Assembly: GCA_903870065.1 (NCBI GenBank) | Contig: CAIQBN010000397.1 | Span: 1-62,892 of the forward strand | Length of the DNA: 62,892 nucleotides | Origin: an uncultured beta proteobacterium | GTDB taxonomy: Bacteria > Pseudomonadota > Gammaproteobacteria > Burkholderiales > Burkholderiaceae_C | Reading direction: 5' to 3' | In this document: piece after piece, positions 1 through 62,892 of the stretch | Layout: each line of letters starts with the position of its first letter | Position numbering within the stretch: the stretch's first letter is position 1 | Notes under the pieces: model-generated | The model's input: the letters and a program-made list of their open reading frames with translations, nothing else | Databases searched by the model: none | Told to the model about the DNA's origin: nothing | Program-made: the position numbers and the translations under genes

Positions 1-1
1 C

Positions 2-1105
2 CTGGGCTTTCAGGCCAACCATGTGCCAATTCAGGCACCCCGTGCATTTGTTGAAAAGTACCGCGGCAAATACAAGGACGGCTGGGACGCCCTGCGCGAA
101 CAACGTCGCAAAAGCGCGGCAGCATTGGGCATCATTCCCGCCAACACACCGATGGTGCGGATGAGTACCACCAGCGACTGGAACGCGCTCAGCGAAAAAG
201 ACAAGCTCTACCAGCAGCGCCAGATGGAGATTTATGCCGCCATGGCCGATGCCATGGACCATGAAGTTGGCCGCTTCATTGCTCACCTCAAGTCCACCGG
301 CGAATACGACAACACGGTATTTGTGTTCTTGTCGGACAACGGTGCCGAGGGCAGTGATTACAAGGATGCGCAACCTTGGTTGTGGACGCAATATTCGCAG
401 GATATTGATCGAATTGGCGGCAAGGGTGGCTATGGAATTCCGGGGCCCAGTTGGGCCAGTGCATCGGTCTCGCCATTGACCGGTTATAAGTTTTACGCAG
501 CCGAAGGTGGCATCCGCGTGCCCATGCTGATTGCCGGTGTGGCGGGTGGGCGCAGCAACCACATTGCGCATGCGCTCACACATATCACCGACATTTCCCC
601 GACATTGCTGGAATTGGCCTCAGTTCCCTTGCCTGGAACCCAATACCACGGCCAGGCGATTGAACAAATCACTGGCAAGAGCCTGCTTCGGCTGGTCAGA
701 GGTGAAAGTCTGACCGTACGTACCCCGGATGAACCTCTGGGTTACGAGTTGTCGGGCAACCGAGCCTTGTTTAGGGGTGACCTCAAGCTCTCCAAAAATG
801 ACCCACCGGTGGGTGACGGGCAATGGCATTTGTATGACATCCAAAAAGACCCTGGCGAAACGCGCGACCTTCAGGGTGCGATGCCTCAGCAATTCGCATC
901 CATGCAGCAGGATTACCTGGTCTATGAAAAAACACATGGCGTCTTGCCGATGCCGGCGGGCTACAGTCCGACCGGCGCGGTGCTGATTAATGGCATTTAT
1001 AACTACTGGCTGCCAACCTACGGGCCAGCAGGCCTGGTTGTCTTCTGTTTACTTATTTCTACCATTTTGCTATTAAAACGGAAGCGCTCTGCGCATATTT
1101 CATGA
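2..1105 (+). CDS. Arylsulfatase/sulfatase family protein, 5'-truncated by the window edge, with a C-terminal membrane anchor
   Basis: Frame is open from base 2. It has sulfatase C-half motifs (NTVFVFLSDNG, K-x4-EGGIRVP, LYDIQKDPGETRDL) and a hydrophobic C-terminus followed by KRKR. Confidence 0.9.
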   Translation: MGFQANHVPIQAPRAFVEKYRGKYKDGWDALREQRRKSAAALGIIPANTPMVRMSTTSDWNALSEKDKLYQQRQMEIYAAMADAMDHEVGRFIAHLKSTGEYDNTVFVFLSDNGAEGSDYKDAQPWLWTQYSQDIDRIGGKGGYGIPGPSWASASVSPLTGYKFYAAEGGIRVPMLIAGVAGGRSNHIAHALTHITDISPTLLELASVPLPGTQYHGQAIEQITGKSLLRLVRGESLTVRTPDEPLGYELSGNRALFRGDLKLSKNDPPVGDGQWHLYDIQKDPGETRDLQGAMPQQFASMQQDYLVYEKTHGVLPMPAGYSPTGAVLINGIYNYWLPTYGPAGLVVFCLLISTILLLKRKRSAHIS

Positions 1106-1127
1106 GGGCTGTAGGCTATTTTCATTC
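1067..1127 (+). repeat. 61-bp dispersed element (family A), copy 1; spans the sulfatase stop and the next gene's start
   Basis: ttGCTattaaaacggaAGC gctctgcGCA tatttcatgagGGCTgtaggc tattttcattc; colinear with seven other copies. Confidence 0.8.
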
Positions 1128-2367
1128 ACCATGGCCGACTGAAGACGGTGGACCGCAGCGGCTGCAGATAGCCCTCTCCGGACGCGGTGCCATTGCGGGT
1201 TTGGCACTGCAAGCCGGTGAGCGGCTGCACTGCGTCACGCGCAACACGCTGATGTCGACCATGACCGTATTGGGGGCACCCGGTGAGGTTTACCTGATGC
1301 AGCACTCGGCCCTGCGCGCCCAGGTTGGCCTTGCCACCACTGCCTGTGTGGAGAAAATCGACCCCATCAGTCTGGAAACCATCGCACGCTCGCCGCGCCT
1401 GGCAGGCGGCCCCATGTGGCCCGGCGGCATGGCGGTGCACCGTAATGGTGAGCTCTATCTGGCCTATGGCCGCTATTTGCACCGCCTGAATCGCAACTGC
1501 CAGCCCATCGCCCAATTGCAGCTGCCCATCGCTGCGCCTTACAACTCATTTGTTGTTCTCGACAATGGCCTCATCGTCACCAAGAACCTGTCCGACGCCG
1601 TAGCCGCACGGCTAACCGTGGTCAACCCCGATACCGTCACGCGCGCCTGTGACGATGTCGATTGCCCCGAGCCTTCCATTGCGCGACTAAGCGCGATGGG
1701 CAACACGGTCTATGTGGTGGGGGTGCGTTCCATCTTTCGCTACCACTGGTCTGAGGCAAGAGGCGCATTGGAGTTCGATTCCACCTGGCGCTTTGACTAC
1801 GTTGGCAACACGACCCAGACCTACGGCTGGGATGTGGTGCTGGACGGGCAGCACGCCTGGTTCATGGACAACGGCAAGCACCGCTACCAGTTTCGGATGG
1901 TGGGTGCGGGAGTCAGTGCCACACCCAATCGGCTGATTCGCGTGTCACTCACCGATGCAGATGACCACCAAATTCTGGAGGTCTGCGGCGTGCGCGGCGG
2001 CAGCGTGACCAACCCGCCGGTCTTCGACCTGCAGCGCCAAATGGTAGTGGCCTACGACTCGGCCAATTGCCATTTGCGGGCATGGCGTTTTGACACTACC
2101 ACCCGCGCCTTGGAGCCGCTATGGCACAAGCAGGGTTTTGGGTGCGCCAGTCATATGGTGCTATACCCCGAAACCGGGGAACTGGTCACCAACGACTACC
2201 GTCAATTCGGCGAGGAAGTCGTGGTTCTGGATATTGAGACCGGTGCTGAGCGTGGCCGGGTGCGAACCGGTGGCATCATGCAAGGCGTTGTGTTTCCCAG
2301 CGTAGGCTGGGGGCGCGATGTGTACTGGAGCTCCATGGGACGCCTGGCTCGGGTGTTTGTCAATTGA
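1102..2367 (+). CDS. Hypothetical protein, probable beta-propeller
   Basis: 421-aa ORF with ATGA coupling to the sulfatase. Repeated beta-rich blades (e.g. NPPVFD...VVAYDS, VVVLDIETG). Confidence 0.7.
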   Translation: MRAVGYFHSPWPTEDGGPQRLQIALSGRGAIAGLALQAGERLHCVTRNTLMSTMTVLGAPGEVYLMQHSALRAQVGLATTACVEKIDPISLETIARSPRLAGGPMWPGGMAVHRNGELYLAYGRYLHRLNRNCQPIAQLQLPIAAPYNSFVVLDNGLIVTKNLSDAVAARLTVVNPDTVTRACDDVDCPEPSIARLSAMGNTVYVVGVRSIFRYHWSEARGALEFDSTWRFDYVGNTTQTYGWDVVLDGQHAWFMDNGKHRYQFRMVGAGVSATPNRLIRVSLTDADDHQILEVCGVRGGSVTNPPVFDLQRQMVVAYDSANCHLRAWRFDTTTRALEPLWHKQGFGCASHMVLYPETGELVTNDYRQFGEEVVVLDIETGAERGRVRTGGIMQGVVFPSVGWGRDVYWSSMGRLARVFVN

Positions 2368-2386
2368 TTGAAAGGAAACAGTCGCA

Positions 2387-3475
2387 ATGGCACGCAAGAC
2401 ACGATGGATTCTTGGCACGCTCATTGCAGCAGTGACGGCAACCCTGCTGGTACTGGCCTTTCAGCGACCCATCGCGACGGCACTGCTCGAGCAGATGGTC
2501 CACAAGAATGTCGGGCGCAACATCATCCCGGATCTGCCCGACGGACTGCACCTGGCCTTGTGCGGCACCGGCTCGCCCTTCCCCGACCCGACCCGCGCCG
2601 GGCCATGTTCGGCCATCATCGCCGGCGACCGGTTGTTCATCGTCGACACCGGTGAGGGCAGCGCACGTACCTTGGGCTACATGGGCATTCCGGCAGCCAA
2701 GATCGAAGCCATCTTTCTGACGCACTTTCACTCGGATCATATTGATGGCATCGGCCCGTTCCTCTTGCAGCGCTGGGGTGTTGGCACCTTCAAGACCCCC
2801 ACGCCGGTGTATGGTCCCTTGGGCGTAGAACAGGTCGTCGACGGATTTCGCGCGGCGTATGTACTGGACTTTGGCTACCGCGTGGCACACCACTCCCCCA
2901 AAATTATGCCGCCCGGCGGCAGTGGCGGCAAAGGAATACCATTCACCTTGCCCTCAACCGGGCAGGTAGACCATGTCGTGGTGATGGAAGACAAGGGCCT
3001 GAAAGTCACCGCATTTCGCGTCGACCACGCCCCGATTGACCCGGCGGTAGGTTATCGCTTTGACTACAAAGGACGCTCCATCGTGATCACCGGCGACACC
3101 AAAAAAACACCGTCAGTGCAAGCACTTGCCAGGAACGTCGACATATTGGTGCACGAAGCACTGCAACCCAAACTGGTCAAGCTCCTGGAAGCTGAATTTG
3201 CCAACCAACAGTTGAACAATATGTCGCAAGTCATGCGCGACATCCTGAACTACCACACCACGCCGGAAGAAGCAGCCGCCCAAGCGGCGGCAGCGGGTGC
3301 CAAAGAACTGGTGCTCAACCACATTGTTCCACCGCTACCCATTCGCTTTGCCTACCCGGCGTTCCTGGGAGATGCAGCCAAGTTTTATGACAAGCCCATC
3401 ACGGTGGGCGAAGACGGCATGCTGTTCAGCCTGCCTGCTAATTCCACTACCGTCGACCATAAAAGGCTCTACTAA
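2387..3475 (+). CDS. MBL-fold metallo-hydrolase (RNase Z/AtsA-like) with an N-terminal signal/TM
   Basis: Motifs CGTGSP, THFHSDH, ITGDT, LVHEA, YHTTP; AAGGA RBS upstream. Confidence 0.9.
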   Translation: MARKTRWILGTLIAAVTATLLVLAFQRPIATALLEQMVHKNVGRNIIPDLPDGLHLALCGTGSPFPDPTRAGPCSAIIAGDRLFIVDTGEGSARTLGYMGIPAAKIEAIFLTHFHSDHIDGIGPFLLQRWGVGTFKTPTPVYGPLGVEQVVDGFRAAYVLDFGYRVAHHSPKIMPPGGSGGKGIPFTLPSTGQVDHVVVMEDKGLKVTAFRVDHAPIDPAVGYRFDYKGRSIVITGDTKKTPSVQALARNVDILVHEALQPKLVKLLEAEFANQQLNNMSQVMRDILNYHTTPEEAAAQAAAAGAKELVLNHIVPPLPIRFAYPAFLGDAAKFYDKPITVGEDGMLFSLPANSTTVDHKRLY

Positions 3476-3477
3476 CC

Positions 3478-4350
3478 ATGCGTTCTCTCCAAGGTAAATC
3501 GGTTGTTATTACTGGCGCTGCTTCGGGCATTGGTGAGGCGCTGGCCCATGCCAGCGCAGTGCGCGGCGCACGGCTGCTTTTGGCCGATATCGATGCGCCG
3601 GGTCTAGAGCGGGTGGTCACGGCCATCCGATCAACCGGTGCCGAATGCTCTGGCCTGGTCACCGACACTGGCAATGAGGCGGCAATCCACGCTCTCGCGC
3701 AAGCCGCTCAGGACAGGCTCGGTGGGGCCGATGTCGTGGTCAACAACGCCGGTGTCGGCCTGTTGGCGCCAGTGGACAAACTGCGCACTGCGGATGCACA
3801 TTGGCTCATGAACATCAACTTCTGGGGCGTGGTGCATGGCTGCCAAGCCTTCATACCGCAATTGCGCCAGCGCAGCGACACCGTTCTGGTCAACATCTCC
3901 AGCATCTTCGCCATGGTGTCGATTCCCACGCAGAGCATTTACAACGCCAGCAAAGCGGCCGTGCGTGGTTTTAGCGACGCCCTGCGCGAAGAACTGCGGG
4001 GCTCGGGCGTGGATGTGCTGTGCGTACACCCCGGCGGCATCAAGACCAATATCGCCAACAGTGCGCGCATCACCGATGTGTCGATGGTGGCCGACTCCGA
4101 CCAGGACATGCGCAGCAACTTCGCCAAGCTGGCACGCACCACGTCGCAACAGGCTGCGGCAGTCATCATCGAAGCCATTGAAACACGAAAGACGCGTGTA
4201 CTCATTGGCGCGGACGCCAGGATCACGGACTGGTTATTTCGTTTATTCCCAGCCCAGGCTTCCCACTGGATCAGCAACTTGGGCCAGCGGATGCGCAAGC
4301 GCGCCCATGCCAAAGCGCAGGCAACACAAACCCTGGATAAAGCGGCATGA
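3478..4350 (+). CDS. Short-chain dehydrogenase/reductase
   Basis: Motifs TGAASGIG, NNAG, YNASK. Confidence 0.92.
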   Translation: MRSLQGKSVVITGAASGIGEALAHASAVRGARLLLADIDAPGLERVVTAIRSTGAECSGLVTDTGNEAAIHALAQAAQDRLGGADVVVNNAGVGLLAPVDKLRTADAHWLMNINFWGVVHGCQAFIPQLRQRSDTVLVNISSIFAMVSIPTQSIYNASKAAVRGFSDALREELRGSGVDVLCVHPGGIKTNIANSARITDVSMVADSDQDMRSNFAKLARTTSQQAAAVIIEAIETRKTRVLIGADARITDWLFRLFPAQASHWISNLGQRMRKRAHAKAQATQTLDKAA

Positions 4351-5273
4351 CCAAGCTACCCGTCATTGACAAAAAAAACGTGCTGCGCACACCCGACGCA
4401 CGCTTCGCCAACATCACCGACTTTCCCTACACGCCAAAATACCTGGAAGTGGGGGGCCTGCGCATCGCCTACCTTGATGAAGGCCCGCGCAATGCTGCGC
4501 AGGTTCTGCTGATGCATGGTGAACCTACCTGGTCTTACCTGTACCGCAAGATGATTCCGGGATTGCTGGCGGCAGGGCACCGCGTTATTGCCCCCGATCT
4601 GGTGGGCTTTGGTCGCTCGGACAAGCCCACTCAAAAAAATGCCTTCTCGTACGCCAACCATGTAGCCTGGATGGTCGCCTGGATGGAAACCGTGGATATT
4701 CAACATGCCACGCTGTTCTGTCAGGACTGGGGCTCGCTGATTGGGCTGCGCCTGGTGACCCACAGCCCGAATCGCTTTGATCGCGTCGTACTGGCCAACG
4801 GTGGCTTGCCGACCGGCGCGCAAGGGATCGTGCCCAAGGCATTCAAGATCTGGCGGGCATTTGCCCGTTTCAGCCCGTGGTTTCCGATTGGGCGCATTGT
4901 CAACTCGGGCTGCGCGCAGAAATTGAGCCCGCAAGAGACTTCCGCGTACGACGCACCCTTCCCTTCATCAAAGTATGCAGTGGCGGCCCGCCTGTTCCCC
5001 AGCTTTGTGCCCACCACGCCAACCGACCCGGAGCGTGCCGCCAATGAACAGGCATGGGAAGTTCTGAAGCAATGGCATAAACCTTTCCTGACCCTGTTCA
5101 GCAGCCGGGACCCGGTCACCCGTGGCGGCGACAAGATATTTCAAAAGCTGGTGCCCGGTGCGGCCAAGCAGCCCCACGCCACAACACGCGGAGCCGGCCA
5201 CTTTTTGCAGGAAGACAAGGGCCCGGAACTGGCAAAAACCATTGCGGATTTCATAGCATCAAGACCCGCCTAA
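4347..5273 (+). CDS. Haloalkane dehalogenase (alpha/beta hydrolase)
   Basis: LRTPDARF N-terminus, HGEPTWSYLYRKMI, nucleophile motif QDWG, catalytic GHFLQED. Confidence 0.9.
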   Translation: MTKLPVIDKKNVLRTPDARFANITDFPYTPKYLEVGGLRIAYLDEGPRNAAQVLLMHGEPTWSYLYRKMIPGLLAAGHRVIAPDLVGFGRSDKPTQKNAFSYANHVAWMVAWMETVDIQHATLFCQDWGSLIGLRLVTHSPNRFDRVVLANGGLPTGAQGIVPKAFKIWRAFARFSPWFPIGRIVNSGCAQKLSPQETSAYDAPFPSSKYAVAARLFPSFVPTTPTDPERAANEQAWEVLKQWHKPFLTLFSSRDPVTRGGDKIFQKLVPGAAKQPHATTRGAGHFLQEDKGPELAKTIADFIASRPA

Positions 5274-5306
5274 GCCACACGCAATTTCCACTCAGCCCAA
5301 AAAAAC

Positions 5307-5576
5307 ATGATTAGTTTTTTCAAAACACTTTGCCTGGCAACCTACGCACTGGCGCTGGCCGTACCTTTCATCACCCTGCCACTGGAGGCGGGCCCGTATG
5401 TGCAAAAGCTGGCCCTGATCTTGTTGGCCGCCCATATTCTGGAGTTGCCCATCGCCTACCGGTATCTCAGGCTGTACCAAGGCCCCCTCATCGACAGCGT
5501 GGCTTTGTCACTGCTGTATGGTTTGCTGCATTGGCGGCCTCTGGCAAAGACCAGCAAACAAAGCGCTGACCGTTGA
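5307..5576 (+). CDS. Small membrane protein (DUF1145-like)
   Basis: 89-aa hydrophobic ORF with AHxLE and LLYGLLHW motifs; lies within the operon. Confidence 0.65.
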   Translation: MISFFKTLCLATYALALAVPFITLPLEAGPYVQKLALILLAAHILELPIAYRYLRLYQGPLIDSVALSLLYGLLHWRPLAKTSKQSADR

Positions 5577-6190
5577 GCATGCAAAGCACGCGCACGTTTG
5601 GCAGGTGGCAACGGTTCGCTGTCGGATTGAGCCTGTACGCGGCGGCGGTCGCCTTGGGTCTTGGCTCGGCCTGGTGGGTATTAAAAAAGGCCCCCTGGAT
5701 GGTGCAAACCGTGCAGACTGGTGCCTGGCGGGGAAACCTGCTCGCGGGCAGCCCGGACGCAGACCTGTACACCCGGGCCAGCATTGCCCTCAACGCCCTG
5801 CTGGCACTGGGCCGGGACGAGACCATGTATTTCATCGCCACACACGACGATGCCGGACGCCCGTTGCGCGCACATTGCAGCTACCGTGTGGAAGGCGCGC
5901 CACCCAAGGCCCGATGGTGGAGCGTCACGGCCTATGCCGACGATATGTTTTTGTTTGATGCCCCCAACAAACACTACAGCCTCAACGGCACTACGGCACG
6001 CCTCGATGCCAATGGCCGCTTTGCATTCACCACCGGCGGACAGGAACAGCCCGGAACGCACTGGCTCCCGACACCCGGCAACCGCGGGTTGGTATTGACA
6101 CTGCGTTTGTACAACCCCGAACCGGAGCTCCAGGCGGCGCCTGCTTCGCTAACGCCACCCACCATCACGTCATTTGGGGTCTGCGCATGA
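5573..6190 (+). CDS. DUF1214-domain protein with an N-terminal TM (start may be ATG 5579)
   Basis: Motifs DDAGRPL, ARWWSVTAY, WLPTP, LTLRLYNP typical of DUF1214. Confidence 0.8.
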   Translation: MSMQSTRTFGRWQRFAVGLSLYAAAVALGLGSAWWVLKKAPWMVQTVQTGAWRGNLLAGSPDADLYTRASIALNALLALGRDETMYFIATHDDAGRPLRAHCSYRVEGAPPKARWWSVTAYADDMFLFDAPNKHYSLNGTTARLDANGRFAFTTGGQEQPGTHWLPTPGNRGLVLTLRLYNPEPELQAAPASLTPPTITSFGVCA

Positions 6191-6750
6191 AGCACTTGTC
6201 AGATCACCATCGCCTTTGGTTCTATCGCATTCTCACGCTCATTGCCACCGCAATACTGGTGCACATCGCCGCAGTCTGGGCTGCACCGCGACTGATCATG
6301 CAAGTACTGATGCACGGCCCCATGGCAAAAACGATGAACATGCAGAACCAGGCTGCGTTTCCTCCACCGGTGACGGCCGCATCCCGCACGGTTGTCATGC
6401 CCAGCCCGGATCTGCTGTATTCGGTATGTGTGTTTGACATGACCGCCGGCCCCGTGCGCATATCGGCAAATCCGAAATTGCAGTCCTACTGGTCTATCGC
6501 ACTGTACGCAGCCAACAGCGACAATTTTTTTGTCATCAACGATCGCAAAGCAGACGGACGCCCGGTGGATCTCTGGCTCGTTTCTGAGGCCGGAACTTCC
6601 GATGCCAGGCCCATACCCGCCGCTGCCCAGGTCGTGGTATCCCCATCCAAAACAGGCTTTCTGCTGATGCGCGTTTTGACCGGTGACTATGAGACCGAAA
6701 AGACCGTCATCGAACCCGCCCGCCGCACGCTGACCTGCTCACCCGCCTAG
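6187..6750 (+). CDS. DUF1254-domain protein with an N-terminal TM
   Basis: Motifs VVMPSPDLLYSVCVFD...GPV, YWSIALY, NFFVINDR; ATGA overlap with the previous gene. Confidence 0.8.
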   Translation: MKHLSDHHRLWFYRILTLIATAILVHIAAVWAAPRLIMQVLMHGPMAKTMNMQNQAAFPPPVTAASRTVVMPSPDLLYSVCVFDMTAGPVRISANPKLQSYWSIALYAANSDNFFVINDRKADGRPVDLWLVSEAGTSDARPIPAAAQVVVSPSKTGFLLMRVLTGDYETEKTVIEPARRTLTCSPA

Positions 6751-6758
6751 GACGCTTC

Positions 6759-7667
6759 ATGCTTGCACAACTCTTGCGGCGCACCCTCTTTGCGCAACTC
6801 ATCATGGGCGGTGCCCTGGCCTACTGGCTGCGTGCCAGCAACACGCTTTCCACGGCGCAAGCCTTTGCTTTGGTCGCCGCCGTCCCTTTTTTGGTCATGG
6901 CTCTGGTGGACGTCTACACCGCCGTTGTTTCCCGTGGGCCCGAGCCATGGGCTGCGTGGCTCCGGTCGTTGGTCGGTGAGTACCGGGCCGGTGTCGTCAT
7001 TTTCCTGCTCCGCCAGCCCTGGACGCGCGAAGAGCCGCACCTATTGCCTGCAACCGGCACGCACAAAAGCATTCCGGTTGTGCTGGTCCACGGTTACCTG
7101 TGCAACCACAGAATCTGGGACGATGTAGCGCCCCGACTGCGCGCCCAAGGCCATGATGTGTTCGCCGTCAATTTGGAACCCCTGTTCTGTTCCATCGACC
7201 GCTATGCAGATGTGGTGGATTCTGCTGTTCGGGCTCTGTTGGCCCATAGTGGACAACAACAGGTGGCATTGGTCGGGCACAGCATGGGCGGGCTCGCCAT
7301 CCGCGCATGGCTCCGTGTCCATGGTCGCGCGCGGGCAGCGCGCGTGGTGACGCTGGGAACACCCCACGTGGGTACCCAGGTCCCGCAACAAGTCAAAAGC
7401 ATGAATGGCATCCAGATGGCGTGGAAGAGCGAGTGGCTTGACGCGCTCACGGCCTCTGAGACGCCGGCTACACACAGGCTATTTCACATCGCTCTGACCC
7501 CGCAGGACAACATCGTCTACCCACAGCGCGCACAGGTCTTGCCCAACCTGACACCCACCGTTTTTGAGGGCATTGGCCATCTGCAAATGTGTCTGGACCC
7601 CGCAGTAATTCAATGGCTCATGAGCCAGTTGGCTGCAGTGGACGTGCAACCCGTTGCGCCCGCATAA
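6759..7667 (+). CDS. Membrane-anchored esterase/lipase (alpha/beta hydrolase)
   Basis: Motifs LVHGY, GHSMGG, TLGTPH, and catalytic His in GHLQM; two N-terminal TMs. Confidence 0.85.
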   Translation: MLAQLLRRTLFAQLIMGGALAYWLRASNTLSTAQAFALVAAVPFLVMALVDVYTAVVSRGPEPWAAWLRSLVGEYRAGVVIFLLRQPWTREEPHLLPATGTHKSIPVVLVHGYLCNHRIWDDVAPRLRAQGHDVFAVNLEPLFCSIDRYADVVDSAVRALLAHSGQQQVALVGHSMGGLAIRAWLRVHGRARAARVVTLGTPHVGTQVPQQVKSMNGIQMAWKSEWLDALTASETPATHRLFHIALTPQDNIVYPQRAQVLPNLTPTVFEGIGHLQMCLDPAVIQWLMSQLAAVDVQPVAPA

Positions 7668-7687
7668 CGCCAAAGAGCGAAAAGGCC

Positions 7688-8869
7688 ATGTCCAAAATAA
7701 AGGCATTCATCGGACGCAGCGTCGCACGGCTCATTACCAGCACTGACGCGCAAAAATTCCGGCAGTCACTCCATGCCTTGCGCAGACGTAGCGTGGGCCG
7801 GGCACCCACTGTGCACTATTTCCATCAGCCGGATGACCCCTACAGCCAGTTGCTGGCGCGGTGTTTACCAACCCTTCAATCGCGCTACGCCATTTCCATT
7901 GTTTACCATGTGGTCCCGCCGCCCGACGCTGCGGCCGCGCCCGATATTGAGCGCTTGCGGGCATGGTCGTTGCGCGATGCAAAGCGCCTGGCGAGTGCGC
8001 TTTCGGGGTTGCCCCTGGAGGCTACAGCGGCCGCGTCGCAAGCTGTTTCTGACACTGCACTGGCGCAAGGTGCCGCACGTCGCAAACAGTTGGGACACTA
8101 CCTGGGTGCCACGCTGTACTTCGAAGGTGAGTGGTACTGGGGTGTTGATCGTCTGCACTATCTGGAGGCACGCCTGGCAAACGCCGGACTGCGGCTTGGC
8201 ACCCCGCCCCACAGCACCCAGCCACATTGCATTGTCCCGCCACGTGCGCTGCAATTCAAGACTGTCAGCGCAGCCGTATCGCCGCGGCCTGTTATCCACT
8301 TTTACTGCTCTCTGCGCAGCCCTTACACCTATTTGGCCGCACCTCAAGTGCGCGAGTTGGCAAACCACTACGGTGCTGAACTGCGTCTACGTTTTGTGCT
8401 GCCGATGGTGATGCGGGGATTGCCCGTGCCGCTGCCAAAGCGGCTGTACATTTTGCGTGACACCAAACGCGAAGCCGACCGGTTGGGACAGCCCTTTGGT
8501 TTGGTGGTTGACCCGGTCGGAAAACCGGTGGAGAACGGGCTGGCACTCCTGCACGCCGCGATCAAGACCGGGCAAGGATCCGCACTTCTGGAGTCATTTC
8601 TGCAGGGTGTATTTGCGCAGGGACTTGACGCATCCAGCGTGGGCGGACTGCAGCAGATCGCCAGCCGTGCTGGCATGAGCGCAGCCGACGTCGCAGCGGC
8701 GCTGTCGGATGATGGCTGGCGCGCGGTCGCAGAGACCAACCGCGCAGACATGCTGGAGCGCGGCATCTGGGGCGTACCCTCGTTTCGCGTGAATGAAATG
8801 CCCCTTCTGTGGGGTCAAGACCGGTTGTGGATGCTGGAGGAAGACCTCATCACCGCATTGCGCGCGTGA
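7688..8869 (+). CDS. Tandem DsbA-like / 2-hydroxychromene-2-carboxylate isomerase (kappa-GST-like) protein
   Basis: Two modules: DDPYS...YWGVDRL and RSPYTY...GVPSF...WGQDRL. Start placed at ATG 7688 after AAAGG. Confidence 0.8.
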   Translation: MSKIKAFIGRSVARLITSTDAQKFRQSLHALRRRSVGRAPTVHYFHQPDDPYSQLLARCLPTLQSRYAISIVYHVVPPPDAAAAPDIERLRAWSLRDAKRLASALSGLPLEATAAASQAVSDTALAQGAARRKQLGHYLGATLYFEGEWYWGVDRLHYLEARLANAGLRLGTPPHSTQPHCIVPPRALQFKTVSAAVSPRPVIHFYCSLRSPYTYLAAPQVRELANHYGAELRLRFVLPMVMRGLPVPLPKRLYILRDTKREADRLGQPFGLVVDPVGKPVENGLALLHAAIKTGQGSALLESFLQGVFAQGLDASSVGGLQQIASRAGMSAADVAAALSDDGWRAVAETNRADMLERGIWGVPSFRVNEMPLLWGQDRLWMLEEDLITALRA

Positions 8870-8908
8870 CGCTGTACCGAACGTGGCACGTGCCACTGTG
8901 ATGCGGGC

Positions 8909-9574
8909 CTATTTCTCCGCGCCCCCTGGCTCCCGCTTTGCCAGCATGTACATATAGCCATCCACCAGATCGGCCATTGCCTGGGCAAATTGTGGTGAGG
9001 TGGTGTCGGGGTCATCGTTCCAAATCGCTGTGCGCAAAGCACCAAGAAACGAGCGTGACAGCACAAACATTTCGGTCGGGTTGAGCAGGCGCTGCATGGT
9101 CAGTCCCTGTGTGCGCAACGACACGCTGGCAAGCATTTGGCCCAGGAATGTGTTGCGCCCTTCAATCATGCGCACATCCCGGCGGGACAACACCCACTCA
9201 ATGATCGCGCGGTGGGCCGCCCTGCGTTGACTGAAAGCACCCACCATCATGTCAACCAGATCCCGCGTGGTTTGCTTCTTGCCCCGCGCTGCCGCATCAC
9301 TGAACTCGGCCAGCAGGGTCTGCCTCTGCCGTTCACTCTCGAGTTCGACCAGCGCCATCATCACAGCATCAATGTTTTCAAAATACTGGTACAAGGTGCC
9401 CACACCATAACCTGATCGCTCAGCAAGGGCTGCGACCTTGAATCCGTCCAACCCTTCGGTTTCCAAAATCTGAACTGCGCTCTCCAAAATGGCCTCAACC
9501 GTCTGCCGCGACCGGTCTTGCTGCGGTGCTCGAACGATTGATTTAATTGATGTTTTTTCTATTTTCTTGGCCAT
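8909..9574 (-). CDS. TetR/AcrR family transcriptional regulator
   Basis: PQQDRSRQTVEAIL and HTH LAERSGYGVGTLYQYF. Confidence 0.92.
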   Translation of the reverse strand: MAKKIEKTSIKSIVRAPQQDRSRQTVEAILESAVQILETEGLDGFKVAALAERSGYGVGTLYQYFENIDAVMMALVELESERQRQTLLAEFSDAAARGKKQTTRDLVDMMVGAFSQRRAAHRAIIEWVLSRRDVRMIEGRNTFLGQMLASVSLRTQGLTMQRLLNPTEMFVLSRSFLGALRTAIWNDDPDTTSPQFAQAMADLVDGYMYMLAKREPGGAEK

Positions 9575-9589
9575 GCGAGGGTTACCCAA

Positions 9590-9620
9590 AAATGTGAAAC
9601 ATTTAACTGAAACTATTTCA
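9590..9620. promoter_or_regulatory. Candidate TetR operator(s) in a divergent promoter
   Basis: Two palindromes in an AT-rich spacer: aaatgt-gaa-acattt (9590-9604) and tgaaa-cta-tttca (9608-9620). Confidence 0.5.
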
Positions 9621-9686
9621 TAAACTATAGACTAGTCAACCGCCAAAAGGGTTGTAAGCGGTAGCAACTTTTCTTCGGAGGCACTC

Positions 9687-10511
9687 ATGACTGATTTGAC
9701 CGTACGCAAACTGCTGATCGACCTCACCACGCCATTCGCGCAACGGTGGAACGGCGGCGATGCATTTCGCTCAGCGTTTTTTAACGCCTTGTCCATGAGC
9801 TTTCCCATCGGTGAACAGTACTTCATCGACTCGGTCCGCGCCGGACTCAAGACATTGCCCAAAGACGAAAGTGCCCGCTTGGCCAATGAGGTTCGCGGTT
9901 TTGTTGGCCAGGAAGCGACCCATCGGCGCATCCACGGCCTATTCAACGGGCATTTGGAGAAACAGGGTTTTACCAATGAACTCGAGCGCCGCGCTGCTGT
10001 GCGCCTGCAACAAAACGCCCACCGCGACGTGCGCATCCATGTGGGCGCCACCGCAGCCACAGAGCACCTGACAGCCATTTTTGCCGACTGGATGCTGAGC
10101 CACCCGGCTGCTCTACAAGGTGCAGAGCCCAGGCTGCAAACGCTGTGGCTGTGGCACAGTGCAGAAGAATCCGAGCACCGCAGCACGGCGTTTGACATCT
10201 ACAAAGCCCTGCAAGGCTCTGAGCAGTGGCGCATCAAGATTTTCCGCTACATCACCTTTACCTTTCTGGCCGATGTCACGCGGCAGACGGTCCGCAATTT
10301 GTGGCACGACGGCAGTCTGTTTCAGTGGAACACATGGCGCAGTGCCTACCAACTGCTGCTCACCAAAGACGGTATGTTTCGCGGCAATTACCAGTTATGG
10401 CGCGACTACATGGCGCCAAATTTCCATCCCCGCCTGCAAGATGGCTCACGGTCCGAGCAATGGTTGAAGAACAACGCCGATCAATTCACACCAGTTGGCC
10501 AAACTGCTTAA
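9687..10511 (+). CDS. Predicted metal-dependent hydrolase (ferritin-like diiron fold)
   Basis: Motifs FPIGEQYF, GQEATH, EHLTA, WHSAEESEH; GGAGG RBS. Confidence 0.85.
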   Translation: MTDLTVRKLLIDLTTPFAQRWNGGDAFRSAFFNALSMSFPIGEQYFIDSVRAGLKTLPKDESARLANEVRGFVGQEATHRRIHGLFNGHLEKQGFTNELERRAAVRLQQNAHRDVRIHVGATAATEHLTAIFADWMLSHPAALQGAEPRLQTLWLWHSAEESEHRSTAFDIYKALQGSEQWRIKIFRYITFTFLADVTRQTVRNLWHDGSLFQWNTWRSAYQLLLTKDGMFRGNYQLWRDYMAPNFHPRLQDGSRSEQWLKNNADQFTPVGQTA

Positions 10512-10526
10512 TCGAGAAGCCCTCCC

Positions 10527-11147
10527 ATGCTGCCAAGCTTGATAACAATCGGCCTGCCGCTCGCGGCCCTGTACATCGTGTTTCTGATTTGGTACGGTGG
10601 CAACGGCAAGCCGATGACAGCGGATGAAATCAATGCGGGACTGCGGGAGTTGCTGGCCACCGACAACAGCGAGCACGGCAAGGCGGCGGTTGAAGATGTG
10701 CGTCAACTACTAGCCAGTGATGATGGCAAGGAATTCATCATGCAAAACCTGGTGCGCTACCGCCCCAAGGCACTCTACCCGCCAGGTTACCAATACAGCG
10801 ACGATCCGCGCGAAGCCGACAAGCGTTACGGCAAATCCATCGTCTGGCCCCTGCTGCGCAACGGCAATCTGCTGCTTTTCATCGCGCGGCGCAGCGGGAA
10901 TTTTTTCGTACCTGTTGGTGCCGACAACTGGCACTACGTGGCCATGGTGCGCTACCGCAGCCGTAGGGATTTTTTGAAATTTGCGTTTGACGCGAATCGG
11001 GCGGACAAGTTTGTGCACAAGTGGGCGGCCATCGAGAAGACGCATGTCTTCCCGGTAAAGCCCATCGTGAGTCTATTTGCAGTGCGTACGCTAATCGGCC
11101 TGCTCCTGTTCAGCTTGGGCAGCATTCTGGCGGCTTTTTTGACATGA
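10527..11147 (+). CDS. Hypothetical membrane protein with a DUF1330-like central domain
   Basis: TMs at both ends; motifs FIMQNLVRYR and AMVRYRSRRDF. Confidence 0.65.
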   Translation: MLPSLITIGLPLAALYIVFLIWYGGNGKPMTADEINAGLRELLATDNSEHGKAAVEDVRQLLASDDGKEFIMQNLVRYRPKALYPPGYQYSDDPREADKRYGKSIVWPLLRNGNLLLFIARRSGNFFVPVGADNWHYVAMVRYRSRRDFLKFAFDANRADKFVHKWAAIEKTHVFPVKPIVSLFAVRTLIGLLLFSLGSILAAFLT

Positions 11148-11201
11148 CCCTGTGCTCCGGTTTGATCACCAGCGCGCATATTCGGTAAAAAGCACGACAC
11201 C

Positions 11202-12866
11202 ATGAATTTGCAAAAGAAAATCGCACTATCGGGCTTGGTGCTCATTGCACTCCTGGCCATTGCATATGCCAACCGGTTGCACGTGTTCAAGTATTCGCTA
11301 GGCTGGTACACCGACTTGATGCATCCGCGCGGGCCCAATGTACCGGCGCCATGGATGGATGGCCCTAGTGTGGCCGAAAAGCCCATCAATGAACGCCAGC
11401 CCAATGTCATCATCATCCTGGCCGACGACCTCGGCATCAATGACGTGTCAACCCATGGTGGTGGCCATGCAGATGAAGGCGTTCCAACCCCGAATATTGA
11501 TTCGCTCGCCCGCGATGGCGTGCGGTTTGACCAAGGCTACGCGGGCGCAGCCGTGTGCACGGTATCACGCGCCGCACTCATGACTGGGCGCTACCCCTGG
11601 CGTTTTGGCGTTGAGTTCACTCCCACACCGGGCGCGATGGCCCGCGTGGCAGGTACTCTTTATGCCGACAGCGGCCGTTTGCACCCGGTCATTGTGGACA
11701 AGGAAAAAGCCGAAAAGTCCAAAGACTTTAACGATTTGGGGATGCCGGCATCCGAGGTGACAGTGGCGGAGGCACTCAAAGCCTCGGGTTATCACACCCT
11801 GCACATCGGCAAATGGCATCTGGGAAGCACACCCGCGATGCGTCCCAACAACCAGGGCTTTGACGAAACCCTGTTCATGGAAAGCGGCCTGCATTTGCCT
11901 GAGAACTCGCCCGATGTCATGAACTCTAAACAGGACTTCGACCCGATAGACAAGTTCTTGTGGCCCAACATGCGATTTGGCGCGAGTTACAACGGCGGCA
12001 AGTGGTTTGAGCCAGCCAAATACCTGGCCGACTATTACACCGACGAGGCAGTCGCTGCCATCAAAAAGAACCGTAACCGCCCTTTCTTCCTGTATCTGGC
12101 GCATTGGGGTGTCCACACACCGCTGCAGGCCAGCAAGGCCGACTACGATGCATTGAGCAACATCCCGGATCATCGGCGGCGCGTCTATATGGCCATGATC
12201 CGCTCGATTGACCGCAGCGTAGGCCGCGTACTGCAGACCCTCAAGGACGAAGGGCTGGATCAGAACACCATGGTGATATTTACCAGCGACAACGGTGCAC
12301 CCGGCTACATTGGCTTGCCGGATGTGAACAAACCTTACCGCGGCTGGAAACTGACCATGTTTGAAGGCGGTTTGCGGGTGCCCTATGTGGCCCGGTGGCC
12401 AGGACGCATTGCCCCGGGGACCCATTACCAGACACCGATTACCAACATCGACATCATGCCCACTGTCATAGCGGCGGCAGGTGGTTCGATGCCAAAGGAC
12501 CGCGCGATTGATGGCGTCAACCTGATGCAATATCTGGGAGCCAAACCAGCCAGTCAGCCAGAACGCAACTTATTCTGGCGTGACGGACCCTATCGGGCCA
12601 TGCGCGATGCCACCTGGAAGCTGATTGTTTCAGAGCGCCCCAAGAAGGAATGGCTCTTCAATCTTGCCAATGATCCGACTGAAAAGGTCAATTTGGCCAC
12701 AGAGCAGCCGCTGCGGCTTGCCCAAATGAAGGCTGTGTTGAACACCCACCACGCCAACATGCCACCGTCCATGTGGCCATCCTTCATTGAAATGGCCATT
12801 GAAATTGACAAACCCTTGAACCAAAAACATTTGCCGACCGATGAGTATGTTTACTGGTACAACTGA
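11202..12866 (+). CDS. Sulfatase (arylsulfatase A-like), exported or anchored
   Basis: Motifs PNVIIILADDLG, CTVSRAALMTGRY, GKWHLG, SDNG, EGGLRVP. Confidence 0.93.
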   Translation: MNLQKKIALSGLVLIALLAIAYANRLHVFKYSLGWYTDLMHPRGPNVPAPWMDGPSVAEKPINERQPNVIIILADDLGINDVSTHGGGHADEGVPTPNIDSLARDGVRFDQGYAGAAVCTVSRAALMTGRYPWRFGVEFTPTPGAMARVAGTLYADSGRLHPVIVDKEKAEKSKDFNDLGMPASEVTVAEALKASGYHTLHIGKWHLGSTPAMRPNNQGFDETLFMESGLHLPENSPDVMNSKQDFDPIDKFLWPNMRFGASYNGGKWFEPAKYLADYYTDEAVAAIKKNRNRPFFLYLAHWGVHTPLQASKADYDALSNIPDHRRRVYMAMIRSIDRSVGRVLQTLKDEGLDQNTMVIFTSDNGAPGYIGLPDVNKPYRGWKLTMFEGGLRVPYVARWPGRIAPGTHYQTPITNIDIMPTVIAAAGGSMPKDRAIDGVNLMQYLGAKPASQPERNLFWRDGPYRAMRDATWKLIVSERPKKEWLFNLANDPTEKVNLATEQPLRLAQMKAVLNTHHANMPPSMWPSFIEMAIEIDKPLNQKHLPTDEYVYWYN

Positions 12867-12910
12867 CCCTACACCCACTCGGTAAGGCGTTCCAACGCCT
12901 TTTGAACGCC

Positions 12911-14437
12911 ATGCAAGCACTTAGCCCCACGGACTCTGCATTTTTATGGATGGAAACCCGCAATCAACCGATGCATGTTGCGGGGTTAAACATTTACACA
13001 CCGCCGCCTGGCAGCGGGCCCGACTATGTCAGCAAATTGCTGGCGCAATGGTCCAAGCACCCCAAGGCGATTGCACCATTCAACCTCCGGCCGGTGTTGA
13101 AAATGGGCTTGTGGTACTGGGAAGAAGATGAAGAGTTTGAGCTGGACTACCATTTGCGCCACTTGGCACTGCCTCAGCCGGGTCGCATCCGGGAACTGCT
13201 GGCGATGGTTTCTCGGCTCCACGGAAACTTGCTGGATCGCAATCGCCCGTTGTGGGAGACTTATGTAATTGAGGGTTTGCCAGGTGGCCGATTTGCAACC
13301 TATGCCAAGATTCACCACGCACTGGTAGATGGTGTGACCGGGGCAAGAATGGCCGCAAATGCCATGTCCAGCGACCCGGCGCAACACAAGCCGCCGATGT
13401 GGGACCTGCCATTTGCGCACCATCCGGCGTCATCTGGCCGAAAAACAGCGCCCACCGGATTACTCCAGCAGCTGGGCAATGCGGCGAAAGCCGGAAAGGA
13501 AATACTGCCCGGCATTGGCAGTGGTTTGTGGGACATTGTGCGTGGAAGTTATGCGAAGGGTGCAACTGCCCTACCCTTTCAAGCACCGCCAACGCCGTTC
13601 AATGTGGAAATTTCGGGTTCGCGCCGGTTTGCATCACAGTCCTATTCCCTTGCCCGGCTCAAGCGCATAGGTGAAGCATCCGCTGCCACTGTCAATGATG
13701 TCACCCTGGCAATTTGTGCCGGCGCCTTGCGAGAGTATTTGATAGCCCAGAACGCGTTGCCAAAGAAGCCGCTCGTGGCCATGGTTCCGGTATCACTCCA
13801 CGGCGAAACGACGGCAGGGGGAAATCAGGTTTCGCTCTTATTGGCCAGTTTGGCAACCCATATTGCCGATCCGGTCAAACGACTCAAGCGCATCGTGGAA
13901 TCGACATCCGATGCCAAGGCACGGCTGACCAAAATGCCACGCCTGCAAAAAATGGCGCATGGAATTACCTCCATCTCGCCGTTCGGTGCTGGCATGGTCA
14001 CCGGCACGGCGCAAAATCACCCGCTATTCAATCTGGTCATTTCGAACGTACCGGGTCCGCGAGAGACGCTTTTTCTCAACGGGGCCCGCCTGGACGAATC
14101 CTATCCGGTGTCCATTCCAACCCACTACCTGGCACTCAATATCACGATTAGCGGCTACGCAGACCACCTCGGATTTGGATACATTGCCTGCCGAAGATCG
14201 GTTCCCGCCTTGCAGCGTATGCTGGACTACACCAACAACGCCATCAATGCGCTTGAGTCAGCGCTCGGAATTACGTCGGATCAAGGCTTAAAGCCGACGA
14301 AATCGCGCGACCGCGCCACCAAGGCCGGCAGCGCCGGCCTTGCCAAACCAACAAAGCCAACCGTGCGTAAAAGGCCTGCCACCGCCCGATTGCAGGATAC
14401 CGTTGACCAAGCCAACAACCCACCCGGCAAGGGCTGA
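12911..14437 (+). CDS. Wax ester synthase/diacylglycerol acyltransferase (WS/DGAT)
   Basis: Catalytic HHALVDG, plus PMHV, DRNRPLWE, NLVISNVPGP. Confidence 0.93.
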   Translation: MQALSPTDSAFLWMETRNQPMHVAGLNIYTPPPGSGPDYVSKLLAQWSKHPKAIAPFNLRPVLKMGLWYWEEDEEFELDYHLRHLALPQPGRIRELLAMVSRLHGNLLDRNRPLWETYVIEGLPGGRFATYAKIHHALVDGVTGARMAANAMSSDPAQHKPPMWDLPFAHHPASSGRKTAPTGLLQQLGNAAKAGKEILPGIGSGLWDIVRGSYAKGATALPFQAPPTPFNVEISGSRRFASQSYSLARLKRIGEASAATVNDVTLAICAGALREYLIAQNALPKKPLVAMVPVSLHGETTAGGNQVSLLLASLATHIADPVKRLKRIVESTSDAKARLTKMPRLQKMAHGITSISPFGAGMVTGTAQNHPLFNLVISNVPGPRETLFLNGARLDESYPVSIPTHYLALNITISGYADHLGFGYIACRRSVPALQRMLDYTNNAINALESALGITSDQGLKPTKSRDRATKAGSAGLAKPTKPTVRKRPATARLQDTVDQANNPPGKG

Positions 14438-14490
14438 GCAAGTAGCCTGGCCCATTGCGTATGATGTGCGCTCCTAAGGAGCAGCAGCCA

Positions 14491-16914
14491 ATGCATATCG
14501 CAATGAAAATTGTCGCAGTCACTTTGACCGCAGCCCTTGTGGCCGCAGGCGGCGCAGCGGCATGGCACATTCGAACCAAGTTGCCGGTGCGCGAGGGCAG
14601 CGTGACGCTCAAGCAACTCAAAGCACCCGTCACCGTCGCTTATGACGAAAGAGGTGTGCCGCACATTCGTGCTCAAAACGAAGACGACATGTATCGTGCA
14701 CTGGGATATGTGCATGCACAGGATCGGTTATTCCAGATGGAAATGGTGCGCCGTCTCGCCAGTGGAGAACTGGCCGAAATTCTGGGTCCGAAATTGCTGG
14801 AGACCGACAAGCTGTTTCGCACGTTGGGTATTCGGGCCCGGGCAGAACAGATCGCGGCCGCGCTCGATCCCGCCAAGCCGAGCAACGTAGCCTTGTTGTC
14901 CTATCTGGACGGCATCAATCAATACCAGGACACCCATGTTGCGCCCTTGGAATTTGACATTCTCAAGATCCCCAAGCGCCCCTTTACGGTGAAAGATACC
15001 TACGCGGTTTCAGGCTACCTGGCATACAGTTTTGCGGCCGCACTGCGTACCGACGCGCCAATGACCCACATTCGTGATCAATTAGGCCCTGACTACTTGC
15101 GGATTTTTGACCTTGAATGGCATCCTGAAGGTGTGATGGAGCCCACTGCATCATCGGCGCAAACACCCCGACCTGCGCTGGCGCTCAATTCAAAAGACTG
15201 GCAAGGCTTGGCCAAACTCGCAGAGTTGAGTCAAGGCGCATTGGAGGCAGCTGGTGTGCCGGTGTTTGAGGGCAGCAATGCCTGGGTTATTTCTGGCAAA
15301 CGCACGGCCAGCGGCAAACCCATGCTTGCGGGCGACCCCCACATTGCCTATTCAGCACCATCCGTGTGGTACGAGGCACACCTGACAGCACCCGGCTTTG
15401 ACCTGTATGGGCACTACCAATCACTGATTCCGATGGCGATGCTGGGGCACAACAGCCAATTTGGCTGGAGCGTGACCATGTTCGAGAATGACGACATCGA
15501 TCTAGTCGCGGAAAAAACCAATCCCGCCAATGCCAATCAGGTGTCCATCGGGGGGGCTTGGGTTAACCTGCAAACCCGCACTGAAACCATCAAAGTCAAA
15601 GACAGGGATGACGTAACACTGAGTTTGCGCCGCTCCCCGCATGGACCCATCATCACCGATGTGTTCAAGGACAGCTTGGGCAGCGCACCGGTTGCCATGT
15701 GGTGGGCTTTCCTGGAGACCGAAAATCCGATTTTGGAAGCGTTCTATGAGCTCAACCGCGCTGACACCCGAGAAAAAGCGCGATCGGCATCGGAAAAAAT
15801 TCACTCTCCTGGTCTTAATGTTCTCTGGGCCAATGCGGCGGGCGACATTGCCTGGTGGGCAGCCGCCAAGCTTCCAATCCGTCCGCCCGGCGTGAACTCG
15901 ACTTTCATTTTGGACGGCAGCACCGGCGAAGCCGAGAAAGCCGGCTTTTACAGCTTTAGCTTCAACCCGCAGGAAGAAAATCCCGCGCGCGGCTACATCG
16001 TATCGGCCAACAACCAACCCAAGCCGAGTAGTGGCGTTCCGGTGCCCGGCTACTACTGTCTGGCAGACCGGGTGCAAAGACTCGATGGCGCGTTGCGCGT
16101 CCCTAATCGCAAGTGGGACATTGCGGCATCGCAGGCACTGCAGCTTGATGGTGGTAGCCGCTATGGGCCCCGCATATTAAAGGATCTGATGCCCATCCTG
16201 AAAAGCGTCACCACCGATCCCTACGAAAAAGCGTTTCTTGAGCCGCTTGAACTATGGGACGGTGACTACAGCCGAGACAGCATGGCTGCGCTGCTTTTCA
16301 CACAGTTAATGTATGAGTTGACCCATGCGGCCATGGCCGACGAAATGGGCGAGGTGCAGTTCAAGAGTCTATTGAAGACGTTCGCAATTGACTCCGCATT
16401 ACCTTCACTGGTGACCGACGCCAATTCTCCCTGGTGGGACAACATCAATACCAAAAAGGTCGAAAACCGTTTTGAGACGACGCGCATCGCATGGGTCAAC
16501 ACACTGAAACATCTGGAGTCCATGTATGGCAAAGACCTGCTGCAGTGGCGCTGGGGCAATGCCCATACGCTGACGCACGTCCACCCACTGGGCTTGCAGA
16601 AACCTCTGGATTACATTTTTAACGTTGGTCCATTCAAAGTGGCTGGCGGTCGCGAAACACCGAACAACCTCAACATTCATATGGGACCGGGGCCATGGCC
16701 GGTGAAGTCCGGTCCGTCCACACGCAGGGTGATCGATTTTGCCCAACCGGACAAGTCGGTCGGCATTAACCCTGTAGGACAGAGCGGTGTTCTGTTTGAT
16801 ACCCATTATTCTGATCAGGCAGTCCTGTTTTCAGAAGGACTTTATGTGCAGCAGTACCTGAGTCCCGCCGACGTCAAGGAACACACCCGCAGCGTCTTGA
16901 AGCTACGCCCCTGA
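14491..16914 (+). CDS. Penicillin acylase family Ntn-hydrolase
   Basis: Motifs GVPHI, AQDRLFQM, autoproteolytic GSNAW, AGDPH; AAGGAG RBS before ATG 14491. Confidence 0.92.
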   Translation: MHIAMKIVAVTLTAALVAAGGAAAWHIRTKLPVREGSVTLKQLKAPVTVAYDERGVPHIRAQNEDDMYRALGYVHAQDRLFQMEMVRRLASGELAEILGPKLLETDKLFRTLGIRARAEQIAAALDPAKPSNVALLSYLDGINQYQDTHVAPLEFDILKIPKRPFTVKDTYAVSGYLAYSFAAALRTDAPMTHIRDQLGPDYLRIFDLEWHPEGVMEPTASSAQTPRPALALNSKDWQGLAKLAELSQGALEAAGVPVFEGSNAWVISGKRTASGKPMLAGDPHIAYSAPSVWYEAHLTAPGFDLYGHYQSLIPMAMLGHNSQFGWSVTMFENDDIDLVAEKTNPANANQVSIGGAWVNLQTRTETIKVKDRDDVTLSLRRSPHGPIITDVFKDSLGSAPVAMWWAFLETENPILEAFYELNRADTREKARSASEKIHSPGLNVLWANAAGDIAWWAAAKLPIRPPGVNSTFILDGSTGEAEKAGFYSFSFNPQEENPARGYIVSANNQPKPSSGVPVPGYYCLADRVQRLDGALRVPNRKWDIAASQALQLDGGSRYGPRILKDLMPILKSVTTDPYEKAFLEPLELWDGDYSRDSMAALLFTQLMYELTHAAMADEMGEVQFKSLLKTFAIDSALPSLVTDANSPWWDNINTKKVENRFETTRIAWVNTLKHLESMYGKDLLQWRWGNAHTLTHVHPLGLQKPLDYIFNVGPFKVAGGRETPNNLNIHMGPGPWPVKSGPSTRRVIDFAQPDKSVGINPVGQSGVLFDTHYSDQAVLFSEGLYVQQYLSPADVKEHTRSVLKLRP

Positions 16915-16932
16915 GTACCTGAACATTACCTT

Positions 16933-18024
16933 ATGCCATTTAAAACTGAACCACCCTACACGCATGGACAACCTGCACGCACGGCGGTTCTGCTGTGCAA
17001 CCTGGGAACGCCGGATGCACCCACTGCGCCAGCCGTTCGTCGGTACTTGGCGGAATTTTTAAGCGATCACCGGGTGGTGGAAATACCACGGGTGCTCTGG
17101 TGGTTGATTCTTCACGGCATTATTTTGCGCTTTCGCCCCGCCAAATCGGCCGCCAAATATGCAAGTGTCTGGACCTCTGAAGGCTCGCCGCTCAAAGTGT
17201 GGACCGAAAAACAAGCACGGCTGCTGCAAGGCTGGCTGGGTCAGCGAAACCACGGCGTCAAGGTCCGCTGGGCGATGCGTTATGGCAGTACCTCGATAGC
17301 CTCACAACTCGACGCTTTGAAGCTTGATGGTGTGACCCGCGTGCTGGTCGTGCCAGCCTACCCCCAATACAGCGCGACCACTACTGCCAGTGTGTTTGAC
17401 GCTGTTTATGCCTGGGCACAGCGCACACGTGCTTTGCCGGAGCTCCGATTTGTGAACCATTACCATGACGACGCGAACTACATTTCCGCGCTCGCTGCGA
17501 GCGTCCAACGCTATTGGAAGAGTCACGGCCGCCCCGATCAGCTGGTGATGAGTTTTCATGGCGTGCCAGCACGCACACTCGAGCTGGGTGACCCCTACCA
17601 CTGCGAATGTTTCAAGACAGCTCGTCTCTTGGCAGAACGCCTTGGGCTTGATCGGCAAGAATATAAAGTGACCTTCCAGTCACGGCTTGGGCGCGCCAAG
17701 TGGTTGGAGCCCTACACCGAGCCCACCCTGATTGCCATGGCCAAGGCAGGTGTCAAACGGGTTGATGTGGTGTGCCCGGGATTCACCAGCGATTGCCTGG
17801 AGACGCTGGAAGAAATCGACATGGAGGCGCGCGCTGCCTTTTTGCTGGCAGGCGGAAAGGACTTTCATTACATAGCGTGTCTCAATGACGACCCGGAGTG
17901 GATCACCGCACTGTGCAGCATCACTGAACGCCACTTGGGAGGATGGAATACACAACTGCCTCCCGATTCAAGCGCTCTGGAATCAAGTCGCACCCACGCG
18001 CTGGAACTGGGCGCAAAGCAATAG
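16933..18024 (+). CDS. hemH: Ferrochelatase
   Basis: Motifs [21 protein letters not shown]-x-G-x3-[12 protein letters not shown]. Confidence 0.97.
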
Positions 18025-18094
18025 TTCCCGGTCGTGCAGCGTTGGTTCTGCCGGTGAACGGTGATGCGTCACCGCTTTGAAATCTGCGTGTCTA

Positions 18095-19135
18095 TCACTC
18101 AAAAGTTTCAAATACACCATCGAGATGCTGCACGTACTTGTTGCGCAGAGCCCCATCAATAAAGCTGGCATCAAAACTATTGCGCGCAAGTTGGTAAGCG
18201 TGCTGCGCAGTCATACCCAATGCAGCAAAAGTCTGGACAAAATTTTCGTTGATGTAGCCGCCAAAGTAAGCGGGGTCATCGGAGTTGACTGTCGCCACGA
18301 TGCCGGCCTCCAGCATGCGTTTGAGGCTGTGCTGACCCAGGTGGGTGACCACGCACAGCTTCAGGTTACTGAGAGGACACACCGTGAGCGGGATACGGTC
18401 GTGTACGAGTCGCTGCATCAGTGCGGCGTCGCGAATCGCCTGAACACCATGGTCAATTCGTTCCACCTTCAATACATCAAGAGCGCTCCAAATATACGAC
18501 GCCGGAGCCTCTTCGCCTGCATGTGCAACCAGTCGGAAACCCAATTGCCGGGCGCGTGCAAAGACCTTGGCAAATTTCTCAGGCGGGTGTCCGACCTCGC
18601 TTGAGGCCAGACCAATGCCCACAATTTTTTCCCGCAAAGGCAAAACCTGCTCCAAGCACTCAAACGCTGCTTCTTCACTGAGATGGCGCAAAAAACACAG
18701 AATGAGCGACGCCGTCATGCCGTGGCGCGCAGGTGCTTCTTCGCAAGCGCGATACAAGCCTTTAACCACAGTCTCGGCGCTGGTCCCATGACCGGTATGC
18801 GTTTGCGTATCAAAGAAAATTTCAGCGTGCAATACGTTGTCTGCGCGCGCCCGCGCGAGATACGCATCGGTCATCGCAAAAAAGTCCTGCTCGGTCTTGA
18901 GCACCGTAGTACCCGCATGGTAGATGTCGAGAAAACTCTGCAAATTGTCAAACACATAGGCCTGCCGCAGAGCCTCAACGCTGGGAAATGCCAGCGGCAC
19001 GCGGTTGCACTGACCCATTGAAAAAATCATGTCCGGCTCCAGTGAACCTTCGACATGCATGTGCAACTCAGCCTTGGGCATGGCCCGCAGCAACGCGGGT
19101 AGACGATCGGCAGCAATTGGCTTTTTGTTGGTCAT
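18095..19135 (-). CDS. add: Adenosine/adenine deaminase family
   Basis: Motifs PKAELHMHVEG, AHAGE, RIDHG, CPLSN, NSDDP. Confidence 0.9.
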   Translation of the reverse strand: MTNKKPIAADRLPALLRAMPKAELHMHVEGSLEPDMIFSMGQCNRVPLAFPSVEALRQAYVFDNLQSFLDIYHAGTTVLKTEQDFFAMTDAYLARARADNVLHAEIFFDTQTHTGHGTSAETVVKGLYRACEEAPARHGMTASLILCFLRHLSEEAAFECLEQVLPLREKIVGIGLASSEVGHPPEKFAKVFARARQLGFRLVAHAGEEAPASYIWSALDVLKVERIDHGVQAIRDAALMQRLVHDRIPLTVCPLSNLKLCVVTHLGQHSLKRMLEAGIVATVNSDDPAYFGGYINENFVQTFAALGMTAQHAYQLARNSFDASFIDGALRNKYVQHLDGVFETFE

Positions 19136-19164
19136 GGTGTTGGTATCTCTCGTGACGACGCAGT

Positions 19165-20082
19165 CTAGTGCAAATGCTGCCTCAAAAAGGCGGTGACACG
19201 CGTTTTGGCATCTTCGCGCGCCTGCGGGTTGGGCGCAATGGTCACCCCCGCACCGGGTTTGACGCCATTGGGTACATCCGTGCGCAATCGACTACCGCGA
19301 AGTGCCGGATTGTCAAAATCGTGAAAAGTATTGGGATACGTCACGATTTGCATCGGTTCACCGCGCGCGGCAACGGTATGGGACAGTGCCTTGCATGGTT
19401 CGGCAGGTGTCCAGTCATCCGCTTCGCCGATGAGCAACAGCAGTGGCGCGGTCAGATGAAATCGCCCTGCATGCCGGTTGTGCGATGTGCAACCAGGGTA
19501 GAAAGCGACCGCCGCCTTGAAACCACCCAGTGTGTTCAGACTCAATTTTGGACTGCGACTCATTGCTTTGAGGGTCACCCCGCCCCCATGTGACCAGCCC
19601 ATCAAAGCGATGCGCTCGCCATCAACTGCGGGCAATTTCCGCAAATAATCCAACGCGGCATAGGCATCGCCAACACGGTCTGACTCCTTTAGAGTGCGTT
19701 GGTCGAACCGAACCGAGCACAGCGTCCGGATCCCGCGTGATTTGAAGCTGTCCAGAATCAAGACAACATAGCCCTGCGCAACCAAATAGTCGCTCCACAT
19801 CGTGTGCCGGGCATTGAGTTCGCCAGCCTTGGTATAGGCTCCACCGCATCCATGCAACAAAATCACAGCGGGCCACGGTCCGCTGCCCTGCGGGCTAAAG
19901 ACAAATCCCGCAAGAGGTTCTGGAGAGGTGGACAAATTGGCTGCTGGAATCAGCAATGCCTGCGGTTCGGCTGCCCACAGCGTCGTAGTCAACAGGCCGA
20001 ACGTCGCGGCGCTGGCAATCCAGCGGTTGACCACCCGAGCCGCTGCTCTGCATTGAACGTGGAGTACCGTTGTTTTCGTCAT
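19165..20082 (-). CDS. Dienelactone hydrolase family protein, exported
   Basis: Motifs HGCGG, GWSHGG, GEADDWTP, HDFD. Confidence 0.85.
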   Translation of the reverse strand: MTKTTVLHVQCRAAARVVNRWIASAATFGLLTTTLWAAEPQALLIPAANLSTSPEPLAGFVFSPQGSGPWPAVILLHGCGGAYTKAGELNARHTMWSDYLVAQGYVVLILDSFKSRGIRTLCSVRFDQRTLKESDRVGDAYAALDYLRKLPAVDGERIALMGWSHGGGVTLKAMSRSPKLSLNTLGGFKAAVAFYPGCTSHNRHAGRFHLTAPLLLLIGEADDWTPAEPCKALSHTVAARGEPMQIVTYPNTFHDFDNPALRGSRLRTDVPNGVKPGAGVTIAPNPQAREDAKTRVTAFLRQHLH

Positions 20083-20102
20083 ACGACGCTTCTCCAAAAT
20101 CG

Positions 20103-20126
20103 AAAAGGGCCGCTCAAGAGCGGCCC
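20103..20126 (-). terminator. Rho-independent terminator after the BMP gene
   Basis: Hairpin gggccgctc-aa-gagcggccc with a T-run on the minus strand. Confidence 0.65.
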
Positions 20127-20151
20127 CGACTAGCGATATCCGAGTTGCCGA

Positions 20152-21312
20152 CTATTTGCCGCCAGGAATTTTGCCTTCCACGCCCTTGACGTAGAAACTC
20201 AGCCCACCGAGAAACTTGTCATCAGCCACGGCATCCTTGGCCAACTGCTCTTTACCCGTGTTGTCGACGATCGGTCCTTTCCAAATCGTGAAGGAACCGT
20301 CTTTCAGGCCGGCCTTGACCTCTTCAACCTTGGTCTTGGTCTCGGCAGGCACATCTTCCGCGATGGAAACAATATCAATAGCGCCTTCTTTCACACCCCA
20401 CCAGGCCTGGCCCGTGGCCCACTTGCCTTCAAGGGCGTCTTTAGTGGCCTTGATGTAATACGGACCCCAATTGATGATGGCCGACGCCAGGTGCGCTTTC
20501 GGACCATAGGCAGTCATATCGGAATCCCAGCCAAAAGCGCGCTTGCCCTTGTCCTGCGCAGTTTTCAGAACGGCTGGTGAGTCAGTATTTTGGAACAGCA
20601 CATCCGCGCCTCCGTTGATCAGGCTCGTGGCCGCTTCAGTTTCCTTGGGCGGATTGAACCATTCATTCACCCATACAACCTTGGTCTTGACCTTGGGATT
20701 GCTGCTTTGCGCACCTAATGTGAAGCTGTTGATGTTGCGGATGACTTCCGGAATTGGCACCGATGCAACCACACCCAGTGTGTTGGACTTGGTCATTTTT
20801 CCAGCAATGACGCCCGCCATGTACGCACCTTCATAAGTGCGACTGTCGTAGGTGCGCATATTTTCGGCCGTCTTGTAGCCAGTCGCATGCTCAAACTTCA
20901 CGTCTTTGACATCGGCGGCGACTTTCAACATGGGTTCCATGTAACCAAAAGTGGTGCCAAAAATCAACTTGGCACCTTGTCCAGCCAAATCGCGGATAAC
21001 GCGCTCGGCGTCAGCCGACTCGGGCACATTCTCAACAAACGAGGTAGCCACCTTGTCGCCAAATTCCTTTTCCAATGCTTTGCGGCCATTGTCATGCGCA
21101 AAAGTCCAGCCACCGTCGCCCACGGGCCCGACATAGGCAAAGGCGATCTTCAGCGGAGCGGGCTTGGGTGCGGGAGCTGACGCCACGGGCGCCGGTGCCG
21201 GAGCGGGCGCGGGTGCTGGCTCTTCCTTTTTACCGCAACCCACCAATGCGGCGCTGGCCACAGCCGTCAGGGCCGCTACTTTGAGCAAAGTTCGTTTGTG
21301 CAAATCTGTCAT
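20152..21312 (-). CDS. BMP family ABC substrate-binding lipoprotein (purine/nucleoside)
   Basis: Lipobox LVGC, Pro/Ala linker, GPVGDGGWTFAH. Confidence 0.92.
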   Translation of the reverse strand: MTDLHKRTLLKVAALTAVASAALVGCGKKEEPAPAPAPAPAPVASAPAPKPAPLKIAFAYVGPVGDGGWTFAHDNGRKALEKEFGDKVATSFVENVPESADAERVIRDLAGQGAKLIFGTTFGYMEPMLKVAADVKDVKFEHATGYKTAENMRTYDSRTYEGAYMAGVIAGKMTKSNTLGVVASVPIPEVIRNINSFTLGAQSSNPKVKTKVVWVNEWFNPPKETEAATSLINGGADVLFQNTDSPAVLKTAQDKGKRAFGWDSDMTAYGPKAHLASAIINWGPYYIKATKDALEGKWATGQAWWGVKEGAIDIVSIAEDVPAETKTKVEEVKAGLKDGSFTIWKGPIVDNTGKEQLAKDAVADDKFLGGLSFYVKGVEGKIPGGK

Positions 21313-21371
21313 GTCGGGTCTTTCAATAAAAACGCAGTCACAGTCAATGAAAAAGCCAGAAGCGCCAGGCG

Positions 21372-22292
21372 CTACGAGCCGGGATAAAACGGTTTACCAA
21401 TTGCAAGCGGCATGTTAATCCGAATCCAGCGCGGGTTGCGCGAGATCAGTGCCAACACCACAATGGTTGCCAAGTATGGCAGCATGCTCAGGAACTGGCT
21501 GGGTAACTCCACACCAATGCCCTGCAAGTGAAATTGCAGCATCGTCACTCCGCCAAACAAATAGGCACCAAGCAATACACGTGCCGGGCGCCAGGTTGCG
21601 AAGGTGGTCAGCGCTAGCGCAATCCACCCCTTACCAGACACCATGCCCTCCACCCACAGCGGCGTATAGACGATGGATATATAGGCACCGGCCAAACCGC
21701 ACAGCGCTCCACCCAATACTACCGCTCCCAAGCGTATCCAGCGAACCGGGTAACCCAGGGCATGCGCCGACTCGGGGCTCTCACCCACACTGCGCAGAAT
21801 CAGACCCGAACGCGTGCGGTAAAAGAACCAGATCAAAGCCAGCGCAAAAACGATGGTTAAATAAACCAGCGGGTGCTGGCGAAACAGGGCCGGCCCGACA
21901 AACGGCATATCCGACAAAACAGGCAGCGCAAAGCTGGGTCGCTCAGGAATTTTTTCCTGCACGTAGCGGATACCGGCGAAAGCGGAAAAACCTGCACCAA
22001 AAAGGCTCAAGGCCAGTCCCGTGGCGTACTGATTGGTGTTCAGCCAAATCACCAGTGCACCAAATAGTGCTGCCATCAGCGCGCCGGCCGCCATACCAGC
22101 CAGAAAACCCATCGTGTCACTGCCCGTATGAACGACTGTGGCAAAACCCGCAATAGCGGCGCACAGCATCATGCCCTCGGCACCCAGGTTGACGATACCC
22201 GCCTTCTCGTTGATCAGCAGGCCCAGGGAGGCAATGGCCAACACCGTACCTGCATTCAAGGTGGCAGCAATCAAAAGAGCATAAGAGTCCAT
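21372..22292 (-). CDS. Nucleoside/purine ABC transporter permease
   Basis: Motifs EKAGIVNLGAEG and GKGWIALA. Confidence 0.92.
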   Translation of the reverse strand: MDSYALLIAATLNAGTVLAIASLGLLINEKAGIVNLGAEGMMLCAAIAGFATVVHTGSDTMGFLAGMAAGALMAALFGALVIWLNTNQYATGLALSLFGAGFSAFAGIRYVQEKIPERPSFALPVLSDMPFVGPALFRQHPLVYLTIVFALALIWFFYRTRSGLILRSVGESPESAHALGYPVRWIRLGAVVLGGALCGLAGAYISIVYTPLWVEGMVSGKGWIALALTTFATWRPARVLLGAYLFGGVTMLQFHLQGIGVELPSQFLSMLPYLATIVVLALISRNPRWIRINMPLAIGKPFYPGS

Positions 22293-23377
22293 TAGTGCGT
22301 CGCTCCAGACACCAGTGTTGGCTTTGAGATCCAGCGCAGTCGGTAATTCACCAGTGTGTCACAACCCAACAGGGTGAACAGCAGCAGCCCCTGAAACACA
22401 CCGGTTAACGACTTGGGAAGGCCCAGGCGCGACTGCGCGAGTTCGCCACCGATATAAAACATGCTCATCAAGATGGCAGAAAACACCATGCCCACGGGAT
22501 GCAAGCGGCCCACGTAAGCCACGATGATGGCGGCAAATCCATACCCCGCAGGCACATAGGGCGTTAGCTGCCCGATGGGGCCCGCCACTTCCAGCGCACC
22601 AGCCAAACCCGCCATGCCGCCCGACACCAACAGTGCAATCCACAAAGCCCGCCGAGACGAAAAACCGGCATAACGCGACGCTGCGGGGGCCAGCCCACCT
22701 ACCTGCTGTGCAAAGCCGGCGCGCGTGCGAAATAAAAACACCCAGACAGCGGCCACACCCACCATCGCAAAAACCACCCCGATACTGACACGCGAACCGT
22801 CAAATAACCGGGGGATGCGGGTTACCGCCTCAAAACTCTTGGTTTGGGGAAAGTTGTAGCCGTTGGGATCCTTCCAGGGGCCAAAAACCAAATAACCCAG
22901 CACCTGCACGGCCACGTAGACCAGCATCAAACTCACCAAAATCTCGTTAGCATTGAACTTGTCACGCAGCAGCGCGGTTAACCCCGCCCACGCCATTCCA
23001 CCAAATACACCTGCCAAAAGCAGCGCAGGCACGATCCAGCCACCCGTGGTTTTATCGGCCAGCAGGGCCACGCCGCTGGCCGTAATGGCGCCCAGGATGT
23101 ACTGCCCTTCGGCACCAATGTTCCATACGTTGGAACGGAAACACACCGCCAGCCCCAGTGCAATCATGAGCAAAGGGGTTGCCTTGACGACCAGTTCACC
23201 CAGCGCATAGCCGCTTCTGATGGGGTCCCAGAAAAAAACCTGCAAACCACGCAGCGGATCTTTGCCCAAGAGCGCAAACAGCACAACGCCAATCAGCACG
23301 GTGCACAGCAGCGCCAGCAATGGCGAGGCGTAGCTCCAGAACTGCGAGGGCTGGGGACGGGCTTCGAGCTTAAGCAT
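22292..23377 (-). CDS. Nucleoside/purine ABC transporter permease
   Basis: Motifs WNIGAEGQ, NEILVSLML, GYGFAAIIVA. Confidence 0.92.
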   Translation of the reverse strand: MLKLEARPQPSQFWSYASPLLALLCTVLIGVVLFALLGKDPLRGLQVFFWDPIRSGYALGELVVKATPLLMIALGLAVCFRSNVWNIGAEGQYILGAITASGVALLADKTTGGWIVPALLLAGVFGGMAWAGLTALLRDKFNANEILVSLMLVYVAVQVLGYLVFGPWKDPNGYNFPQTKSFEAVTRIPRLFDGSRVSIGVVFAMVGVAAVWVFLFRTRAGFAQQVGGLAPAASRYAGFSSRRALWIALLVSGGMAGLAGALEVAGPIGQLTPYVPAGYGFAAIIVAYVGRLHPVGMVFSAILMSMFYIGGELAQSRLGLPKSLTGVFQGLLLFTLLGCDTLVNYRLRWISKPTLVSGATH

Positions 23378-24887
23378 CCTGCATCTCCCACAAACCGCTC
23401 ATCCATTCACCAATTTTTTCTACTGTGGCCTCGGCAATGGGAACCGAGGGCGACAACTTGCCGCGTGCAATCACATGCAACCGGTCGCACACCTCAAACA
23501 GTTCATCGAGTTCTTCACTGACCACCAGCACCGCACAGCCGGCATCACGCAGCGCCAGTATTTCGCCGCGAATCTGCGCCGCCGCACCCACATCCACTCC
23601 CCAGGTTGGTTGTGAGACGATCAGCAGTTTGGGGTTGGCATCGATCTCGCGCCCGACGATGAACTTTTGCAGGTTCCCGCCAGAGAGCGAGCGCGCAACG
23701 GCCAGCGGGCCGTTGGCCTTGACTTTGTATTCCGCAATCAAGCGCCTGGCATGCGCTTCGAGTTGCCGCACCCGAATCCAGCCACCGGCAAAACGTGGCA
23801 TGGAGATGGACTCGGTGCGGGTGAGCAACAGGTTGTGCGCCAGGCTCAGTGTGGGCACCGCTCCACGCCCCAAGCGCTCCTCGGGAACAAAATGCAATCC
23901 CATCTTGCGCCGCCGCCCGGGGTGCATACGCGACACATCGACCTCACCCATGTGGATGCTGCCCCTTGGTGCGCGGTCGTCCTCGCCCGACAGTGCGTAC
24001 AGCAATTCTTTTTGGCCATTGCCCGAGACACCGGCAATGCCCACCACCTCGCCGGAACGCACATGCAAATGAATCCCTTCGAGATCCACCCCAAACTGGT
24101 CTTCTCGCGCCAGGTTGAGCCCCTTGACGTGCATCACGGCAGACCCGGCATGTTTGGCTGCGCGCTCCAGCAAGGGCGGCTCGGCACCAATCATCAAGCG
24201 TGACAAGGATGCGTTGGATTCCTGTTGCGGATTGCACACGCCGGTAACCTTGCCACCCCGCAGCACCGTGCAGGCCGTGCACAGTTCACGAATTTCATGC
24301 AGCTTGTGGCTGATGTACAAAATGCTGCAGCCCTCGCTGGAGAGTTTTTTCAGCACCACAAACAACTTCTCCACGGCCTGCGGTGTCAGCACCGACGTGG
24401 GCTCATCCAGAATCAGCAGTTCTGGCCGCGTCAGCAGCGCGCGGATAATTTCCACCCGTTGCATCTCTCCAACACTGAGTGTGTGCACCGGACGCGCCGG
24501 GTCGATATCAAGACCGTACTCATTGGCCTTGCCCACAATGGCAGCAGTCACCTGCTCCAATGAATTGCGGGTCAGTCCAAGCCACACGTTCTCAGCCACA
24601 GTCATCGTGTCAAACAGATTAAAGTGCTGAAACACCATGCTGATGCCGTTGGCCCGCGCTTCCTTGGGGTTGCGAATCTGGATGTCCTGCCCGTTGATTC
24701 TGACTTGCCCCGCATCGGGCTTGACAGAGCCGTAAATGATCTTCATCAGCGTGGACTTGCCAGCGCCGTTTTCGCCCAGAACGGCATGAATCTCGCCTGG
24801 CATGACGGTCAGGGACACGTCGCTGTTGGCGACCACGCCGGGGTAAGCCTTGGTGATACCGGTTAACTGAAGTCTCGGGAATGACAT
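23370..24887 (-). CDS. ABC transporter ATP-binding protein (two-domain, CUT2 type)
   Basis: Motifs GENGAGKST, LILDEPT, LSGGNLQK. Confidence 0.94.
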   Translation of the reverse strand: MSFPRLQLTGITKAYPGVVANSDVSLTVMPGEIHAVLGENGAGKSTLMKIIYGSVKPDAGQVRINGQDIQIRNPKEARANGISMVFQHFNLFDTMTVAENVWLGLTRNSLEQVTAAIVGKANEYGLDIDPARPVHTLSVGEMQRVEIIRALLTRPELLILDEPTSVLTPQAVEKLFVVLKKLSSEGCSILYISHKLHEIRELCTACTVLRGGKVTGVCNPQQESNASLSRLMIGAEPPLLERAAKHAGSAVMHVKGLNLAREDQFGVDLEGIHLHVRSGEVVGIAGVSGNGQKELLYALSGEDDRAPRGSIHMGEVDVSRMHPGRRRKMGLHFVPEERLGRGAVPTLSLAHNLLLTRTESISMPRFAGGWIRVRQLEAHARRLIAEYKVKANGPLAVARSLSGGNLQKFIVGREIDANPKLLIVSQPTWGVDVGAAAQIRGEILALRDAGCAVLVVSEELDELFEVCDRLHVIARGKLSPSVPIAEATVEKIGEWMSGLWEMQDA

Positions 24888-24962
24888 GGGCACACTTTAC
24901 ACGTTTGGACAACAATCCCGAGCAATTTCTGCGCCATAGCGGGATAGTGCAACCGCCAAGCG

Positions 24963-25919
24963 CTATGACCGATTGGGTAAATTGGCTCTATCAAACTGCC
25001 AGCGCCGCCAATATTCCAGCGCCACACGGTAGGTGTTGGTTTGCACCCGCACGGTGTCGTTCAGATTCTTGCCATAGCCCCCGCCCATAACAAAGGCACA
25101 GGGCAGGCGCCGCTGCCAACACCAATCGAAAACCCGCCGGTCCCGGGCCAAAAGGCCGTCATCGGTGAGCTTGAGTCGCCCCAGTCGATCGCCTTCGTGC
25201 GGGTCAGCGCCGGCAAGATAAAGCACCAGTCCGGGTTGGAAGTTCACCTCCAGTATGCCCAAGGCGTTTTCCAGAGCAACCATATAGTCCGCGTCGCCAC
25301 AACCATCCGGTAGCCCCACATCCAGGTTGCTGGCCTCCTTGCGAAATGGAAAGTTCTTCTCCCCGTGCAGCGACAGGGTAAACACGCTGGGATCATCCCG
25401 CAGGATATGGGCTGTGCCATTTCCCTGGTGCACATCCAGGTCAACGATGGCCACTTGCAAGGGTCGTTTGTCCAAATGGGGGGCTCGCCCCCACTCCGCC
25501 TGCAACACCCGCGCAGTCACCGCCAGATCATTAAACACACAAAAACCGCCTCCCTTGTCGGCATAGGCGTGGTGCGTTCCGCCAGCCAGGTTGGCAGCCA
25601 CCCCTTGCGAGAGCGCAGTGCGTGCCGCAGCTAAAGTAGCCCCCACCGAACGGCGGGCACGGTCGGCCATGGCGGGATTCCATGGAAATCCAATTTCGCG
25701 GTAGACCGCCTCAGGCAAGGTGCCCAGATCGATGCCATTGACATAAGGCCAGGCGTGGGCGAATGCCAGTTCACCATCGCTTGCCGGCAGCGCCTGCGCC
25801 AGCGTGACTTCAGGCAATTGCTGCGCCAATGCATCACGCAGCATGGCATATTTCTCCATGGGGAAGCGGTGCCCTGGAGGGAGTTGAAGCACAAATTGGG
25901 TCGCGAAAAAGGCCTGCAT
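24963..25919 (-). CDS. Histone deacetylase family protein
   Basis: Motifs HRFPMEKY, GGTHHA, GGFCVFND, DLDVHQGNGT, GGGY. Start taken at MQAFF; the longer ORF overlaps xdhA. Confidence 0.9.
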   Translation of the reverse strand: MQAFFATQFVLQLPPGHRFPMEKYAMLRDALAQQLPEVTLAQALPASDGELAFAHAWPYVNGIDLGTLPEAVYREIGFPWNPAMADRARRSVGATLAAARTALSQGVAANLAGGTHHAYADKGGGFCVFNDLAVTARVLQAEWGRAPHLDKRPLQVAIVDLDVHQGNGTAHILRDDPSVFTLSLHGEKNFPFRKEASNLDVGLPDGCGDADYMVALENALGILEVNFQPGLVLYLAGADPHEGDRLGRLKLTDDGLLARDRRVFDWCWQRRLPCAFVMGGGYGKNLNDTVRVQTNTYRVALEYWRRWQFDRANLPNRS

Positions 25920-25968
25920 TTTTGACGAATTGGAACATGGGCGCGTAACTTGCTCTATGCTAATCACC

Positions 25969-27555
25969 ATGAAGACAAAACCCCTGCAATTTTTGCGACG
26001 TGGCCAGGTCGTGACCCTGCCCGATGTCGATGTCAACCGCACTCTGTTGGAGGTTTTGCGGGAAGACCTGCATTGCACCGGCACCAAAGAGGGCTGCGGC
26101 GAAGGTGACTGTGGCGCCTGCACCGTCGTGGTTGCAGAGCCCCAGGATGGGCAGTTGAAATACAGCGCAATCAACAGCTGCATCCGTCTGGCGCACTCGA
26201 TTGATGGCATGGCCGTGTGGACTGTAGAAGATATTGCCCCCACGCTTGCCACTGCGTGTGCTGCGCTGCCCCCCGAGGGGGCCCAACCCGCCTTGGGGCG
26301 ACCCGGCGGCGGTTTGATTGCCCCCACGCTTGCCACTGCGGAATTAGCAGCACCGCTGCATCCTGTTCAGCAAGCTATGGTGGACAGCCATGCGTCGCAA
26401 TGCGGCTTTTGCACTCCCGGTTTTGTGATGAGTCTGTTTGGCCTCTACCAGAATAAAACTGCGCGGTCCGAGCCCATAAGCCGGGAACAGGCGCAAGCTG
26501 CTTTGTCCGGGAATCTGTGTCGGTGCACCGGCTACCGCCCAATTTTGGATGCTGCCCAAGCAATGCAAGGCCTACCGCCAGTGCTGGTCAACGAAACCGA
26601 ATTGCTATCACAATTAGAGCGGCTAGCGCATATTCCACGAGGGCTAGAGCCTGATTTGGCTTACATTTCTCCCAAAACGCTGCCCGAGTTGCTGTCCGCA
26701 CGAAGCCGCTATCCGCAGGCCCAATTGGTGGCGGGCTGCACCGACGTAGGTCTTTGGGTGACCAAGCTGCACCAGCAGTTCGAACGTGTGCTCGATGTGA
26801 CCCGGGTCGCAGAATTGCGCCGCATCGAAGACTACCCCCATCACATTGCTATTGGCGCTGCCGCTACATTGACCGACGCATTTGCAGCGCTGGTGGCCGA
26901 TCGGCCCGCGCTGACCGAATTTGCCCACCGCTTTGCCGGCTTGCCCGTGCGCAACAGCGCAACGCTGGGCGGCAACGTAGCCAATGGGTCACCCATCGGC
27001 GACTCCATGCCATTGTTGATTGCGCTGGGGGCCAGTGTGGTGCTGATGCGCCAAAACGGATCATCAATTGCCCACCGCGAACTGGGTCTGGAAGATCTTT
27101 ACACCGGCTACCGGACCAACGTGATGGCGGCCGATGAAGTGCTGGCCTGGATCAAAGTGCCCAAAGCGACCGCCGCTGAAGTCTGCCGTGCCTACAAGGT
27201 TTCCAAACGGTTCGAAGATGACATTTCAGCTGTCTGCCTCGCAATCGGGCTACGAATCGACAAGGGTGTCGTTTCGGCCGCCTCGATTGGCGCCGGTGGT
27301 GTTGCGGCAACACCGTCACGTGCGCACAAAACGCAGGCGGCCTTGCTGGGACAGGCCTGGAACCAGGCCACGGTGGACCACGCAATCCAGGTACTGCGCA
27401 GTGAATTCACCCCGATTTCCGACATGCGTGCCAGCGCGGCCTATCGCAACGAGGTGCTGGGTAATCTGCTACAGCGTTTCTGGCTTGAAACCCAGGGGCA
27501 GGTTGTGACCAACGTGCGCAGCGTGTCGGCCACCCACGTGGGCGGAGGAAATTGA
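25969..27555 (+). CDS. xdhA: Xanthine dehydrogenase small subunit (2Fe-2S/FAD) with two repeat-derived segments
   Basis: Motifs GCGEGDCGAC, QCGFCTPG, GNLCRCTGY, GGNVANGSPIGD, KVSKRFEDDIS. Confidence 0.95.
   Translation: MKTKPLQFLRRGQVVTLPDVDVNRTLLEVLREDLHCTGTKEGCGEGDCGACTVVVAEPQDGQLKYSAINSCIRLAHSIDGMAVWTVEDIAPTLATACAALPPEGAQPALGRPGGGLIAPTLATAELAAPLHPVQQAMVDSHASQCGFCTPGFVMSLFGLYQNKTARSEPISREQAQAALSGNLCRCTGYRPILDAAQAMQGLPPVLVNETELLSQLERLAHIPRGLEPDLAYISPKTLPELLSARSRYPQAQLVAGCTDVGLWVTKLHQQFERVLDVTRVAELRRIEDYPHHIAIGAAATLTDAFAALVADRPALTEFAHRFAGLPVRNSATLGGNVANGSPIGDSMPLLIALGASVVLMRQNGSSIAHRELGLEDLYTGYRTNVMAADEVLAWIKVPKATAAEVCRAYKVSKRFEDDISAVCLAIGLRIDKGVVSAASIGAGGVAATPSRAHKTQAALLGQAWNQATVDHAIQVLRSEFTPISDMRASAAYRNEVLGNLLQRFWLETQGQVVTNVRSVSATHVGGGN
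26233..26340 (+). repeat. Family B GC-rich palindromic element in frame in xdhA, with a 24-bp direct repeat
   Basis: attgcccccacgcttgccactgcg occurs at 26233-26256 and 26317-26340 (84-bp period). Hairpins gcccccc-gagg-gggc and ccgcc-N15-ggcgg lie between. Confidence 0.85.
26602..26662 (+). repeat. 61-bp element family A, copy 2 (xdhA Fe-S/FAD linker)
   Basis: ttGCTatcacaattagAGC ggctagcGCA tattccacgagGGCTagagcc tgatttggctt. Confidence 0.88.
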
Positions 27556-27557
27556 GC

Positions 27558-29888
27558 ATGCAGACTCCCACCCCGAAGCAGAACACTGCCAGCGCCTGCG
27601 GTACTTCACACCCCCACGAGAGTGCCGCTGCCCAGGTGACGGGCTCAGTGGCCTATATTGACGACCTGCCCGAAGTGCGCGGTACCCTGCACGCTGCGCC
27701 CATCCTTTCAACCGTGGCACACGGGCGGCTGCTCGGCGTGAACGTGGCTCCCGCGCTGGCCATGCCGGGCGTGGTGGACGTGGTGCTGGCTTGCGACATT
27801 CCCGGAGACCCGATGTTGGCGGCCTTCGCCGGGGATGAGCCCGTGTTTGCGACCGACACGGTGCAATTCATTGGGCAGGTTGTGGGTGTGGTGCTGGCGA
27901 CAAGCGTGGCTCAGGCACGCCGTGCAGCGCGCAAAGTGGCACTCAACATTGAAGCCTTGCCTGCCATCCTAACCGTGGCGCAGGCACTCGGGTCCAAGAG
28001 CTACGTGTTGCCTCCTGTGTTTGTGCGCCGGGGAGACGCGCAGACCGCGCTGAAATCTTCCCCACATACCCTGAGCGGCTCGCTGGAAGTGGGCGGCCAG
28101 GAACACTTTTACCTGGAGGGTCAGATCGCCTACGCACTGCCCCAGGAACAAAACCAATGGCTGGTTTACAGCAGCACGCAGCATCCTGGAGAGGTCCAGC
28201 ACTGGGTGGCGCACGCGCTGGGCCTGCACCAGCATGCCGTTCGCGTAGAGTGCCGACGCATGGGGGGCGGTTTTGGCGGCAAGGAGACCCAGGCCGGCCA
28301 CTTGGCGGTGTGGGCGGCAGTGGCCGCACACAAATCGGGGCGCGCAGTGAAACTGCGCCTGGACCGCGATGACGACTTTATGGTGACCGGCAAGCGCCAC
28401 CCTTTCTCCTATGAATACACCGCCGGCTTTGACGACACCGGGCGCTTGACAGCACTCAAATTGATGATGGCGGCGAACTGCGGTTTCAGCGCAGATCTAT
28501 CTGGCCCCGTAGCGGACCGCGCCATCTTCCATAGCGACAATGCATACTACTTGCAGGATGTAGAAATTGCATCCTACCGCTGCAAGACCCACACCCAGAG
28601 TCACACGGCATTCCGGGGTTTTGGTGGACCGCAAGGCGTGATCGTGATCGAAGCCATCATGGGCGATATTGCCCGCGCACTGCAGCGCGACCCGCTTGAT
28701 GTGCGTTTACGCAACCTGTACAGCGACGAGGCAGTCGGAGGCGATGGACAACGGCGCGATACAACCCATTACGGTATGCCGGTGGAGGACAACATCCTGC
28801 TCCCATTGCTATTGGAATTAGAGCAATCATCGCAGTACCGACGAGGGCGAGAGGCAGTTTTGGCTTGGAACGCAGGCAATCCGGTGATCAAGCGCGGGCT
28901 GGCCATCACGCCCGTCAAGTTTGGCATCAGTTTCACTGCCACACTGTTCAACCAGGCGGGCGCGTTGGTGCACGTCTATACCGATGGCAGCGTTCAGGTC
29001 AACCACGGTGGCACCGAGATGGGGCAGGGTCTGCACACCAAAGTGGCACAAATTGTCGCTGACGAACTCGGCATTGCGTTCGATCGGGTACTGTGCACCG
29101 CCAGCGACACCAGCAAAATTCCCAATGCATCTGCCACCGCCGCGTCGGCAGGCACCGACCTCAATGGTCGCGCCGCCCAATTTGCGGCACGGCATGTGCG
29201 TGACAACCTGGCGGCTTTTGTGTGCGGACTCGATGGATGCGGCGCAGGTGCAATTCGTTTTGTAGCCGGCAAGGTGATTTCCCCTAGCAAAACGCGTGAA
29301 TTCACCGAGGTGGTGAGCATGGCCTACGCCAATCGAATCCAGCTGTGGAGCGACGGCTTCTACCGCACGCCCAAAATTCACTATGACAAAACAACGCTGA
29401 CGGGCCGTCCGTTTTACTACTTCGCCTACGGCGCCGCCTGCACCGAAGTTGCCATTGACACGCTGACCGGTGAGAGTCGGGTCTTGAAGGTGGATATCCT
29501 GCACGATGTCGGGCGCAGCATCAATCCGGCCATCGACGTCGGGCAAATTGAAGGCGCATTTGTGCAGGGGATGGGCTGGCTAACAACCGAACAACTGGTC
29601 TGGAACGACAAGGGCCATCTCAGTACCCATGCGCCGAGCACCTACAAAATTCCGACGGCCGGCGACGTGCCAGACACTTTCAATGTCAACCTGTGGCATC
29701 AGCCCAACCCGCAAGACAACGTATTTGGCTCCAAGGCCGTGGGTGAGCCGCCTTTCATGTTGGCCATTAGCGTTTTCGAAGCGTTGCGCGATGCCATTGC
29801 GTCCGTTGGCAGTGGTGGTCCGGTGCCACTCAACGCCCCGGCAACTGCAGAAAACGTGCTGGCTGCCGTGCAGCGCCTGCGCAACTGA
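27558..29888 (+). CDS. xdhB: Xanthine dehydrogenase molybdopterin-binding subunit
   Basis: Motifs GQEHFYLEG, GGGFGGKE, FRGFGGPQ, GGTEMGQG, SKAVGEPP; GGAGG RBS. Confidence 0.96.
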   Translation: MQTPTPKQNTASACGTSHPHESAAAQVTGSVAYIDDLPEVRGTLHAAPILSTVAHGRLLGVNVAPALAMPGVVDVVLACDIPGDPMLAAFAGDEPVFATDTVQFIGQVVGVVLATSVAQARRAARKVALNIEALPAILTVAQALGSKSYVLPPVFVRRGDAQTALKSSPHTLSGSLEVGGQEHFYLEGQIAYALPQEQNQWLVYSSTQHPGEVQHWVAHALGLHQHAVRVECRRMGGGFGGKETQAGHLAVWAAVAAHKSGRAVKLRLDRDDDFMVTGKRHPFSYEYTAGFDDTGRLTALKLMMAANCGFSADLSGPVADRAIFHSDNAYYLQDVEIASYRCKTHTQSHTAFRGFGGPQGVIVIEAIMGDIARALQRDPLDVRLRNLYSDEAVGGDGQRRDTTHYGMPVEDNILLPLLLELEQSSQYRRGREAVLAWNAGNPVIKRGLAITPVKFGISFTATLFNQAGALVHVYTDGSVQVNHGGTEMGQGLHTKVAQIVADELGIAFDRVLCTASDTSKIPNASATAASAGTDLNGRAAQFAARHVRDNLAAFVCGLDGCGAGAIRFVAGKVISPSKTREFTEVVSMAYANRIQLWSDGFYRTPKIHYDKTTLTGRPFYYFAYGAACTEVAIDTLTGESRVLKVDILHDVGRSINPAIDVGQIEGAFVQGMGWLTTEQLVWNDKGHLSTHAPSTYKIPTAGDVPDTFNVNLWHQPNPQDNVFGSKAVGEPPFMLAISVFEALRDAIASVGSGGPVPLNAPATAENVLAAVQRLRN
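28806..28866 (+). repeat. 61-bp element family A, copy 3 (inside the xdhB core)
   Basis: ttGCTattggaattagAGC aatcatcGCA gtaccgacgagGGCgagaggc agttttggctt; includes a run of AT-rich codons (ttg cta ttg gaa tta). Confidence 0.75.
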
Positions 29889-29915
29889 AATGCCAGCAGG
29901 GCACTTGCCTTGTCT

Positions 29916-29929
29916 TTGATCAACATCAA
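29916..29929. promoter_or_regulatory. FNR/Anr/Dnr-type box
   Basis: Perfect TTGAT-caac-ATCAA about 95 bp upstream of the hemerythrin ATG. Confidence 0.8.
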
Positions 29930-30022
29930 TAGAAACCGTGCTGGTTGTAAGAATGGACCAAGCACGGTTCTCTAAAATTTTTTGAGGCGACAGGACTAAA
30001 ACAAATTTCGTTGGGGCACACC

Positions 30023-30403
30023 ATGCGCATTGAATGGCGGGACAGCTACAAGATTGGCAATGCGGAGATCGATGCCCAGCATCAGGAGTGGTTTGGGAAA
30101 ATCAACGGTTTTCTTGAAGCAACCGACCAGGACAGCCTGGTGCTCTGTGAAATGTCGATGTACCAATACACCCGAGTTCATTTCCGGCATGAGGAAACCC
30201 TGATGCGATCCCTCAAATACCCTGGCATGGGGGACCATGTTGCAAAGCACAACGAAATGCTCTCCCACCTGAATGCAATTTCGGAGCAGATCGCAAACTT
30301 CACACTCGACCGCAAAAAGTGGAAGGACTTTCTGTCAGACTGGTTGCTGAACCACATAGCAACCATCGACACCCAGTTGGCCGAATTTATCGACCAAAAA
30401 TAG
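30023..30403 (+). CDS. Bacteriohemerythrin
   Basis: Motifs W...IDAQH, HFRHEE, H-x3-H, WLLNHI...D. Confidence 0.92.
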   Translation: MRIEWRDSYKIGNAEIDAQHQEWFGKINGFLEATDQDSLVLCEMSMYQYTRVHFRHEETLMRSLKYPGMGDHVAKHNEMLSHLNAISEQIANFTLDRKKWKDFLSDWLLNHIATIDTQLAEFIDQK

Positions 30404-30461
30404 GCACCCGCCAGAAAACGGTAACCGCCCACCCGGCCGATTGCACATTACGCATTGCGCA

Positions 30462-33254
30462 CTACATCGGCACCGCCAATGGCAAAGTAATCGTGAAGCG
30501 TGTTCCTTCGCCGCTTCGACTGTGCACCGAAATAGTCCCTCCCAGCAGGGAACTCACAATGTTGTAACTGATACTCAAGCCCAGGCCACTGCCGCCCTGC
30601 CCCATTTTGGTTGTAAAGAACGGTTCAAAAATTTTCGGCATGTGCGCATCGGCAATTCCGTCGCCGTCATCACTGAACTGAATCACAACCTGTTCGTTCC
30701 CAACTTCTTGCGCGTGCAAGCACAATTTACCGCCCATTCTGTTGGGATAGGCATGAACAATTGCGTTATTGATCAGGTTGCTCACCACTTGGCCCAGCGG
30801 ACCCGGATAACTGTCCATGACAATTTCGGATGTAACAATGGTTTCGATCGAGTGTCCACTCGCCTTAAGCCTGTTTTGCATGGTGGCAACCAGTTGGAGC
30901 AAATACTCCTCCAGCGCGAACTGGCGCCGATGGGCCGTCGTCCGGTCCACCGCTACCTGTTTAAAACTGGCAACCAGGCGCGCGGAGGTGTTCAATCCCC
31001 GCAAAATCAGTTCAGACGCATCCACCGAGTCTTTTAAAAATGACGCCATATCCGAACGCCGCAGGGTGCCGCGCTCAAACTGATCCTGAACTTCACGCAA
31101 TTTATCGCTCACCGTGCTGGCCGTCATGATGCAGTTGCCAATCGGTGTATTGAGCTCGTGCGCAACGCCCGCCACGAGGGAACCTAGTGCTGCCATTTTT
31201 TGCTGCTCCAGCAACTGCTGCTGTGCATCTTCCAAGCGCTGATACGTCTGGGCATTGTCCAGGGCAATGGCGGCGTAGGCACTCAAGGTTCGAAATATCA
31301 AGTGATCGCGCGCTTCATAGGCCAGTGCCTTCTCGGATTGCACGGTTATCACGCCCAGCACCCGCTCATTGACTATCAAAGGGGCAAAAAGGGCACTTTC
31401 CGTGAACGCCGTGCCCTCCACCCTGAGCGCCTGCCCTGGGTCGCCCGCAAAGTCCCGGCGCTCACGAAAACATTTCGCGGTGTGGGAAGTCGAATCCGTG
31501 ATCGCGATGCTGATTCGCGGCAAAATTTTGCCCTGCTCGCGGCCATACATCAAAACCAAGGTGCCATCGGCCTGTGCAGGTTGCAAATAAATCGCAAACG
31601 CGGTCACATCCAACAAGGCTTGTAAATGCGTGTACAAAACCTCAAATATGGTCTGGGCGTTCAGGTGCTGGGTGATTTCCTGACCCACCGTACTGAGACT
31701 CTCCAATGTTGCCGTGGTGCGTTGCAGCACCGCGGCGCGACCGGCCTCGGCGCTGGCCAACTGCCGAAGGTAGTCGCCTTCCACCCGAGCCTGCTCGGTC
31801 TGACGCAACACTTGCATGGCAACTGCCCGGTTGGTGGTTTGCTGGTTGTGGGTTTTATCCCTCGCTGCCAGCGCCTGCATGGCGGCTTCATGGGCTTGCA
31901 CAAAGTCGCCTTCGCGTGCATAGGCATGACTCAGCGCTTCCAGGAGCTTGCCGGTCACCGTATAACCCGCAACCGACCGTGTCGCCGCCAGCGCTCGCTG
32001 CAAGTAATGCAAGGGCGCGCCCGTTGCCGGCTCAGGCTCGGCCTTCAACCCTGGATGCAAATTATGGATTTCAGCCAACACCATCAGCGCATCGACCTGC
32101 CGAATGACATCACCTTGCGCCGCCGCGGTGTCTAACGCAGCATGTGCCTTTTTCAATGCCTGCTCTGGCAAACCACGGTGGGCCAGGGCGTGCGCCTGGC
32201 CACGTTGGGAATCAATTCGGAAGTCGTGTTGATGCAACTCCAGCGCTTTATTCTCCAGCCGCTCAAAAGCCTGTAGTGCCGCCGCATAGTCCTTTCGGTC
32301 CAGAGCCAGCTCGCCTTGGTACTGCAGGGTGATGGAATAGGGTCGCGCACCTGCCAGTGGAGCCAACGTGATGAGCGCCTCCTCCAGCATTTCCTGTGCC
32401 GTATCCCAATTGCCCAGTTGGCGCATGATCTCTGCGGTGTGCATCAAACAACCGCCCACGCTGCGCGGCCAGTTTGTCTTGCGCGCCAGATCCAGGCCAC
32501 GTTGCGCCCAGTCAAGACTTTGCTGAAAGTCGTTCAGCCGTCCGAAGTTTTCTGCCGTGTTGGTGCAGCAAATGATTGCAGCACGCACCTGCCCGCTCGC
32601 CAATGCCAACTCATAAGCTGCAATGCCAAGCCGCGCTGAACCGCCACTGTCACCCCGAAACAAAGTTTGAAGACAAAGGTAGTCGGTGCGCCACATTTGC
32701 ACACCGGCATGGTGGTGCAACTCTTCAAGCCCCACAGTCGCTCCCCAGCGCGCTTGCGCCGCCTTGGGGTCCCTCAACACCAGCATCCGTGCAGTCACTG
32801 CTTCGGCCAATCCGATACGCATCGGGTCACCCGCTCTATGGGCATGCGTGATCATCGCATCAAGCGCACTGTCGCTGCGTTCAATCTGGCCTGAATCAAT
32901 CGCCACCCAGGCCAACAACCAGTGCACGTCTGCCACACCACACCAATCTGCCTGCTCGGTGAACGTCGCCAGCGCATCCAGCGCCAGGCGCTGCGCATCC
33001 ACCAGTTCGGCCATCAGGAAACGTGCCTCAGCACGCGCCAGTGTCAGACGTGCACCGGTCAGTGCACTCTGCGATGGCGACAAAATGGACAGCAGCGGCT
33101 GCACTTCCTCTGCCAAACGCAAGGCACGTGTTGTATCCCTCTGCCGCAAATGCCAAACCAATGAAACCAATAACTCCACCCGTGAATCGGCCGGCGCCCT
33201 ATCAAGAGCTGCCTCCCAATGCGCTATTTCGGTGATATTTGCGAAGAACTGCAT
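30462..33254 (-). CDS. Soluble sensor histidine kinase with a TPR-like N-terminus and a GAF domain
   Basis: Helical Ala/Leu repeats; GAF (APLIVNERVLGVITVQS); H-box VAHELNTP; N/G boxes (NNAIVHA, DDGDG, GSGLGL). Confidence 0.88.
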   Translation of the reverse strand: MQFFANITEIAHWEAALDRAPADSRVELLVSLVWHLRQRDTTRALRLAEEVQPLLSILSPSQSALTGARLTLARAEARFLMAELVDAQRLALDALATFTEQADWCGVADVHWLLAWVAIDSGQIERSDSALDAMITHAHRAGDPMRIGLAEAVTARMLVLRDPKAAQARWGATVGLEELHHHAGVQMWRTDYLCLQTLFRGDSGGSARLGIAAYELALASGQVRAAIICCTNTAENFGRLNDFQQSLDWAQRGLDLARKTNWPRSVGGCLMHTAEIMRQLGNWDTAQEMLEEALITLAPLAGARPYSITLQYQGELALDRKDYAAALQAFERLENKALELHQHDFRIDSQRGQAHALAHRGLPEQALKKAHAALDTAAAQGDVIRQVDALMVLAEIHNLHPGLKAEPEPATGAPLHYLQRALAATRSVAGYTVTGKLLEALSHAYAREGDFVQAHEAAMQALAARDKTHNQQTTNRAVAMQVLRQTEQARVEGDYLRQLASAEAGRAAVLQRTTATLESLSTVGQEITQHLNAQTIFEVLYTHLQALLDVTAFAIYLQPAQADGTLVLMYGREQGKILPRISIAITDSTSHTAKCFRERRDFAGDPGQALRVEGTAFTESALFAPLIVNERVLGVITVQSEKALAYEARDHLIFRTLSAYAAIALDNAQTYQRLEDAQQQLLEQQKMAALGSLVAGVAHELNTPIGNCIMTASTVSDKLREVQDQFERGTLRRSDMASFLKDSVDASELILRGLNTSARLVASFKQVAVDRTTAHRRQFALEEYLLQLVATMQNRLKASGHSIETIVTSEIVMDSYPGPLGQVVSNLINNAIVHAYPNRMGGKLCLHAQEVGNEQVVIQFSDDGDGIADAHMPKIFEPFFTTKMGQGGSGLGLSISYNIVSSLLGGTISVHSRSGEGTRFTITLPLAVPM

Positions 33255-33428
33255 GCACACAAATGTTACGCGATTCAACCCGTTCGTCGGGTGCGCATTG
33301 GCGATCTGTCTGCCGGTAGCAATCAGCGCCCATGCCCTGTGCGCGGATTGTGGGCTGCGAGAGGTAATACACTGGGCACTTTACTGTTGACGCGCCTGAT
33401 GCGCCCCGCTCGAGCCCCTACTGAACCC

Positions 33429-34430
33429 ATGCCCACTTCACGACACCCGACTCGACGCACCCTGCTCGGTGCTGCCGCCCTAAGCGCCGTTTCCCTACCC
33501 TCGCTGGCGCAATCACGGACCGTTTTGCGCATCTCCACTCCTGCGGTGCCCGATGCCTGGCATGCCAAGATGTGGACGGTATTCAAGGATACGCTGGAGA
33601 AAAGTGCGCCAGGGGAATTTGACGTGCAAATCAACCTTAACGCGTCACTGTTCAAGCAAGGTGCCGAGTCCGCTGCCATGGCCAGAGGCAATTTGGAGAT
33701 GACGTCGATGTCAGCCGCCGACATCGCCAAGCTTGTACCGGAGTTTTCGGTGTTTACTGCAGGCTACATGTTGCGTGACCCCGCGCATCAGCAGAGGGTT
33801 TTCAACGGAACTATTGGCAACGAGTTGTTCAAGGTCGTATCGGACAAGATGGATGTAACCGTGTTGTCCACTTGCTACCTCGGCACACGCCAGCTCAATT
33901 TACGCGACGTTCGCGCGGTCAGGACTCCGGCCGACCTCAAAGGAGTCAAGCTGCGTATGCCAGGCTCCAGAGACTGGCTGTTTCTGGGCAATGCTCTGGG
34001 TGCAACAGCTACACCGCTGGCCTTTGGAGAGGTGTATCTGGGCCTGAAGACCGGAACCATTGACGCACAGGACAATCCTCTACCCAGTGTGCGCGCGGCC
34101 AAGTTCCATGAAGTGACCCGGCAAATCGTGCTAACCGGCCACTTGGTGGACAGCCTGTTCATTGCGGTCTCCAACAAGTCGCTCAAGGCAATGACCGAAG
34201 CGCAACGGCAAAAATTGGCCCTGGCAGCCCAGGCTGCAGCTGCCTTTAACAATGACAACACGCTCCAGGAAGAAAGCCTGCTGGTGGAAATTTTCAGGAA
34301 GGAAGGGCTGCAGGTCTCCACACCCGACGTGGCCGCCTTTCGCAAGGCCGTACAGACCGCCTACCAGAATTCCGACTACGCCCGGGTGTGGCCCAAAGGG
34401 CTGGTAGAGCGTATCAACGCAACACCGTAA
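33429..34430 (+). CDS. dctP: TRAP transporter substrate-binding protein
   Basis: Tat-like TRRTLL signal; DLKGVKLRMP, GTIDAQDNP. Confidence 0.9.
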   Translation: MPTSRHPTRRTLLGAAALSAVSLPSLAQSRTVLRISTPAVPDAWHAKMWTVFKDTLEKSAPGEFDVQINLNASLFKQGAESAAMARGNLEMTSMSAADIAKLVPEFSVFTAGYMLRDPAHQQRVFNGTIGNELFKVVSDKMDVTVLSTCYLGTRQLNLRDVRAVRTPADLKGVKLRMPGSRDWLFLGNALGATATPLAFGEVYLGLKTGTIDAQDNPLPSVRAAKFHEVTRQIVLTGHLVDSLFIAVSNKSLKAMTEAQRQKLALAAQAAAAFNNDNTLQEESLLVEIFRKEGLQVSTPDVAAFRKAVQTAYQNSDYARVWPKGLVERINATP

Positions 34431-34436
34431 GCAGCC

Positions 34437-34919
34437 GTGACACGCTGGCTGCAAGGGTTTGCCAACGCCGTAGGTGGCGGGCTGTTTTTGACTCTGTTTT
34501 TGGTTTTCCTTGTTCAGATCGGAGCGCGATTCGGTCTGAACCGGCCACTCCCCTGGACGGATGAAGCGGCTGTCATTCTCTACATCTGGGTCATCCTGTG
34601 GTCAGCCGCCTTTGTCGTGCCAGAACGGGAACATGTCGTTTTTGACTTGGTTTGGAACAGTGTGCACCCGCGCACCCGCCAGGTGATGACCATCGTCGGC
34701 AACCTGTTGGTGGGCGGTCTGGCCCTGACGGGCCTGCCAGCCAGTTGGGACTACGTGCAATTTATGTCCCGCGAATCCACCCCGGTGCTGGACGTTGCGC
34801 TGATGTGGGTCTACTTGCCGTTCGTGCTGCTCATGTTTGCGCTGGTGCTGCGTAGCATCTGGGCGATTGTCAGTGCCTTGCGTGGCTTAGGCCTGACCAG
34901 GTCCGAGTCGCGAATCTGA
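34437..34919 (+). CDS. dctQ: TRAP small permease
   Basis: Four TMs, WTDE motif. Confidence 0.88.
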   Translation: MTRWLQGFANAVGGGLFLTLFLVFLVQIGARFGLNRPLPWTDEAAVILYIWVILWSAAFVVPEREHVVFDLVWNSVHPRTRQVMTIVGNLLVGGLALTGLPASWDYVQFMSRESTPVLDVALMWVYLPFVLLMFALVLRSIWAIVSALRGLGLTRSESRI

Positions 34920-34920
34920 C

Positions 34921-36219
34921 ATGACCTCGGCTCTGGCATCCCTGGTTGCGGCACTGGTGGTTGGAATGCTGTTGCGCATGCCCATCGGATTTTCCATGCT
35001 GGCTTCCGGCTTTGCCTACTTGCTGGTCAAACGCCAGGATCTCGGGCTGGTAGCCGAACAAGTGGGCAATGGTCTGTACAACAGCTACGTCCTGTTGGCC
35101 GTTCCGCTGTTTGTTTTTGCGGCCAACATCATGAATGCGGGTACTGTGAGTGAGCGCATTTTTGACTTCTGCCGCATTTTGGTGGGCCGTATGCGCGGCG
35201 GCCTCGCCCAGGTCGACATTTTGGTGAGCGTGGTATTTTCCGGCATGAGTGGCAGCGCGATTGCCGACGCAGCGGGACCCGGCCTGGTCACAATCCGCCA
35301 AATGCTCAAGAAGCCGGAGTACTCGCGTGGCTTTGCCGGCGCCGTAGTGGTGGCCAGCGCAACACTGGGTCCGATCATCCCGCCCAGTATCCCGATGGTG
35401 ATCTATTCACTGGTGTCAGGCGCCTCGGTCGGCGCCCTGTTTTTGGGCGGAGTTGTTCCAGGCGTTCTAATGGCCTTTCTGATGATGCTGGTGGTGCATG
35501 TGATAGCCACACGGCGCAACATGCCCCGGGAGGCACCAGTGCCCTTACGCGAGTGGCCGCGCATTCTTTACCGCGGGGCGCTTCCGCTATCGATGCCCAT
35601 CGTGCTGCTAAGTGGCATTTACTCAGGCGCTTTTACACCCACCGAAGCGGCCGCGGTGGCTGCCTTGCATGCACTGGTGTTGGCGGGCGTGGTGTACCGC
35701 GCGCTCACCTGGCGTTCATTTTGGGGCGTCGTGATGGAGTCAACCCGTGGCAGCGCAGTGATCACCGTCATTTTGGCCGGCTCGTTTATGCTGAATTACG
35801 CGTTTACAGCAGAGGGTGTTCCGCAAGCCATGGCGCAGTGGGTGGATGGCATGCAATTGGGTCAGATCGGATTCCTGCTGCTGGTCAATTGTCTGTTTCT
35901 GGCTTTGGGATGCGTTCTGGACGTATCGGTCTTGCTGCTGGTCTTTGTTCCCATGCTGCTGCCAGCCGCCAGATTACTGGGTGTAGACCTGGTGCACTTT
36001 GGTGTGCTGGTGGTGCTCAACATGATGATCGGGTTGATTCATCCGCCGTTTGGCATGCTGCTCTTTGTTACCAAAGCGCTAACGGGCATCCCTATTGGAG
36101 AAATGATGAAAGAGGGATGGCCGTTCTTGCTGATGCTGCTAGCCCTGCTGATGGCAATGACCCTGTTTCCACAGATCGTGCTGTGGTTGCCGCAAACCAT
36201 GGGTTACAAGACTGCCTGA
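34921..36219 (+). CDS. dctM: TRAP large permease
   Basis: Motifs SGSAIADAA, IIPPSIP, TPTEAA, PPFG. Confidence 0.92.
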   Translation: MTSALASLVAALVVGMLLRMPIGFSMLASGFAYLLVKRQDLGLVAEQVGNGLYNSYVLLAVPLFVFAANIMNAGTVSERIFDFCRILVGRMRGGLAQVDILVSVVFSGMSGSAIADAAGPGLVTIRQMLKKPEYSRGFAGAVVVASATLGPIIPPSIPMVIYSLVSGASVGALFLGGVVPGVLMAFLMMLVVHVIATRRNMPREAPVPLREWPRILYRGALPLSMPIVLLSGIYSGAFTPTEAAAVAALHALVLAGVVYRALTWRSFWGVVMESTRGSAVITVILAGSFMLNYAFTAEGVPQAMAQWVDGMQLGQIGFLLLVNCLFLALGCVLDVSVLLLVFVPMLLPAARLLGVDLVHFGVLVVLNMMIGLIHPPFGMLLFVTKALTGIPIGEMMKEGWPFLLMLLALLMAMTLFPQIVLWLPQTMGYKTA

Positions 36220-36223
36220 TGCA

Positions 36224-36886
36224 TCAAACAATGCCGCACTGACACGGAGCACTGGCACCCGCGAGGTTGCGCAAACCCACTGGATCGACCAGATCGACAA
36301 TGCGCCCAGAGCCACTGATGAGACGTAACTCGCGCAAATGCCGAAAAACCCGGGACAGCGTTTCTGGCGCAATTCCGAGCTGCGCTGCGATGGTCCGCTT
36401 GCGCTGTTGCAGGTGAACCGAGCAAGCGCCTTTTTCACCTGTCTCGGCATGCGTTAACAACCATTCAGCACAACGGGCCTCTGCATCCTTTGCAAGGCGG
36501 CTGACGGTAATTTCGGTTTGCTGCCGGTGCGCCTTGGCAATATCGATCATCATGGACTGCACACCCGGAGCACAGGTGTCAAGGCAGGCACGAAACTGAT
36601 TCAGCGGGACACGCCGAAGCTGAACGTCAGTTTGTGCAACAGCATCGACCGCGCTAGGAATATTTAATACTGCGGCACTGGCCTCCAGCCAGCCCGGACC
36701 ATCAACCACACCGAGCTGATGCTCCACGGCACCAACATCGACGCCGGAGCCCAACACGCCCAGGACGACCCGGCCACGTTCGACAAAAATGACCGAGTCA
36801 AGCGTGCCAGATCGCTGAAGGAGTGTAGTGCCCGTGGGAATAGTCTCAACGGGAAGAGCAGAAAGAAAGGATTGAGCAGATAGCAT
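36224..36886 (-). CDS. Crp/Fnr family regulator (Dnr-like, no N-terminal Cys cluster)
   Basis: cNMP-like beta domain plus HTH IAAQLGIAPETLSR. Confidence 0.9.
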   Translation of the reverse strand: MLSAQSFLSALPVETIPTGTTLLQRSGTLDSVIFVERGRVVLGVLGSGVDVGAVEHQLGVVDGPGWLEASAAVLNIPSAVDAVAQTDVQLRRVPLNQFRACLDTCAPGVQSMMIDIAKAHRQQTEITVSRLAKDAEARCAEWLLTHAETGEKGACSVHLQQRKRTIAAQLGIAPETLSRVFRHLRELRLISGSGRIVDLVDPVGLRNLAGASAPCQCGIV

Positions 36887-36921
36887 GGTGCGGACTTTGC
36901 CGCGCCAGTCGCCCTGCTACA

Positions 36922-36935
36922 TTGAGCAAGATCAA
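36922..36935. promoter_or_regulatory. FNR-like box upstream of the Crp/Fnr gene
   Basis: TTGAG-caag-ATCAA, one mismatch to the consensus. Confidence 0.6.
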
Positions 36936-37117
36936 ACTTCCATGCCGACACATGCGAATTAGCCATTAGAACTAGACCATTAGTTCTACCGGTCAAAGCA
37001 GCTTGATGGCGCACAGGCCAAGGATTGACGCCAATCGGCCGCGTACACATGCGTGTTCGATGCAAGCATGTTGAAATGCATCCTCATCATCCATAACCGT
37101 TTTCGACCGCAAATCTG

Positions 37118-38554
37118 ATGCCAAGTTTGCTCATTAAAAATGCGCGCTGCGTCGCGACCCAACGAACGCAATCCCATGATTTTCCCGCCACGCTGTCCGA
37201 TGCTTCAATTTTTGTGCGCGCCGGGCGCATTGCCTATGTTGGACCGGCGCGCGACATGCCACCAGAATACGCAACGGCAGACGGGACAATCGATGCCCGA
37301 AATCTGCTTGTGACCCCGGGCCTGATCAATACCCACCATCACATGTACCAGAGCCTGACCCGGGCAATTCCGCAGTTGCAGAATGCTGAACTGTTTGGCT
37401 GGTTAAGGGGCTTGTATCCGATTTGGGCAGGGCTCACACCCGAGATGGTGCGTGTAAGCACGCAAGTTGCCATGGCCGAACTCTTGCTCAGTGGCTGCAC
37501 CACCAGCAGTGACCATCTCTACTTGTACCCCAACGGAATCACACTGGACGACAGTATTGAAGCTGCACAACAAATCGGAATGCGGTTTGTTGCGACCAGG
37601 GGCAGCATGAGTGTTGGACAAAGCCAAGGCGGCCTTCCCCCCGACGTGCTGGTGCAATGCGAAGATGCCATTCTGAAAGACTGCCAGCGAGTCATCGAGC
37701 GCTACCATGACCGGTCCCACGGGTCGATGCTCAATGTGGCGGTGGCGCCCTGCTCACCGTTTAGTGTCAGCCGCGATCTGATGCGCGAATCTGCCACGTT
37801 GGCGCGCGCCCTGGGAACCCGCATGCACACGCATCTGGCTGAAAATGACCATGATCTGGCCTATTCCCGGGAAAAATTCAACTGCACGCCGGCACAATAT
37901 GTTCGCGATTTGGGCTGGATCGGACCCGACGTGTGGCATGCCCATTGCGTCAAGCTCGACGACGAAGGTATCAGCCTGTTTGCCGCCACGCGCACTGGCG
38001 TCGCACACTGCCCCTGCAGCAATATGCGATTGGCCAGCGGCATCGCGCCTGTTCGACGGCTGCTCGATGCGGGAGTTGCTGTAGGGCTTGGAGTTGACGG
38101 CTGTGCAAGCAACGACTCAGGTCATATGGTCAATGAAGCCCGTCAGGCCATGCTGTTGGCACGCGTTGGACGAGCAATTCAGCCGCCGCAAGTGCGTGAC
38201 GGACACACCTTCTTTGGCTGCGATCTCGGTCCGTCTGAGATGACGGCCATAGATGCACTTCGATTGGCAACACAGGGCGGCGCACAGGTACTGGGTCGCC
38301 AGGATATTGGCCAGATCGCGGTCGGAATGTGCGCAGACCTGGCTTTGTTTGACCTGAACACAGTGGGGTTTGCAGGCGCAGCAGTACATGACCCCGTGGG
38401 AGCACTGTTGTTGTGCGCCAGCCCCCAAGCGTGCTACACCATCGTCAATGGTCGGATTGTGGTGCGGGATGGACAGCTGACCACAGTCGACCTGGGGCCG
38501 TTGCTGGAACGGCACAACACGCTGGCTCGGGAGCTGGTCGAACCCTCACATTGA
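37118..38554 (+). CDS. 8-oxoguanine deaminase-like amidohydrolase
   Basis: Motifs NTHHHMYQSLTRA, APCSPFS, HTHLAE, HCPCSNMRL, GVDG; purine gene context. Confidence 0.88.
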   Translation: MPSLLIKNARCVATQRTQSHDFPATLSDASIFVRAGRIAYVGPARDMPPEYATADGTIDARNLLVTPGLINTHHHMYQSLTRAIPQLQNAELFGWLRGLYPIWAGLTPEMVRVSTQVAMAELLLSGCTTSSDHLYLYPNGITLDDSIEAAQQIGMRFVATRGSMSVGQSQGGLPPDVLVQCEDAILKDCQRVIERYHDRSHGSMLNVAVAPCSPFSVSRDLMRESATLARALGTRMHTHLAENDHDLAYSREKFNCTPAQYVRDLGWIGPDVWHAHCVKLDDEGISLFAATRTGVAHCPCSNMRLASGIAPVRRLLDAGVAVGLGVDGCASNDSGHMVNEARQAMLLARVGRAIQPPQVRDGHTFFGCDLGPSEMTAIDALRLATQGGAQVLGRQDIGQIAVGMCADLALFDLNTVGFAGAAVHDPVGALLLCASPQACYTIVNGRIVVRDGQLTTVDLGPLLERHNTLARELVEPSH

Positions 38555-38555
38555 C

Positions 38556-38648
38556 GAAACCAAAGTACTGACTGCCCATGTGCCTTTGCCGTTAGCCCAA
38601 AAGATTGACGATTTGGCTGCGCGGCTGGATCGTGTGCCGCAAACGTGA
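38556..38648 (+). pseudogene. Internally deleted CopG/RHH antitoxin remnant
   Basis: Translates ETKVLTAHVPLPLAQKIDDLAARLDR-VPQT*. No start codon; the stop overlaps the next GTG (GTGA). Confidence 0.7.
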
Positions 38649-38770
38649 CGCTGAAGTGGTCGAACGAAGCCGTAGCCGATGTTGCGCGGCTCCACGATTT
38701 CTGGCCAAAATGAACCCGGCCGCAGCCACACGCGCGGCACAATCCTTGCCGATAGCGCCGGCCTCAGCCT
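38645..38770 (+). pseudogene. Frameshifted, truncated RelE/ParE toxin remnant
   Basis: VTLKWSNEAVADVARLHDF, then after a 1-nt shift near 38700, LAKMNPAAATRAAQSLPIAP. Confidence 0.7.
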
Positions 38771-38872
38771 CGGCTACCGACGTCGACCCCGAGCTGGCAT
38801 GGGGGATTGACATGGCACTTGCGTTGAGCCAAGGGGAAGCGGTGACCTGTCCGCGTTGAACCGTGCGGCCCG

Positions 38873-39925
38873 TTAGCTGCGCACAGCCCAACGCAACTTG
38901 GCCGAAGTAGAACGCGGGTTTGCGCGTCGTTCGTCAAACGACGCCCGAATGGGGTCTGGCGCAACCGAGCTATAGGTGCCGTTACGCTCACCGGTCTGAA
39001 ACGACTTTTTTACGCGCCGGTCTTCCCCGCTGTGAAAGCTCAATATCGCGACGCGGCCGCCGGGATTCAAGCACTGGGGCAGTTGGTCCATTAACTGGTC
39101 GAGGACGCCGAACTCGTCATTGACTTCAATACGCAGGGCCTGGAAGGTGCGTTGCAAGGCCTTCTTGATCTCCACCAGGCGCTCCTCTTCGGGCATGTTG
39201 CGCTTCAGGGCCAATGCTACCGTCGCCCGCACCAAATCGGCCAGTTGCACGGTGGTCTCAAGGTATTGACCCTGTAATGCAGCCGCCAACGGAATGGCAA
39301 AGGGCTCGTCGGAATTGTCGGTCAGCAGGTCGCGCAGGCGCGCCCGTGTGACAGACTGCAGCAGTTCGCAGGCAGAGACGCCACTGCTGGGGTCTAGGCG
39401 CAGATCCAGCGGGCCGTCAGCGCGAAAGCTGAAGCCGCGGCTTGGGTTGTCAATTTGCATCGATGAAACACCCAGGTCGGCCAGCACAAAGTCAAAGCCC
39501 CCTCCGGCCTCCGGCAGCAACGCGCTCAGTGCACTGAAATTACTACGGTGCAGGATTAGTACGCTGTCATCAAAACCCAGAGCGCGCAGGCGCACGGTTG
39601 TGCGGGGCAGTTCGATCGGGTCCACATCGATGCCAAACATGCGGCCACCCGGCAGCACGTGCGGTATGAGGGCCTGGGTGTGGCCGCCAAAGCCAAGCGT
39701 GCAGTCCAGCCCGGTCTCGCCCGGCTGTGGGTTCAGGATGGCCAAAATTTCATCAACACAGATGGAGCGGTGCATGCCTGCCGGTGTCTGGCCACGCTGC
39801 ATGACTTTGTCCACCTCGTCCGCGTGGCGGGCGGGGTCAAGCTCTTTGTATTTTTCTTCAAACTGACGCGGGTGGGTGCCAGAGTAACGCACGCGTCGTT
39901 TGTGGGGTGGGGCTGCGTCGGTCAT
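38873..39925 (-). CDS. rsmH: 16S rRNA m4C1402 methyltransferase RsmH-family protein (orphan paralog)
   Basis: Motifs DCTLGFGGH, DLGVSSMQID, GPLDLR, FQALRIEVN, SFHSGEDR, NPRS-x-SAKLR. Confidence 0.85.
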   Translation of the reverse strand: MTDAAPPHKRRVRYSGTHPRQFEEKYKELDPARHADEVDKVMQRGQTPAGMHRSICVDEILAILNPQPGETGLDCTLGFGGHTQALIPHVLPGGRMFGIDVDPIELPRTTVRLRALGFDDSVLILHRSNFSALSALLPEAGGGFDFVLADLGVSSMQIDNPSRGFSFRADGPLDLRLDPSSGVSACELLQSVTRARLRDLLTDNSDEPFAIPLAAALQGQYLETTVQLADLVRATVALALKRNMPEEERLVEIKKALQRTFQALRIEVNDEFGVLDQLMDQLPQCLNPGGRVAILSFHSGEDRRVKKSFQTGERNGTYSSVAPDPIRASFDERRANPRSTSAKLRWAVRS

Positions 39926-40436
39926 TGGCCATTATGGGGCCTCGGGGACTCACCCTGTGGTTGCTGCTACAGCTCTAGCTACAGCGGTTCTTGTCCTGCA
40001 GCAGCTTGCGATGCTGGCGCCGATGCCAGCAACACCATCGGTCTGCTCGTTTATGGAGTCGCTGGACAGTCAGGTTTCTCCAGGGCCTGTTACCAGACTG
40101 ATACCAATGGGTTGCGTAGAGCCGGGTCGGTGCCCGCGCTGGTTGAATCAATGGGCAACCCTGAAAGTTCCGGTAAGCGGAGAGTTTTTTTAATTTTTAG
40201 TCTATTTTGGTGACATCATATGTTGTGCGCACCTTGAGCTTCGGTGTGTCTTTCGTTGTGGCAGATTGTGCGGTTCTTTCGCCTTGCATCGGGAATTGAA
40301 AGCCAATTGCCGTTCTGGCAAAGTCCTGGGGCATGTCCAGCAAATTACCCAAGAAGTTAGAAATGAAACCAGCTACAACCACCCAGCGCTTAAGCCCGCT
40401 CACCAAATCACCAGCCACAGCCCTGACTGCAATCAA

Positions 40437-40497
40437 TGGACATTTTGGCCTTTAGCCCTGGTATTTACTGCATGAAATGCTACTCTAAAGATAGCAA
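40437..40497 (-). repeat. 61-bp element family A, copy 4 (intergenic)
   Basis: Minus strand: ttGCTatctttagagtAGC atttcatGCA gtaaataccagGGCTaaaggc caaaatgtcca. Confidence 0.85.
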
Positions 40498-40515
40498 TTT
40501 CATCACCCGAGTCAG

Positions 40516-44543
<4,028 letters not shown>

Positions 44544-44562
<19 letters not shown>

Positions 44563-44604
44563 CTCTTAAGAAATATCCCTGAAACGCTATCAAATCAGCA
44601 GCAT
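44544..44604 (-). repeat. 61-bp element family A, copy 5 (contains the kinase stop codon)
   Basis: Minus strand: atGCTgctgatttgatAGC gtttcagGGA tatttcttaagAGCTaccgac tcaaatggtca. Confidence 0.72.
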
Positions 44605-44753
44605 CGGGCGTCACCAAGGCGCAATATGCCAAGGATGAGCTGATTGTTGAGCAGACCGAGTCGCGAATCAAAAGGGCCATAGATCAGTGCGGAGAAAGCG
44701 CCATAGAACAACACCGCCACCAATTGGAAGCGCCCTCGTTCCGCCGGAAACGC

Positions 44754-45836
44754 TCACATTGACCGGGCCGACTCGTCGCTGTCCTGTAGGGCTCCATGCT
44801 CCTCGGCATACCGGTCCTTGATGGCCAATACATCGGGCAATGCGGATCGAAATGCGGCAATCAGCTGCGGATCAAAATGCCGACCGGAACCCTCCTCGAT
44901 CATGGCAATAGCAGCCTGCACCGTCCAGGCTTCCTTGTAGGGTCGCACCGAAGTCAACGCGTCAAACACATCGGCAATTGCCACAATTCGCCCAAACAAT
45001 GGAATGGACAGCCCGCTGAGGCCCTGCGGATAACCTGTACCGTCCCACTTTTCATGGTGGGTGTAAGCCACTTCACGTGCCGCTTGCAACAGCGCATTCT
45101 TGTGCTGCCCCAAGATGTCGGCACCCATCGCCGGGTGCTGGCGCATAACCTCCCACTCGGGCGCGTCGAGTTTTCCAGGCTTGCGCAGGATATGGTCCGG
45201 TATGCCGATTTTTCCAAGGTCATGCATTGGCGCGGCGTGAAACAGCAAATCCACGGTATCGGCCCCCAGGCCCATGGCCTGAGCGATCAGGCGCGAATAG
45301 TGGCTCATGCGCAGCACATGGTTGCCAGTCTCGTTGTCCTTGAATTCAGCGGCCCGACCCAATCGGTGAATGATCTGCAAGCGCGTTATCTCCAGCTCTG
45401 CCGTGCGCAGACTGACCATCATTTCAAGCTCACGCGTCTGGTCGTACAACGCCAGATGCGTGCGAACCCGCGCCAGTACGATCGGGCGACTGATCGGCTT
45501 GGTGATGTAGTCCACAGCTCCCAACTCGAAACCAATTCGCTCATCCTCGATTTCATTCATGCTGGTCACAAAAATGATTGGGATGCGCCGGGTATTGCTG
45601 TCCTGTTTGAGGCGCTGACAAACCTCATAACCACTGATGCCTGGCATCATGACGTCCAGCAAAATCAAGTCGGGTTTTTGCTCGCCTAATGCAATTTTCA
45701 GTGCCCGCTCACCATTGACGGCAATTTTGATCCGGTAAAACGGCGATAGCACCTCATTGAGTACGTCTATGTTTTCCGGTGCGTTATCCACTATCAAAAC
45801 GGTTTGCCGCATCGTTGGAACCGTCAACTCAGTCAT
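44754..45836 (-). CDS. REC-HD-GYP response regulator (c-di-GMP phosphodiesterase)
   Basis: Motifs [30 protein letters not shown]...RPYK. Confidence 0.93.
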
Positions 45837-48800
45837 GGTGGACCCCCGCTACATTACTTTGCGTTTCCAAAAGTCTGATTGTCCCATTGACGGCTGCCAG
45901 GGCCGCTTCAAAATCATAGGTGCCAATCAACTCCTTGATCTCTGCGGCGTTGCGGTCATACCCCAGGGCAATTAATCGCCCGGCAATGCCATCCACCCGC
46001 CGCGCAGCATCGGAGTCATCGTCTGCCAACAAGGCGGCCAGGTCAACCAAATCCTGCTGTAACACCCGCCGGTCCACGTTCTGCCCCGGCAGCACCCCTG
46101 GTGACATGACTGGCCCGGTATCAAGCGCCGCATCAATGCGTCGTATCAACACGCTCAACAGCTTGTCCATTGCAGCCACTGAGTCAGGCAAACCGGCGGC
46201 ATCATTCAGCCGGGCGGCACGCTCTACAACATGACACAGGTCGTGCAGTTCCATCGCACCGATATTGCCAGCAAGTCCTTTGGTGTTGTGCGCCTCACTG
46301 ACAACACACTGCAAGTCTCCCGACTGCAGCGCCTGCCGGATGCGGTTGGCCGTTTCACGTTGCGTCTGTGAAAAGCGCAGCACCAATTTGCGCACCAAGG
46401 CGCTCTTTCCCCCCAGGCGCTGCACTGCCAGCGCCAGATTGAGTCCCTCAATCTGCGGTAGTTGACCAACCGGCACTTCCGCAACCGGTCCGGTATCGGC
46501 CTGCGCCGGTGTCGCACGCAACACCTTGGGCACAATCCAGCGTGCCATGGTAGTGAAAAGTTGGTGAACGTCGATTGGCTTGCCAATGTGGTCGTTCATT
46601 CCGGCGGCCAGGCACAACTCCCGCTCGCTGCTCATGGCGTTGGCCGTCATTGCCAGTATCGGCAATTGGGTAAAACGCGGATCCGCACGCAAAAAACGGG
46701 TCGCCTCGTATCCATCCATCACCGGCATTTGACAATCCATCAGCACGCCGTCGTAGTTGGTACACAACACCTTGTCGACCGCCATCGCGCCATTGTTTGC
46801 AACGTCGACACGAATCCCCGCACCTTCCAGAATTTCGATTGCCAACTCCTGATTCACCGGGTTATCGTCCACCAGCAACAAGTAGGCGCCACGCATTTTT
46901 TGTTCCGCCTCCAAATTAGCATCCTGGCGCTGTTGTTTTCTGCCCCTGGTTGCCACTTCTTTGCCCAAAGCCGACAGGACACTGTCAAACAGCGCCGAGG
47001 GCTCTACCGGCTTGATCAAAACGCCATCAATGCGTGTACCCTGCAGGGCTTCCAGCATCTCGTCCTGAGAATGCGTCGTCACCATCACCACTGCGGGTGT
47101 TCCCTCTATTTGCGGATGTTTTCTAAGCCGCGCAATGCTGGCGAGCCCATCGAGCCCGGGCATCATCCAGTCCATAAAAACCAGCCCATAGGGGCGCCGC
47201 TGCTCGTGCGCCTCGAGCAGTTCGGCAATGGCGGCTTCTCCACTCTGAACGGCAGTCGCGTCAAATTTTTGCGAGGCCAGATTGGCCAAAATGATTTCAC
47301 GTGAGCGTGCGTTGTCATCCACCACCAAAATCCGCAAGGCCGCGTCTGACTCATCCAGTTTGCTGTGCACACGCTGCTGTGCCTGAAGCCCAAAGCGCGC
47401 CGTGAAGTGAAAGTTGCTGCCCTTGCCCGGTTCGCTTTCAGCGCCAATTTCACCACCCATTTGTTCCACCAGGCGCTTGCTGATGGTCAGCCCCAAACCA
47501 GTGCCGCCGTATTTGCGGGTTGTCGATGCGTCAGCCTGGGAAAAAGCGCTAAAGAGTTTGGCGCGCTGAGGCTCAGTCAGACCCACGCCGGTATCAATGA
47601 TGTCAAATCGCAAGCCAATTTCCCCCTGCGCCAATACCAGATCGACCGACTGGGTTCGAATCCGCAAGACTACTTCCCCATAGTCGGTAAATTTGATAGC
47701 GTTACCCACCAGGTTAAGCAGCACTTGGCCCAATCGCAATGCATCACCCACCAATGCTTTCGGCACGTCCGGGCTGATGTCGAACAACAATTCAAGCCCT
47801 TTTTCCTGCGCCTTGACGCCGTTCAGATCCGCCAGACTCTCCAACACATCTTCCAGATGAAAATCAGCATTCTCAAAGGTCATCTTGCCGGCCTCAATCT
47901 TGGAGAAATCCAAAATGTCATTGATGATGCCCAGTAAACTTCGCGCAGCGCCATTGACCTTTTCAATGTAATTGCGCTGCTTGTCAGAAAGGTCCGTTTT
48001 CAGGGCAAGAAGTGACATGCCGATGATGGCGTTCATGGGTGTGCGAATTTCGTGGCTCATATTGGCCAGAAAATCACTTTTGTCCCGATCCGCCTGTTCG
48101 AGCTCCTGATTCTTCTGCTGAATTTCCAAGAACAACCGCGCGTTGTGCTCGCGCGCCTCATTCAGTCCATCAATTGCGGCCAGCAAATTGTTGTTCTTGG
48201 TCTCAACAATCCGATGCTGCTCTTCGATCAACACATTTTTCTCGCTGATCTGCCGATTGAAGCGGGCCAAACTGCGGTTGCGCGCAACAAAACCAAGCAC
48301 AACCAATGCAGCAGCGCCAGCGAGCTTCCACAAGAGGGTGTAGTCGATACCCTGGTCAAGCCGCACTGAAATCCACTTGTTGATAATTGCGCGTCGTTCC
48401 TCGTCGCTGATCGAATCGGTTGCCTTTTGCATGATGCCGGCCAGCAGCGGTTCGTCATTGCGCGAGGTCACACACAAATCCAATGTGAAGTCGAGCTTGC
48501 CGGAAATTTTCAGGTCTAACATTGAAAACTTTTGCAGCCCATACGCAATGGTCGGCATCGTGTCAATATAGCCCCACAGTTCGCCTTTTCGCACCCGCTC
48601 CAGACCGTCCTGTGTGCTCTGCACTTCTGTAATCTGGATGTCCGGATACCGCTTGCGCAGCATCGCCACGAACACATAACCCTTGATGATGCCGATCTTG
48701 CGACTGCCGATCTCGGAACCGTCCTCAATAAACATCTCGCTGGCCTGCGTGGCAATGACCAGCGGTTGCACGATGTAGGGATTGGTAAAGTTCATCGCGT

Positions 48801-49200
48801 CACGGCGGCTTGGCACATTGGCCGACATCGACAAAATGTCACATTCCCGCGCACGGATGGCAGCCAATGACGCATCCCATTGCGCCGTGGGATGAAGGAC
48901 GATCGGAATGCCCAGACGCTCCTGCATCAAAGCGATCATTTCTGCGCCAATGCCCTCATGTTGCCCATTTTCATTGATCCGCTCATAGGGCAGCCAGTCT
49001 GGCTGCACGCACATGGTGAGACGGCGCTTACCGTCCAGATATGCACGCTCAGCATCGGTCAGCACAATATGGCGGTCCACCGACTGCACAGCAGGTGCAT
49101 GTGCGCCAATTGCCCAAGTGGCAAATAATGCCAACAAAAACAAGATGACCGCATCGCGCAGGCCCGCCCACGGGCACAGCCCGTTGCCTGTGTTCGTCAT
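45829..49200 (-). CDS. Hybrid histidine kinase with a periplasmic PBP2 sensor, two REC domains and HPt
   Basis: PBPb region DWLPYE; [14 protein letters not shown]; MDWMMP and MDCQMP receivers; AHNTKG HPt. Confidence 0.92.
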
Positions 49201-49396
49201 GTCTCCTGCATCCTGTCCAACATCCGCATCGGCTTGCCCATTGCTTGGCCTCTAGTCATAGTTCTGAATTGCATCTGCGAACTCGCCAAAAATGCTGGCG
49301 TCGTGCGCGATCTTACTGAATCCGTGCAGAAATCCCCAGTTTTTTGATATATCTCACAACCGTCGGCGATACCAACAACACGACGGACCCGGACAT

Positions 49397-50632
49397 TCAA
49401 TTTGTCGCTGCGCCGCTTTCAAACCAGATCTTGATCAATGCCCGTTCGGGCTCGGTGATGGCGGTTGCGTTGTTCATTGGCATCACGCGACTCACCACCG
49501 ATTGCTGATAGATAGCCTGCGCATGCTGTTTCACCCCTTGCGGCGAATCCAGTCGCACACTCTTCATCTGCACCTGTGCGCCGTGGCACAAATAACAGCG
49601 CTGTTCCAATACTGCCTGTATCGTCTTATAGGAAATTGAACCGGTAGCCCCCGATTCAATTGCTTGCGTAGCTCCTGATTTTGTAGCGGTCGCGGCAGGC
49701 ACAGGGTCCGGACTTAGCCACACAACGGTGGCACCAATGAGCGTCAGACCAGTCAGCGCATAGCGCCAGGGGTGGCGGTTGCGTCCGAGCTTGAAGCCAT
49801 GGCGCAACACAAAGAATTGCCGGATCGCAGCGCCAGCAAACATCATCAGCACCAAAACCAACCAGTTTTGCGGGTGCGAGTAGGTAAAACTATAGTGGCC
49901 ACTGAGCATGGCGAACAACACCGGAAGCGTGAAATAGGTGTTGTGGACGCTGCGCTGCTTTCCACGCTGACCATGGATCGGGTCAACAGGTCGGCCAGCC
50001 TGGATGTCGGCCACCACAGTTCGTTGGCCAGGAATGATCCAAAAAAACACATTGGCACTCATGCTGGTCGCGATCATCGCGCCCACCAACAAAAAGGCAG
50101 CACGTCCGGCAAACCAGTGGCAGGCCAGCCAGGAGGCCAGTGCCACCAACAGGAGCACCAAGGCTCCCACAATGGCGTCGCCACCTTTGCGCTGACCAAA
50201 ATAGCGGCATATACCGTCGTAGGCAAGCCAAAACACCGCCAGAAATGCCAATGCGGTCGCAATAGCTGCAGAGGCAGACCAGTCCATGACGGACTTGTCA
50301 ATTAGGTAGGTCCCCGCGCTCCACAAATAGGACACCGTAAACAGCGAGAAACCGCTCAGCCACGTGCTGTAACTTTCCCAGTAGAACCAATGCAGATGGG
50401 CGGGCAACTGGGGCGGCGCGCCGAGAAACTTGACCGGGTGGTAGAAGCCACCACCGTGCACGGCCCACAGTTCTCCGCTAACCCCCTGGCGTTTGAGATC
50501 CTCGTCAACCGGTGGCGTCAGACTGCTGTCCAGAAACACAAAATAGAAGGATGAACCCACCCAGGCAATCGCCGTAATGACGTGAACCCAGCGCAACAGC
50601 AAATTGGCCCAGTCCAGCAAATAACTTTCCAT
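49397..50632 (-). CDS. puuD: Membrane urate hydroxylase with a C-terminal cytochrome c
   Basis: Motifs RWVHVI, LWAVHGGGFY, RSVHNTYFTLP, and heme motif CYLCH. Confidence 0.9.
   Translation of the reverse strand: MESYLLDWANLLLRWVHVITAIAWVGSSFYFVFLDSSLTPPVDEDLKRQGVSGELWAVHGGGFYHPVKFLGAPPQLPAHLHWFYWESYSTWLSGFSLFTVSYLWSAGTYLIDKSVMDWSASAAIATALAFLAVFWLAYDGICRYFGQRKGGDAIVGALVLLLVALASWLACHWFAGRAAFLLVGAMIATSMSANVFFWIIPGQRTVVADIQAGRPVDPIHGQRGKQRSVHNTYFTLPVLFAMLSGHYSFTYSHPQNWLVLVLMMFAGAAIRQFFVLRHGFKLGRNRHPWRYALTGLTLIGATVVWLSPDPVPAATATKSGATQAIESGATGSISYKTIQAVLEQRCYLCHGAQVQMKSVRLDSPQGVKQHAQAIYQQSVVSRVMPMNNATAITEPERALIKIWFESGAATN
49629..49689 (-). repeat. 61-bp element family A, copy 6 (puuD TM/cytochrome c linker)
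   Basis: Minus strand: ccGCTacaaaatcaggAGC tacgcaaGCA attgaatcgggGGCTaccggt tcaatttccta. Confidence 0.8.
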
Positions 50633-50699
50633 GCGAGGTAATCTCCTTGGTTTTGGGGCAAAGTGTATACAGTTTTACCCGTCGCCTGCATTCAGCGCG

Positions 50700-51500
50700 T
50701 TATGGCCGGACGAGCAAGATCTGGGCCGCTACGGCCACTGCGATCACCTCTGGCCGTTTGTCGGCAATTCCACTGATCCCAATCGGGCAGGTCACATGGT
50801 CAAGCTCGGTGGGCGAGAAGCCGCGCACCATCAGGCGCTGCCGAAAGGATGCCCACTTGGTCTTGCTCCCGATGAGGCCCACATAAGGCAAATCGCCCTG
50901 CGCACGCTGTCGTGCCAGGCAAGCGGCCACCACGTCAAGGTCTTCGGCATGACTGAAGCTCATGATCAGCACCCGCGAACCCGAAGCGAGATCACCAACC
51001 GCAGCGCAAACCGGATCGCTGTGTTCGCAGCGCACGCGCTGGGCTAATTCATCGGGAAAAATCTCATCTCGGCTGTCGATCCACACCAGATTCACCGGTA
51101 GCGCCACCAACACGTGCGCTACGGCACGTCCCACATGCCCGCCACCAAACAAAGCCACCGGCCAGTGAACCGGCGCAAGGCGTGCCCGCAGTAATTCAAG
51201 GTCCTGCAACTCAATTCGTTCGAACGTCAAGGTAACTTCACCGCCGCAGCATTGCCCTAAGGTCGGACCTAGGGGATAACGCACCACCGATTCACCGCCA
51301 GCCTGAAGCAGCAGAAGGCGTGCGTGTTGAATGGCAACCAATTCCAGCTGCCCTCCACCAATCGTAGCCAGCGTGTCAGCAGAAAAAACCGCCATCCAGG
51401 AACCCGCGTCGCGTGGTGCCGACCCACGTGTCGCCTGCACTGTCACCAAAATGGCGGATTCACACTGCAGCCGCTCCAGCAATTGCGACAATACATTCAC
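50700..51500 (-). CDS. xdhC: Xanthine dehydrogenase accessory protein
   Basis: Motifs GSAPR, TIGGGQLE, LGQCCGG, GLIGSKTK, CPIG. Confidence 0.93.
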   Translation of the reverse strand: MNVLSQLLERLQCESAILVTVQATRGSAPRDAGSWMAVFSADTLATIGGGQLELVAIQHARLLLLQAGGESVVRYPLGPTLGQCCGGEVTLTFERIELQDLELLRARLAPVHWPVALFGGGHVGRAVAHVLVALPVNLVWIDSRDEIFPDELAQRVRCEHSDPVCAAVGDLASGSRVLIMSFSHAEDLDVVAACLARQRAQGDLPYVGLIGSKTKWASFRQRLMVRGFSPTELDHVTCPIGISGIADKRPEVIAVAVAAQILLVRP

Positions 51501-51591
51501 ATTCAGATACCTTATTTGTAGTTAACCGGGCTTCAGTCGTCCGATACTCAGACACAGTATGCCTTTGCCACCTTGATTTACGTCCCGCCCC

Positions 51592-52113
51592 ATGACAAAT
51601 GCACCTCGCCAGCCGTCCCGATGCCGCACCGGCCTGTGGGCCTGCATTGCAAGCTTTGTGGCCGGCTGTACGTCCGCGCCTCCCAAACAACCGACTGAGC
51701 CTGTAAGCGCCCGCCCGGTCCAGGTCCAGCCGACACCGGCGCCGCCAGTGGCAACTGCACCGGTGCCAAAAATATCCAACGCCAGAACACCACGCGACTA
51801 CCGCCACGATGCAGCGTCACATCTCTATGCACACAACAGCAGTCGCATCTTCTCAGGAAAATTGCCACCCCAGCTTTACGCCATTGGCGTATTGCAAGTC
51901 GACATCAACGCCCATGGCGCGGTCACGGCATTACGCTGGATGCGCGCTCCCAGCCATGCGCCGGAAGTGGTATCCGAAATTGAACGGACCGTAAAACAGG
52001 CTGCGCCCTACCCCGCACCGGCCAAGTTAAACCGGGTCACCTACACCGACACGTGGTTGTGGGACCGCAGCGGACGCTTTCAACTTGACACCCTGACCGA
52101 AGGCCAGCTTTAG
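51592..52113 (+). CDS. Hypothetical lipoprotein with a TonB-C-like domain
   Basis: Lipobox VAGC, Pro-rich linker, C-terminus TWLWDRSGRFQLDTLTEGQ. Confidence 0.65.
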   Translation: MTNAPRQPSRCRTGLWACIASFVAGCTSAPPKQPTEPVSARPVQVQPTPAPPVATAPVPKISNARTPRDYRHDAASHLYAHNSSRIFSGKLPPQLYAIGVLQVDINAHGAVTALRWMRAPSHAPEVVSEIERTVKQAAPYPAPAKLNRVTYTDTWLWDRSGRFQLDTLTEGQL

Positions 52114-52151
52114 TTGCCGCAGACAATATTGCGAGCACCCGCCTTGACTGT

Positions 52152-54011
52152 TTAATTGACCACGGAGGGTGCCGTCATTGGCAATGTCAGCTCGAAGACC
52201 GCGCCACCCTGAGGCGGCGTTTGAACATTGATTTGTCCACCCAGGACTTTGGTCACAATCCGATGCGAGATGGACAGGCCAAGTCCTGATCCACCGCGCC
52301 CCAACTTGGTCGTAAAAAATGGATCAAATATTTGTCCCAGGTGCTCGCCCGAGATACCTGATCCGTTGTCTTCAACAATCACCCGCACCACGTCTGCCCC
52401 GTGTTGAAACGCCCTTACCCGAATAATTCCGTTGGTACGGCCATCAAAAGCATGGGTGACCGAATTCGTAACCAGATTGATGACGACCTGCCCCAACGGC
52501 CCGGGAAAGCTGTCCATCGTCAAATTGACGGGTAATTCCAATTCGAGTCGCAAGGACAAGCGCTTGATGTTGGGGCGCAGGGTCTCAACAACTTCCCTGA
52601 GCGCCTGCGCCAGGTCAAAGCTACGCCTTCGCTCTGACACCTGGTCAACCGCAACTTGCTTAAAGCTCGCAATGAGCATCACGGCCCGCTCCAGGGATCG
52701 TTCAGTCAAGAGCGCTCCCTCGGCAATCCGGCTGAGAAAAGACTGAAATGCGGACTTTTTAAGCTCGCCCAGAGCGACTGCATCCAGCATATCCTTCACT
52801 TCTTTTGACAAAGTTCTTGAGGTGACGAGTGCATTGCCCAAAGGCGTGTTGAGTTCATGCGCCACGCCTGCAACCAGGCTGCCAAGCGAAGCGAGCTTTT
52901 CCGACTGCAGTAACTCGTCTTGAGTGTGTTTCAGACGGCTCATGGTCCGCGTCAACTCCTGATTGGAGTCGTCTAGTTCTCGCGTGCGTTCGACCACTCG
53001 TTGTTCCAGACCTGTATTGAGCTCCTTCAACTCCGACTCCAGGCGCTTACGCTCGGTCACATCGACCGACATCGTCAGCACACAATCTTCCTCGCCGTAA
53101 AAAAAGCGCTCAGATGACAACATAAAACTGCGCGGCGTTCCATCGCGCATTTGAAAGGTGACCTCATAACCACTCACCCGCCCGTCTGCGGCAAATCGGT
53201 CTATCCAGCCCTGTCGCTGGCCCAGATCACGCCAAAAACCGAGATCAACCGAAGTTTTGCCCAGAACATCCTCCTTCTGATACTTGAAAAATCGTTCCCA
53301 GGCAGGATTCACGTCAACATAGACACCGCGGTTGTAACTGGCGACGGTGATAGGCAAGGGGCTGGCCATCAACAGTTGGGAGACTTTCTGCTCCGTAAAA
53401 CGGGTTGCCCGTTCTTGTTGCGCCAACTCCTGAACTTTTCCCAGCAAGCTTGAATTCAGTGCCCTGACTTCGGCCAAATTGTTTTCATGGGTTCGCAGCA
53501 CCTGCCGCAAGACCAAATACCCCACGAGCCACACACTGGTCATGGCTAGCCAGTGACCCAGTCCGGCCGCCATCGGATCGGGCAGCCACCACCCAATGTG
53601 GGTAGACCAGGTCAATGCCGCGATCCATGTCACCGAAGCCACCAATAGCCAAAACGCCTGGCGCAACCCCAGCAGCCATCCACCCATCAAAACCAAGACC
53701 AAGCTGCCGTACAAAATCGGATTGAGCGTCCCACCGCGAATCGTCGACTGCACCATGATCGCCAACCAGATAGACCATACGTAAACCGTAAAGCCCAAAC
53801 GTTGACCGACGCGGTTGCGCAGCATGTTGCAAAACGGGCCGCCAGCAGCAATCACTGCAGGCGCCACCAGACGGGCTGGCTCACCACCGATTAGCCAGAC
53901 CACGCCCATGTACACCAGGCAGCTCAATGTCGTCAGCTGTATCAGCCGGTCGAATAACGGATTCAGCCCATCGCCTTCAGTTCCGGCGGGCGCGCCAAAG
54001 CCAGTCGTCAT
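52152..54011 (-). CDS. Membrane PAS-domain sensor histidine kinase
   Basis: Multiple N-terminal TMs, PAS, VAHELNTPLGN, GSGLGL. Confidence 0.9.
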   Translation of the reverse strand: MTTGFGAPAGTEGDGLNPLFDRLIQLTTLSCLVYMGVVWLIGGEPARLVAPAVIAAGGPFCNMLRNRVGQRLGFTVYVWSIWLAIMVQSTIRGGTLNPILYGSLVLVLMGGWLLGLRQAFWLLVASVTWIAALTWSTHIGWWLPDPMAAGLGHWLAMTSVWLVGYLVLRQVLRTHENNLAEVRALNSSLLGKVQELAQQERATRFTEQKVSQLLMASPLPITVASYNRGVYVDVNPAWERFFKYQKEDVLGKTSVDLGFWRDLGQRQGWIDRFAADGRVSGYEVTFQMRDGTPRSFMLSSERFFYGEEDCVLTMSVDVTERKRLESELKELNTGLEQRVVERTRELDDSNQELTRTMSRLKHTQDELLQSEKLASLGSLVAGVAHELNTPLGNALVTSRTLSKEVKDMLDAVALGELKKSAFQSFLSRIAEGALLTERSLERAVMLIASFKQVAVDQVSERRRSFDLAQALREVVETLRPNIKRLSLRLELELPVNLTMDSFPGPLGQVVINLVTNSVTHAFDGRTNGIIRVRAFQHGADVVRVIVEDNGSGISGEHLGQIFDPFFTTKLGRGGSGLGLSISHRIVTKVLGGQINVQTPPQGGAVFELTLPMTAPSVVN

Positions 54012-54258
54012 AATTGGAATGGAGCTTTCAAAGCAGTTCACCTACTGCGCCAAAGTTTGACTCTGTCTGAACCACTCTATTGGAAAGAAATTGGGTTGAA
54101 CGATCGCCAATGATTCGCAGTATGTCACGTTGAAAAGCCTCAGGTGTGTCGCCGGGTATTTGCCATTGACCAGCACCGCAACCAGGACCGCGCCCGAACA
54201 CTTGGCCGCACGATGTGATCCAATAGAGGGATGACCGCACAACCGTGAGAGGCAGGAT

Positions 54259-54558
54259 ATGTCATCGATTTCGTCAATTTCACAATCCGGCATGCAAGCC
54301 GCACAAACTGCACTTGGTTCCGCTGCGCACAATATAGCCAACAACAGCACGCCGGACTTTCGCCGCCAGCAAGTTGCGCAAAAAGAGCAGTCAGGTGGCG
54401 GTGTTACAACCTCACTTCGTCAAGCAGACATTGCCGGCGCGCAGCTGCAGACCGATGTCGTAGCGCAATTGCAGGCGAAAAATGCTTTTTTGATTAATCT
54501 TGCCGTATTCAAGACGGGCAACCAGATGGCGGGTGCTTTACTGGATCGCTCTGCGTAG
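54259..54558 (+). CDS. Small flagellar basal-body-rod-like protein
   Basis: N-terminal rod motif SGMQAA...AHNIAN-x2-TPDF; AGGA RBS. Confidence 0.75.
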   Translation: MSSISSISQSGMQAAQTALGSAAHNIANNSTPDFRRQQVAQKEQSGGGVTTSLRQADIAGAQLQTDVVAQLQAKNAFLINLAVFKTGNQMAGALLDRSA

Positions 54559-54562
54559 CCAC

Positions 54563-54593
54563 AAAAAAAACCCCAACCCTTGCGAGGTTGGGG
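54563..54593 (-). terminator. Strong intrinsic terminator, minus-strand orientation
   Basis: ccccaacc/ggttgggg stem with an 8-T tail on the minus strand. Confidence 0.85.
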
Positions 54594-54672
54594 GTAAAGC
54601 AAAGTCGCGATTTCAACTTCACCATGAGACGCGACCCCTCAGTCGCATTGAGACTAAGCAACATTGATGCCA
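54563..54672 (-). ncRNA. Candidate ~110-nt small RNA
   Basis: Orphan terminator preceded by hairpins whose loops carry UCA(A)UG; no credible ORF. Confidence 0.5.
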
Positions 54673-54824
54673 GACCACAGTTCTACTGGGGTCCAAAAGA
54701 CAGGCAGCCTGCAACTGGTTAAACTCAAGCCGCCGAACTGAACGCTGTGGTTCCATCGTTCGAGCTGCAATCCATTTTTTTGAACTCCTTTCACGGCCCA
54801 CACTCCAAGTGATTTCCTATTGAC

Positions 54825-55106
54825 GTGAAAGACCACTACGCATCCCTGGGTGTCAGCAGTGCTGCAAGCCTGACCGACATCAAAAAAGCATTTCGCCAGC
54901 AAGCGTCGCTGCACCACCCGGACCGCAACCCGGATCCGGGAGCGCCGGCGCGGTTTCGTGCGGTACAGGAAGCCTATGACGTGTTGTCAGACGATGCCAA
55001 GCGGCAAGCCTATGACGACAACCGCCGCCGCAACCTGCTGGACAGTCCGATCGACACCGCACGCGACATTTGGCAAAACTATTTCAATCGAATTTTGGAG
55101 CAATAG
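54825..55106 (+). CDS. atcJ: Short J-domain co-chaperone, AtcJ-like
   Basis: HPD motif; 93 aa; C-terminal P-X7-W (PIDTARDIW). Confidence 0.82.
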
Positions 55107-55112
55107 ACCGGC

Positions 55113-55658
55113 ATGACCATTTCCCCCTACTTTCGCAATTTGCGTTCCGCTTATAACGCCGAGTTGGATGACCTCACCCAGGATTCTGAGGGACTTCATG
55201 TGCTGGATAAGCGGCTGGCCCAGAGGCGCAAGGAGATGGAGTTTCTGGTGCATATGCTGGAAGTCAGCCCCGAAATGGTGGCGACTGTATTTCACAAGGG
55301 ATTTCGCTTCAGTTCACTGGCAGCCATGAACCATCTGGTGACACTGGAAGCCGACGAACTCCCGGAATGGGACAGTCTGGGGCATGCAATCCAGATGGAA
55401 GCATGGACGCAACCCCTGGTCGAAGTGGTTAAAAGAAATGCCATGGGCGAATGGTTTTTGACCGTCGCTGCGGCCCTCGAATTTCTGAGCAGCAAGCCAG
55501 ACCATCTTCAAGCAAATGACTCCGACGCAGATGCAGACGCAGACACCAACAACCAAGCGGATGATGAAATGCTGGATGACGACGAACGCGATGCAAAAGT
55601 TCGCGATGAAGCCGGCGCCGACTGGATGGTCGAGCAGGGTTTTGACCGCAAGGAATGA
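55113..55658 (+). CDS. atcA: Acidic hypothetical protein, positional AtcA
   Basis: Second gene of the J-domain operon; assigned by synteny only. Confidence 0.6.
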   Translation: MTISPYFRNLRSAYNAELDDLTQDSEGLHVLDKRLAQRRKEMEFLVHMLEVSPEMVATVFHKGFRFSSLAAMNHLVTLEADELPEWDSLGHAIQMEAWTQPLVEVVKRNAMGEWFLTVAAALEFLSSKPDHLQANDSDADADADTNNQADDEMLDDDERDAKVRDEAGADWMVEQGFDRKE

Positions 55659-55662
55659 ATGC

Positions 55663-56409
55663 ATGAGCACGCTTGCCCTGATCGAAAAAACCCAAAGCCT
55701 GATTGCTGCTGGCGATATAGTGGCCGCCGAATCCGCCCTGGTGGAACTTGCTGACGCTGAAGGCGATGGTGCCCTGATGGTCGTGTTGGAGCAGTTGCCA
55801 CCCAAGGACATTCTGGCCGTGATCCGCGAGTACGACAACTCCAGGGAGTCTGTCGTCAATTTGTTGGTCTCACCCGCAATGTTTGCCCGCGCGGTAGTGA
55901 TCGAGAAGCAATACAAGGACCTGACCCGCACCCATCTGCGTGGCATGGTGAACTCGATTATTTTTCGCGACGATGCCGATCCGGTCGAATTCCTCAATGC
56001 CATCGGCGACCTGGAGGGTGGCAGCGAGGCATTGGCTGACTACTTTTCCGAAAAGTGGAGCCGCATCGAGGCCTTTGCCCGCACAGGCACCTTTGAGTCG
56101 TTCGAAGACGATGGCGACATGCTTTCCGAAACCGCGCTCCTGTCTTGCGCCTATGTACCTGCAAAAATCGAACTCGATGAAGTGGCCGACCAGGACTGGA
56201 TGCAGGTGGCCTGGTTGCTGCGATACCAATGCCCTGACCTGTTCATCGAAACCATCCTGGTGCTGCGCGCCAAAGCCCGCGCACATGACCTGGGCCTTGA
56301 GGACGAGGAAGAAGCTGAAGATGACGATGGCAAGGTTGAAACCAGCGACACCGACCGCGGAAAAGCCACCCCGGCGGCGCGTGATGACGATGAGGAATCA
56401 GCAATTTGA
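55663..56409 (+). CDS. atcB: Acidic hypothetical protein, positional AtcB
   Basis: Third gene; start at ATG 55663 after AAGGA; acidic tail; assigned by synteny. Confidence 0.6.
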   Translation: MSTLALIEKTQSLIAAGDIVAAESALVELADAEGDGALMVVLEQLPPKDILAVIREYDNSRESVVNLLVSPAMFARAVVIEKQYKDLTRTHLRGMVNSIIFRDDADPVEFLNAIGDLEGGSEALADYFSEKWSRIEAFARTGTFESFEDDGDMLSETALLSCAYVPAKIELDEVADQDWMQVAWLLRYQCPDLFIETILVLRAKARAHDLGLEDEEEAEDDDGKVETSDTDRGKATPAARDDDEESAI

Positions 56410-57629
56410 CGCCCCATTCGGTAGCACTGTTTGACGCACGGCCCTTCTTTGAAAAGGCCCTGATTTATGGCGTGCAGCATGGAATTCTGGACCGGACCCG
56501 GCTGAACGCCATTTGCGCCGATGCGCCCAAGGGCATGGTGCAGATTGCCCGCTACTTTGGCACTGAATTTCTACGGCCCGAGCTGGAAAAGGCGCGCGAT
56601 CGGATGGTCAACCTGGTCAGCCTGTACCTGGAACACAGCTGCGATGGCGACCTCCAACGTGCAGCAGAGTCGCTACGTGACAACTCCTTTTTATCGCGTT
56701 CCAAGGGCGGCTCGGACATGCTCAAAGCACTGATTGCCATGCCACAAAACAGCCATTTCGGCATGCACGACGTAACCGGTTTTACGGATGAGCATATTCC
56801 CCTGCTGGCCAAGTGGTCGCTTCGGACCCTGAGTGAGTACCAAGCGGAACTGAGCCTGCGGCGCCAGGCAGGCCTGCTGGTTGACGGCGCATTGTGGTTT
56901 GCACGGGAACTGGGCGAAGACCTTTCGGATCTTCAGGCCGCCGGCAAAGACGCGGAAGCAGTGATCCGCACCGGACTGCTGGCCCTGTCCAATCGACGCA
57001 AAGACATGCCCGATTGGCCAGGCTTTGAAAAAATGATACAAGGTCTGCGCAAAAAACACGCGGGCCAGTCGCCAACCTCCTCCGACGCACCCACACTTGC
57101 GCTGCCGAAGAACTTGCCCGAAACATTAAAACCCACGGTGGAATGGGTGCGCGAATCCGTGATTTCGGATATGCCAAAAATTTTGGATGCCCAATTGCCC
57201 ATCCGAAAGCTGTTTGATCGGACACCCGCTTTCATTGGACGCTATTTTTGGCTGGAAGACGCTCTGGCGGAAATCGACCACTTTGAGCGCGCCACCTCGC
57301 TGGCATGGGACAAGGCAACCGGCGGGCACAGCGATGACAGTTCCCTTTTAACGCTCTTTCTCTGCCTCGCAACCGGTTCAAAGCCGAAAACACTTCTCAC
57401 TGACAAGGCCGCCAGGGGCATCGTGCGCAAGGTCCAAAAAGCCGGACTCCAGCCGGAACTGGCAAGCCATTTCATTCATAGCCATGCACCGCACCATATT
57501 CAGGCAGACTATGCACGATTGTGGGAATCGTTTGTCGAACAGGCCGCACCTGTACTTGCCAGCGACTTTGACGGTGCCCTCAATGACGCCATGACACTGT
57601 TACGCAATGAGTGCAATATCAGCCAATAA
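56406..57629 (+). CDS. atcC: Helical protein, positional AtcC
   Basis: Fourth gene, TTGA overlap, 407 aa; assigned by synteny. Confidence 0.6.
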   Translation: MTPHSVALFDARPFFEKALIYGVQHGILDRTRLNAICADAPKGMVQIARYFGTEFLRPELEKARDRMVNLVSLYLEHSCDGDLQRAAESLRDNSFLSRSKGGSDMLKALIAMPQNSHFGMHDVTGFTDEHIPLLAKWSLRTLSEYQAELSLRRQAGLLVDGALWFARELGEDLSDLQAAGKDAEAVIRTGLLALSNRRKDMPDWPGFEKMIQGLRKKHAGQSPTSSDAPTLALPKNLPETLKPTVEWVRESVISDMPKILDAQLPIRKLFDRTPAFIGRYFWLEDALAEIDHFERATSLAWDKATGGHSDDSSLLTLFLCLATGSKPKTLLTDKAARGIVRKVQKAGLQPELASHFIHSHAPHHIQADYARLWESFVEQAAPVLASDFDGALNDAMTLLRNECNISQ

Positions 57630-57720
57630 TCCACCAATAGTCCGCTTGAATGGCCACCGGTTTGCGGCCCTGCTGTGAATCCGCTACAGTGCCACCAGAT
57701 ACATTTATAGAGAACACCCA

Positions 57721-57939
57721 GTGAACACCAAGCCGAACGAGACGGCCCCCCAGCCCGAGCCTGAGCACGACCGGTACATGCCCGGAGATCCCATTCCGGT
57801 GCCCCATGCAGTGGAAGCCAATACCGAGTCAACCTGGGCCCTGTTTTCCGATGTGCAACGCCAGGATGAGCCTGATTTTGAAGACACGGTTCCCGCATCA
57901 AGTCTGGAAGAAATGGCCATTGGCAAACCCACGCGCTAA
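57721..57939 (+). CDS. Small acidic hypothetical protein
   Basis: 72-aa ORF filling the gap on the operon strand. Confidence 0.5.
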   Translation: MNTKPNETAPQPEPEHDRYMPGDPIPVPHAVEANTESTWALFSDVQRQDEPDFEDTVPASSLEEMAIGKPTR

Positions 57940-58013
57940 GCGGGCCTAGCGGCCATTCGCCCCCGATTCCCTGCCCTTTACCCAAAAATTCCCAAAACTT
58001 TCCAAGAATTTCC

Positions 58014-58598
58014 ATGCATTCCAGCCGACTGCTATTAGCGATTATTTGCCTGATCACGCTCATCCTGAGTGCTTGCTCCAATCAGGATTCGTCCAACAAG
58101 GGTAGTGCAGCCACCAAACGTGAGGTATCCGTTCAGACTGTTGCGACCGAAGCAAAAGGGTTTACGGTGGGCGCGCTGATGAGTGCGCACACGGTGTATG
58201 TTTTCTTTGACCCGCAGTGCCCGCATTGTGGGCACTTGTGGCAGGCTTCAACACCGCTGCACAAAAAAGCCAAATTTGTCTGGATTCCGGTGGCCTGGAT
58301 CAATGCGTCGAGTTTGTCACAGGGCGCTGCCCTGCTCAGCGCCACAGACCCATTGGCGCTGATGGGCGAACACGAAACCTCCTTGCTGGCAGGCAAAGGT
58401 GGAATTGCCGCTTCGGCCAGCATACCGGCCGATGTGGAGCAGACCATCAAGGCCAACACCAAACTACTCAGCAGTTTCGGTGCCGAGTCAGTCCCGTTTG
58501 TGGTGGTTAAAAATGCCACCACCGGTCAAACGATTGGGCGTGATGGTGCATTGTCAACCGCCACGCTGGCGGCGCTAATAGGGTTTGAGCCTTCTTGA
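58014..58598 (+). CDS. DsbG/DsbC-like thioredoxin-fold lipoprotein
   Basis: Lipobox LSAC, FDPQCPHC, cis-Pro loop SVP. Confidence 0.85.
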   Translation: MHSSRLLLAIICLITLILSACSNQDSSNKGSAATKREVSVQTVATEAKGFTVGALMSAHTVYVFFDPQCPHCGHLWQASTPLHKKAKFVWIPVAWINASSLSQGAALLSATDPLALMGEHETSLLAGKGGIAASASIPADVEQTIKANTKLLSSFGAESVPFVVVKNATTGQTIGRDGALSTATLAALIGFEPS

Positions 58599-58622
58599 GC
58601 GCCGTGGCTTAGCCCGCCGGTC

Positions 58623-59243
58623 CTACATCTTGGCGGCTAACGCTTTTTCAATCGCTGCAACCAGATTGGTGTTGTTAGGCTCCACGTTGCTGGTATAGCT
58701 GGCAGACACCTTTCCACTACGGTCAATCAAGAACTTGTGAAAGTTCCACTTGGGTTCGCTGCGGGTCGCCTTGTACAGTTCGGCATACAGCGCATTGCGC
58801 TCATCGCCCTTGACGTCCGACTTGGCAAACATGGGAAACTTCACGCCATAGGTGTTAAAACAGAAATCGGCTATTTCCTTGGATGAGCCCGGCTCCTGCT
58901 TGCCAAACTGGTTAGAAGGAAAACCCAAAACAACCAATCCCTTGCCCTGGTACTTGGCATGCAGTGCCTCCAGCCCCTCGTACTGGCTGGTAAAGCCACA
59001 ATAACTGGCCGTATTAACCACCAGCAGCACCTTGCCTGCGTACTGGCACAGGTTTTGAGGCGCATCGTCCTGCAAACGGGCAAAGTCGTGCTGCAGGATT
59101 GCCGGGCAGGCGCTAGCAGCGGTTGCACCTGCGGGCTTGGCTGCTGGAACTGAACCGCTTGCCTGGGCCATTGCGGCGGAACTGCAAAACAGGACCAGCG
59201 CACCGGTAAACAGGGCATGCGAAAGAGGGGTTTGGTGTTTCAT
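58623..59243 (-). CDS. Glutathione peroxidase family protein, exported
   Basis: Motifs VNTASYCGFT, GFPSNQFG, WNFHKFLI. Confidence 0.93.
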   Translation of the reverse strand: MKHQTPLSHALFTGALVLFCSSAAMAQASGSVPAAKPAGATAASACPAILQHDFARLQDDAPQNLCQYAGKVLLVVNTASYCGFTSQYEGLEALHAKYQGKGLVVLGFPSNQFGKQEPGSSKEIADFCFNTYGVKFPMFAKSDVKGDERNALYAELYKATRSEPKWNFHKFLIDRSGKVSASYTSNVEPNNTNLVAAIEKALAAKM

Positions 59244-59272
59244 GCAACCATTATGGTCGCGCTGCAAAGCCC

Positions 59273-62200
59273 CTACCCCACCCAGCGTCTTGCGTTGTGC
59301 CAGAGCTGCATCCAAGGACTGGGCTCGTTGGCGTCCAGGCCATTCCAGCTCATCTGAACATTGCGAAACACGCGCTCGGGGTGCGGCATCATGGCGGTGA
59401 AGCGGCCGTCTGCCGTGGTGACCGCCGTCAAGCCACCCGGACTGCCATTGGGGTTGAACGGGTAGGCCTCCGTGGCCACCCCGGTGTTATCGGTGAAACG
59501 CATCGCGGCGATGGCCTTGCCGGCATTGCCGCGGTACTTGAAATTGGCAAAACCCTCGCCGTGTGCCACAGCAATCGGCAGTCGCATGCCGGACAGGTCC
59601 TTGAAGAACAGGGAGGGCGAATCCAGCACCTCCACCATCGAAAGGCGCGCCTCGAAGCGCTCGCTCTGGTTGGTGGTGAACCGCGGCCAGTCCTGCGCGC
59701 CAGGAATGATGTCGGCCAGTTCGGCAAACATTTGGCAACCGTTGCAAACGCCAAGGCCGAAAGTGTCGGAGCGGCCGAAAAAGGCCCTGAACTGATCCGA
59801 CAGCGCCGGATTGAAGGTAATGGAGCGGGCCCATCCAATGCCGGCGCCCAGCGTGTCGCCATAGCTGAAGCCGCCACAAGCCACCACGCCCTGGAAGTCT
59901 GCCAGTTTGGCGCGCCTCGTCTGCAGGTCCGTCATGTGCACGTCAAAGGCATCAATGCCGGCTTCAGTGAAGGCGTAGGCCATTTCCACGTGTGAGTTGA
60001 CACCTTGCTCGCGCAAAACGGCGACACGGGGGCGGCTGGTCAGAACTGCAGGCGCTACGTTTTTTGTAGCTGCCTTGGTATATTTCACGAGGGCTAGCGC
60101 CTGATTTGGCATATAGACATGCAAACCGGGGTCGCTCCCTGCACCGGCTGCTGCGTGTTCGGCGTCCGCACATGCCGGGTTATCGCGCTGTTGTGCGATC
60201 TTCCAGCTTACGGCGTCCCATACCTGGTGCAGATCAGGCAAACGTGCCTTGAAGATGGCCTTGGCGTCGCGCCAGATCTGCAATTCGCCTTTGCCAGCGT
60301 CGATTTCAGACGACTCAGGGCGGGTCTTGCCAATAAAGTGGCTAAAGGCTGAGAGGCCATGCTCGCGCAAAGTCTGCATTACCTCGCTGCGCTGCGCCGT
60401 GCGCACCTGCAAAATCACACCCAGTTCTTCGTTGAACAGTGCCTTGAGTGTCAGTTCTTCCCGGCGGGCCCCCACCTGCCCTGCCCAGTTCTTGCTGTCG
60501 CCCACATCCATGCGGCTGTCCGTTATGCCATCGCCCTCGGTCACCAGCATGTCCACATTCAGTGACACGCCAACGCGCCCGGCAAATGCCATCTCGGTCA
60601 CCGTGGCCAGCAGGCCACCATCGCTTCGGTCGTGGTAGGCCAAAATTTTGCCCTGCACACGCAGTGCATTCACCGCGTTGACCAGGTTCACCAGGTCTTG
60701 GGCGTGGTCCAGATCGGGCACCGTATCGCCAACCTGGCCCAGCGTTTGCGCCAGGATGCTGGAGGCCATGCGGTTTTTGCCGTGTCCCAGATCAACCAGC
60801 ACCAAAGTGGTGTCCTCGGATGCATTCAATTGGGGCGTGAGTGTGCCGCGCACATCGGCCAGCGTGGCAAAGGCGCTAACGATCAGCGACACCGGGGAGG
60901 TCACTTTTTTGGCCGCACCAGCGGATGAAGACGCGCTTTGCGGCTCGGTCCAATGCGTTCGCATCGACAGCGAATCCTTACCGACGGGTATGGACACCCC
61001 CAGCGCCGGACACAACTCCATACCCACGGCCTTGACCGTGGCGTATAGCGCGGCGTCCTCGCCTGGTTCCCCGCAAGCTGCCATCCAGTTGGCCGACAGC
61101 TTGACGCGGGGAAGTTCGATCGGAGCCGCCAGCAAATTGGTAATGGCCTCGGCCACGGCCATGCGCCCGGATGCGGGTCCATCCAGTGCAGCCAGGGGCG
61201 TGCGCTCACCCATGGACATGGCTTCACCGGCAAAACCCTTGAAGTCAGCCAGCGTGACGGCGCAATCCGCCACGGGCACCTGCCAGGGGCCGACCATCTG
61301 GTCGCGGTGCGTCAGGCCACCCACGGAACGGTCGCCAATGGTGATCAGGAAGCGTTTGGACGCCACCGTAGGATGCGCCAGTACGTCGATGACGGCCTTT
61401 TGCAGATCCACACCGGTCAGGTCCAGCGGCTTGAACTGGCGTGCAACCGTTTTGACGTCGCGGTGCATTTTGGGCGGCTTGCCCAAGAGCACATTCATCG
61501 GCATGTTGACTGGTGCCCCCGCGGCTTGGGACGGCCCGGCGCCGCTCACGCCGTCGTTTTCATACACCACCAGCTCTCGTTCTTCGGTCGCCACGCCGAT
61601 GACGGCAAAGGGGCAACGCTCACGGTCACACAAGGCCTTGAATTGCTCCAATGATTCAGGTGCAATGGCCAGCACATAGCGCTCCTGGCTCTCGTTGCAC
61701 CAGATCTCCTTGGGAGCCATGCCGGACTCTTCAAGCTTGACAGCACGCAAATCGAATCGCGCACCGCGTCCAGCATCGTTGGTCAACTCCGGGAAAGCGT
61801 TCGACAGACCACCCGCACCCACGTCGTGAATGGCCAAAATCGGGTTCTCGCGCCCCTGAATCCAGCACTGGTTAATGACCTCTTGCGTCCGGCGCTCGAT
61901 TTCGGGGTTACCGCGCTGCACCGAGTCAAAATCCAGGTGCGCCGCGTTGGCGCCGGTGGCCATGGAGCTTGCGGCACTGCCACCCATGCCAATGCGCATG
62001 CCGGGGCCACCGAGCTGGATCAGCAGGCTGCCCGCTGGAAATTCGATCTTGTGGGTCTGCGTGGAGTCGATCACGCCCAGCCCCCCCGCAATCATGATCG
62101 GCTTGTGGTAGCCGCGCTGCACGGTGTCCACGTCGCTGGCCACGCTTTGCTCGTACTCGCGAAAGTAGCCCAGCAGGTTGGGCCGGCCAAATTCGTTGTT

Positions 62201-62890
62201 GAAGGCGGCGCCGCCCAGTGGGCCCTCAAGCATGATTTGCAGCGGGCTGGCGATGTGCTCGGGCTTGCCAAAATCACCGCCCCAGAGTTTAGAGACGGTA
62301 AAGCCGGTCAACCCCGCTTTGGGTTTGGAGCCACGCCCTGTGGCGCCTTCATCACGGATCTCACCACCCGCGCCAGTGGAGGCACCGGGAAATGGTGAAA
62401 TGGCCGTAGGGTGGTTATGGGTTTCCACCTTCATCAAAATGTGATTGGTTTCGCTACTTTTTTGATAGCTAGCCGCGCATATTTCACGAGGGCTAGAGGC
62501 TGATTTTGCTACAAACCGCTCCACCAGACCGCCTTCCATGACCGAGGCGTTATCAGAGTACGCCACCAGCATGTGCTGCGGATGGGTCTGGTGCGTGTGG
62601 CGAATCATGCTAAACATGCTTTGTTCCTGCGCCACGCCGTCGATGGTGAACTGGGCGTTGAAGATCTTGTGGCGGCAATGCTCGCTGTTGGCCTGGGCAA
62701 ACATCATCAGCTCCACGTCGGTGGGGTTGCGCCCCAGCGTGGTAAAGGCGTTGACCAGGTAGTCAATTTCGTCTGCTGCCAAAGCCAGACCCCAGTCCTT
62801 GTTGGCCGCGTCGAGCGCGCCCTTGCCGCCACCCAGCACATCCACATGGTCCATCGGCGCCGCCTGCAACGCACTGAAAAGTCCAAGCGC
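59273..62890 (-). CDS. purL: Phosphoribosylformylglycinamidine synthase (large type), 5' end outside the window
   Basis: Motifs [40 protein letters not shown]. Confidence 0.98.
60052..60112 (+). repeat. 61-bp element family A, copy 7 (antisense in the purL synthetase/glutaminase linker)
   Basis: gcGCTacgttttttgtAGC tgccttgGTA tatttcacgagGGCTagcgcc tgatttggcat. Confidence 0.88.
61521..61545 (+). repeat. Family B hairpin remnant, antisense in purL
   Basis: gcggc-ttgggacggcccggc-gccgc matches xdhA ccgcc-ttggggcgacccggc-ggcgg. Confidence 0.65.
62451..62511 (+). repeat. 61-bp element family A, copy 8 (antisense in purL)
   Basis: tcGCTacttttttgatAGC tagccgcGCA tatttcacgagGGCTagaggc tgattttgcta. 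Confidence 0.9.
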
Positions 62891-62892
62891 CA

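Follow-up and report, generated by a model that had tools for sequence, protein, structure and literature searches.

Rickettsia palindromic elements and MITEs supply about 20 codons within conserved proteins. REP and BIME repeats, which are associated with RAYT transposases, are present in hundreds of copies with a bias toward 3′ ends and convergent gaps; a GTAG-like tetranucleotide precedes their palindrome, one copy lies beside the Y1 gene, and BIME-2 is described as a gyrase site (PMC6379681). The DUS/USS uptake signals of Neisseriaceae and Pasteurellaceae arise in place, reshape proteins, show a frame bias, occur in both orientations, and form lineage dialects. In E. coli, SlmA sites and MatP/matS combine a protein of a transcription factor family with specific chromosome-wide sites, many of them coding, and a nonregulatory role (PMC3116907); these sites are 12–13 bp long, number 23–50 copies, and are tied to macrodomains. 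Operators of HxlR/DUF24 regulators, such as HypR and YodB, are inverted repeats with A/T filler, and the known members control a few local genes via a redox cysteine. Uncharacterized spaced motifs were listed by Tong et al. in 2017, including GCTTAT-N5-AAGCG in Acidovorax ebreus, ATAGCT-N22-CAAAAG in Polaromonas naphthalenivorans, and 140 pairs in Rhodoferax ferrireducens (PMC5217627).

The element described here was recognized in a 62,892-nucleotide stretch of DNA from an uncultured beta proteobacterium (contig CAIQBN010000397.1, hereafter the window). The original prediction placed eight copies of a 61-bp element of fixed geometry in it, and all eight sit where it put them, the coordinate of a minus-strand copy being its low end. 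The copies are as follows:

1067..1127, plus strand: element copy, box A at 1069-1085, 55.5 bits; runs from the 3′ end of a sulfatase ORF (23-1105) into the beginning of the ORF after it (1102-)
26602..26662, plus strand: element copy in the XdhA linker, ORF 25930-27555, box A at 26604-26620, 65.1 bits
28806..28866, plus strand: element copy in XdhB, ORF 27552-29888, box A at 28808-28824, 46.6 bits
40437..40497, minus strand: intergenic copy, upstream of the ORF for a hybrid histidine kinase (40516-44562), box A at 40479-40495, 47.4 bits
44544..44604, minus strand: element copy in a convergent gap, overlapping the 3′ end of the hybrid histidine kinase, box A at 44586-44602, 31.8 bits
49629..49689, minus strand: element copy in a urate-oxidase-N (puuD-like) ORF (49397-50632), box A at 49671-49687, 37.1 bits
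60052..60112, plus strand: element copy, antisense in purL, box A at 60054-60070, 56.1 bits
62451..62511, plus strand: element copy, antisense in purL, box A at 62453-62469, 68.2 bits

GCT-N11-AGC is present in all eight window copies, GCA in six, and GGC and the T that follows it in seven each. The 61-bp element is recognizable as proposed, but its signal spans about −2 to +66, or roughly 68 bp. Scored with a leave-one-out profile, the window copies give 21.5–62.7 bits, and with the cutoff set to 8 bits, a genome-trained profile run over the window returns exactly the same eight copies. The extrapolation to hundreds of copies per genome was borne out: a profile scan of the genome (G000) yields 551 copies at ≥18 bits, a density of about 0.1 per kb, and 542 at ≥20 bits, as compared to no matches in a reversed-genome decoy. 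The element carries about 50 bits of information vs the 14 needed, and the spacing between its halves is fixed, with 484 at offset 0 and none elsewhere within ±25. Genic matches number 246, as compared to 8–25 in six codon-preserving shuffles. Together with the synonymous sites kept in purL (identity of 0.84 at high-information site columns vs 0.61 in the flanks; GC3 of 0.42 at the site vs 0.79), this excess upholds the claim that the DNA, rather than the peptide, is under constraint. The peptides quoted for the coding copies are correct.

The element consists of box A, GCTAY-N7-RTAGC, followed at a strictly fixed gap by a lineage-specific box B, with A/T tracts that recur with a period of 10.8 bp. 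The bipartite, rigidly spaced architecture originally proposed stands, but where box B is symmetric, it lies 23 bp from box A, center to center, rather than on a 24-bp pitch. The strongest part of the right half in G000 is ACGAGGGCTA at positions 36–45; in some genera, box B forms a perfect inverted repeat. In G067, box B is nearly always accompanied by the inner half of box A. A regulator preceded by a right arm alone could have pointed to the second protein, but none was found among 14 right-only sites. The right arm is about 45 bp long, and gyrase motif arms are reported to be about 47 bp with a 10.75-bp period (PMC6379681). Arm and period thus resemble those of a strong gyrase site, but any bent or wrapped site would have the same period.

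The T-N11-A pattern of box A had been likened to a LysR-type box. Instead, it is a conserved site upstream of an HxlR/DUF24-type gene outside the window (G000:C275:13183-13491, minus strand), which is small, single-copy, and lost in some relatives. Of 49 orthologues of this gene, 46 have box A alone ≤300 bp upstream (background, 0.024 per 300 bp), and in 40 of the 49 a −10-like hexamer follows 14–16 bp past box A. Five paralogous HxlR-type genes (G301, G178, G118, G263, and G177) each have a tandem box-A pair upstream, and about 60 bare box-A sites in intergenic regions are found among the matches listed. As in HxlR/DUF24 operators, an inverted repeat is conserved upstream of the regulator's own gene, and the DUF24 regulator HypR is described as binding a similar one, GTATCAAAATTGATAC (PMC3351151). 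Unlike HypR and YodB operators, box A is coupled genome-wide to a 45-bp arm. The same source describes Cys14 as conserved in DUF24 (PMC3351151); the HxlR-type protein, unlike redox-sensing DUF24 regulators, has no cysteine and therefore no N-terminal redox cysteine. In G000, no second HxlR paralogue was found, and a sigma-70 scanner returned no promoter upstream of the gene. A single-sequence structure model of the protein (pLDDT 67) gave no fold match at E ≤ 0.001, and a search for the gene on plasmids returned one distant record among 72,556.

The element is abundant in 70 of 250 genomes of the family Comamonadaceae, where element-rich denotes ≥40 strict palindromes in the genome, and is essentially missing in 147 genomes from other families. 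An HxlR-type orthologue is present in 69 of the 70 element-rich genomes, and 145 of the 146 family genomes without one have ≤12 strict palindromes. Within the genus, 16 of the 17 genomes rich in the element have the orthologue; the miss, G022, is also without grpE, so the HxlR-type locus is probably unassembled there. The gene is cleanly missing from intact synteny in the element-less G024 and G028, and no orthologue was found in G079, in which the element is present (43 palindromes). Another 35 family genomes with <40 palindromes have the gene, which is therefore not sufficient for the element; strict-palindrome counts underestimate lineages with a relaxed outer half-box, so some of the genomes called element-poor may be misclassed. 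Because kin are not independent, the gene may also partly be a clade marker. Its co-occurrence with the element and the box A upstream of 46 of its 49 orthologues make the HxlR-type protein the predicted binder of box A. The 2017 motifs from A. ebreus and P. naphthalenivorans are fragments of this element, as probably are many of the 140 pairs from R. ferrireducens; in the available text of that study, the motifs are neither joined into one element, linked to a protein, nor examined in coding sequence (PMC5217627). No report of the full anatomy and the HxlR link was found in literature outside subscription journals.

That the copies lie mostly in genes is true of the window (five of eight) but not of the genome, where a simple in-house gene caller puts 209 of 551 (38%) within genes, 125 across a gene end, and 217 between genes (about 37 intergenic expected). 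Intergenic copies reach 1.31 per kb in convergent gaps, 0.77 in tandem gaps, and 0.27 in divergent gaps. Copies cluster 0–60 bp beyond stop codons, near which their orientation is balanced (151 vs 148), and the share of gene ends with a copy rises from 6% to 23% across rising codon-adaptation quartiles. Torsion need not be the cause of this enrichment at 3′ ends and in high-CAI genes, which weakly constrained, native DNA could also produce. On the complete chromosomes of G010 (65 of 70 matches listed) and G067 (100 of 131 listed), copies on both strands are interleaved with a largest gap of about 270 kb, and neither macrodomain restriction or exclusion nor replichore polarity was found among the matches listed. 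A terminus search with a dif-like pattern succeeded in none of five genomes. A search of sequencing runs listed no RNA data set, and contigs from four DNA runs gave nothing usable about element sites. Unlike SlmA sites and matS, the element is about 68 bp long, bipartite, present in hundreds of copies, and without a large gap among the matches listed on two complete chromosomes, and its predicted binder is of the HxlR type.

How the coding copies arose was assessed by comparison with element-less proteins. XdhB with copy 28806..28866 aligns gap-free to element-less orthologues and to Rhodobacter XdhB (PDB 1JRO chain B). Among 29 scorable coding copies, 13 are within ±3 aa of the element-less outgroup (full range, −7 to +19 aa), and 14 lie in loops longer than the outgroup's, of which 5 add 16–19 aa, as compared to 0.3% of control windows; these large gains look like insertion. 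Conserved residues are kept by gap-free copies, both in XdhB relative to 1JRO and in the 29-copy comparison, and gatB- and alr-like copies retain about 50% identity. The purL loop holding copy 60052..60112 is 8–13 aa longer than in element-less relatives. At copy 62451..62511, which is decayed yet recognizable in G012, the length of purL equals that of several such relatives. The XdhA-linker position is also occupied in many Rhodoferax, Polaromonas, and Acidovorax orthologues, with a different right-arm version in each. No target duplication was detected (the best of 2688 tests gave 6/544), and a search for terminal inverted repeats found no covariation at the termini beyond noise. The 10 copy pairs with ≤7 mismatches all have a common flank, which indicates duplicated loci and no recent transposition. 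The element thus supplies about 20 codons in conserved proteins, as Rickettsia palindromic elements and MITEs do, but it has neither terminal repeats nor target duplication and its length change is variable; the Rickettsia analogy breaks down for the many copies that are not insertions. A plain MITE was rejected, given no target duplication, no recent transposition, and several gap-free coding copies.

One alternative is that the element is a REP-like selfish repeat, spread by a domesticated Y1 (RAYT-like) transposase or another enzyme that would insert or overwrite sequence, with the HxlR operator co-opted. The hundreds of copies, the 3′-end bias, and the convergent-gap enrichment are REP-like, and in some lineages (G067 and G144) an imperfect stem comes after RTAG, an arrangement that resembles the GTAG-REPs described previously (PMC8266576). 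Judged by eye, 25 of 28 loci in the element-rich group have a copy at the 3′ end of their single-copy Y1 gene, as do about 2 of 21 in the element-poor group. The five coding copies with 16–19 extra aa and the box B covariation across lineages (see below) also favor this alternative. However, genomes with and without the element have the Y1 gene alike (221 of 250 in the family, 32 of 36 in the genus), and in four element-rich genomes the gene shares only about 50% identity; its protein scores 75.4 against NF047646, for which the cutoff is 80. Because the gene does not track the element, Y1/RAYT was rejected as a proven driver, and the recombinase suggested in the original prediction gained no positive support. 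In addition, the Y1-adjacent copy is no closer to the consensus (by eye), the stem is broken in the G000, Polaromonas, and G079 versions, near-identical copies are duplicated loci without target duplication, and gap-free coding copies preserve conserved residues. No recurring recombinase emerged as a phage-borne cognate enzyme among 87 ORFs near 62 viral loci. Unlike REP/BIME, the element has no doublets, arrays, or recent copies, and over a third of its copies are in genes; its hairpin does not appear to be conserved. A REP-like origin is considered unlikely.

The HxlR-type protein, with a co-regulator, could instead govern a very large transcription regulon or roadblock-termination network, which we regard as improbable. 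The protein is from a regulator family and has a predicted autoregulatory site upstream of its own gene, some bare box-A sites are intergenic, and copies cluster just beyond stop codons. However, density is lowest in divergent gaps, which hold promoters, copies are randomly oriented, and some of them are within purL, xdhAB, and phage terminase genes. The absence of cysteine also sets the protein apart from redox-sensing DUF24 regulators, and the 2017 study, in its available text, raised the same objection from convergent placement (PMC5217627).

We likewise hold little expectation that the element is a DUS/USS-like uptake signal, accrued by biased uptake and recombination with lineage dialects, for which the HxlR operator would be an incidental or second use. 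Several traits match the reported DUS/USS signature, namely, no-insertion origin, frame bias, both orientations, even spacing, and scarcity in foreign DNA (PMC2817400), although in-place origin holds for part of the copies only. Gaps of <300 bp are under-represented (4 vs 16 expected), and element density increases with contig GC. Selective uptake is reported in Verminephrobacter eiseniae, with the signal unnamed in the available text (PMC4212676), but the sole 2017 motif pair listed for this species is unrelated to the element (PMC5217627). The predicted binder is a wHTH protein of the transcription factor type, not a pilin. ComEC, the only competence family examined for co-occurrence, is present in 76 of 80 genomes, with no dependence on the element, and two element-rich genomes, G034 (99% complete) and G027, yielded no match, so the uptake reading of the original prediction received no positive support. 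Unlike DUS/USS, the element is much longer, contains a regulator operator, and is about tenfold sparser (reported density of USS and DUS, 0.8–0.9 per kb; PMC2817400).

Hairpin potential is weak, as originally stated: seven of the eight window copies fold no better than z = −1.7, and one folds well (z = −3.5). Covariation at box B, seen at three complementary pairs when 48 copies are pooled across many lineages (z of 3.7–4.3), is compatible with a hairpin as well as with a symmetric change in dimer specificity. An RNA or single-stranded structural element, such as a terminator or stability hairpin, is largely refuted despite that one well-folded copy and the perfect inverted repeat of box B in some genera, given no orientation bias relative to transcription, no complementary covariation among the 551 copies in the genome, and no Rfam match in the window at the gathering score (one chance match at E = 0.43).

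The best reading of these data, to which we assign an even chance, is a double-stranded docking site for two proteins that serves chromosome topology or architecture, with binding predicted from sequence. Among the candidates of the original prediction, a nucleoid-organizing signal would accordingly stay the strongest. An HxlR-type dimer very probably binds box A and represses its own promoter, and a second protein probably reads the right arm cooperatively; the pair likely bends DNA and manages chromosome torsion or architecture. New sites would arise, with reasonable likelihood, mainly through substitutions and small length changes at tolerant positions, after which selection would retain them and loss of the partner would let them decay. 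Instead of controlling neighboring genes, the complex may, with equal odds for and against, mark spots of transcription-built positive supercoils, where it could load a topoisomerase or position SMC, for instance. More tentatively, gyrase or another chromosome motor may load at a hard-wired grid of sites across the genome, co-opted from a transcription factor operator; the grid would matter enough for about 20 codons to be overwritten in core enzymes and phage genes, and the lineage-specific dialects of its second half would co-evolve with their reader. No such loading-grid system was found in print.

If the proposed role in topology is true, bacteria can hard-wire the places at which torsion is relieved; an E. 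coli study, in its available text, saw none for downstream regions. Among the unexplained repeats of the Comamonadaceae, a large environmental family with Acidovorax, Polaromonas, and Rhodoferax among its members, this is one of the most abundant, and our analysis gives it a defined site and names a candidate protein. Because about 200 proteins of this genome carry peptides dictated by a DNA site, the element offers a direct test case for a DNA-level function that reshapes a proteome.

The original prediction placed eight copies of the element in the window, and all eight were confirmed at their positions with a gap-free alignment. A profile seeded with these copies and iterated over the whole 5.45-Mb genome assembly (G000) finds 551 copies at ≥18 bits and 542 at ≥20 bits, versus 0 in the reversed genome; rescanning the window with it returns exactly the original eight. 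The predicted excess over shuffled controls holds, with 246 matches in G000 genes versus 8–25 in six codon-preserving shuffles. By our own gene calls (5318 genes), 209 of the 551 copies lie within genes, 125 span a gene end, and the remaining 217 lie between genes, where ~37 would be expected. The closest named relative of the window's XdhA is from a Rhodoferax MAG (78% identity), which suggests that the DNA comes from a Rhodoferax-like species of the Comamonadaceae. Several G000 loci occur twice, on different contigs at 90–99% identity, which suggests a strain mixture or recent duplication within the bin.

The element, ~68 bp long, has the following parts (element positions):
3–19: box A, the left palindrome, GCTAY-N7-RTAGC with A/T filler
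21–66: right arm, containing box B
27–29: GCA, right arm
36–45: ACGAGGGCTA, right arm
near 32, 54, and 64: A/T tracts, right arm

A/T dinucleotides recur every 10.8 bp. The spacing between box A and the right arm is rigid: every one of the 484 pairs found within 25 bp sits at offset 0. The information content totals ~50 bits, when 14 bits are needed for selecting 551 sites. Box A is common to the family and the right arm is lineage-specific: two compared genomes, G144 and G067, carry a symmetric CGCTT-N7-AAGCG, and Polaromonas and genome G079 each have their own version. G067 copies often have a looser outer half in box A, so strict palindrome counts are too low in genomes like it. In genome G207, two box-A palindromes (C1:232381–232415 and 908092–908126) are flanked on each side by a box-B start, an arrangement found in none of the G000 copies.

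Among 36 same-genus genomes, the long exact pattern occurs at least 13 times in 17 and 0–4 times in the remaining 19. The strict box-A palindrome occurs at least 40 times in 70 of 250 family genomes (element-rich; the rest, element-poor). Across the order's other families, no match was seen in 145 of 147 genomes, and the remaining two gave one or two. In IMG/VR, 62 loci match the element, over unrelated phage genes. Terminase large subunits (7), DNA methyltransferases (4), and very large proteins (4), some DarB-like, recur among the 87 phage ORFs at or beside these matches. Three reverse-transcriptase loci in G000 (C44, C45, and C286) have a phage-like look, one with an RT-15 RNA match, and are possibly diversity-generating retroelements.

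A protein is predicted to bind box A. The loci concerned are as follows:
G000:C275:13183–13491, minus strand: HxlR-type gene
L078:2049–2330 (G000:C275), divergent from it: ComFB-family gene

The HxlR-type gene, the only one of its subfamily in G000, lies between dnaG-rpoD and FKBP-grpE-dnaK-dnaJ. Its product (103 aa, pI 9.8, 0 cysteines) is assigned to HxlR by Pfam and Atlas, and a single-sequence structure model gives a winged helix whose best matches, all non-significant, include YodB. Of 49 orthologues, 46 have a lone box A within 300 bp upstream (background 0.024), and in 40 a −10-like hexamer comes after it; a sigma-70 scanner made no promoter call for the G000 gene. Tandem pairs of box A occur upstream of three further paralogues, and in two element-poor genomes the few box-A palindromes flank an HxlR-type gene. 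In 23 of the 46 loci compared, the ComFB-family gene and the HxlR-type gene have the box-A region in common. Of the 70 element-rich family genomes, 69 have an orthologue, as do 35 element-poor ones, and family genomes without it have at most 12 palindromes in 145 of 146 cases; within the genus, it occurs in 16 of 17 element-rich and 5 of 19 element-poor genomes. Because the genomes are related, these counts overstate independence. No orthologue was found in element-rich G022 and G079, and G022 also lacks grpE. Judged from co-occurrence in sequence, the HxlR-type protein looks necessary but not sufficient for the element, suggesting that another factor serves the right arm; none was found in the genomes compared here.

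Element density per kilobase of gap is 1.31 between convergent, 0.77 between tandem, and 0.27 between divergent genes. Near stop codons the two orientations are balanced (151 versus 148). As codon adaptation increases, the fraction of gene ends carrying the element rises from 6% to 23%. Sites avoid one another at short range and are few on low-GC contigs. Among the places listed on two complete chromosomes, there is neither a macrodomain-sized gap nor strand polarity. Such placement would correspond to regions where positive supercoils accumulate. The gyrase motif, as described in part of PMC6379681, has wrapping arms that the right arm matches in length and period. The placement and this match are consistent with a torsion- or gyrase-type role, although a similar map would also result if 3′ ends were weakly constrained.

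A RAYT-driven repeat has real support but is unlikely. In some lineages RTAG precedes a stem, box B covaries across lineages, and in 25 of 28 element-rich loci, judged by eye, an element copy sits at the 3′ end of a domesticated Y1 gene; yet the Y1 gene is present in 221 of 250 family genomes irrespective of the element, and three lineage versions lack the stem. The Y1/RAYT-like gene (G000:C416:4975–5658) is single-copy and has two short repeats, conserved as a pair, downstream of it; its product has the conserved tyrosine substituted in G018, G009, and G024 and only 50% identity in G001, G004, G010, and G027. A DNA-uptake signal is unlikely: ComEC, present in 76 of 80 genomes, does not track the element, even though the element has the evolutionary signature described for known uptake sequences (in part of PMC2817400) and selective uptake is reported once within the family (in part of PMC4212676). 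A regulon or RNA role fits poorly, matching the placement badly.

The origin of the copies was examined at sites including these window copies:
28806, plus strand: copy in xdhB
60052, plus strand: copy antisense in purL
62451, plus strand: copy antisense in purL

The median nearest neighbor of a copy differs at 17 of 61 positions, versus 19 of 61 for column-shuffled copies, and all 10 pairs with at most 7 mismatches have a common flank. Neither target duplication nor terminal repeat was found at the copies. Copy divergence, these flank-sharing pairs, and the lack of both hallmarks rule against a simple mobile element. XdhB aligns without gaps across its site with Ramlibacter and Hydrogenophaga orthologues and Rhodobacter 1JRO chain B. 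Comparison with 1.6 of 3.83 Mb of one element-less outgroup placed 33 of 209 coding copies in matched genes, 29 scorable: 13 are within 3 aa, 2 are shorter, 9 gain 4–10 aa, and 5 gain 16–19 aa, against control windows with 90% within 3 aa and 0.3% at ≥15 aa. The origin, as read from these alignments, is therefore mixed: some sites overwrote existing codons, and others arose with loop growth, here indistinguishable from insertion. In purL of nine element-rich genomes, synonymous conservation is 0.84 at informative motif positions versus 0.62 in filler and 0.61 in flanks, GC3 falls from 0.79 to 0.42 at the sites, and G012 retains a decayed copy at the same position. Orthologues of the two window purL sites in G020, G023, G029, and G014 (L055, L050, L073, and L060) carry 21–24 bp extra at the element tail; in G020 and G023 an old tail was apparently left beside a new one. 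Two different G000 copies are broken at the identical base in box A by sequence whose opening resembles the 5′ end of a group II intron, and a contig carrying what looks like an intron 3′ end runs on into the missing half of a box A (contigs C200:1–190, the end of C201, and the end of C331). A group II intron in G000 appears to target the element.

Neither the complete element nor its link to HxlR turned up in our literature search. Tong et al. (2017; PMC5217627), in the part covering A. ebreus and P. naphthalenivorans, list element fragments among potential novel motifs and give no protein or function there; the single V. eiseniae motif pair in its table is unrelated. VeiPR1 of V. eiseniae is named in a review (PMC3975124). 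The element resembles SlmA and MatP sites as the dispersed target of a regulator-family protein, here a predicted one, and uptake sequences in its mode of evolution, but fails a defining test of each family named. The bipartite DNA site is real and occurs across the family, and a cognate protein is predicted for one half.
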